Below, piece by piece: positions 1-44,924 of a stretch of 44,924 nucleotides of DNA. Position 1 is the first letter of the stretch. Each line of letters begins with the position of its first letter. The stretch comes from Perkinsus olseni. Lineage: Eukaryota. The position numbers were made by a program, and so were the translations under genes. The notes under the pieces are model-generated. The model did no database searches and had not been told where the DNA came from. It was given only the letters and a program-made list of their open reading frames with translations. Location of the stretch: contig JABANN010000267.1 in the NCBI GenBank assembly GCA_013115125.1, forward strand, positions 1 to 44,924. The letters are read 5' to 3'.

Positions 1-773
1 TCCTAATCACATCAAACCACAGCTAGAGGTTTCCCCCACAAGAAATCGTTCCGCATTTCTCTACGATGGAAATCTCTGTTGCCGGACCCGCCCAGAGTGC
101 CCTTAGCTTTACTGGCGTCGTCTGATGCTGCCATACTCTTAGTCAAACGGCAACCCTACGTTGTGGATTCCCTCATCGTCCTCGAGTCCCGTGCGATTTT
201 TTTCGTGAGACTGATAAATTATCAGTGTGGCAGTATTATCATTGATAATACTGCCACACTATCAGCGGAGTTGATACATGATAGTTATCTATGAGGATCC
301 TGCGAAACGTATTTGCTATCTAAGTTCCACGAAATACTTGGAGCCTCGGCGTGGCACTTGTAAGGGTCTCCACAGATAGGCTAGTTTATGCTACTCGTGA
401 TACACAACTAGTTGAACTAGCTGAGGGTCTAGGTAGGGTCAAGCTGCTTGACGACTTCAAAGAACCTTCCATTTTGAACCCATTCTAGACATTCTATTCT
501 ACATCCATTCTAAACCTCGAATTATCCGTACTGAAAGGAGTGGAAGTCATAATGGCTCCAGTTCCTGCAAGTTCAGGGTCCGCTTCAGATCCCGATTCAC
601 GCTTTCAGTATCCGCTCCCTGCCGGCCCTACACGACGTATCGGAGTGCGATGAACCTTACGCTCTTAGTAACTTTAACTGCTAGTTCAACGGGTCATTTT
701 CTAGCGCAAGGCTTCGTCGTAAGGGGCCACCCTCCCGAGGCAGTCTACAAATGGATTCCGAATTGTCAAGCAT

Positions 774-855
774 GGAGAACTATGGGAGTCGAACCCACGC
801 GAGTCTGGTCCAGTGGATATTAAGTCCACCCCCTTAACCACTCGGGCAAACACTC
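774..855 (-). pseudogene. Degenerate tRNA-Leu(TAA)
   Basis: Reverse complement reads GAGTGTT TG CCCGAGTGGTTAAGGG G GTGGA CTTAATA TCCAC, long variable arm, GTGGG TTCGACT CCCAT AGTTCTC. Type II cloverleaf with anticodon TAA, but the acceptor stem has a T-T mismatch and position 37 is T. Confidence 0.6.
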
Positions 856-1149
856 TCTCAACGTCTCTCCGACTGAGACACTTTGCGACGGATGGACGTG
901 GACTTACGTGAGCAACAGCGAGTAATATCTGCTCGACTTCGAAATTTCCAATCGTCGGGGACAATTTTGGGCGAGCGAGATTTAAATGCGCTGTCGCACC
1001 GAAATTGAAATATTGAAATTTCTCTTACGGCGCGTCTGAGCTAGTTCTGAAACTGAACCATACATCGGCTCTGTAGTTGAGTTTTACGGTGCTAAAATGA
1101 GTGCAAAATCTCAGAATTGGTTTATCAAACACTCCTTGGCAAGTCTTGG

Positions 1150-2500
1150 CTCTTTCGACGACTTCCACTAACAATGGATCCGAGTTTCGATCACAGTCAT
1201 CCTCTTCAGACTCATAGTCCTCCCCAGGGTGCTCCTCTCTTTATACCCTCCTGCCGTTGCCATAGTGGAGGGCCTTGTCAAGCGTCGCCCTGAGTGTTGG
1301 CAATGGTGATGTCACCAGACGTTGGGGACGTTTTCGCCTTCTCCACGAGCTCTCGGCGATGGGCATCGTGATCTGATATCGATCCGCGTGCTTCTAGTAA
1401 TACATAGTTGGCGCTTATAGATGCCGTCTAGCCGGGAAGACATTGACCTCTTCTATGACAAGCTCAGTGAGAGTGTCCAGTGAGAGCTGCTTCAAGGTTC
1501 AGGACTGACCCCGGGACTCCTTTGAAAAGTCAATCCCAAAGTTCAGAGCCAGTTGGCGGGCCAACACCAATTCCTTCTCGTTGATGTTTCACGAGCCTAG
1601 AAATGTTGTGTTGCTTCAGTCTGTCAGCTACTGCGAAACGGTGATTCACAAGACCCGTTCTGAATCTCACAGTACTTGGTCAGAATGTCAGAGGTGCCCT
1701 TCGAGCCCGTTAACCGTCCCTACGCCCCGATGTTCGACATGATACCGACGGGTGGCGGATCGGTATCAGCTAGCAGCTCGGTATCCTCCTCCGACTTATA
1801 CACAGGGGGTACTCTGGACAGTAGTATTGACAACCCCACTAGACGACTGTGGCAGAGCTCGGATTCGACAGGACTCGGGGGAGCCTTTCAAAGGGTAGTG
1901 GTAGCAAGACTTCTCAATGGTTCAAAGTTGGTTAAGGAAGCGGTTCGTGGTGGTGTATGAAAGCGTGGTCGGAACGATGCGGTAAACAGAGCGCATGGGA
2001 ACAGAACGGTTTTTCTAGGCGCACACGTCTCCTGATGGGTATAAACGCTTACTGACTGATTGAGTAGCAGTGGTAGTAATGGTAGTTGACCTGCAGGAGC
2101 GTCGGCGAGTTAGTGTTGGGAAAATGCGGATTTTAGTACATGGTCCAATACCAATATGCTTAGTTTCAATGAGGGTAGAACTTCGATTGTCAAAGACTGC
2201 CAGACGGTTGCGGAGACTTGGAGGGGAGGTTGGGTTTAGATTACTAGGAGTTCCGGAAAAGCTGGTATCGAATTGCATCATCGTGTGTTATGAATGGAAT
2301 TTCTTTGGCATACGTATCTTCCCGGTTGTCGCTGTTCAGGTGAGCGACATCGAAAAGTTCTTGGCCGCCGTGTATAATTATTATCGTGGTGGTGGTTTCT
2401 ACGGTATCTTAGGCTACACCATGTAATAAACAGGTTCCAGTCTTAGTTCGTCGTGGGCACTTAAACGCCATGGTCATTCTCGTGAAGTAGTGTCAGACGT
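1150..2500 (-). mobile_element. Decayed non-LTR retrotransposon remnant (APE endonuclease/linker region)
   Basis: Minus-strand motif relics: RSDHAF (APE SDH motif, ~1961-1980) upstream of SRLDGIY (resembles the SPGxDG motif before RT, ~1417-1440). No intact ORF; boundaries approximate. Confidence 0.35.
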
Positions 2501-5500
2501 CGGAGCGCGCTGTTTCGGAGTTGGGCGAGCAGCCCCGCCTAGGTTTGAGATTTTCTGATGTGGTTTCTCAGAGGTAACCTGCTTGCGGTCCTGTTCACCA
2601 TCACCTTTGCTTTCACGCTCACCTTCCTGGTGGATTGGAGCTCGCTGTTATCATGTAGTATGGCGAGAAGGGTGTCACTCTGCTTGGGTTCTCGCAGTTC
2701 GGTAGTGTCAATTGGTTGGTGGTTGGCGGTTGGTGGTTTGGCGGATTGGTTAACCTTCTCGACTCATCATCGGTTGGTCGTGGGATCGAGTCGTGCTATC
2801 GCTATTTTTTCATTGACGTCAATCCTCAGTAAGGTGTACACGTAGGTACCAGCCCTGAGACTTGTGCCAACGCTCATCTCTTCAAAAGCAACCCACTGGC
2901 TGGCCTGAGCTTCGTCAGGTTCGTCTTTCTCATGTAATAATTGACGGTTGAGGGGCCCTCAATGAGGACACCCACTAGGAGTTGAGAATTGACGGTTGAA
3001 GGCACCCACTGGGAGTTGAGGCAAACGAGGCTGTCGTCTTCAAGGAGGCGAGGGGCGTTTCCGTGATGTCACAGGAATTCTGACATCTTCGTACTTTTCA
3101 AGAGGGTTCGACAGGGTCGAAGTTAAAAGGGCTCGGGAATGCTCAAAGATGTAACTAAATTCGTTTCGGAGAGGTTGAGTACGGCTAGAATTGACACGGA
3201 CACTTTCCACGCGGAATCTAATCTTCCCTGGTCTGTGCTCAGATCATTCCTAGTGACCCTTGCCTTCTGGGGCCTGGCCGCAGCGGGAGCGTTCATGACC
3301 ATTCGAGAGGCTAGAGACGCGGCATTCTACTACCAGGATTATCTGGGGGTAGTAGTGGGGGCTGTGTTGTAGCGTGATGGGAGGACGGGTTGCACTGATC
3401 AGCCCTTCGCACTTCAACATGAAAAATAATAGGACGAAACTTCCCTCTTAAGATACAGTGTACGAAAGAAATGCGACATAGTGAGGTCACTATGCCGCAG
3501 TGTGGGCCTCGGCTGGGGTTTGAGGCAGCGCCTAGGAACCTACTCGGTGCTTTGATAGTTGAATCGCTATTCTCGCCCCAACAATTGGCATAGGGGCCTT
3601 ATTTTCGTTGCATGTTGCATTTCTCCGCAACGATCTTTTTGACGAGAAATGCCGGGTCGGGGATTCCAGCTGTGGAACTGACTAGTGCTCTGGATGCTTC
3701 AGTGATTACTGAACTATGTTTTTTTCTGAAATATCTTCGCCAAGGGAGCTCAGCCACTCCGTCTCAAAGGTCTTTTCGTCCATTCTTCGCTGTGCGCGCT
3801 TAGATACCCCTCGATTCGGACAAGGTATCTTTCTCTCCGCTACAAGCAGTATCTTGGGCGGAGGTCGCCAGAAGACTCGTGCGACTCCAGAATGGTCCGA
3901 GTCGGCCCGAGGACGCTGCACTGGATGAATCTTGGACGGGCCAGCAAACCTGGTGTATGTTGCAGGTAATAGGAGGTCACAGTCACTGCGCAAAATTTTC
4001 CGGAATTTCGAAAAAAGACTGAGAAGAAGTTTTCGGGCTCATCGCCACAAATCGAGGTTCGGGTTCGCTAGAAGTGAAGGTGAAATGATGTCGGATAACT
4101 TGCCGCGTTTGAGGGTGTGGATGAAAATTTTGTGTAGTATCTCTCGAGGAAGAAAATTTTTTTTTTGGAATTTGAAAATATTATTTTCTAATTTCAAGTC
4201 CTAATGTAATGTTGATATTCCGAAAATCATGCGTTGAAGTCCGAACGACGCTCGCGCTCTGGCCGAGTGGCATGCCTCGACTGTGGAAGCTGACAGGCAC
4301 GTATATCGATGGTTGAGATGACGAACCTTCTCATGAGGAATTCATCATACGCGTTGCTCCTGCAGGGTGAGGAGTCACCACTCCTCCAGATGGTAATAGG
4401 TAGGGTGAATGCGGAAAATATTCTCGTGAAGATCGGATACTGAATTGACGGTTTGTGAGAGTATGTACTTTCTTCTTGAAGTGGGCATAGTTGTAAGTAG
4501 ATGGGCCTCTACCTCAGATAGAAAGTAGAGTAGTTGAGAGTTAGTTATGCGAAGCCAGTATGAGTGCAGCTCGATTGTGTTATGTAGACAGTGCGAGTGT
4601 ATTAGGTAGGGCAAATATTCGCTCGTTTGGGGCGTGTTCTGATCACCGTCGCATTTTCCTCACGCTGACGCTTGTCCTGTGTTGCTGCCATGTGGCTCTG
4701 ACTTTCAAGGACCGGAAAAATTTGGGGTTTTTGAGAATCACCGTTTGGGTCCTATCTTCTTTGTTGCTTTTCAGATCCCTGCGTGGGTTCCTCTGTCCTC
4801 TCATTTCGTTGCGTCCAATGCTGTGAATTGGATAATAAAGACTTTGATCTTGCCGTGCCTGTTGGACGAGGTGGGACGACGCTGTTCGTTTTCTGCTGAT
4901 ATTATTCCATCGGATTTTCTTCCGGTTTTTTCCTTCATGAGGGACGGACAATTTTTGAGAACGAGACCAAATCGAAGCGGGAATTACCAGAGTTACTAAT
5001 TTTATCGCTTAATTACCGTAATTATTGAAAATTGTAATGGCCTAATTCGATTCGCTAGCGAGGGAATGGGGGCCCGATGGATAACCTAGTTAAACTCGTG
5101 ACTTTCCGTTAGTCTACTCCGGGTCCCCGAAATCGTAGGTATTCGCTAGAGATGAGTACTTCTTGGTGGATTTATGTCCTTCGAAGTTCCATTGTCTCTC
5201 TTCTTTCTCAGCACTCAAAGCAGCTGTTTCCCGAGATAACAACAGAGGAGTTCGCCAGAGGTTTTCGGAAGCGACTTCGCCTGTGGGGTTTGGTGGCCTT
5301 CGCAACCTTGGTGCCTGTCCTGATGATGAGCTTCTTGTTCACCTGGCTCAAGTAAGAACCGTCGCAATCTCGGGGTTGGAATAAGACCTTAAAGCGTCAG
5401 AGTGTTATCCTCGTTGGCGGGAATATCCATTTATTGACCTGGCATTAATAATTCAAGGTTGATACTTCATAAATGCGTCAGAAGTACCTGATACACTGCA

Positions 5501-6675
5501 AGTATTACATAATTCTGCTTATGTGTCGAACGTACGGTATGAACCGCTACAAAAGTCTTAAGAGAGAGATCCCAACAACTTTCAATCATCATAGCGGCAC
5601 AAGGCTAATGATGAGATCATCATTTCCCTCTATATACCTCTACCGAATACTTACACTGGCATATCATATAAATATCTTTACTGTATCTGTAGATGAGTCT
5701 CATCTTACAAGATAGGGTACACATTCAACGATCTACAGAATGGTATGTGGGGTGAATACCCCAGCCATTGGTGCCAGTCTTCTCCCTTCCTGGCGGACCT
5801 ATATTCCTGAATATTTTGGATTTTTTGCTTCGAAACTCTGAAAGGATCGCAAATGAAGTCGTGTTTTTCTCTAGATACACAGACGACTTTCGGAGCGCTC
5901 GAGCTAGTCCCTTGCAACGAGAATGGACTAATGTGGCCAAGTACCACACTCGTGAGGTGAGCAGGTTCTTTCTGGAGGCGAAAAAGTATTCTAAGGAAAC
6001 TATCTGATGGAGTAGACCAGTCCGTATCCGTCCGTAGGAGTGCGTCGACGTCGGGTCATGAATATAGGGAAAGGAAGATTACCGATCGGGCCAGCGTTAT
6101 CAATATAACGAATGCTTCCGATCTTGTCTTTGCCACTCTATATTTGAGGTTCGCTGATTGGCATCCTCTCGTTTTGACGAAGAAACCTTCGGTGTCAAGG
6201 CATCGCTGTGAGCCATGCTCCTGCTTTTGGTAGTTTCTCGAGTTGCCGCATTTGCATCGCTCTCGGTTGAACTCGGCGCTGTTGCCAAGGGGAGGCGGTA
6301 GCGTTACGGAGACCTTCGTGAATATGAGTTGGGGAACGACTCCTATCGAAGGGGCCTCGAGGAGGTACGCAATCGTATCGTAATTTTCTTGGGAGGAACC
6401 TGTGAAATCGTCTTTCACAGGTGTCTGAAGGGAGTGATTTTTTGGGATTAAATGCCCGACCAATAAATTGATACTAGTATTCGATACAGCTCACCGTGGG
6501 GAGTGATAATATACCGCTATCTACGTTGTAACTCACAGGGTTAGCGACTTATTTCACATCTGGGGTTTAACCCATTTTTCGTGCTATGACCTCATATGCC
6601 CAGCCCTCTCAACTCTGCAAAGATCGCAAAATGAAACGATAATCAACTCAAGCACGAACATACACGATAATTAGA

Positions 6676-7323
6676 TTACTCCGAAGAGTCACTCTCGCTA
6701 CTGGACGCGGCTCCTTCCGCATCATTCGAGAAATCACCAGACCCCCAGGTGTCCGCGGATGCGCGATCGTCTTCATCCTCGGCTGCCTGCGAGAGACTAG
6801 TCGGCGATGGATTGGTAGCTTCGACAGTCATATCCCTCCGGTCAGCGGAATCCCACTCAAGGCTCCAGTTGTAGGCAACCATGCAGTCGACGAGCCGCTG
6901 GGGGAAGATATCACGATCAGGGTTCACCTTGAATCTGAGGTTCCAAACTCGCTGGACTCTGGCATGCATTGCTTCCCCAGATTGCTCTGATGACAAGCCG
7001 AGTCCTGCGTTAGGAACTGATTCATATTCATCGAGGTACTCCTCGATATGATCGGAAACAATGTGAGCCTTCAACGACCAAGATAAACCAGCTCTATCCC
7101 ATGCGGCCCTGAATTCTGCGATGGACTCCCGCCAACCATCCCGTAGTTCAAGACCAAAGCAGTGATCCTTGACGGATTTGAAGGCCTTCATAGTCGTCAC
7201 CGCAGGAGCAGCCCTGGCGCTGAAAGGAATCTGGTTCTCGGCAACAGCATCCAGCAAGCGGGAGCATGCATTCCCTTCCAGGGCTCCCTGAAAATAGGTA
7301 GACCGTCGTATCCCATGCTTCAC
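6676..7323 (-). CDS. Chapaev transposase, C-terminal part (out of frame with the N-terminal part)
   Basis: Motifs YFQGALEGNACSRLL, KAHIVSDH and GLGLSSEQSGEAMH (catalytic Glu region of Chapaev/Transib/CACTA-type transposases); acidic tail. Confidence 0.8.
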   Translation of the reverse strand: MKHGIRRSTYFQGALEGNACSRLLDAVAENQIPFSARAAPAVTTMKAFKSVKDHCFGLELRDGWRESIAEFRAAWDRAGLSWSLKAHIVSDHIEEYLDEYESVPNAGLGLSSEQSGEAMHARVQRVWNLRFKVNPDRDIFPQRLVDCMVAYNWSLEWDSADRRDMTVEATNPSPTSLSQAAEDEDDRASADTWGSGDFSNDAEGAASSSESDSSE

Positions 7324-8645
7324 CAGCGCTCGGCAATGTCGTTTGTAGATGGACCGTTCACCCTCACCGTTCTGTGCTTGAAGACCTCGGACAGGTTGTG
7401 GTAGGTCTCACTGGCTTGCCCCATCCTAATTAGGAAATTCCGCAGGACGCTATTAGGTTTGGGCACATATCTTGAGCCAGGAGCCATGGTCGCTACGTTT
7501 ATAGATACCTTGAGGAACTGCTGACCACCGTCAAGCTGGAACTTGAGCCTCGTTATACGGCCAGCCTCACCAGCAGTAACCGTATTCAACAACGAGTTGA
7601 CGTCAGTACAGAACCCGAAAGGCGTTAGACATGGTGACGATTGCCTATCCTCCTGCAAGTTCAAGGTCTCGGCAGCGAACACAGGACCGAAAACTACCCA
7701 CTTCTCATCAAGAGCACGCTGTAGACCGCCTTCAGGGAAAAATACACCCTGACCACGTAGGATACGGCACATCTCCTTGGCACTGCTCTTTCCGAGACCC
7801 AGGTGACCGAGACGAAGGAGGTCACGAACTGCATCTGCGGTTAGCTCGACCTTCTTGTCCGTCGTAGCTTTATAGGGTACCGCGGTGAGCTCGAGTCCAA
7901 GGGCGTGATGCGCATCAACAGACACGCCGGTTCTGACCGGGCCGCTCGGAGAGGAACTCGAGGAGCTACTCGAAGCGAGGAACTTCTCTTTCAAGTTCAC
8001 CCGGAGCATTTCATCTGTGTAACCCCTAGTGTCAACCCGCTCGGAGAAATTCCGGCCTGCAACACCTGAGCTTCTTGGTCGTTTTTTCACACCATCGCAT
8101 GTACTGAGGTCGTGTTCGCTGTCCATATACTGCCCGCATTTAGAGCACATGGGCCGAGGAGGTGACTGTTGTAGAGGCCGGCCTTTCTGTTGTGCAGCGG
8201 AATGATTCTTCTGTAGAGTGTTGGACTTTTTCTCTGCGTAAATACAGCACACCTTGCAGCGATTCTCGGCCGAGCATATGACAGTGCCCCTAGTTTTAAC
8301 CGGCTCGTAGTGCCAGAAGGTTCCGCTCACGTAAAACCTTTTGTGCTCCTCCCACTCGGCCTGCTCATGCTCGTTGTCACGTAAACGGCACAGACGCCTC
8401 TTACAACCGTCGCATAAGACCTTCGGTAGACGAGTATTAGTGAGCTCATCCTTGAAGTCGATCTTGTAGAACCGGGTAGCCAGGGTACACATGGCCTCGC
8501 TTGGCGGAGGCGCTCTCAATTGGCCTTTGCGTAGGGTCACTCGATAAGCACAGAAGCGACAGACACGGTAGAGCCTGTCGTTATGGAATGAGTCGGTTAA
8601 GTCCGAAACCTCTCTCGGGATTTGGAGCCACGTGGACGCAGGCAT
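7320..8645 (-). CDS. Chapaev transposase, N-terminal part
   Basis: 441 aa ORF with H-x7-CRFC ... D ... PKVLCDGC (Chapa/RAG1-N-like Zn finger), further CxxC motifs, and LDGGQQFLKVSIN carrying the first catalytic Asp. Confidence 0.8.
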   Translation of the reverse strand: MPASTWLQIPREVSDLTDSFHNDRLYRVCRFCAYRVTLRKGQLRAPPPSEAMCTLATRFYKIDFKDELTNTRLPKVLCDGCKRRLCRLRDNEHEQAEWEEHKRFYVSGTFWHYEPVKTRGTVICSAENRCKVCCIYAEKKSNTLQKNHSAAQQKGRPLQQSPPRPMCSKCGQYMDSEHDLSTCDGVKKRPRSSGVAGRNFSERVDTRGYTDEMLRVNLKEKFLASSSSSSSSPSGPVRTGVSVDAHHALGLELTAVPYKATTDKKVELTADAVRDLLRLGHLGLGKSSAKEMCRILRGQGVFFPEGGLQRALDEKWVVFGPVFAAETLNLQEDRQSSPCLTPFGFCTDVNSLLNTVTAGEAGRITRLKFQLDGGQQFLKVSINVATMAPGSRYVPKPNSVLRNFLIRMGQASETYHNLSEVFKHRTVRVNGPSTNDIAERW

Positions 8646-9329
8646 ATAGACGCTATCGGGCTGGGTAAAAGACCAATATGACTCGAGATTAATACGTTTG
8701 CAGGGTGGTGCTTATGCACTGCTTGTCCTCTGTCACAGAGGCTCTGTGTCCTTCACTTACATGAACTACTATTCCTATACAAGTGAGGTGAGGGAGGGTG
8801 CTTCAGCGCGCGACGCGCGCTACAGCCATAAAAGTGGGGTGGTGCAATAATTCGGTTCCGCTGTGGGTTACAACGTAGATCTCTATATATTATTACTCCA
8901 CGCGGTGCGATCTATCGAATGACATGAACTAATACGTCGGGCATTTAGTCCCAAAAAATCACTCCCTTCAGACACCTGTGCTTTCGCTATTCTTTTTTTG
9001 CATCTGCAGCCGCTGCAGATACGAATAGATGGAAAGAAACCGCTGATGAGATTTTTCATCCCCTTTGAGTGCCAGCGAGCATTAAGATTGGACGCGTCAA
9101 GAGCATCTTGAACATTAGTGGAGAGGCATGTGTTTCTTTCGACGGATGTACTGAGAATAACCGATGCAAGAGTGTATCAGGCTGATACACTCTTGCATCG
9201 GTTATTGTCAGCAGCTGATACTATCAGCTGTATTGGTTGGGTATGCGTAGCTGATGATGATGATGAGTGAGAGATTTTGATTTATCTCGGTGCTCGGCAT
9301 TGCTCACCCGTTTACGGTGGCGGAGAAAA

Positions 9330-9790
9330 ACTATGACGTCTTTCCTCCTGATGAGCTTCCTCGACGTGGTGCGCGTGCGATATGATCTGCCGACAATGCG
9401 GATTGGATGGTCTTCCGGTGCGTGCGAGCAGCGCCGTCAGCCGATCTCTTCATTTTCTCCCCTCCTCGAGGCATGAGGGGGTTGGCTCGAACTGGTTGAC
9501 ACCTACGGAGTGGTTGGGATGGTTGCCTTGGTGGAGTTGTCTGAGCTGTAATCGAGAAGTAATCCATGAGGTTCCTGAGGTTTGAGGGACTGGATGCTAC
9601 AAGCTTGGCGGAGAAGATCTTCACAGGTTTTGAGGTCATGGGCATGGATCGCGCAAGATGCTGGGCCAGGTATACGACGGTGCCACTGTAATGAGCGGGT
9701 GTAGCAACGGCGTCCACACAAAGTTACAAGAGTTGGAGCGTAGAGCGAGATACATTCACTGCTGCGCACACAGCCTCAAACTCGTGATGA
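9330..9790 (+). pseudogene. hAT transposase fragment (ZMYM1/DUF4371-like)
   Basis: Frameshifted GLDATSLAEKIF ... GQVYDGATVMSGCSNGV ... YIHCCAHSLKL, the classic hAT second-Asp and CxxH motifs. Confidence 0.8.
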
Positions 9791-12099
9791 TGGACCCGGA
9801 GAGGGGTCGAACAGGCTCCCTAGGCTCTTGGGCATTTGAACCTCGCGATTTAAATAATTTCGGTTGCAGTGTGGCTGACCTGTAAGTGGTACTCCAAGTG
9901 ATCCCTCAGTATGCTACCCCAGATGGAGGAATATGATGCTGATATGCTAGACCACACCGAGTCGGTGAATGATAACGGCCGGTCTGGCAGGGTCCAACTC
10001 TGCAGATATTAAAACAGGCATCTCAGCGAGCCTTGTCCGCTATTGGCGATCACAGTTTCTGGGATGATGAAACCGATCAAGTTGCGTTGTTGTTGTCGTT
10101 TACGCAGTTTTAAATCTTGGTTGCACGGTTGGAATAATTCTCAATTTTTTTCAACATTTCGCTTGTGGTGGACATAATTCGGCAGCTGTCGTCAGTGATC
10201 CTCATTTCGTCTCCCTTGCCAGGTTGATCAAATACGTCTGCGGCAGCATCGCGGGGGCTCTGTTTGCTCTTGCCCTGTGGGACGACTCACCGCTACTCCA
10301 CGTTGTTTTCGCAGGGAAAAATCTTCTCTGGTAAGACCCGTCTTGCCCTGCGTGTTCCTGACCTCTTCTCCACTCAGGTATCTTGCCGTTTCGGGCGCTT
10401 TGGTGTCTCTAGTGAGTCGCTCAGGGGATGATGAAGGCCGTGGTCAGACAGCAGATGGTGAGTGATGCTTCGCTCCGCTTTGATCGGAATATCTTGAAAT
10501 TTCGTGCCTGCCGTTCGTACGAATTTTCATTGCGGTTTTCTCGGCGCGCAAAAACATCACGAGCTTCGCATTTTTCTCTGCGTATCTTCCTGAGTACGAT
10601 TCCTTATTTTTTCAACCGTTCTTGAGTTTTATTCCATTCACCATAAGCTCATTCGAGCTACTTTTACGAGAACATTAACCGTACAGTTGCTTGACGGGAC
10701 TTCGATATTGCAAGTTGCTGCTATCATATCTGAGTACCATGGGAAGGTGCGTCGAAGTCAGCGCTCAGCTCGGAAGCATCGCCGCAAGTCTCACCGACCA
10801 GCAACCGTCGAGGAGTATCAAGCCCGGGTCGGAGAGCGAATTCTGGGTAGATCAGAATCTCGGAGATGAGATTCGACATCAGACGATCAGGCCCCATGGG
10901 TTATCTGAGAGTGCGGCAGTTTTGTCTTCATCGTCGCCAACTCCTCTAACTGCATGGGCGGCTACTATGAAGCTGCTGCAAACGGTGGGCTGTTTTTTTG
11001 TAGGATCTGAGGTTGATGCCGGGAATTTTCAGATACACTATTTACCGAAAATGACGACTTCGAGCCCACTCGGGTTCACTGTGCCGACGGATGAGTTTTC
11101 GGTAGCTCAGGGAGCTTTTATAACCTCTCTCTGGCGCTTAAAACTTCAGTATTGCTCTCTATAGAGAATGAGAGAAGATATTGATACTTGGAGAATCTCC
11201 AATGGAGATACTCCTCTGTGAGCTAGGTCTATCTGTTATCTGAGCAGCTAGATCTCGTTCTTAGTCCAGTTGTCTAGTTGTTCATCCATGGATTGATTTT
11301 AACATTAAACCAGCATCAGAATCATCACCATTCTTATATCAATTGCTGGACGAATCTCATCCATCGTCCACGACTAGCCTTCAGAAGGCGCCTGGACGTA
11401 ACTGAGGCTCCTCCACAAACTCACATCTCTCCACTGCATTGGTCGCAAAGCTTCCGTTGCTTGTGAAGGTTCGTAATCTGGCAATATCTTTTTCTCCGTG
11501 ATTCCCTCAGTCCAACCCAAGATGCCGTTTCGATTTCCTCGATAATTTCGAGCGGTGCAAGGCAGCGTTCCTCTCAGCATTCTACGTTGATCGGATACGC
11601 ATCATCCTCTTTGAGCTGTGAGCGCGGCTGGCGCTTCGCTCCGTCGTGATCGAGATTCGGGCATTCGTCAGGTATAGCATTATGCTCTGCCCCTTCCTGC
11701 TCAGTATATGGCTACCGGACTCAGTGGAGCATCTGGTAGGGAAGGCGAACTGCGAGAGCCGGGACAGTTTGTATGCCATTTTGGAATTGATTGAAATGGC
11801 GAGCGAGAATTGCATTACGGCGGGCTGTCAGGTTCAATTCGTGGTTGAGAATTCGTACGAGCACCCGACGCTGGGCCACTGGTGCGTTTACGGCTGCCTG
11901 GATGAGAGTAAGCTTGGTGCGCTTTACGTTCCTGATCTTTTCATGAATTTTCCCCTGACTTCGAGATGGAGAGCGTGAAAGCTCTCACGTCTTTGTGGAC
12001 GATCGTAGTGTGTTAGCGAGAGTCATTCACTTGTATATCGATCAACCGTTTCACCGCTTCGCCAAAACGTCCGCCGCGCCTGGAGTTGGTTGCTGTGTT

Positions 12100-14710
12100 G
12101 CACGCGAGTACACGGAAAATATCTTCTAGACCACTAGCTGAGAGTAGAAGGAAAATCTACTATCGGAACTGACCCGGGGGCGGCACTCCGGCGGCCGTCT
12201 CTGGACCGTTGCACAGGCTATCTTGTTGAGTCTCAGGCATCTCGCTTGGTGAATTCGAAATGAAGGAAATGGACGCTACGCCTCCACGAGCTGACGTGCC
12301 ATCGGTCCAGCTGCCCAAGCCACGCGTTGCTAAGGCGATAATCTCTTTTGCACTCACGTAAGTCGAGGGTTGACTTCTGTGTTGCCATCGGCTTGTCCAT
12401 CGTGACCTGTCTTGTTTTTGGGTCGGCCGAGCGCGACTGCGACTGGTGATGGATTTATGTTGATGTGATTGATGGACCTCCTCGGCGTTCTTCGCTCCAA
12501 AAATATCTGTGCGTCTCTCTTGGAACCTGATGGTGAATGGTCCTCTTGTGAAGAACTGTACGCGCTTAGAGCAGATCGGGGACTTCCCAGTAGAAGAAGA
12601 GCCTGCCGACGGTAGGCTGCCGTTGCAAATTCCAGCTGGTCGCAAGATGAGAATATATCGTCTCTGTGTGTCAAACACTAGCAAGCCGTAGATACACTCG
12701 GCTCTCGGATGAAGGGTTGGTGTCTGAAGCGGACCTCCTGGAAGTTGGCCTGCCAAAGGCGGCCAAGTTGCTGGCGGATATTGAAGAGTTCCAAGATAGA
12801 GTTTTGAAAAGTAACGGTCATGGGGAATGAGCAATGGACTCGGGACGCGCAGTGAGTGAAGTTTAGATTCTCTCGCGCACAGCGAAGGTTTTGTATACTA
12901 CGACTCGACTCCGCCGTGTGGGGATGCTAGTGATGAGCACACCCTTGACGATGGCCGGTGTGGCCGACAACGGACACCGACCGACATAGTGCCGTTGATG
13001 GGTGACTGCAGGCCACTGCATGAACAGTTGTTAGCTTGTATGGCGGAGGAAGAGGTGAGAGTTGAGGAAATGCAAGATTGCAAGTGGCTCATCTGTCCGA
13101 AGAATCTTTTCATCTTGCCAGTTACATGGAATGGAACAACAGGCTCGGCGAGAAAGGCTGATCAGAAGGTAGGGGGGCGTCTGTGGAGGCGTTACTCGCG
13201 CACGAGCTGGAAAGCAAAAATCGTCCCATCAGAGCGAGTGAACTCTCGACTTTCGGTTGATCCATTTTCCGTAGGGTCTTCCAGAACGGCTCCCTAACAT
13301 GGTTCAACCGAGACTAGGACTCCTCTTTTGAGGAGAATCGAGCAGACGATTGTCATTCGGTGACATCACCCCTGTCTCATCGGGAAAGGGAGTTCGGCGA
13401 ACTTGTGAACTCCTAATCCTACGCTCACAGCGGAGTACTTGCTGCTCCGTTCTGACGCCGTATCATACGCGTTCATGAGTATATAACTCACGATCGTTGA
13501 TAATGACTTACATGATCACCGTTGTATCTGTTCGGCGAATGGTGATCTCGCCTGTCGAATGAAGCGGCAGGTCAGGGCAACTTTATCGCCCTCCGGAGAG
13601 AGAGCCACCTCTCGTTGTTTCTTATCGTCAGTTAGAAGGAGAGGCTGAGTGACAAAGGCATGGCAGTTCAGTACTGCCTGCGCGGAATTCACTCTATAAA
13701 TTCTCGTAAACTCCAAGTCAATTTCACTATAAGCTTGGCCAACCATATGCCCAGTAGGTTTCGAGTCCTTGGGGGCTTGTACGCATTCTCCACCACGGAA
13801 TACGGTACTTGTTCGTCTTTCTGAGAAGTTGTGGTAGCAGCAGTATTGAGACCGTTGTCTGAGATTCGTGTTGAGCGCGATGTGACAGAGTTCATTCAGC
13901 CTGTCCCGAATCCGTGGTACTTCGGAGAGGCTCGAAGCGTAGCGCAAGTACCCTTTGTGGGCGTTGGCGAACGATATGATACAGTGCGACGAGACTGTGA
14001 TTGGCAGTTGAAACTATCAACTTGAGTGTGCCAAAGCGGCGCTGAACGGCAGCCGTCGGCGTAGTCTGGATCCAGACGATCGCTGCTGACTCTCCTAGAA
14101 CCGGTCAGGTCAGGTCTGTTGACGCCTACTACGTTGACGATCGGCCAGCCAACACTTTCGTACCGCATTTCGATGAAATCGCTGCCGAAGGTGCTCGCAC
14201 GTCGATCAACATGCCTCCTTGTTTCAAGTGTACTTCCCATTCTGAGCTGTTTCTCCATCCAGCAACATCAGAATGGAACAAACAACCAGAGCTAGCAGTG
14301 GAACGCGTACTGGCCTCGGAAGAAGACTCAGCGAACCGCGCCGAGGCTTGCTTGCTCGACGCAGACGCGATTAGGAAGTTTCTGGACACCAGGACTAGGC
14401 GCAAGAGCTCGATGAAGGATCTCAAGAGCCTCGCTACGATCCCAAAGTTCTCTTGGGGCATTGACTGGTGACGATGAAGACATTGCCTTCCGCACCATGG
14501 CTGAGGCCATTGCATACGGGACTTACCAGCGATGCGTTGGTCATGGGATCAATTCGCTCAAGATAATGGCAGGGGAGGGTCATTGCTTGCCCCTTCATCC
14601 CGGGCAATGCATGCGGGTGCCTCAAAAACTTTGAGTCAAAATTGCCATAAGGCCACTTCTCTGGGCATTGGTCGCACTCTGGAGACCCAGTCTTCGCCGC
14701 GAAGAGCAAC
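12100..14710 (-). mobile_element. Highly decayed non-LTR reverse transcriptase remnant
   Basis: Minus-strand relics in RT order: LMNAYDT (~13460-13480, DxxKAYD-like), MRQG followed by frameshifted SP (~13355-13380), YLG (~12790). A CxxC lies upstream (~14670). Boundaries uncertain. Confidence 0.35.
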
Positions 14711-15624
14711 TTTGACTAGACTTGAAGTTGAATTCCCACAAATTGTTGTTTCACGGCAAGCATGGCAACTGGAAGACTAGGTAGCTGAATAGCGCAGTGG
14801 ATTTTCGAGATGTGGTTTGTTGGTGAAGTTTGCCAAGGTACTGGCGTCCTTGGCCGAAGCCGCTCATGCTACAGTCGGTGTAGTACTTATCTCAGCAAGC
14901 CTTCCACGATCACTCCACCGAATTGTTGTGCACCGGGAATGACCGCCGGCCGCGCCATGACTTGGCGGTGTGACAGGAGATTCGCGAAGATCTTGCGAGT
15001 CTTCCGGTGGAACGCTCTCGTGGCAAGGGGGATGGCATCAGATCAGCATGGCACTCACGAGAGCGAAATTCGCAGAGCTCGGTGTGGGGTAAAATTCATG
15101 CCTACCGGCTTTCTTTCTTTCCTAAAGTTCCGTCCGATCATGAAGCGATATTTTTCGACGTAACACTTCAGCGGTTGGCAAGGAATCTAATGGTTGCAGT
15201 TACATCTACTGGTACGAGTTTGCATGCGCCTCGAGGATGAGGGACCCAACCGAACTATCCCCGGTGAGCACGCCGCGTCTGAGGATGATGTCTTCATGTC
15301 AGCTCTCAGGTTCTGTTCCACCCTCTGTTTTTCCCTCATCCAATAGAGCAGGAGCAGCGACTTTAATGCAGCGGGAGTATCTTTGTAAATCTTCTCTGTG
15401 CGCACACTGCGCTGTATGATTAGAGTTGATTTCGCACCTGTCATTGAATTGAATACCATGTTTATTTAACATTGCATTCTGACTAATTTTTCGACGGCAT
15501 TTCGGAAATGTGTTAGTTTGAGTGGGAGTTGGAGTATCTTAGCTCAAAGCTGGTTCTTCTCAGGGAGAGTTTCGAATTCGCTCGACGACGTCGTCGCAGT
15601 TTGTTTTTGGAAACTCAAATATCG

Positions 15625-18600
15625 ATGAAGCTCGAGTTGAAGCAGATCGAAAAAGACGGCAGCGGCCGAGTAGTTGTGATACCGGAAGAGTCCGAGGATA
15701 TTTGGCATCTCTACAATCTAGTAAGCGTCATCCCGATCGTCTCATCCGTAGTGAATTTTGCCCATCATCGTGATCGCCGAACCAACGCTCTCATCACATG
15801 GTATTACGTAAGTCGAAGACTCGAAAATCATGACTGTGTAAGTTTACAGTCCAACGCCAGCTATATAGTAGAGTTCGACTCTTGCTGATGTGCTCAGTCA
15901 TAGACTCTCTGTAGCGATTGATACGCAGTGCGACCAGACGGTTCGAAATCATCATCGGTCTTGCCAGTCCATATTTGTTGTAGAGCAAGCTTCAAGCTAG
16001 GATGCGCCCAACGTTCGGTTCACGCGCAGGAGAGCGTCGTTGAACCATGTGTTGGAGGGATCGAGACCTCACTTGCGTGTCGCAAGAGCAAATAGTATTT
16101 TCGCAGCATCTCATCCGACGCAAATTCACGTTCGGAGCAGAGTCTGTTACAAGTGACTCGCAGCAAGTCTCTTCAATAAACGACCATGTTTATTTTTTCC
16201 TGGTCTAGGTACAGCGAGGCGACCGAATCACGGCAAACACCGTACGGAAAGTATCTAAGGAAACGAGTAAGTAATAGGTATATTACTAAGATTCTTGAAG
16301 AGGAATGTTCAGGTAGCGGCAGCGTATCTTCGGAGAAGAGGCATCTGCGGCTCACCATTGCTGTCACCACGGTCGACTACGACGGGGAAGCTAATATAAT
16401 ACGGTGAGCAGGGATAGAACCTCTGCGGGTTGCATGGATAGTCCTAGGTTCTCCGGCAAAAACCGTACCGAAAGTCCTTATATCAAGCTCAACCAGCATC
16501 ACACGATAGAGGTTGGCCTGAACAATAAGGTATCTTAGGTCGCTGCTTGCTTCCCGCAAAATGTGTCGTCGGCAGATACAACTGTCCAAGGGACGCTGGG
16601 ACAGCATCGCCCTCGATATACTCAATGAAGCGACCAATGTAAGTTTTACAGATAACTTCACGGACGTACCCCGGCTGTTTGATTGGCGCCATCAGCTCTC
16701 TCTCTCCAGTCTGGGGGTGGGAATTGAATTCTTCGTTCCGAATCGACCTCAAAGATGGGTGCCGCCTGGTACGGGACGTGAGCTCTTTCTTTGAGTGGTC
16801 GTGAAGGATATACCGGAATTGTTTTTCCAGGATTTCCTGCAGCTCTTGTTGATCAGGTTTCAGCGAATGCCGAGCTAGCTGTCGTGCTCATCGACTCGGG
16901 TCTTGCGAATCTTTATCTCCTCACTCGCGTTCTCGCGAAAGAGATGGCGAAGTAAGACAAGTTGGTAGGTCCTGTCGGCCAGATGCTGTCGCTGTAGGGT
17001 GTCCGTCAACATACCGAAGAAGCGTAGTGGCAGTAGCGGCTACGACAAGGCTCTTAACAAGTTCTACGACCAAGTAAGATCTGCGGGCACCCCTTAAAAA
17101 ATAGTTCATGAAGACGTGTACTTTGAGTGAGCGGTGATGAAAATGAGGTACCAGACCGTAAGTCGCAGGCTGACTGATAGGACGGGATTCCCGCCTGAAG
17201 GTTACCAGCCAGTATGAGAGAGCATTCGTGGCATCACTTCGCGAGAGCATTTCACGAGAATCCATTGGTATTGAGAGTTTGACCTAGAAAAGAGGGGACC
17301 GTGGATACGGACTCTGATGAATCTGATATGTCGTTGCTAGTCTGACTCAGCCTGTTAAGGCGTTGGGCTTGAAACCCACACACACACTGAGTGTCTTTGA
17401 GGGCCTTATCGATGGCTCTTGAATTCTGTCGCGGAATTTCAGGTTTATGTCGCCATAAAGCAGCATGTTGACTTCGACAAGGTCAAGTGCATCGTTATTG
17501 CCGGCCCGGGCTTTGTTCGAGATGACTTCATCAAATACGCTCGAGAAGAAGCCACCAAAAAAGGTGGGTATCTTAGGTTGATCCTGGCACAGCACAGAGC
17601 GGTATCGATTAATTGATCGATTTTTCGTTCAGCCGACTCGCAGATGTTGAATGCTACAAAGAACAAGTTCGTTTCTTGCCATTGTTCGACGGCATACAAG
17701 CAAGGCCTTAACGAGCTGATGCAGGATGAGACGGTGAAGTCACAGGTGAGGTTGCGTAAGATACTCCCGCCGCACGGCGAAGAACTTCCAGGTGGCGGAT
17801 ACCAAAGCGATGTCGAACGTCGCTGCACTTGATCGTTTCTATACGATGCTGAAGAATGATCCGGAGCGAGCCGTCTATGGCCCAGGTGAACATGCTCGGC
17901 GACGTTGCCTTTTGAATTCTAGTGAGCCGTTTTGCTGTGTTGATTCACGACGGTGATCTCGCCGTGATGAACGACCAATGAATTGGGCGATTTTAAGGTT
18001 TGAATGCGACTGCCGCTCCGTTTCTTTCGGTTACGTTGCAGCTTTTCTATTGTAGGTCCGGTAACTAAGGCTGCCGAAATGGGTGCGATAGACGAGCTTC
18101 TTATCACTGATGGGCTGTTTCGTTCTTCGTCCGTTGGCGTGCGAAAGAGGTATCTTTCACCTTGTCGGCCTTCAGCAATAGTCGACCTCCAGATACGTGG
18201 CTCTCGTGGAAGAAGTTCAAGGGACCAGCCATGTCTTCATTTTCAGCACTCAGCATGTCAGTGGTGAACAACTTCAGAATCTAGCCGGCATAGCGGCGAC
18301 ACTCAAGTAGCATACTGGGTTATCATTGTCCAGGAGATGGACAGCGGACCTCTGAGAAGTGGTCACTTCTCCTGTTCGTGCGTTGAACGACTTTGGGACG
18401 GCCGTTCCAAGACGGTGTTTTACAGCGCATGGGAGGCCAACTCGCTGCCGGTGATTCAGTCCCGATGGTGAGCTGCTCAGAGCAGCCTGCTCTCCTGAGG
18501 GTTTCAAAAGTAGCAACCCTCAGGAAGGCAGCCTCCCGATAAAATTTGGTACTCAAACGACGGACGCGTGCCTTCTTTACCAGGTTTCCCTGCCCCGATC

Positions 18601-18716
18601 TGGACGACGAGTATGCCCTCACTGAGCAAGAGGCTTTGGGGTCATCGGATGACGAAGGCCGAGATGGAACGGCTGAGAGTTCGGAGCTTGATGATAACTT
18701 TCTGGCTGGCATATGA
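15625..18716 (+). CDS. PELO: Pelota/Dom34 ribosome rescue factor, 13 exons, 409 aa
   Basis: Exons 15625-15720, 16209-16266, 16313-16403, 16448-16529, 16576-16638, 16857-16951, 16998-17073, 17443-17563, 17633-17745, 17792-17885, 18056-18149, 18193-18306, 18584-18716. All introns GT-AG; exons sum to 1230 nt. Motifs [44 protein letters not shown]. Confidence 0.95.
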
Positions 18717-19017
18717 TATGCGTGGAGTGTTGATCGTATCCTAGTCTACTGTCACTTTTCTGTTTGGATTTTCTGAAAGATGCGCTGTTGTGTTCTCCGA
18801 GAATCGCCGAGGTGATATGAAGTCTGCACGGTCACACACGACTCACGGCTCACTGCTTGCCATTTGTCAAACACACCTGACACGGTGACAACGGCTCGAC
18901 GCTGCCCCAGAAGAAAGAAATGAGGATCAAGAGGACGAGGATGTCTCTGTCCGAGAGTTGCGGTCAACCGTCTGGCCCGCATGCACCAACCCCTGATCGC
19001 GTAGGTCTTTGCGTAAG

Positions 19018-19390
19018 ACCACGATCTACCACTGGTAGACCGTCTGCTATGCAAGCCGAAGGACGTCAGTTCAATCCTGGCAACAGCTGAACTGTTTGGT
19101 GTGCTCGCGTTATCCCATAATGACTGTAGGTGGGGGATCTCGCGCCACGGTTATTTGGCCACTCAGTTTCTGGACACCGTATTCCATGAGCCACTTTAGC
19201 TTAGTGGTAGAGCGTCTGCTTCGTAAGCAGAAGGTCGGCAGTCTGGAGCATTTGGTGAGTTTGCATTATCCTCTATTGACTGTAGGGGGAGATCTTGCGC
19301 CACGGTTATTTGGCCCAACGGTTTGTGGATATACTACTTCGTGAGCCATCCTAGCTTACTGTTAGAGCCTCTGATTTGGAAATCAAAGGG
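19018..19390 (+). pseudogene. Tandem array of decayed tRNA-Thr-type units (~172 bp period)
   Basis: Three units starting ~19018, 19190 and 19344 with a shared spacer. The 19190 unit matches tRNA-Thr(CGT) but has a ~17 bp deletion removing the T-arm 3' half and 3' acceptor strand. Confidence 0.75.
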
Positions 19391-19775
19391 GACGACAAGT
19401 TCATAATCATGTTGCATTGCAACATGTTGCATGCAACAGTTGCAATGATCAGGGTAGATGTTCCGACTATCAATATTGTAAGATTTCAAGTAATCGCATA
19501 TTTCCTCAATGCTGCAAAACTTTTAAATAGTCGAATAACAGATGAACGAATGAAATTAGGCGCCATCAGGTGACCACGGTTACGACGACGTGGTTGAGGC
19601 ACTGGTGTGTGACATGACCAGGGCAGAATTACCACAATCATCATCAAAATAATCTTAGCAGCCTAGCTACTGGCAAGACGCTGAGGACCATTGGCGATCC
19701 TCACCATCAATAACATAGATATTCATAGTCGTTCATAACAACCTTCTCTAGGATAGACCGCATGACTTGTTGGAT

Positions 19776-20067
19776 TACACTGCCTCCGTACAGTTTGTGG
19801 AGGCTGGATCTGTGTCCTCGGAATAGAGAGATGAAGAATCCTACATTCTGAAGATCCTGAAGATGCATATGTGGTCTGAAAACGACTTGAGTTTGACGTG
19901 CTCGCATTTCCCTGAGCCCTGGCAGTCCTGAAAATACACGAGGATTTCGCTTCCCATTGTAAACCTCTCCTTCAACTTACGTAATTATCCTTGCATATGA
20001 CGTAGCAGCGCCCAAGAGCTCCACATCCGACACCGTGACGAGCACCAGGTGGTGGAGGGGGGCAGTC
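19776..20067 (-). pseudogene. 5'-truncated copy of the Cys-rich secreted protein gene
   Basis: Matches 27951-28244; lacks the 5' exons and has a CAG/TAG difference after RIFRM relative to the full copy. Confidence 0.75.
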
Positions 20068-20466
20068 AATTCTCTTTCGTCGAATTTCATCACTCCATTT
20101 TTCATGACCGAAATTTCGGAAATTTCCGCGGGCGGAGACTCCAGGAATTTCAACTTTCGACAACCCTGGTCCTCGCGCTCGAACTTCCGAAGTATCCGCG
20201 CGCGGTCCGAGTATGGCTGCAAAATCTGCAATGTCAACTCTTGCCGTCTTGCGATTTTTCGAGCGCATCAGAGAAGTTCCGTAATGTGATTTCCTATGGA
20301 CTCCAGAGAGAATTTCGCAGTGCACCATATTTCTTGGATATCTACTCTGGTATAAAGGGACCTCGATCACCCCTGCAATATTCCACTCGCGCCAGAATCT
20401 GTATAGCGCTGATATTGTGTCGACCCTACTTCGAATTACTGTCTCAGCGGAATCTTCTCGCCTACA

Positions 20467-21152
20467 ATGATGATTAACCTCGTCTGTTTGCTCTCAATGC
20501 CGGCTGTGATATCGGCGATGGCCATGCGTAAGGCTGCTTCCAAGGTAGAAGTAGAAGGGCCTCCTGAAGACACTGAGCTAACCGGGTCATCTCTCTCGCA
20601 TCAGGTCGGACCGTCAGCGAGAAAAGTTTCGGCAGATAGCGATAAATATCATCGAAGCTGCTTCGTTGAGTACCCGCTTGTGAATGTTACGGTTTCGATG
20701 AACAACTGCAAGCGCTTTTGCACCTGCCAGGACCAGGGATTCATCAGGGCTGAGACGGCCAGAGCACACGAACTCTTTCGTGTTACATACCAGTAAGCTC
20801 CGTCGTATATTCAACTACCCGATTACTATTCCACTCATCTGTCTTCAGACAATGCCATAAGGCGTTGTTCGTACACTATAAGGAATACATGGATGGATAT
20901 CAAGCCGTTAACTTCGAGGATCGTGGAGGAGTGTTCTTCTCGTATTACCACGAGACAGGCCTCAACGAGACAGCTGCTGCCGATGATCCATTCGCCTCCC
21001 TCTACGCTGCAGTCGGTCCTTTGATGGCTGGGAATATTACGGACACCAATTGTATGGAAGTGGCTGATTATATCGTTAATCATCCCGGTGGTGGATACAA
21101 AAATGATGGACAAACGCCGTGGGTGAGAGAATACGCACTCGCAGTAGAGTAG
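20467..21152 (+). CDS. Hypothetical secreted protein, paralog 1 (3 exons, 189 aa)
   Basis: Exons 20467-20544, 20605-20792, 20849-21152 (570 nt); hydrophobic signal-peptide-like N-terminus; same intron positions as the neighbouring paralog. Confidence 0.75.
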
Positions 21153-21486
21153 AAAGACGGCTCGGATCCTCCATGGTGCTGGCAGATGTGTATAAATGAC
21201 TCGTGATTACCATGTGCTGATGTGTGTGATGTTGTTGTACTTGTGTGTTCCAACTGGTTCTTGTGTGAAGGGAAGCTCAAGGGCCTTGAGCTGGTCGAAG
21301 GGGTACTTTCCCATGAAATTTACCCTACAATCTACGGCCTAGATGACATTCTTACGCTGCCTCCTCGATGGTGAAATCGTCAAGTTGAACTTGACTTGGC
21401 TGAAATGGCAGACAATACGGAATATCGCTTTGATATTATGTTCACCTCACTCTAATCACTACGGCAGCCGGATTTTCTCCTTTATA

Positions 21487-22197
21487 ATGACGATTAACTT
21501 CCTTCGTTTGCTTTCCATGCCGGTTCTGATATCGGCCATGGCCTCACGTAAGGGTCCTTCCAAGGTAGAGGGAAAACCGCTCTTTCGCAGAGACCCGGAT
21601 ATCGAGGCGCACTTTTCACTTTTAGGTCGCACCTTTCGTCAAGAATGCCTTGGCCAAGCAGGATAAATATCGTCCAGAACAATACAGATGTTTCATAGAA
21701 TACCCCTTCATTAATATTACGATATCTGCAAGTCGTTCCGACCCCTGGGAGAATTACATCGAGGGTGCGACGTTCAAAGAACATGAACTTTTCAAGCTCA
21801 AGTTCGAGTAAGCGGCTCAACGTTAACTACATTCCGCATTTGGCTCCTTTCTATGCCACTCATTCCCATCCTCAGACCCGCCTACGGAGGTTTTGATATA
21901 CGCCACAGAGAATACATAGATGGCTATAAAGGCGTCTCCTTCGACGAAGACTTCGAAGGCCGTTGTGACGAGCGATGGTACGGACACGAGATTTCGGGGA
22001 AAATAGCTTCAAAGGACCCGTTCGACACGCTCTTCAGAGAAATCAGGCCCATGCTCGTCGACGGTGTCACAGATAGCAAATGTCGAGAAGTGGCCAAATA
22101 TATTGAAGATCATCCCCGTGGTAAATATAAGAATAATGAAGAAACGGTGTGGGTTAGAGAGTACCTATCTGAGACCCCCGTATTGTATCCGTTTTGA
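21487..22197 (+). CDS. Hypothetical secreted protein, paralog 2 (3 exons, 193 aa)
   Basis: Exons 21487-21564, 21626-21807, 21876-22197 (582 nt); shares LLSMP.ISAMA.RK, CF.EYP, EY.DGY, DPF, C.EVA.YI..HP.G.YKN and WVREY with paralog 1. Confidence 0.75.
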
Positions 22198-23181
22198 GAT
22201 GAAGAAGAGATACGCTTTCTTTCCCATGGTGCTGGTAGATGTGTATAAATGACTCGTGATTACCATGTGCTGATGTGTGTAATGTTGTTGTATTTGTGTG
22301 TTCCAACTGGTTCTTGTGTGAAGGTTGAAGCCTTATGATGGAACTCCCGTCGTGAGCCCCAGAATACACATCCAAGGCATCGTTCAGCCTACCTAGAACG
22401 GCAATCCATCCCGTCAAGCGACTCTGGTCGTACTTGCAGGAGTCAAATATCGGACTGTGCTACGACGGACTCGCCCGAGGGACGCCAATCGAAGTGGAGT
22501 GCTACATTACAGAACCCCTCGCGGCAGGCGGTCTGTCGCCGGGTGGTCTGCTAGCCGAGCTCATCTCAAACGAATCATCCGGATTATAGCTAGTAATAGC
22601 GGATGATAGCTTAGTAATATCATCATTACTCACGGCCCTCTCGAGTGACGGCCCGTTACAAGCGGGTATGGTCTACCGGGACTACCGAGCGGTAGTACGC
22701 TCATGCTTTATCAAGTTTATGCAAGGATGATCCAGTCGGTTATGAAAACAATTTCATACGCAGTTAGGAAAGCTCGGCTGGTTGAGCAACGTGATTGTCA
22801 TCCGAGAGGTGGTCAGTTCGACATGTCACATTTTATTATGAAATTTTCATACCATTGTCTCTTGTTAGGGTTAAGCTTTCTTAACCTTTTCTTAGGTTAA
22901 GGCGTCTTCAAAATTAGGACCTCACTGTCCCTTGAGGAGTTTATTATGAACCGGCTTGACTCTTTTAACAATGACCTAAGGTTAGGACCCTATTTTCAAA
23001 GGCCTTCAAAATCATAACAAGTTAGGATTTCTAGTAAAATAGGCCCCAGGGTTCGACTCTCGGTGCCAGTGTAGCGTAAACAGTTGGCCGACGGTATCCG
23101 GGCCCGATAATCTTGTAAGGCACGCTACAGTACATGGTGTTACCACACCGGGGATTATCGGATAATCATTATCCAGACTCT

Positions 23182-23250
23182 GGAAGGGTCTAGTTGGTTA
23201 TGGCGACTGACTTGAATTTCGAAGGTCTCTAGTTCGATTTCTGATTGCAG
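23182..23250 (+). pseudogene. tRNA-like remnant
   Basis: GGTCTAGTTGGTTATGGC (A-box/D-arm) followed by AGGTCTCTAGTTCGATT (B-box/T-arm); stems broken. A further T-arm relic AGGCCCCAGGGTTCGACTCTCGG lies at ~23041. Confidence 0.4.
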
Positions 23251-23480
23251 TTTTCCCTCCGTGTCGGATCGACAAGCGGTTTCAAAAGCCCGGCGAAGTT
23301 CATGCTCTCAGTAATACTGGGAGCATGAAATCCGTAGCACTTCGAAAATTGAAGTTACTAACTTCAATCGCAAGTTGAATCGTCATTTTCTGGCGGGCGG
23401 CTTCCTCGTCAAGAGCCTCCCTTCCGCACCAGGTTGCAAAAGACTACTCTATGACTCAACTATGAGTGCTGATGAGATTC

Positions 23481-23559
23481 GCAGTTCGAATTTCGAACCC
23501 ACGCGGTCCTGGTCCAGTAGATCCCAAAACCATCCTCTCAACCACTCGGGCAAATGCTC
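23481..23559 (-). pseudogene. Decayed tRNA-Leu copy related to 774-855
   Basis: Shares TTGCCCGAGTGGTT ... ACTGGACCAG ... CGCGTGGGTTCGA with the 774-855 copy; anticodon arm and 3' end degraded. Confidence 0.55.
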
Positions 23560-23699
23560 TGTGCGGAGATCGCCAATGTATCTATCGTATTGCACGCCCA
23601 TGACGACGTCGGCTCACCTCGTGAGCTTTTTCTCTGAGGGGTCGTGAAGGGTATAGCGGAATTGTTTTTCCAGGATTTCCTGCAGCTCTTGTTGATCAG

Positions 23700-25565
23700 G
23701 TTTCAGCGAATTCCGAGCTAGCTGTCGTGCTCATAGACACGGGTCTTGCCAATCTTTATCTCCTCACTCGCGTTCTCGCGAAAGAGATGGCGAAGTAAGA
23801 CAAGTTGGTAGGTCCTGTCGGCCAGATGCTGTCGCTGTAGAGTGTCCGTCAACATACCGAAGAAACGTAGTGGCAGTAGCGGCTACGACAAGGCTCTTAA
23901 CAAGTTCTACGACCAAGTTTGATCTGCGGGCACCCCTTAAAAAATAGTTCATAAAGACGTGCACTTTGAGTGAGCGGTGATGAAAATGAGGTGCCAGACC
24001 GAAAGTCGGAGGCTGACTGATAGGACGGGATTCCCGCCTGAAGGTTACCAGCCAGTATGAGAGAGCATTCGTGGCATCACTTCGCGAGAGCATTTCACGA
24101 GAATCCATTGGTATTGAGAGTTTGACCTAGAAAAGAGGGGACCGTGGATACGGACTCTGATGAACCTGATATGTCGTTGCTAGTCTGACTCAGCCTGTTA
24201 AGGCGTTGGGCTTGAAACTCACACACACACTGAGTGTGAGTGTCTTTGAGGGCCTTATCGATGGCTCTTGAATTCTGTCGCGGAATTTCAGGTTTATGTC
24301 GCCATAAAGCAGCATGTTGACTTCGACAAGGTCAAGTGCATCGTTATTGCCGGCCCGGGCTTTGTTCGGGATGACTTCATCAAATACGCTCGAGAAGAAG
24401 CCACCAAAAAAGGTGGGTATCTTAGGTTGATCCTGGCACAGCACAGAGCGGTATCGATTAATTGATCGATTTTTCGTTCAGCCGACTCGCAGATGTTGAA
24501 TGCTACAAAGAACAAGTTCGTTTCTTGCCATTGTTCGACGGCATACAAGCAAGGCCTTAACGAGCTGATGCAGGATGAGACGGTGAAGTCACAGGTGAGG
24601 TTGCGTAAGATACTCCCGCCGCACGGCGAAGAACTTCCAGGTGGCGGATACCAAAGCGATGTCGAACGTCGCTGCACTTGATCGTTTCTATACGATGCTG
24701 AAGAATGATCCGGAGCGGTCCGTCTATGGCCCAGGTGAACATGCTCGGCGACGTTGCCTTTTGAATTCTAGTGAGCCGTTTTGCTGTGTTGATTCACGAC
24801 GGTGATCTCGCCGTGATGAACGACCAATGAATTGGGCGATTTTAAGGTTTGAATGCGACTGCCGCTCCGTTTCTTTCGGTTACGTTGCAGCTTTTCTATT
24901 GTAGGTCCGGTAACTAAGGCTGCCGAAATGGGTGCGATAGACGAGCTTCTTATCACTGATGGGCTGTTTCGTTCCTCGTCCGTTGGCGTGCGGAAGAGGT
25001 ATCTTTCACCTTGTTCCCCTTCAGCAATAGTCGTCCTCCAGATACGTGGCTCTCGTGGAAGAAGTTCAAGCGACCAGCAATGTCTTCATTTTCAGAACTC
25101 AGCATGTCAGTGGTGAACAACTTCAGAATCTAGCCGGTATAGCGGCGACGCTCAAGTAGCATACTGGGTTATCATTGCCCAGGAGATGGACAGCGGACCT
25201 CTGAGAAGAGGTCACCTCTCCTGTTCGTGCGTTGAACGACTTTGGGACGGCCGTTCCAAGACGGTGTTTTACAGCGCATGGGAGGCGAACTCGCTGCCGA
25301 TGATTCAGTCCCGATTGTGAGCTGCTCAGAGCAGCCTGCTCTCCTGAGGGTTTCAAAAGTAGCAACCCTCAGGAAGGCAGCCTCCCGATAAAATTTGGTA
25401 CTCAAACGACGGACGCGTGCCTTCTTTACCAGGTTTCCCTGCCCCGATCTGGACGACGAGTATGCCCTTACTGAGCAAGAGGCCTTGGGGTCATCGGACG
25501 ACGAAGGCCGAGATGGAACGGCTGAGAGTTCGGAGCTTGATGATAACTTTCTGGCTGGCATATGA
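23700..25565 (+). pseudogene. PELO: 5'-truncated pelota copy (exons 6-13)
   Basis: Lacks exons 1-5 and a start codon; intron-7 donor changed GTAAGA>GTTTGA at 23917; missense changes such as RAVYG>RSVYG and FST>FRT. Confidence 0.85.
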
Positions 25566-25877
25566 TATGCGTGGAGTGTTGATTGTATCCTAGTCTACTG
25601 TCACTTTTCTGTTTGGATTTTCTGAAAGATGCGCTGTTGTGTTCTCCGAGAATCGCCGAGGGGATATGAAGTCTTCACAGTCACATACGACTCACGGCTC
25701 ACTGCTTGCCATTTGTCAAACAAGACACTCGACACGCTGACAACGGTTCGACGCTGCCCCAGAAGAAAAAATGAGGATCAAGAGGATGAGGATGTCTCTC
25801 CCCGAGACTCCCGGAAGGTGGCAGTCAACCGTCTGGCCCGCATGCACCAACCCCTGATCGCGTGGGTCTTTGCGTAA

Positions 25878-25950
25878 GACCACGATCTACCACTGGTAGA
25901 CCGTCTGCTTTGCAAGCCGAAGGACGTCAGTTCAATCCTGCCACGTGGCT
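25878..25950 (+). pseudogene. Decayed tRNA unit (counterpart of the 19018 unit)
   Basis: CCACG...CGTGG acceptor relic and GTCAGTTCAATCCTG T-arm; D-arm broken. Confidence 0.6.
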
Positions 25951-25987
25951 GAACTGTTTGGTGTGGTCGCTTTATCCCATAATAACT

Positions 25988-26739
25988 CGGGGTGTTCAAT
26001 AAACCTCTCCCGAAACTCGAGAGCGCTTCCGGGAGCGAAGTTTGCCAGAACGTGTTCCAAAGATCTGCCTCAGGAGCGCTTCCAGGAGTGATCAGATCAC
26101 TGTGATCTCAGGGTCGCTCCTGAGCGTGTTCAATAGAGTTCTCGCACGCCCTCAGGAGCCCTCCTGGGAGAGCACGCTCCTGAGATCATCTGAGCCTTGA
26201 GATTTGCCCTGGCTGGGCGGCTAAAGAATAACGAAAAGACGCAGTATGACTAATACCTGTCGCGTGACGTTCGAACTAAGCTAGATAACAAGTAGTTGCG
26301 CCCAAAAAGGTGATGTGATAGAAGTGCTGTTGGGGGCTTCGAGGAGAACTTGTGAGATGTCTGTGTCGAGGAGTATGGCGGTCTCTTTCGGCACCCCAAC
26401 ACGGCGGCCATTCGCGACGCTTCTCGTCTGGGCGAGCAGTAAGACGGCGTGCTACACTCCCGGAGACCCCAAGTTCGATCCGCCCTCAGGGCAATTAGTA
26501 AACATCCATGCGATTTGGCGTTTCTCTGACGGTGCGATACATGCATCGCTCCCAGGAGCCTTCTTCGAGAGCGCTTCTGAACTGCGAGTTTATTGAACAT
26601 GAGTTGAGTTCTCTTTCCGGAGCTCTCCTGAAAAGTTTCAGGAGCGCGTCTATTGAACGGAATCTCATGAGCGCTCTCCAAAAGCGCTTTCCAAGAGCGC
26701 TCCTGGGAGTGAACTCGACCTTGACTATTAAATACCCCG
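25988..26739. mobile_element. MITE/non-autonomous DNA transposon, 752 bp
   Basis: Absent from copy A at the equivalent site. TIRs CGGGGTGTTCAATA / TATTAAATACCCCG (12/14), 3-bp TSD ACT, subterminal repeats (GTGTTCAATA, CAGGAGCGCT). Confidence 0.85.
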
Positions 26740-26800
26740 ACTGTAGGCGGAAGATCCACGGTTATTCGACCAGTCGGTTTCTGGACACCATGTTGCGTGA

Positions 26801-26872
26801 GCCACTTTAGCTTAGTGGTAGAGCGTCTGCTTCGTAAGCAGAAGGTCGTCAGTTCAATCCTGGCAAGTGGCT
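26801..26872 (+). tRNA. tRNA-Thr(CGT)
   Basis: 72 nt cloverleaf: acceptor GCCACTT/AAGTGGC, anticodon stem TCTGC/GCAGA with loop TTCGTAA, T-loop TTCAATC. Confidence 0.9.
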
Positions 26873-26897
26873 GGAGTGTTTGGTGAGCTCGCATTAT

Positions 26898-27229
26898 GAT
26901 GGTTAACTTGTTAAACTAGGTTAAATACCGATACGGATGGTCGCGTCGCTCCGCCATCGTAGTAGTTGGTGGCGTAGCCATGAAACCGTGAGGCGAAAGG
27001 GCTCCGACTACGTCCCACCTGCCGTGACCCAGTTAAGGCTAGACGGCGATGATTGATTCTCTCCCCGTCCCACCACTCCTGGGAGCAAGTACCGAATAGG
27101 GTGTAGACACGCACTGTCAGCAGACTCAGGCTCTGGGTCGCCAAGTGTCTTGCCCTCGTCGGTGCTTCACTGGCCGGTTCGTACTGAACCGACCTAACAG
27201 ACCCACGCGACCAGGAGTGGGATATTTAA
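26898..27229. mobile_element. ~330 bp insertion, possible small mobile element
   Basis: Absent from copy A; short inverted motifs AGGTTAAATA (26918) and TATTTAACCT (~27223) near the ends. Confidence 0.45.
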
Positions 27230-27950
27230 CCTCTGTTAACTGTAGGGGGAAGATCTTGCGCCACGGTTACTTGACTACTCAGTTTCTGGACATACTAATT
27301 CGTGAGCCATTCTATTTGATCATGATTTGATTCTATCGTGATTTGGAAATCAAAGGTGGCGACAAGTTCATAATCATGTTACATTGCAACATGATGCAAC
27401 ATGTTGCATGCAACAGCTGCAATGTTCAGGGTAGATGTTCCGATTATCACTGAGGGTTACAACACAATCAGTTCATCGCAGTATGTGATAACCAGGCGAC
27501 AACGCGACCATAGCTCATTGACCGCTGAAGACCTCGCTCAGTCAAAAGTTCGTGAGCACTGCCACGCAATGAGCAATGAGCAATGAGCATATTACGAACC
27601 TTATTGACATCGCGGGTCGTCATAGGCTGCGGCACGTCGATATTCAGAATATCACATTCTAGAATTTGAAGTAATTGCATATTTCCTCAATCCTTTCGAG
27701 ATTTCTCAGTAGTCGAAATAAAGAATAAACGAATGAAAGCAGGTGGCATCAGAAAATCCGGGTTACGACGACGTGGTTGAGACACTGGTGTGTGACATGA
27801 CCAGGGCAGAATTACCACAATCATCATCAAAATAATCTTAGCAGCATAGCTACTGGCAAGACGCTGAGGACCATTGGCGGTCCTCACCATCAGTAACATA
27901 GATAGTTCATAACAACCTTCTCCAGGATAAACCGCATGACTTGTTGTGGA

Positions 27951-28633
27951 TTACACTGCCTCCGTACAGTTTGTGGAGGCTGGATCTGTGTCCTCGGAAT
28001 AGGGAGATGAAGAATCCTGCATTCTGAAGATCCTGAAGATGCATATGTGGTCTGAAAACGACTTGAGTTTGACGTGCTCGCATTTCCCTGAGCCCTGGCA
28101 GTCCTGAAAATACACGAGGATTTCGCTTCCCATTGTAAACCTCTCCTTCAACTTACGTAATTATCCTTGCATATGACGTAGCAGCGCCCAAGAGCTCCAC
28201 ATCCGACACCGTGACGAGCACCAGGTGGTGGAGGGGGGCAGTCGCCGGAGGTGTTACACGGCTTTCCACACACAGCGTAGTTGATATGACCGTGCGAATC
28301 CTGAGAGGGGCGCATGTGGGAGACCCGCCGGTTGCCTACAACACGACGAGTTATCATCGGTAACCAAGAGCTTCTGGATGGGGGCCCGAATCTGGTTGGA
28401 AAACCCGTGGCACTCACATAAGTGACTATCGGTTCGAGATGCCCGTTACAGACACACTCATCATCTGCGCAGTCGTTGGAAGGCCTCTGGTAGTTGCCAC
28501 CTGGTTCATCAGAGCATGCGCTGAGCCCGCGGGAAGAGGAATTACCTAGGCATTCGTCACCCGCTGAGTTCGGAGGAGGATGTGCGACGCTTAGGCACAT
28601 CAAGCTCAAGATTTGGAGGACGTTGGAGTGCAT
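27951..28633 (-). CDS. Small Cys-rich secreted protein
   Basis: Signal-peptide-like MHSNVLQILSLMCLSVA; Cys pattern C.DDE ... CGKPC ... CP ... C ... C...C ... DC ... C ... IC. Introns include a probable 28301-28417 and one after CKDNY. Confidence 0.7.
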
Positions 28634-29335
28634 TCTACGAAGGCTTACGGGTAACACGCTGCCCACAGCTTCAAGTTTCCAGGGGATGATTCACCTTCAA
28701 TCGGACTTATTCGTTTTATTGAATTCGAGCTCGTTGCCGCTTGAGGAAAATATCCCCGATCTCTCGATTTAAGCCTCCGCCTAGCTACGCTTAAAAGGAG
28801 CATGGTTCGCGGGAGCGCTGTCTCCATGACAGACGACTGTCTACTGGCCGCAACAAATTATGAATAACCTGTGATTAGATGACGCCGAGGGGAAGAACCT
28901 CAAAGTGCAGTTCAAAGTCATTCATACGAGCCACGAATTCTATATGCACGTACGGAGTGTTAACATGCCTCCAGTCCTCGCTGAGGGCCACACGCGTGGG
29001 AATGGACTCGTAGCATGAGGAGTACGTAGACAGAGTCTGTCTGACAGACACGAGCACAGGTTTTTGAGGGTACTACCAATGGTTGCCAATCGGAACTAGA
29101 TTACGAGAATCCTAAGCATGAACTTCAAGGCTGAGGGAACGGATCGAGAGCTCGGCGATGAGCGCGACAGCCATGAGCATGAGTGAGTGAGTGAGAATAC
29201 GATTGAGCAAAAGATTACGTACTGCTTCTTTGCCTCCTCGCAGTCTGCGGCATCAGAAGCGAGATTTGCTCTATCTTCCCCCGTCCTGGAAGAGAGAGGA
29301 AGGATCACGGACCGTGATTCACGGTAGATGTTAGC

Positions 29336-29576
29336 CAAAGGTCATCAGTTCAATCCTGGCATGTGGCTGTGCTGTTTGGTGTGCTCGCGTTATCCCATAA
29401 TGACTGAAGGTGGGGATATCGCGCCATGGATATTTGGCCACTCAGTTTCTGGGCGCCATTTTACGTGAGCCGCTTTAGCTTGGTGGTAGAGCGTCTGCTT
29501 TGGAAGAAGAAGGTCGTCAGTTCGATCCTGGCAAGCGTTTGGAACGTTTGGTGAGCTCGCATCATTCTTTTATGAC
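29336..29576 (+). pseudogene. Third decayed copy of the tRNA-Thr array
   Basis: 3' tRNA half, the shared spacer, then a full-length unit at 29469-29540 with loop TTTGGAA and mismatched anticodon and acceptor stems. Confidence 0.7.
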
Positions 29577-30913
29577 GGTATCTCCGCTTTTGGACCCAAA
29601 ACCGTCGCCAAAGTAAAAACACGCATAAGGTAAAATGTGCGAATATGAGCTAGGAAGAGTGAGGAAAGGCACTCTATGGAAGAACACGAAGTGTTGTGCA
29701 GTACAACTGCGAGGCGCATGAGGGAAGCAGGTCGAATCTAGGGCGAGCGAGATACTGTCCGGATAGTGATGGCTATTTTCGTGGACAGGAGCTGGATGCG
29801 GTCCGATACGGTAAGCGTTGTCAGCTGTTTGATTCTTACAGGCACTAGCGTCGAGGCTCAGTTTTTACCCACCCACAACCACCCGCAGGAGGAGGTCCCA
29901 CCGAGTGTTACAAGGGTTGTGAGTGTCCAAGCGGGACAGAGATAGTTTCTGAGAAATCCTCAGTGAGAATGCAACACTCGGCGGGTGCATGTCTCTGATC
30001 GCCAGGGAGGGATGAATTGCGTTAGCGATTTAGTTTGGGTGGAATTCGAAGAGCAGCAGTTGTATCGGACAGCACTCACGAAATTTGGGACTCGAAATGT
30101 CGGAGCCTTCGACCTCCGGCCCGGTTTCGGAGGCTGGAACGTCGAAAAAGACCCCGGTAGAAGCTACTCAAGACGTATGACGAGGCCGAATACCACCATT
30201 AGAGATCTCTTCCTTTGCCCTGAATAGTTCTGGGTTGGATGATCCAACCCAATCCAACTTGGATCGTAAGAGCCGAGCCATTATTGCGGCCATAAGGGCA
30301 ATCCGAGCCGTCTGCCCCTTGTGATCCCACTGAAGTGCCAAAATAACGGGTTAAACTGTTGACAGATAGTCCGAGCCGCAGCATGCGAATATGACCGTAA
30401 GAATTCATGTACGAGTCCTACACCCAGATATCCACAACCAGTTTTTTTCGCGGGGCACTCTGAATTTTGGCGCCATCGTGCGCCGTAGCGTAGTACCAAC
30501 CACACCCGCCCGTCTGAATGCTGTTTGTGTCACAGTGTGACATCACACAGAGATGACTTAGTTATTGATCGTGAAACTTAAGCAACTAAAAAGACATCTT
30601 AGTTAGACTCGCAAGGCATAAGCCTGATGGTGATGTAGCCTACTACGACCCAGACACTAAGTATGCGAGTGAGAAGTGGCCATGGCTCGGCCCGAGCAAA
30701 GCACGCGTCCCTACGATTGCACGCAAGCGCGTCAAGCGACCAGGCGGTCGCAGATCTGTTTCGAAAGTCCCGCTGAGACCATAGGAGACACTTGGCAACG
30801 GATTCAGAAAGAGCGCCATTGGCGAGCTCGATGCTATTTCGAGCAGAAAAGGGTGAGTTGTAGTTACACTAAGATCGTGAGAAATAGTTCCGATGACTTG
30901 CTAATCTTCCCTT

Positions 30914-32721
30914 TCATCTCTTGATGCAAGCTGACGCCTTGATGTTATCGGCGAATTTCGGTAAGAGGCCGGGATCCTTCATGATGGCGCAAGCCCCTGA
31001 AGGGTCACCTTCGACGTTAGTCTGTCATGTCAACCCTCCTTGATACCTCTAGGATATCCCGGAGTTATACGCTCCACGTACCCAATACCATCCTCGCCCC
31101 AACTCGGACCCCAGCTGTTGAGAATCTTCCAATATCTGATCGGGACTCGAACGTGTGGTGACACTGTATCACTGATACACGATCAGAGTTTACTGGTAAA
31201 GCTGGTGCGTTATATGAGAGAAGGCGGGGCTTACGTAACGCTTTCAGGGGTCCTGCCATATCCGATGATGGTCACTTCATGGTCCAAGTTGCCTTCTCCG
31301 CATTCTTTAGCTGGAAGACGAATGAATGGTTCAACGCTAGTTGAGGGGTGAGACCGTGCGCAACATAATATTACTCGTCATAACGCCGGATCGCTAGTTC
31401 CGGAACCGAGCACTGGAAGCATGAACACCGACCGAGACTGGTCCATCAGCCACGGCGCCACGGAGAATAAGCTCGTCCTCTGGTTTGATGGCAATCCCCC
31501 GGACGACATCCCGGGCCTGAGATGAGTCTAGTGGTAGCAGCTCGGGGGCGAGGCTGGCCTCCCATCGAGTTCGAGCTGATACTGTGGCCTACAGTCTGCG
31601 GCGTTGGTAGCATCTTCTACTCACCGCAAGGCATTGATTAGATGGTGAGGTTACGACAGAATCCTTGCACTTCCCGTCCTTCGCTGTGTAGGGGTATGCG
31701 CTCTCCTTCACTATGCCCTGGCTCTGGACGTAGACCCAGGTACGCGTCAGTGTTCCACCCGTGCAGCCCCTGAGAATAAGAGCTTGAATCAGTAACAGTA
31801 TACCCTGAAAATTCATTAGGAGCGCAACTCTCGCCTTATCAAATGAGCCTTGTTGAAGCTGGATAATTAAACTCACTTGTTGCCACACAACGTACTGCAG
31901 TCCACAATCTGCTGAACAGAGAATGGAATGAGTGGTTTGATACCAGTCTTGATCTGGAACCGGCCTTCGGCCACAGCTGCCAGGAAGACGAATTGAGCTC
32001 GAGGCAGAATGAATCGTCATTCTCACTGGCTGCGTGGACAGCATAGCAAGAGTTACATGTCAGTTGATCTCTCACCGGTCCAACTGCACCAGCTGCAACC
32101 CAATCGACAGACTCTGGGAGGTTGCTGAGCTTGGGCGAGTCCAGATACGAGATATCTAGCATGAGACAGACCACAAATTTTGAGGCTACTCCCGGAGTAG
32201 TACTCCGATAAGTATCTCACTTAGTCTCGCACTTACTCGATAAAGGGATGGTTGGCGTCATCGTATGACCGCACAAAAACCCCGCTGTGAATTCTTCTGC
32301 TGATAGGTCCGCAACAGCGTTGACGTACGCGACATACTTGGAGCCGATTCCTGAGTCAGAAATCCAATGGGGGCCATGTATGGCTGACCCGTGCCATTCA
32401 CAGCAAGCCATCTACCTGCTTCTTCATCATGCTCCTCGTTGGCGGCAACAATATCCATGAGTGTCTCAGCGAACAATCCCCGACGCCTGTTGCGCTCGGC
32501 TTCGGAGTGGTACTCTTTCTGGTATCTGTGATTAACCAATGTATGCTGCCACCGACCTCGCTGTGCATTCCAGGGTTCTCGCCACGTCATACCCGGCTTG
32601 GGTCCTACCTTACGATGAAATCGGCGAAGGCTTCGTCGATCTTCTGTTCACTGAGAGCTTCACTAGTCAACGCCTGAAGAATTGTTAACGCCACGAGGAT
32701 TGTGAAGCCTTTAAAGCGCAT
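30914..32721 (-). pseudogene. Cathepsin L-like papain (C1A) cysteine protease with an in-frame stop
   Basis: Signal peptide, I29 prodomain (ERFNIN-like, NAVADLSAEEF), LPESVDW, QLTCNSCYA (catalytic Cys), GCTGG, DHEVTIIGYG (His), YWKILNSWG (Asn). TAG at 31394-31396 replaces the usual Tyr in FRN*RSG. Confidence 0.88.
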
Positions 32722-34855
32722 ATCCAGGCAACAATGGGATGCTAAACTGTAGCGATAGCGGGGTCAACCCCCTAGCGTTTGCCGCTACTGCGTTAGCGAG
32801 GGAAGACGACTACTTTAGCGGCTAAAGTAGTCGTCTTTCCTCAGTTCTAACTTCTAACTCGAAAATTTCGCGGCGAAACAACGAGTCGAGAGGCCGAGTA
32901 GAGAGAGGCCGCGCCCTGACTTGGCGCGAATTTGCTAGCTAATACAGAGGCCTAGAGCCTTTTCAGAGCCAACAACATACTCGGCTGTATTGCTAGCTTG
33001 AGAGGCCGCTAGCTAATACAGCTGGTCTGTCTACTTCATCCACTGCGCACGACGTCACGCTGTCTCCTTAACGATTTCACCACACGCTATGTTTCATACT
33101 CGATACCTTCAGTCTCGTCACTGACGATGCTACAGTACCAATCTTCTCTGTCATTTTTGATGCGGACGCTCAGCACCGCTCATCTCTCCAGGCTGAGCGA
33201 TAGATATCTTACTAGAGTGACTGCGAAGTTCTCAGTGGTCCCTTATCTCTGGCTGTACCTCTTCGTCGGTACATTTTTTCACCATTCACTCAACCTCAAA
33301 GAATGCAGATCATGCTGAGGTAAATCCCGGATGGTTTTATCGACGGCGAAACCGTCGATTATCGGGGACGAGAGGGACAAGATTTGTGTGCTAGCGACAT
33401 TGGCTAGAAAGCTAGCCAGGATGGATGCAGTTTCTCGTGATACTGATCGTTGTCGAGTTGTAGCATCTTAGTACTGCGGTATATCTTTCTCAACGAAAGG
33501 GAGGCGGTTCTGCGAAACACGTGAACCTAAACCGCCCTTCGTCTGTCAGTTTACCCTCATGTTTCCCTTGGTAACGATTCGAGCGGCTCTGCAGCCTTTG
33601 CGTGAGATAGATACGTCATATAGACGTAGGCCCTCGCTGGACTGGCCGCTACACGCGGATGGGTTGTGTATCCGCTGTGCGCAGCCAAACGCGGGAACTG
33701 CTGGCGCAAGGCCACTGGAGGGCAGTCGGTGTCTCCCCTTGTTGCCCTCTCCGCCTTCAGGTCCGTCGCGGCCACCGCCTCGACTCCCAATCCCCGTAGT
33801 CAGAGGTCATGGTGGGTTGGGACAAGCACCGGTGCCCCCTTTCCTCAGCTTGCGGGAAGAGAAGAGAATGAAAAGTGCCCGTGCAATGCAAAGTGCCAAG
33901 GCTCACCGGTGCTCTGGCTCATTCGAGTTTAGAGCTCACACTTAGGCCGTCGAGTTTACGAAGAAGACTGATTCGAGGGTGCTCATCACCTCAGTTGACT
34001 CGTCGTAGGACCTTCTTAGAGACGAAGCTTCTTCTCACTCGATAGAGTCTATCGAGTGACGCTGAGCTAAGACAGCCTTAGTAAGACAACCTCAGTTAGA
34101 CTGCACATGCAACTCCTGGGTTCGTTTGTCGGGGCTGCAGCTCCAACATGCTACATTTTTTCAATAAAGTCAATCGGGAAACGCGGAATAGTGTAGTGGT
34201 TGACCTCCACAGTGGAGGCTCCACTATTGTCTATACATATAAATACCAGAGCTGCGCCTCGATTGAAGCCCGTGGAACCTGGTTCGATGGCTCTGGTTCG
34301 CTCCACGAGCGTGCTCTGCCCCTTGAATACATCCATGACGAAGGCAACATAAGTGAGCTAAAAATCCGCGAACAGTCTGCGGATTTTTGTTCGGAATGTG
34401 AAAATGAACTCCGAATGCACTCACCCAGAATATCGACAAACTACCGCCCATCCAATCCCCGCCCTACTCAACGGGGCTCCACTTACGATTGGGATCTCCA
34501 GGCACTGGGATGATTGCAGAGACCACCTGACACGGGAGAGCGCTGAATCATCACAGGTATGTATAGCGGCGAGTTGCTAATCATGATTAAATCATCAATG
34601 TGGGTATGGTTACAGGCTGTAATCTATATACCGGCGGTATAATACCGCTATAACTTATAGCGGTCGGCTATCAGGGGAGTCGGTAGAGCTCCCGACTTGC
34701 ACGACGATGGCCACAGGTCCGAATCTTCAAGATTCGAGATTCAATCTTGGCAGGAGCAGAAGCCTAAGTGTCGACGGAGGTGGTGGTGGAGCCGGCGGCG
34801 CGCTACTTTTAGGCATATGTGACGCCGCGGCGTCACATACGTCTTAAAGTAGCAT

Positions 34856-35070
34856 GGACGAAACGCACGTGTACGAGAGGCTTGCCCGAAAAGCCCTGGA
34901 AGAAAGAAGCGGAGTAAGAGCATGATTGGACGAAACGGCGTGAATAAAAGAATTATGCATGAATGACTCGTGGACAAATGGGATGTGTACGAAAGAGGCT
35001 GGACGGAAGTAACACGGACGAAAAAGCGGGATGAACCCGGTCATGGCTGAAACAATCTTGGACGAAACCT
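34856..35070. repeat. Cluster of short GGACGAAA-type motifs
   Basis: About 7 copies of (G)GACGAAA variants at irregular spacing. Confidence 0.5.
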
Positions 35071-38000
35071 ACAATGTAGTAGTGTAGCCCTATACAGTTG
35101 TACTCTATGTAACTACTCTAGGGTGCCTTCAGAAATGAGAGTGTAACTCACCAACGCAACTGATATCAGACGAGAGAAAACTGATTATCACTTGATGCTC
35201 ATCTGGATGGGAGTTCTGTGACAGAACTCCTGTCACAGCAGGCTATATTTCAAAGAGCTGTCTTGAGCTAAAAGTGACCCTCAACGAACCGCCACAGAGG
35301 AATAGTGAAAAACAGTAGTGCGGAGTAGAGGATTCTTCGGAAGATCTTCAACGACTGACAGTCGTTGAAGATCACCACAGTGTTATGAAGATAACACATA
35401 ACAGTGTTATGAACGGCAGAAAAGTGCGAGTTACGAATCATTTAACGTACTACTAAATCTGTAGCACAGATCATAAACAGGGCATCACGGTCCGGGCTAG
35501 AAGGAGCAACAGAACTGCGGAACAGAACGCCCGAGATCCCGACCGCAGCTTGCTCTGGATAGTGCCGTGAGGGTTCTGATCCCAGTAGACGAGCTGCTGC
35601 AAGTCGCATCCTCGGCTCGACGAGATTGATAGATTACGGACGAATCGGCTTACATCTTCGGGCATGGCACATAGCATCCCCCAGTTTCCATTGCCATCAT
35701 CCAGCTTAATTAGCCGTATGCGAGAGCCGCTCTCAGAGTGGACCCCATCCAGTGGATAGGGAGGTCTCCACTCCGGAGGATCACCGCGAAATGCTGGCGA
35801 CAACGAAAACCAAGTTAGGCGCTGTTCCGTGGGCGACAGTCGACAGCTTTCAAGTCAGTGAATACGATGAAGTGAACACCAGTATGTGGCTTTGAGCCAG
35901 CCCGTCGGCACGGTTTGAGACCATAATCACCCGAACCCGTAGAGACGGCCGTCGAACCCGAACACCAGCAGATGACTAACGATGCGATATGCCCTGATTC
36001 GAATATCGGGAATTGGCTCCATCTCGTACGGACCGTACGGTACGATTACCGTACTACGGTGTACACTGTACAGTTCACCGTGTAGTACACGGTGTGTACT
36101 ATTACAGTCACACGTGTATCCGTCCACACTGCAAAATGTCTCAAAACATGTGAAACCCGAGATGATTCTGCTGAAACTCAATATTTATCGAAACACCCTT
36201 CTTATTATCTGACTCAGATAATCTGAGATACAGAGAGGACAAAAGGTGTAATATTCTGCTTCCACCTAAAATCCAACTCCATCGGGCCTGTGCTCCAGGA
36301 ACACACCGCTTGTCTGACGATGGAGACACACCCAGGTGATGACTAGGGACTCGTGAGAAAAATCGAGCCACTCGCACTTCGCACTTAGCTTTCGTACTCC
36401 AAACCAAGCCAGGATATTCACCAGTTTATAAGCGAATATGTACGAAGTGTCCCCCGATGAGAATACACGAGGCATACACAAGGTGTCCACCGTCGGGAGC
36501 ACACGGCCATACAAAAGGTATAACCGAATGCCCCTTCCGATATCACTTAAAGCTAGTGACTTACTACGTGCTGCAGCGCCCGCGACACCCCACTGTATGG
36601 GTATAGCTGCAGGATCAGGTTCCACGGCGTGGTACACGGTAAAGGCTCTCAAAGGATGCCCAATGTTCGAAGACCAACAACCAATTTGTGATGAAACATA
36701 AGACTGCTGTGATAACAGTTCTCGGCATTGAGCAGACGTAATCGTGTTCAAGACAGAGGCTTCGAGATTGCTTATTCTTCTATGCCATAGAATCTAATGA
36801 ACGAGACAGTGTCTTGAGAAATGAGCCTTGTTGGAATTGATAGTTCTCCTTGGATTAGCAAATCCTACTGAGATTAAGGATTTTATTGCAGATTCGGGTA
36901 ATTTTCCGAATCCTAGCGCTAGTACCTACCATGATTCACAGGCTTTGAGCTGTTAATATCGTTAATATCACTGAGACAGTTTCGTAAGTTTATATTGTAC
37001 AGATGATTCCCCACGGAAGACGTGGGACAAGCCGTTCTCGCGTTCAGTTTAAGTGACTAGATTCGAACCAAGGGAGCCTTAACATACTAAACGCGGTGCT
37101 CTCATGACATAACGGCGTGCCAGCGACCATGACCAACATTGGATGCGAGAGCGATCATCAATCAAACCCGTTGTCAAAGTCCCCGAAAGGATGCTCAGCT
37201 CGAATGCTGCTGGGTGGAGCTTCAGTCAGGCTCAGCCGATTCCCGAATGGCATTCGCTGTAGCATAGCGCGGAAGGAGCCATCGCCAGGCCCTCCAGCCG
37301 AAGCCTGACAGGATCACTGCCATCGAACTACGAATGCACCTCCACATTTCACAATCGGAGTCGCAACTCACCTCGCAGCCTTTAGAGGAGGCAAGGTACA
37401 GCCCCCAAAGAAGTATGAGCATCAAGGAGCCCTCCACGGCGAGGACTGCCAACAGAAGCTCTCCCGAGGGAAAAGCGTACGTCGCGTACCTTGAAACGTT
37501 GGTTCCCGCGAGGTGCCGACCGAAGTGGCTCTACTTACCAGTCGCAAAAGGGAGTGATGCCGAGCCAGATAAGAAGCACTATACCCACAACTCCTCTTTC
37601 ACCGGCCGATTTCAGATCATCCATGGAAGTGGATGTGCGGAGAGATTGTATCACGCGCTGTGCTATGAGCAGCCGAGAGGCGATCAATAGGAGCGACAGC
37701 CGCCTGCAAGAACGGGTGAACACCTGAGGCTCCGCACGACTTCACCGAGGCTTACATATCATTCTCCTTTATCATGGGCCACGGGACGAGCAAGAAGCGA
37801 TCGCTGTCGGACTCGCCTTCCCGAAGGAGACAGATGAGATCAGCCGCCAGGATGCCCAGAATCTGACAGGAGGGAATCTCGCGCGCGCAGAAACAACCGA
37901 CCTACCCGAACCGACAGGTCAGGACCCGGATGGTTGGAGCACACCATTAGAAGCAGTACGCAGCACAGGCCGCAGTCGCAGACAGCCGCCAGCATGTGAG

Positions 38001-38947
38001 ATGTGAACGCGACTATTGGCGAACCCATGCCGTCATCTGAGAAGAGCACGGGTCAACCTAAAATTCACACCGTCGTTTCGTTTGTAGGTGAAGTACTCTC
38101 CCAGAAGTGGTCCGACTGTCTCAATGGAGAACAGCGGAACCTCAGAGCGTTATTCGTCCACGAACCTCCATCGAGGGGGCCTTAAGATGATGGTGATCCC
38201 CGTACTCACTTGAATACACTTTGACGTGGATCCAGAATAGGACAATATGCAGTTGCCAGCAGATTGTGAAGAAAACGAAAGTTGTCGACATATCCTGTTC
38301 TCTCGAGACGACTTGCTTATACCTACCCGAGGCGCTGCTTGAAGCAGCGGTGGAAGCAGCCTGTATCCCAACACACGTCATAAACACTTACATGCGCAGC
38401 AGAGGTACTGCCATTGACAGAGCGGCTAGGACGGCCAGGCTCATGAGGTGCTCCAACCAGTAGACGAACTCGCAACTCAAGTGGCTGCCGTAGTCATGGT
38501 GGACATGGGGGGACCACACAGAGACGTGACCTGAACAGGACGTGGAACTTGTCCTGCTCAGCACAATGAGAAGCTACGCTGAAGCTTATCGAATCGCTGA
38601 TGGGACGCGGACAGGAGATGAAGGGTCGGATTCCACACCGCAAAATTCGGCTGTTGTGTTGAACATAATCTTAATCAGTCGGTCTCTAGCGGGAAGGAGT
38701 TGCAACCGAAAAGAAGAACCGCACCTTCAGGTTGCTTGAACTCCACTATGTACTCAGAATCGATCCCTGAAAGGAACTGATTCTCACTTATCGGGGCGAG
38801 TATCTTACCTCGACCCTCGCAGTTGACGAGCAGGGCCGTGGACTTCTTATTGTGAAGGCGATGATCAACACTCAGCTTCAGCTCGAAAACGTAACCGAGG
38901 TCTCCTGAGGCACCTAAAAAAAGTTATGCATGAATGGTTGGAGACGC

Positions 38948-39209
38948 AACATGCAATAGTGAGGCCACTATACCACATGCAGAAGCGAGGACACTATGCC
39001 ACATGCAGAAGTGAGGACACTATGCCACATGCAGAAGTGAGGACACTATGCCACATGCAGAAGTGAGGACACTATGCCACATGCAGANNNNNNNNNNNNN
39101 NNNNNNNNNNNNNNNNNNNNNNNNNNNNNNNNNNNNNNNNNNNNNNNNNNNNNNNNNNNNNNNNNNNNNNNNNNNNNNNNNNNCATAAGTGAGGACACTA
39201 TGCCACATC
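38948..39209. repeat. 26-bp minisatellite spanning an assembly gap
   Basis: Unit GAAGTGAGGACACTATGCCACATGCA; about 5 copies before and 1 after the N run at 39088-39183. Confidence 0.9.
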
Positions 39210-40206
39210 ATGGCTCATGATGAGGCATGTGGCATGTGTGCTTCATGATTCATGAGGCCCACATGCCAGTGGCGGCCACTGAGTGGCCGCATTATTCCAA
39301 TTACACCGCACTCAAAATAAAGCGACATGATGATGGTGTGATGCAAAGTGATAGATGATGCGCAAAAACCGAAGAATGAGAGATATTCTAGCTTACCTGG
39401 ATGCGCTGCTCCATTTGACGCACTCGTAACCACCCGGATTGCCCGCTGTGGCTCGAGCGGCTCCACCACTCGAGCGTTCTTCACCAGCTTCTCACAGGAC
39501 AAGGTGTCAATCTACGGAATACGGTAGGTATCATAAGTCGACGCTAGTCAGCGACAGAATATCAAGATTCACTCACCTTTGCCGCTACTGTGTCGTTCAG
39601 GAGAAGGAACTTCGTTCCCGCCCCTCTCACCACGTTACAAGCATCCAGTAGCCCTCTCGCTACAGTATTAGCACTGGATGGCCAGGAGTAACAGAATGAT
39701 CCAATTAGATATCTAAGGTTGACCCATGCATGTGACCAGGAATATGATTCCATCCTAACCTGTCTGTGGTGCCGTCCGGCGGTCCCTGCGGGTTGTACGG
39801 GTAAGTGCGAGCCAGGCCAATCGAAACCTTCGACTCCGCAATGTGAAGATTTGTGAATATTAATAATGTGATTAACATTATGAACTTCCAGACTTTGTCG
39901 CCTTGCCAGGTCCCCAATGGGAAACACAGAGACTTCCTCCCCCGCTATGATGATTTATGAATAATAATTATGCGATTAACATCATGATTCTCCTGACTGT
40001 GACGATGGGCCATGTGGTGACTGACACGGACTTGTATCTCCAAGCCATCAGCTTAGCTATGTAGTTCCCATTGTTGTAGCTCACATCTCCTTATCATTCA
40101 TACAGTACTTGCGTTCCACAGCCAGTCGTCTTGCCAGGTCCCGACTCCCCAATGGACAACACAAAAACTTCTCCTGCACGACACAGTCGTCATTGCACCA
40201 ACAGAA

Positions 40207-43200
40207 TCATGCGATAGGCGGTAGACTATCTTTTAACGCCTCCGGACGCGGGATCGAGTTCTCAAGCTCCGCGAGACGCTGCTTCAGCGTCTCAATCTCC
40301 TGAGAACAGGGAGAACGGCACTATCCGCGATGGACAGCTTAGCCGTCAACGACGCCGTCCAAGACTTCACACGACCAGTTCGCTTCCGAGAGCCGGTTAG
40401 TTCTCAACTCGTTTATAGTTTCTCGCAAACTTTTCTTCAGCAGAAACGAGTGCTACGCGCCTGACATGGTAGCCACAAGTGCCAGTGTTCACTTGCAAAG
40501 CTCAAATTCTTAATACCGTTACATGACACACAGTTAGTTCCCCCAGCTGAGCACACATAATGAAATTTTCCATTCCGCAAAATAAAGATGCAGCATTCCC
40601 CTCATAATCGATTAGAATCAAGCGCGACGAATCGCTCCAACCTTCTGCTGCATCTCAGCCTCTTTCTCAGAATCTTGACTCGTCGTCTCCGAGTTCACAG
40701 TGCTGCCCGCCGAGCTGATTCGTTCTTCGGCCGCTCGCTCGTTCTTGAGGAAGGAGACTTCTCTCCGTAAATTATTGATTTCTCGTATTAGCGTCACGTT
40801 GTCTTGCAGCACTCGGGTGTTCGTGGACCGGTGAACCTCGCATGAAAAAATCTCCATAACATCTCTTTCCGAACGAATGCCCCATTGTTACAAGATATAA
40901 CGTCGCCTTCCCAAAATATTAATACAAAACAGATCATACCATTAAGACGACCATTCCACAAAATCAATATTTCACGCATTTTTCAAAACGGATAAAACAG
41001 CTGAGTATCACTCGACAAACAACATGCCGCTGTTGCTCCTTGCGGGTGTAGCTTACTCCCCTCGAGAGAATCAGGTTAGAAGGAAAGCTAGAACGACTTT
41101 ACACTCCATCTCGCCTTGCGTTGACTACGAGCAACCACGGAGAAGGTGAGGCCCCGGACGAGATTCGAGGCGAGCGCATCCACCTTGCGCACAAGGCAAT
41201 ATCGATCATCTTGTGCATGCGTGCATAGCTAATACTCCCACCCCCCGATAGAACTAGGTAGATGAGCTCTACACTCCCCCTCGCCTTGCGTTGACTATGA
41301 GCAACAACGGAGAAGCAACAGATTATTTCCTTCTGCACTTCCGTGCCGCTCATCTGGGCTCTATCAAGACCACCACTGGTGAGAAACGATAACCTCCAGA
41401 ATGGCTACCGCCCTGACTCACCTGAGCTGCTTTTTCGTGCTTCTGCTTCAGAGTCATCATACACTTCTCGAGGTAGTCCCTCTGTCTGTTGAACTCCTTC
41501 TGGTAGGCGTCAACTGACAACATTCGTCAGGTCCTTCGGCCGAGGATCGTGCATTTTTCGTGGGGCAAACGCGAAAAAAACGATGATTTTTCTGCTCACA
41601 AAACGCTTTTGAATTCCGTTTTTTTCCGGATTTCCCTAAAAAAATGTAGTTACAACTACTTCCAGCCTGTCGTTCCAGTCCAATTCACAGATCTTACCAT
41701 CGTCCCCCTCAGCGGCATCAGTTCTACTCTCCCCTTCAACGCCTTCCGATCCCTTCTCTCGCTTGTTCTCTTCCAAGATAAGTTCGTGGTACATCGCTGT
41801 AATATTTTTCCTCAGTTTCCGTGGGTCCTTGCAATCTCGGTAGCACTCTCTCATTGCCGTTCTCGAAGCCTGAGAACCGTTCCAAATTAGAAAGCTAGAA
41901 AATTTCTCAGATCCCAGACGAAAACTGTGCGCCCCCTTGTTAACCCCGTCCACAGCCGTTGTTAGGATACCTTAACATATTCCAGTTCATTCCGGAGCGT
42001 CCAGTGCTACTTGCTAGGCGACTACTAGATTTCAAACAAAAACCGCTCTTCCAGTATGTGACTATGATACGATAATTATCCTCACAAAAATATCATACCA
42101 CAACTTTCAATATTCTCCCTCCCATTCACTGCAATCCACACTTCAATTTCGATGCTGGAATTTCCGTTCCGAGCGCGTGAACGATTTCCTATAATCAACT
42201 CACCTCCTGCTCTCGATGCTCCTCATCAATTTTGCCCTTCTGTTCCTTGATCTCTCCCAGTAATGCCTACAACACCTCCCATCACCAACAGCATTTACGG
42301 GGACGTGAATCGATCGGCGGAACCGGAAAGCGTGAATCGATCGAGGAGAAATTAGTCGCAGCGCAGTAAGAGTAATTGTGTTCTTCGGCGTTCCGTTGAA
42401 GAGATTATTTTCTGTGACGATATATTGTGACACTATTCTGATTCTGATATTTTTTGGCCATAAGATGTTACAAAAATATCACAAAAAACTCAAAAAAATT
42501 CACATAAATCATCACAAAAATATCAAAATATCGGGTTAGAGAAGAATGACAATCGGTCATTTCCAACAGACCCTCACCCTCTGCTTCATGTTCATCTCCG
42601 ACACTTCCAAACTCAACGTCTTATTCCTTCGCATGCACCTGAATAGCCCCGGACGAACGATTTCACGAATTGTGAACAACTATCGAACCGCCATTTTTCG
42701 GAAAATGGAAATTTTTTTCCAGTGCCTCCAAGTCCCAACGCGATTCCGGCGATACAAAGAATGTCGTCCCAAAAGTTTTCCTCAAATTTCGCACCCTGTT
42801 ATCTTCCTAGTTCCGATTTGTAACTTCCGACAACCCGCACGCGTTCTTCCCTGTACTGCCGAAATTTCGAGAGGACCGAGAGTTTACGAGCAGAAACTTA
42901 CGACTGAATAAAAGGGGCATCAAAAAACTGAAAATTTTCTGGGCGATCTCACTCTTCGATCTCAGCGTCCATGAAGGTGATCTGCGTCTTCATTTTCGCG
43001 ATCTCGGCCGACTTAGGGTCGATCTCTCCCTTTAACTCCTATCGAGACATCCTCACGGAGGGAGCTCCAGCCTAGGCCTCACCCGAATCTTGTAATCTAG
43101 GACAAACTTGAATTTCTCTAACTCTTGATTTTGCTTCCTCAAGTCGTTTATCCGCCTTTCCTTATCCTCGATCGTCTTCTCTCTTTCCTCCATTTCCTTT

Positions 43201-44325
43201 ATGTTCGCAGCGCGGTCTTTCACGAGTGCCTCGATCTTTTCCCGTCGCCGTTGGACCTGCTGACCGACGCGTGTGCGACATCTCACTCAAAGGCCGATGC
43301 CACCATTTGTTCAGCTCTACGCACAACGCTGAATGATTAACAGAGGGTTCGGTGGACGGCTCCCTTCACAAGAAGCTATCCGAGCTCAACGGCTCCAGCA
43401 CGCACGGGCCGTGTGGCGGAGAGCCTTCCATTGGATTCTAGGGACCGGTCATCAGTGTAAGACAGGATAAGTTCATTTAAAATTAGGTAAAGGTTTGGGT
43501 TCGCGTCTTTGCACAAGGAAAGACATAGGATTTACAGGTTGAGAAATCCAAAGTTGACGCTGGCATGTTACGAGTGCACCGCCTCGGTTCTGCCGGGAGT
43601 TCGATGCCCGAGGTCCGACCTGTAAGAGCCAGTTCCTTAAACTCTCTTCCTTGTAACCCATCTGCCTCTTAAGATCCTCATGATGCTTCCTAAAAAGGAG
43701 TGTCCACAGTTCCCAAACCACACCGCTCGACTCACTTGTGTATTCCAGCCTGACCTCGAAGTCCGATTTTCTCGTCCTTCTCGTGGCTCAAAAACGACTC
43801 GTACCTGACGTGTTATCAGGGGGTGCTGACAAGTTTGAATTCTTCAAGCCCTCACCTCCGTTTTACTGCTTCGATTTTGTCATCTGTTTTACGCTCCACT
43901 TCCCTGCGACATCAAGAAATAACCTCATATCAGAAGTCAGAGCGCGTCGATAGTAAATTCCCACAGGGCGTGTGGTGTAGGGGTATCACGTCTGCTTCGC
44001 ATGCAGAAGGCCCCGGGTTCAATTCCCGGTACGTCCACCTATTCCCACCTCAGCTTCTGATGATGCTCACGGAAATCCTTCTCTTTATCCTCCAGCACAA
44101 TTTCTCTTTCCTCCCTGTTCTTCTTCCTCTCCTCCTCAAATACCCTACCCATCGCCTCCACTATTCCTGTCACACGAAATGATTCCACGGAAAGACCTTG
44201 CCCAGCTCTGGCGTTCTCAGAAACCAACGATTCGTGAGCTACTCTCATGTTTCGCCTCGATCGTTTCCTTCATCGTCATCCATTCTTGGAACTCTTTTTC
44301 AGAGCATTCTGTCAACTCGGCCAGC
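40207..44325 (-). CDS. CFAP57: Cilia- and flagella-associated protein 57 (WDR65), 3' coiled-coil exons (partial)
   Basis: Exon peptides [38 protein letters not shown] and [18 protein letters not shown]; last exon 40207-40299 ends in TGA. The 5' part is not resolved within the window. Confidence 0.82.
43966..44037 (+). tRNA. tRNA-Ala(CGC), inside a CFAP57 intron on the opposite strand
   Basis: Cloverleaf GGGCGTG/TACGTCC with the G3:U70 alanine identity pair, anticodon loop TTCGCAT, T-arm CCGGG TTCAATT CCCGG. Confidence 0.93.
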
Positions 44326-44924
44326 CTGACACACGAACAGGAGCTCGACGCAGACTTCGCAGACCCAAACACGACTTCGCAAGCCACTCGTGCTCACACT
44401 AGCCCAATCGCAGAGTCAAATTGAATGAGCATTCTGGGGGTTGGATTGACTCAATGGGTAGTGATAATATACTACGATTGTCATGGTCCCTTCTTAGTTA
44501 GACTTCTGCCCGTTCAGTAAAAGTTGGTATGAACGCGTCTGGCGTCCAGAGCTGACGAGCCGAACTCAACACTGGTGAATAACATGGCAGACATCTGTAG
44601 ATGGGAATCCTATCACTCTGGAGGTACCGGAGACGGCGTATTAAGCGCGGAATTCACCTGCTTCTGATGTTCTTGCACGTTGTTTGGGCGAAAGGAACTC
44701 GAAACTAGCAGCTTCATCTACACGCTGAATTGGTCCAACGCAGTCTGGTAGTAAGCAGGCACCGATAGGCCTCGAGTATTCACCCAAAGATCGAGCACGA
44801 TGACTAGGCCATTGGCTGTGCGAGACATTCTTGCCGACAGTCGTTGCTCCTCTACAGTGCGTTCGGGTTTGATATGCAAGTCGACTAAAGTGTTGTAACT
44901 CGGATATAAACGAACATTTCACGA

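What the first reader, a model, noticed from the sequence alone, without database searches (positions are those of the whole stretch)
210..36094. Window-wide excess of unrelated palindromes with exactly one central base: candidate hairpin/snap-back repair signature
Seen: perfect inverted repeats with a 1-nt centre and arms of 10 bp or more at 224-260 (18), 9156-9206 (25), 23348-23368 (10), 30231-30251 (10), 32803-32837 (17), 34035-34059 (12), 34644-34664 (10), 35210-35230 (10) and 35343-35373 (15), plus 23299-23329 (15, one mismatch) and many 6-9 bp ones. Random expectation for 10 bp arms is ~45000/4^10, about 0.04. The arms share no consensus, so this is not one repeat family, and they sit in noncoding, scrambled patches. 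Established: hAT/RAG-type transposases leave hairpins on flanking DNA whose opening gives palindromic footprints, and Pol theta-type end joining can make fold-back insertions. Inference: this genome has a recurrent break-repair or excision process that writes odd-centred palindromes, possibly undescribed in this lineage.
Basis: partly seen in the sequence, partly recalled or inferred. Interest (0 to 1): 0.8.

Follow-up and report, generated by a model that had tools for sequence, protein, structure and literature searches.

The report
Transposon excision scars in Perkinsus
The odd-centred palindromes are real and are best read as scars left each time a cut-and-paste transposon of the hAT type jumped out, a known mechanism that has marked this shellfish parasite's DNA about once per kilobase.

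Summary
All nine listed perfect palindromes, and the tenth with one mismatch, are at the stated coordinates. Inverted repeats peak sharply at a 1-nt spacer. There are 40 with 7-nt arms against 2.0 per shuffle, and 9 with arms of 10 nt or more against 0.05.

The arms have a hidden rule. Many form 22-nt units T[0:7]+revcomp(T)+T[1:8] for an arbitrary 8-mer T: 13 perfect, 8 with one mismatch, 0 in shuffles. Among all geometries tested, only "8-bp duplication, 1-nt apex" stands out. Longer palindromes pair up by the same rule (for example 9156-9206 with 9212-9230).

This is the published signature of hAT (Ac/Ds) excision: an 8-bp target duplication and flank hairpins centred on the complement of the base next to the element (PMC5873905). 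Here the hairpins were opened 8 to over 25 nt from the tip and joined through the 8-nt complementary tracts.

The scars recur in another study's contigs and in both copies of an in-window duplication, so they are not artefacts. The window is from a Perkinsus species. No donor element lies in it.

The mechanism is known. The density and the long tracts in this lineage were not in any paper my searches found.

The parts
8727..8748 (.). 22-nt scar T[0:7]+rc(T)+T[1:8], T=CCTCTGTG. It lies inside the Transib-like element, upstream of its ORF.
   Evidence: Perfect fit; palindrome centres 8734 and 8741.
11188..11209 (.). 22-nt scar, T=TTGGAGAT
   Evidence: Perfect fit.
18472..18493 (.). 22-nt scar, T=GCTGCTCT. 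Its paralogous copy is at 25321-25342.
   Evidence: Perfect fit in both copies. The copies are aligned, so the scar is older than the duplication.
25321..25342 (.). Paralogous copy of the scar at 18472-18493
23153..23174 (.). 22-nt scar, T=GATTATCC
   Evidence: Perfect fit.
26087..26108 (.). 22-nt scar, T=AGTGATCT
   Evidence: Perfect fit.
29028..29049 (.). 22-nt scar, T=AGACAGAC
   Evidence: Perfect fit.
29304..29325 (.). 22-nt scar, T=ATCACGGT, next to a tRNA-like repeat
   Evidence: Perfect fit; context.
32186..32207 (.). 22-nt scar, T=CTACTCCG, inside an intron of the cathepsin-like gene
   Evidence: Perfect fit; intron 32138-32269.
34204..34225 (.). 22-nt scar, T=CCTCCACT
   Evidence: Perfect fit.
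34627..34664 (.). 22-nt scar (T=TATACCGC), overlapped by a second palindrome with 10-nt arms (34644-34664). Probably two successive events.
36206..36227 (.). 22-nt scar, T=TATCTGAG. One palindrome extends to 9-nt arms.
39267..39288 (.). 22-nt scar, T=CAGTGGCC
9156..9230 (.). Composite scar, T=GTATCAGC. Left hairpin tract with 25-nt arms (9156-9206), 5 nt of filler, right hairpin tract with 9-nt arms (9212-9230).
   Evidence: The predicted 7-mers of the target 8-mer are found 15 nt downstream and 31 nt upstream; sequence.
210..260 (.). Composite scar. 8-nt-arm palindrome (210-226) and 18-nt-arm palindrome (224-260) sharing TGATAAT. One of its two centres is not the expected complement.
19408..19444 (.). 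Composite scar, T=TGTTGCAA (9-nt and 6-nt arms). Also present in the paralogous copy near 27380-27415.
30231..30264 (.). Composite scar, T=GTTGGATC. Left tract with 10-nt arms abuts a right tract with 6-nt arms.
34720..34749 (.). Composite scar, T=GAATCTTG. Left tract with 8-nt arms, short right tract, second copy AATCTTG.
32798..32842 (.). Long single odd palindrome. 17 perfect arm bases, 22 with one mismatch. No exact partner copy found.
   Evidence: (pair I7).
34035..34059 (.). Single odd palindrome with 12-nt arms. No exact partner copy.
   Evidence: Reproduced in a contig of run X9.
35210..35234 (.). Odd palindrome with 10-nt arms. It reads as a 22-nt scar with one mismatch (T=GTTCTGTC). 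In strain X6 the stretch 35197-35286 is replaced by 5 letters.
   Evidence: table 5c.
35343..35373 (.). Single odd palindrome with 15-nt arms
   Evidence: Reproduced in a contig of run X9.
23299..23368 (.). Two odd palindromes: 15-nt arms with one mismatch (23299-23329) and 10-nt arms (23348-23368).
34796..34853 (.). A scar of a different geometry. CGGCG + C + an even palindrome of 26-nt arms (3 mismatches) centred CGCCG|CGGCG. This fits a 5-bp duplication with an even hairpin (Transib/RAG type).
   Evidence: (pair I6). Transib's 5-bp, GC-rich targets are described in PMC1131882.

Best explanation
[quoted passage not shown] This is the hAT type.

Inferred steps. (1) The element inserts and duplicates an 8-mer T. 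(2) On excision, each flank is sealed into a hairpin whose apex is one unpaired base, the complement of the T base that touched the element. (3) The host opens the hairpins far from the tip, 8 to more than 25 nt away, on the 3' side. This unfolds them into 3' tails that start with revcomp(T) on one side and T on the other. (4) These 8-nt tails are complementary. Annealing and flap trimming give exactly T[0:7]+revcomp(T)+T[1:8], a 14-nt net insertion with two overlapping 7-arm odd palindromes. If the ends are joined without that annealing, longer single or paired odd palindromes remain.

Shown here: the geometry, its statistics and its reproducibility. Inferred: the identity of the element, the polarity of hairpin opening, and the joining pathway.
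For: There is a sharp peak at spacer 1.

Of the 62 odd palindromes with arms of 7 nt or more, 30 have the predicted 7-mer of T within 40 nt on the predicted side. A shuffled-T control gives a mean of 0.5 and a maximum of 3 in 200 repeats. Five loci have non-overlapping tracts where the rule is not automatic: 210-260, 9156-9230, 19408-19444, 30231-30264 and 34720-34749.

22-mers fitting T[0:7]+rc(T)+T[1:8] number 13 perfect, 8 with one mismatch and 9 with two. Ten shuffles give 0, 0 and 0.2 per shuffle.

I scanned all geometries T[0:t-k]+rc(T)+T[k:t] for t=4-12 and k=0-3. Only (8,1) stands out, with 13 against 0.0. No geometry with t of 6 or more exceeds 2.

Of 41 'single' 6-7-arm palindromes, 8 have a third arm matching at 6 of 7 positions. 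The null rate is 0.5% of 20,000 random positions. These are decayed 22-mers.

[quoted passage not shown] It reports arms up to 20 nt in S. cerevisiae and microhomology in 88-89% of yeast footprints. [quoted passage not shown]

The palindromes are not artefacts. Contigs of run X9, from another study, are identical across several of them. Both copies of the in-window duplication share 18472/25321, 19032/25893 and 18715/25564.

An even palindrome with a 5-bp duplication and a 26-nt tract suggests that tip-distal hairpin opening is a property of the host.
Against: The window holds no hAT or other matching transposase domain. 204 of 217 frames of 70 aa or more were scanned, and the only Pfam hits were eRF1, Peptidase_C1 and I29.

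No element with an 8-bp duplication and inverted ends lies in the window: 0 hits with exact duplications and 0 with relaxed ones, where shuffles give 0-2.

No empty or occupied allele was seen. In-window paralogues gave no clean comparison, and the one read-laying run did not show the indels at the scars.

32 of 62 palindromes have no exact partner copy.

One of the ten centres that I read in the five non-overlapping loci is not the expected complement (242).

The excess of 7-arm repeats with a 4-nt spacer is unexplained.

I found no paper reporting hAT elements in Perkinsus.

The 1-nt offset of the hAT nick (Hermes) is recalled from memory. The passages I read did not state it.
Confidence: 0.8

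Rival explanations
1. The mechanism is the same (insertion with an 8-bp duplication, flank hairpins, tip-distal opening), but the element is not a hAT. It could be a Mutator-like element, a Merlin-like element or an undescribed superfamily.
For: The MULE Muta1 forms flank hairpins and has 8-9-bp duplications (PMC5499845). Two preserved Merlin-like transposase genes (Merlin makes 8-9-bp duplications) are reported in P. marinus without recognisable ends (PMC8101967). No hAT was seen in the window.
Against: With donor duplications present, over 90% of Muta1 excisions in yeast are precise. MULE duplications are mostly 9-10 bp, and geometries with t=9 or t=10 give no signal of their own. No hairpin chemistry is known to me for Merlin. 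The odd centre at the complement of the adjacent base is documented for Ac/Ds.
Confidence: 0.12
2. Transposon-independent break repair made the palindromes. Candidates are fold-back (snap-back) synthesis by a Pol-theta-like polymerase, or template switching that perfects quasi-palindromes.
For: Some single palindromes have no partner copy (32 of 62). At 19032/25893 an inverted 8-mer replaces tRNA-like sequence without a change of length. An unexplained class has 4-nt loops.
Against: Neither process creates a direct duplication of exactly 8 nt around the inverted copy. Neither explains a unique (8,1) geometry or a centre that is the complement of the partner copy's end base. Fold-back priming should give a range of loop sizes, not a spike at 1.
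Confidence: 0.04
3. The resident Transib/RAG1-like transposons (one lies at 6416-8980) produced the odd palindromes.
For: A hairpin-forming transposase family is probably present and recently active here. [quoted passage not shown]
Against: Transib makes 5-bp duplications, and I recall that RAG-type hairpins are even. The (5,0) geometry gives 0 hits. The element's own flanks (CTTT / CTTTC) do not fit 8 bp. The one even palindrome with a 5-bp duplication shows what such a scar looks like, and it is different.
Confidence: 0.02
4. The palindromes are an assembly, amplification or library artefact.
For: The window has a scaffold gap. The best-matching runs may be the source of the assembly.
Against: Short-read contigs of a run from a different study and year reproduce several palindromes with 0 differences. 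Both diverged copies of an in-window duplication carry the same scars. Scars show graded decay: 13, 8 and 9 with 0, 1 and 2 mismatches. No artefact known to me writes an 8-bp direct duplication around an inverted copy.
Confidence: 0.02

Closest known systems
Ac/Ds (hAT) excision footprints in S. cerevisiae, Arabidopsis and Candida. Source: PMC5873905, passages read, citing Lazarow 2012, Yu 2004, Huefner 2011 and Coen 1986.
   Same: An 8-bp target duplication. Palindromic insertions centred on the complement of the base next to the element. Arms up to 20 nt in yeast. Joining mostly through microhomology.
   Different: Those are experimental events at single reporter loci. Here there are about 40-50 natural, fixed scars in 39 kb of a perkinsozoan genome. 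One deterministic product dominates (the 22-mer made through the 8-nt tracts). Arms reach 25 nt or more. No donor element is nearby.
Tam3 footprints and the hairpin model of Coen et al. 1986. This is cited in the passages; I did not read the paper itself.
   Same: Inverted duplications of target-duplication sequence left at excision sites.
   Different: As above: single plant loci against a genome-wide record. Details of Tam3 footprints are recalled, not checked.
P nucleotides at V(D)J coding joints, and Transib excision (PMC1131882).
   Same: Flank hairpins opened off-centre leave palindromic additions.
   Different: Those have a 5-bp duplication and even-centred hairpins (evenness recalled). 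P tracts are typically very short in vertebrates (recalled). Only 34796-34853 in this window fits that geometry.
Muta1 (MULE) excision (PMC5499845 and PMC5225508).
   Same: Flank hairpins and 8-9-bp duplications.
   Different: Excision is mostly precise when duplications flank the donor. Odd-centred palindromic footprints are not described in the passages I read.
Templated or fold-back insertions of polymerase-theta end joining (recalled; no paper read).
   Same: Short inverted copies of flanking sequence at repair junctions.
   Different: No target-site duplication. No fixed 8+1 geometry.

Membership tests
hAT-superfamily excision footprint | Direct duplication of 8 bp of target sequence around the scar | tested here: met
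   Only t=8 gives a signal: 13 perfect units against 0 in shuffles. 30 of 62 palindromes have the partner 7-mer, against 0.5 expected. The 8-bp rule for hAT is stated in PMC1131882.
hAT-superfamily excision footprint | Palindromic insertion centred on one base that is the complement of the duplicated base next to the element | tested here: met
   There is a spacer-1 peak, and k=1 is the only offset with signal. In the five non-overlapping loci, 9 of the 10 centres are the complement of the partner copy's end base (my reading). The feature is stated for Ac/Ds in PMC5873905.
hAT-superfamily excision footprint | A hAT transposase, or hAT-type elements (short inverted ends plus an 8-bp duplication), present in the genome | not testable with these tools
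   No whole genome is held for this window. Within the window there are none: Pfam on 204 of 217 frames and element scans giving 0 hits. No paper on hAT in Perkinsus was found.
hAT-superfamily excision footprint | Alleles or orthologues with the empty site (single T) or the occupied site | tested here: inconclusive
   Diverged strains X6 and X7 show gaps over 33720-34552 and a replaced patch at 35197-35286, but the indels at the scars were not listed. In-window paralogues gave no clean comparison.
Transib/RAG-type footprint | 5-bp duplication and an even-centred palindrome | tested here: not met
   (t=5,k=0) gives 0 hits, and spacer-0 repeats are at chance except for one. That one, 34796-34853, does fit and is filed separately.
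Mutator-like element footprint | 8-10-bp duplication, flank hairpin, mostly precise excision | tested here: inconclusive
   An 8-bp duplication is compatible. t=9 and t=10 show no signal of their own. Whether the MULE hairpin has a 1-nt apex was not stated in the passages read.
Polymerase-theta snap-back or template-switch insertion | Inverted copy of adjacent sequence without a target-site duplication | tested here: not met
   The inverted copy is flanked by a direct duplication of the same 8-mer at 13 perfect and 8 near-perfect loci.
Assembly artefact | Absent from independent data; not inherited by paralogues | tested here: not met
   Contigs of run X9, from another study, are identical across several palindromes. 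Paralogous copies share scars.

The most novel reading that the evidence does not exclude
Perkinsus carries a low-copy but very mobile element that makes 8-bp duplications. It may be hAT-like, an undescribed superfamily, or a domesticated transposase still acting genome-wide. None is resident in 45 kb, against some 40 scars. The host resolves transposase-made hairpins by a tip-distal, microhomology-driven route. As a result, transposon scars of 14 nt or more are a leading source of small insertions in its noncoding DNA. They would form a readable archive of past transposition and of hairpin repair in an alveolate.
Probability: 0.25. Interest if true: 0.7.

Novelty: new member of a known kind. 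Interest (0 to 1): 0.5.

Why it matters
Excision footprints are normally a few bases long and invisible in genome sequence, so the historical flux of cut-and-paste transposons cannot be counted. Here each excision left a recognisable scar of 14 nt or more with a built-in record of its target 8-mer. That has three consequences.

(i) Past insertion-excision events can be counted and dated. The window holds about one scar locus per kilobase, with graded decay.

(ii) The positions at which the host opened hairpins and the microhomology it used can be read directly. This gives a natural data set on hairpin-end repair in a lineage where these searches turned up nothing on the subject.

(iii) Anyone annotating Perkinsus genomes should know that these palindromes are scars, not regulatory hairpins or assembly errors.

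It also points to an active element that makes 8-bp duplications and that none of the Perkinsus papers these searches found describes. All of this rests on one 45-kb window.

Tried and rejected
Whole-genome search was not possible, because no genome is held for this window.

Pfam on 204 of 217 stop-to-stop frames of 70 aa or more gave only eRF1, Peptidase_C1 and I29. I left out the 13 frames between 23696 and 25590, which lie in the second copy of the duplication.

Scans for resident elements with 7-9-bp exact duplications gave 0 hits. A relaxed scan for 8-bp duplications also gave 0, where shuffles give 0-2.

I looked for empty-site comparators in three places. None gave a clean scar-versus-empty pair: the in-window duplication, tRNA-like repeats and repeat D10. 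In one search a 14-nt gap sits at palindrome 21283, but it falls where the homology ends, so I do not count it.

Other geometries (t up to 14, k up to 6, one mismatch allowed) gave no second family.

The 7-arm/4-nt-spacer class is unexplained.

The target 8-mers show no strong consensus. T is somewhat favoured at positions 2-3 (11 and 14 of 25).

Earlier-findings look-ups held nothing that bears on this.

I looked for a statement of the 1-nt offset of the hAT nick in PMC4763223 and PMC10368747 and did not find it. PMC321453 (Yu 2004) is not held.

For the ORF of the element at 6416-8980, Pfam and PDB sequence searches found nothing. Of 24 remote relatives, 4 gave sub-threshold DUF1280 hits.
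Full report
**1. The observation**

The window has 44,924 bases with one 96-N gap at 39088-39183. The tenth, 23299-23329, has 15-nt arms with one mismatch.

In total 87 odd-centred palindromes have arms of 6 nt or more. Against 20 dinucleotide-preserving shuffles, spacer 1 gives 25/40/6/7/9 repeats with arms of 6/7/8/9/>=10 nt, where 8.9/2.0/0.7/0.05/0.05 are expected. Spacers 0 and 2-20 are near expectation, with one exception noted in section 6. The excess is real and specific to a single central base.

**2. The palindromes are not artefacts**

I laid contigs of four public runs on 28700-38900. A run from a different study and year (X9) has contigs with 0 differences across 33720-34111, 34321-35059, 35267-35480 and 35723-36142. 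These cover the palindromes at 34047, 34589-34728, 35358, 35404 and 36032-36085. Run X2, which may be the source of the assembly, is identical over 29377-30706 and 33772-38900.

Three palindrome loci occur in both copies of an in-window segmental duplication whose copies have since diverged: 18472/25321, 19032/25893 and 18715/25564.

**3. The hidden rule**

The 7-nt-arm palindromes come in pairs whose centres are exactly 7 nt apart (13 pairs). Written out, each pair is a 22-mer T[0:7] + revcomp(T) + T[1:8] for some 8-mer T. An example is CCTCTGT CACAGAGG CTCTGTG at 8727-8748.

A direct scan finds 13 perfect units, 8 with one mismatch and 9 with two. Ten shuffles give 0, 0 and 0.2 per shuffle.

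I scanned every geometry T[0:t-k] + rc(T) + T[k:t] for t=4-12 and k=0-3. Only t=8, k=1 stands out, with 13 against 0.0. No other geometry with t of 6 or more exceeds 2. A further scan to t=14, k=6 found no second family.

The longer palindromes obey the same rule without overlapping:
- 9156-9206 (25-nt arms) defines T=GTATCAGC. Its partner is 9212-9230, whose right arm starts with TATCAGC and whose centre is the complement of T's first base.
- The same holds at 19408-19444, 30231-30264 and 34720-34749.
- It also holds at 210-260, with one deviant centre.

Overall, 30 of the 62 palindromes with arms of 7 nt or more have the predicted 7-mer within 40 nt on the predicted side. A shuffled-T control gives 0.5.

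Among 41 apparently single 6-7-arm palindromes, 8 have a third arm matching at 6 of 7 positions. The null rate is 0.5%. Many singles are therefore decayed 22-mers.

The 25 target 8-mers I compiled are all different and show only a weak preference for T at positions 2-3.

**4. What this means**

An inverted copy flanked by a direct duplication of 8 nt is what remains when a transposon inserts with an 8-bp target duplication and later excises through hairpins on the flanking DNA.

The single central base is the complement of the duplicated base that touched the element. [quoted passage not shown] Arms reach 20 nt in S. cerevisiae, and 88-89% of yeast footprints use microhomology (PMC5873905, passages; see also PMC1978519). 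[quoted passage not shown]

I recall that Hermes nicks one nucleotide into the flank, which explains the odd apex. I did not find that sentence in the passages I read.

My derivation of the 22-mer is an inference. Suppose both hairpins are nicked 8 nt or more from the apex, on its 3' side. The two 3' tails then begin with revcomp(T) and with T. They anneal over 8 nt, and flap removal gives exactly T[0:7]+rc(T)+T[1:8], a net insertion of 14 nt. Joining without that annealing leaves the longer tracts, as at 9156-9230, where tracts of 26 nt and 10 nt (apex included) are separated by 5 filler bases.

**5. Host and elements**

A 463-codon frame at 7323-8711 (minus strand) is 98% identical to a partial Perkinsus olseni protein and 91% identical to a P. 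marinus protein. The window therefore comes from a Perkinsus species, an alveolate parasite of bivalves.

No whole genome is held for this window. No transposase domain of the hAT, MULE or Merlin kind appears in 204 of 217 frames. No element with an 8-bp duplication and inverted ends lies in the window.

So there are 44 clusters of palindromes with arms of 7 nt or more (58 clusters at 6 nt or more) in the first 39.3 kb, and no donor. This need not be a paradox. Scars accumulate with every jump, while copy number need not rise. The ratio of 13 perfect to 8 one-mismatch units suggests by rough inference a mean age of a few per cent divergence, which means long-continued activity.

**6. Other items**

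*A second hairpin-forming family.* The element that holds the 463-codon frame spans 6416-8980. It has inverted ends of about 140 nt starting CACAGGTG. Its flanks are CTTT / CTTTC.

A structure model of a 758-aa relative is poor (pLDDT 52.6). Even so, Foldseek's 32 matches with E at or below 0.001, as far as listed, are all RAG1, HzTransib or BbRAGL, and Hermes comes only at E 0.06. VIA-align gives Z 8.3 to RAG1 (rmsd 8.9 Å, 225 residues aligned) and Z 8.1 to HzTransib (rmsd 7.9 Å, 245 aligned). These are middling values, but the top 28 rows are all RAG1, HzTransib or BbRAGL. The ESM Atlas pointed the same way, weakly. It is probably a Transib-superfamily transposon.

*A matching even-centred scar.* The one long even-centred palindrome is 34802-34853, with 26-nt arms, 3 mismatches and centre CGCCG|CGGCG. 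It is preceded by CGGCG plus one C. That fits a Transib-type scar: a 5-bp GC-rich duplication as described, and an even hairpin. It has a 1-nt left tract and a 26-nt right tract. This is one case only. It suggests that opening hairpins far from the tip is a property of the host and not of one element.

*Unexplained.* Eleven inverted repeats have exactly 7-nt arms and a 4-nt spacer, against 1.55 expected. Only one of them reads as a scar. None of the 87 odd palindromes with arms of 6 nt or more is centred beyond 39,281.

**7. Comparison and novelty**

The mechanism is the known hAT footprint mechanism. Its RAG-type and Pol-theta variants are not supported for the odd palindromes.

Two defining features of a hAT footprint were tested and met: the 8-bp duplication, and the odd centre at the complement of the adjacent base. 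The presence of hAT elements in the genome could not be tested. Empty and occupied alleles were inconclusive.

Seven literature searches found no report of such scars or of hAT elements in Perkinsus. Dada and Merlin-like sequences are reported there. Supplementary files were not consulted.

I rate this as a new member of a known kind, of moderate interest. The value lies in the density, the long tracts and the deterministic 22-mer, which make past transposition and hairpin repair readable from sequence alone.

Noticed in passing
6416-8980: A 2.6-kb element with inverted ends of about 140 nt starting CACAGGTG, which resembles the recombination-signal heptamer. Its flanks are CTTT/CTTTC, and it has frames at 7323-8711 and 6679-7407 on the minus strand. 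The close relatives that carry a source name are all from Perkinsus, and 1195 remote relatives turned up. Fold matches go almost wholly to RAG1, HzTransib and BbRAGL, from a low-confidence model. It is probably a Transib-superfamily transposon in a perkinsozoan. The two frames overlap in different phases, so this copy may be broken or may have an intron.
   Followed up: partly
34796-34853: An even-centred palindrome with 26-nt arms and 3 mismatches, preceded by CGGCG plus C. It fits a Transib-type excision scar: a 5-bp GC-rich duplication, an even hairpin, and a hairpin opened 26 nt from the tip.
   Followed up: partly
4369, 7030, 16270, 20766, 22741, 22869, 25196, 32006, 33401, 35380, 42691 (start positions): Inverted repeats with exactly 7-nt arms and a 4-nt spacer are in excess: 11 observed against 1.55 per shuffle. 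Their loops share no consensus. Only the one at 25196 reads as a hAT-type scar.
   Followed up: partly
39300-44924: No odd palindrome with arms of 6 nt or more lies in the last 5.6 kb (0 of 87), although the density elsewhere is about 2 per kb. GC skew turns negative there. No Pfam hit falls in this stretch.
   Followed up: no
16700-20450 and 23540-28630: A segmental duplication carrying eRF1-like exons (eRF1_1, eRF1_2 and eRF1_3 hits at 15.5-18.3 kb). The second copy has extra segments of 755, 332 and 204 nt. At 18347-18371 and 25196-25220 the two copies differ by two substitutions that turn one inverted repeat into another.
   Followed up: partly
774-855(-), 26800-26873, 29468-29541, 43966-44039; 19190-19257: tRNA genes for Leu(taa), Thr(cgt), Pro(tgg) and Ala(cgc), a weaker tRNA match, and several tRNA-like pseudo-copies with shared flanks. 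Some scars sit inside or beside these copies (19032, 23491, 29304).
   Followed up: partly
30900-32650 (-): A cathepsin-L-like gene (I29 propeptide plus Peptidase_C1). At least nine short introns of 50-139 nt show up as joints in a cDNA-like contig of run X9. That contig differs from the window, so it may come from a paralogue or another allele.
   Followed up: no
38946-39183: A 26-nt tandem repeat with at least 4 overlapping copies, running into the 96-N scaffold gap.
   Followed up: no
35197-35286: In diverged strain X6, a contig replaces this 90-nt patch with 5 letters (tables 5 and 5c). The patch holds the palindrome at 35210-35230. This is a presence/absence difference that I could not resolve further.
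   Followed up: no
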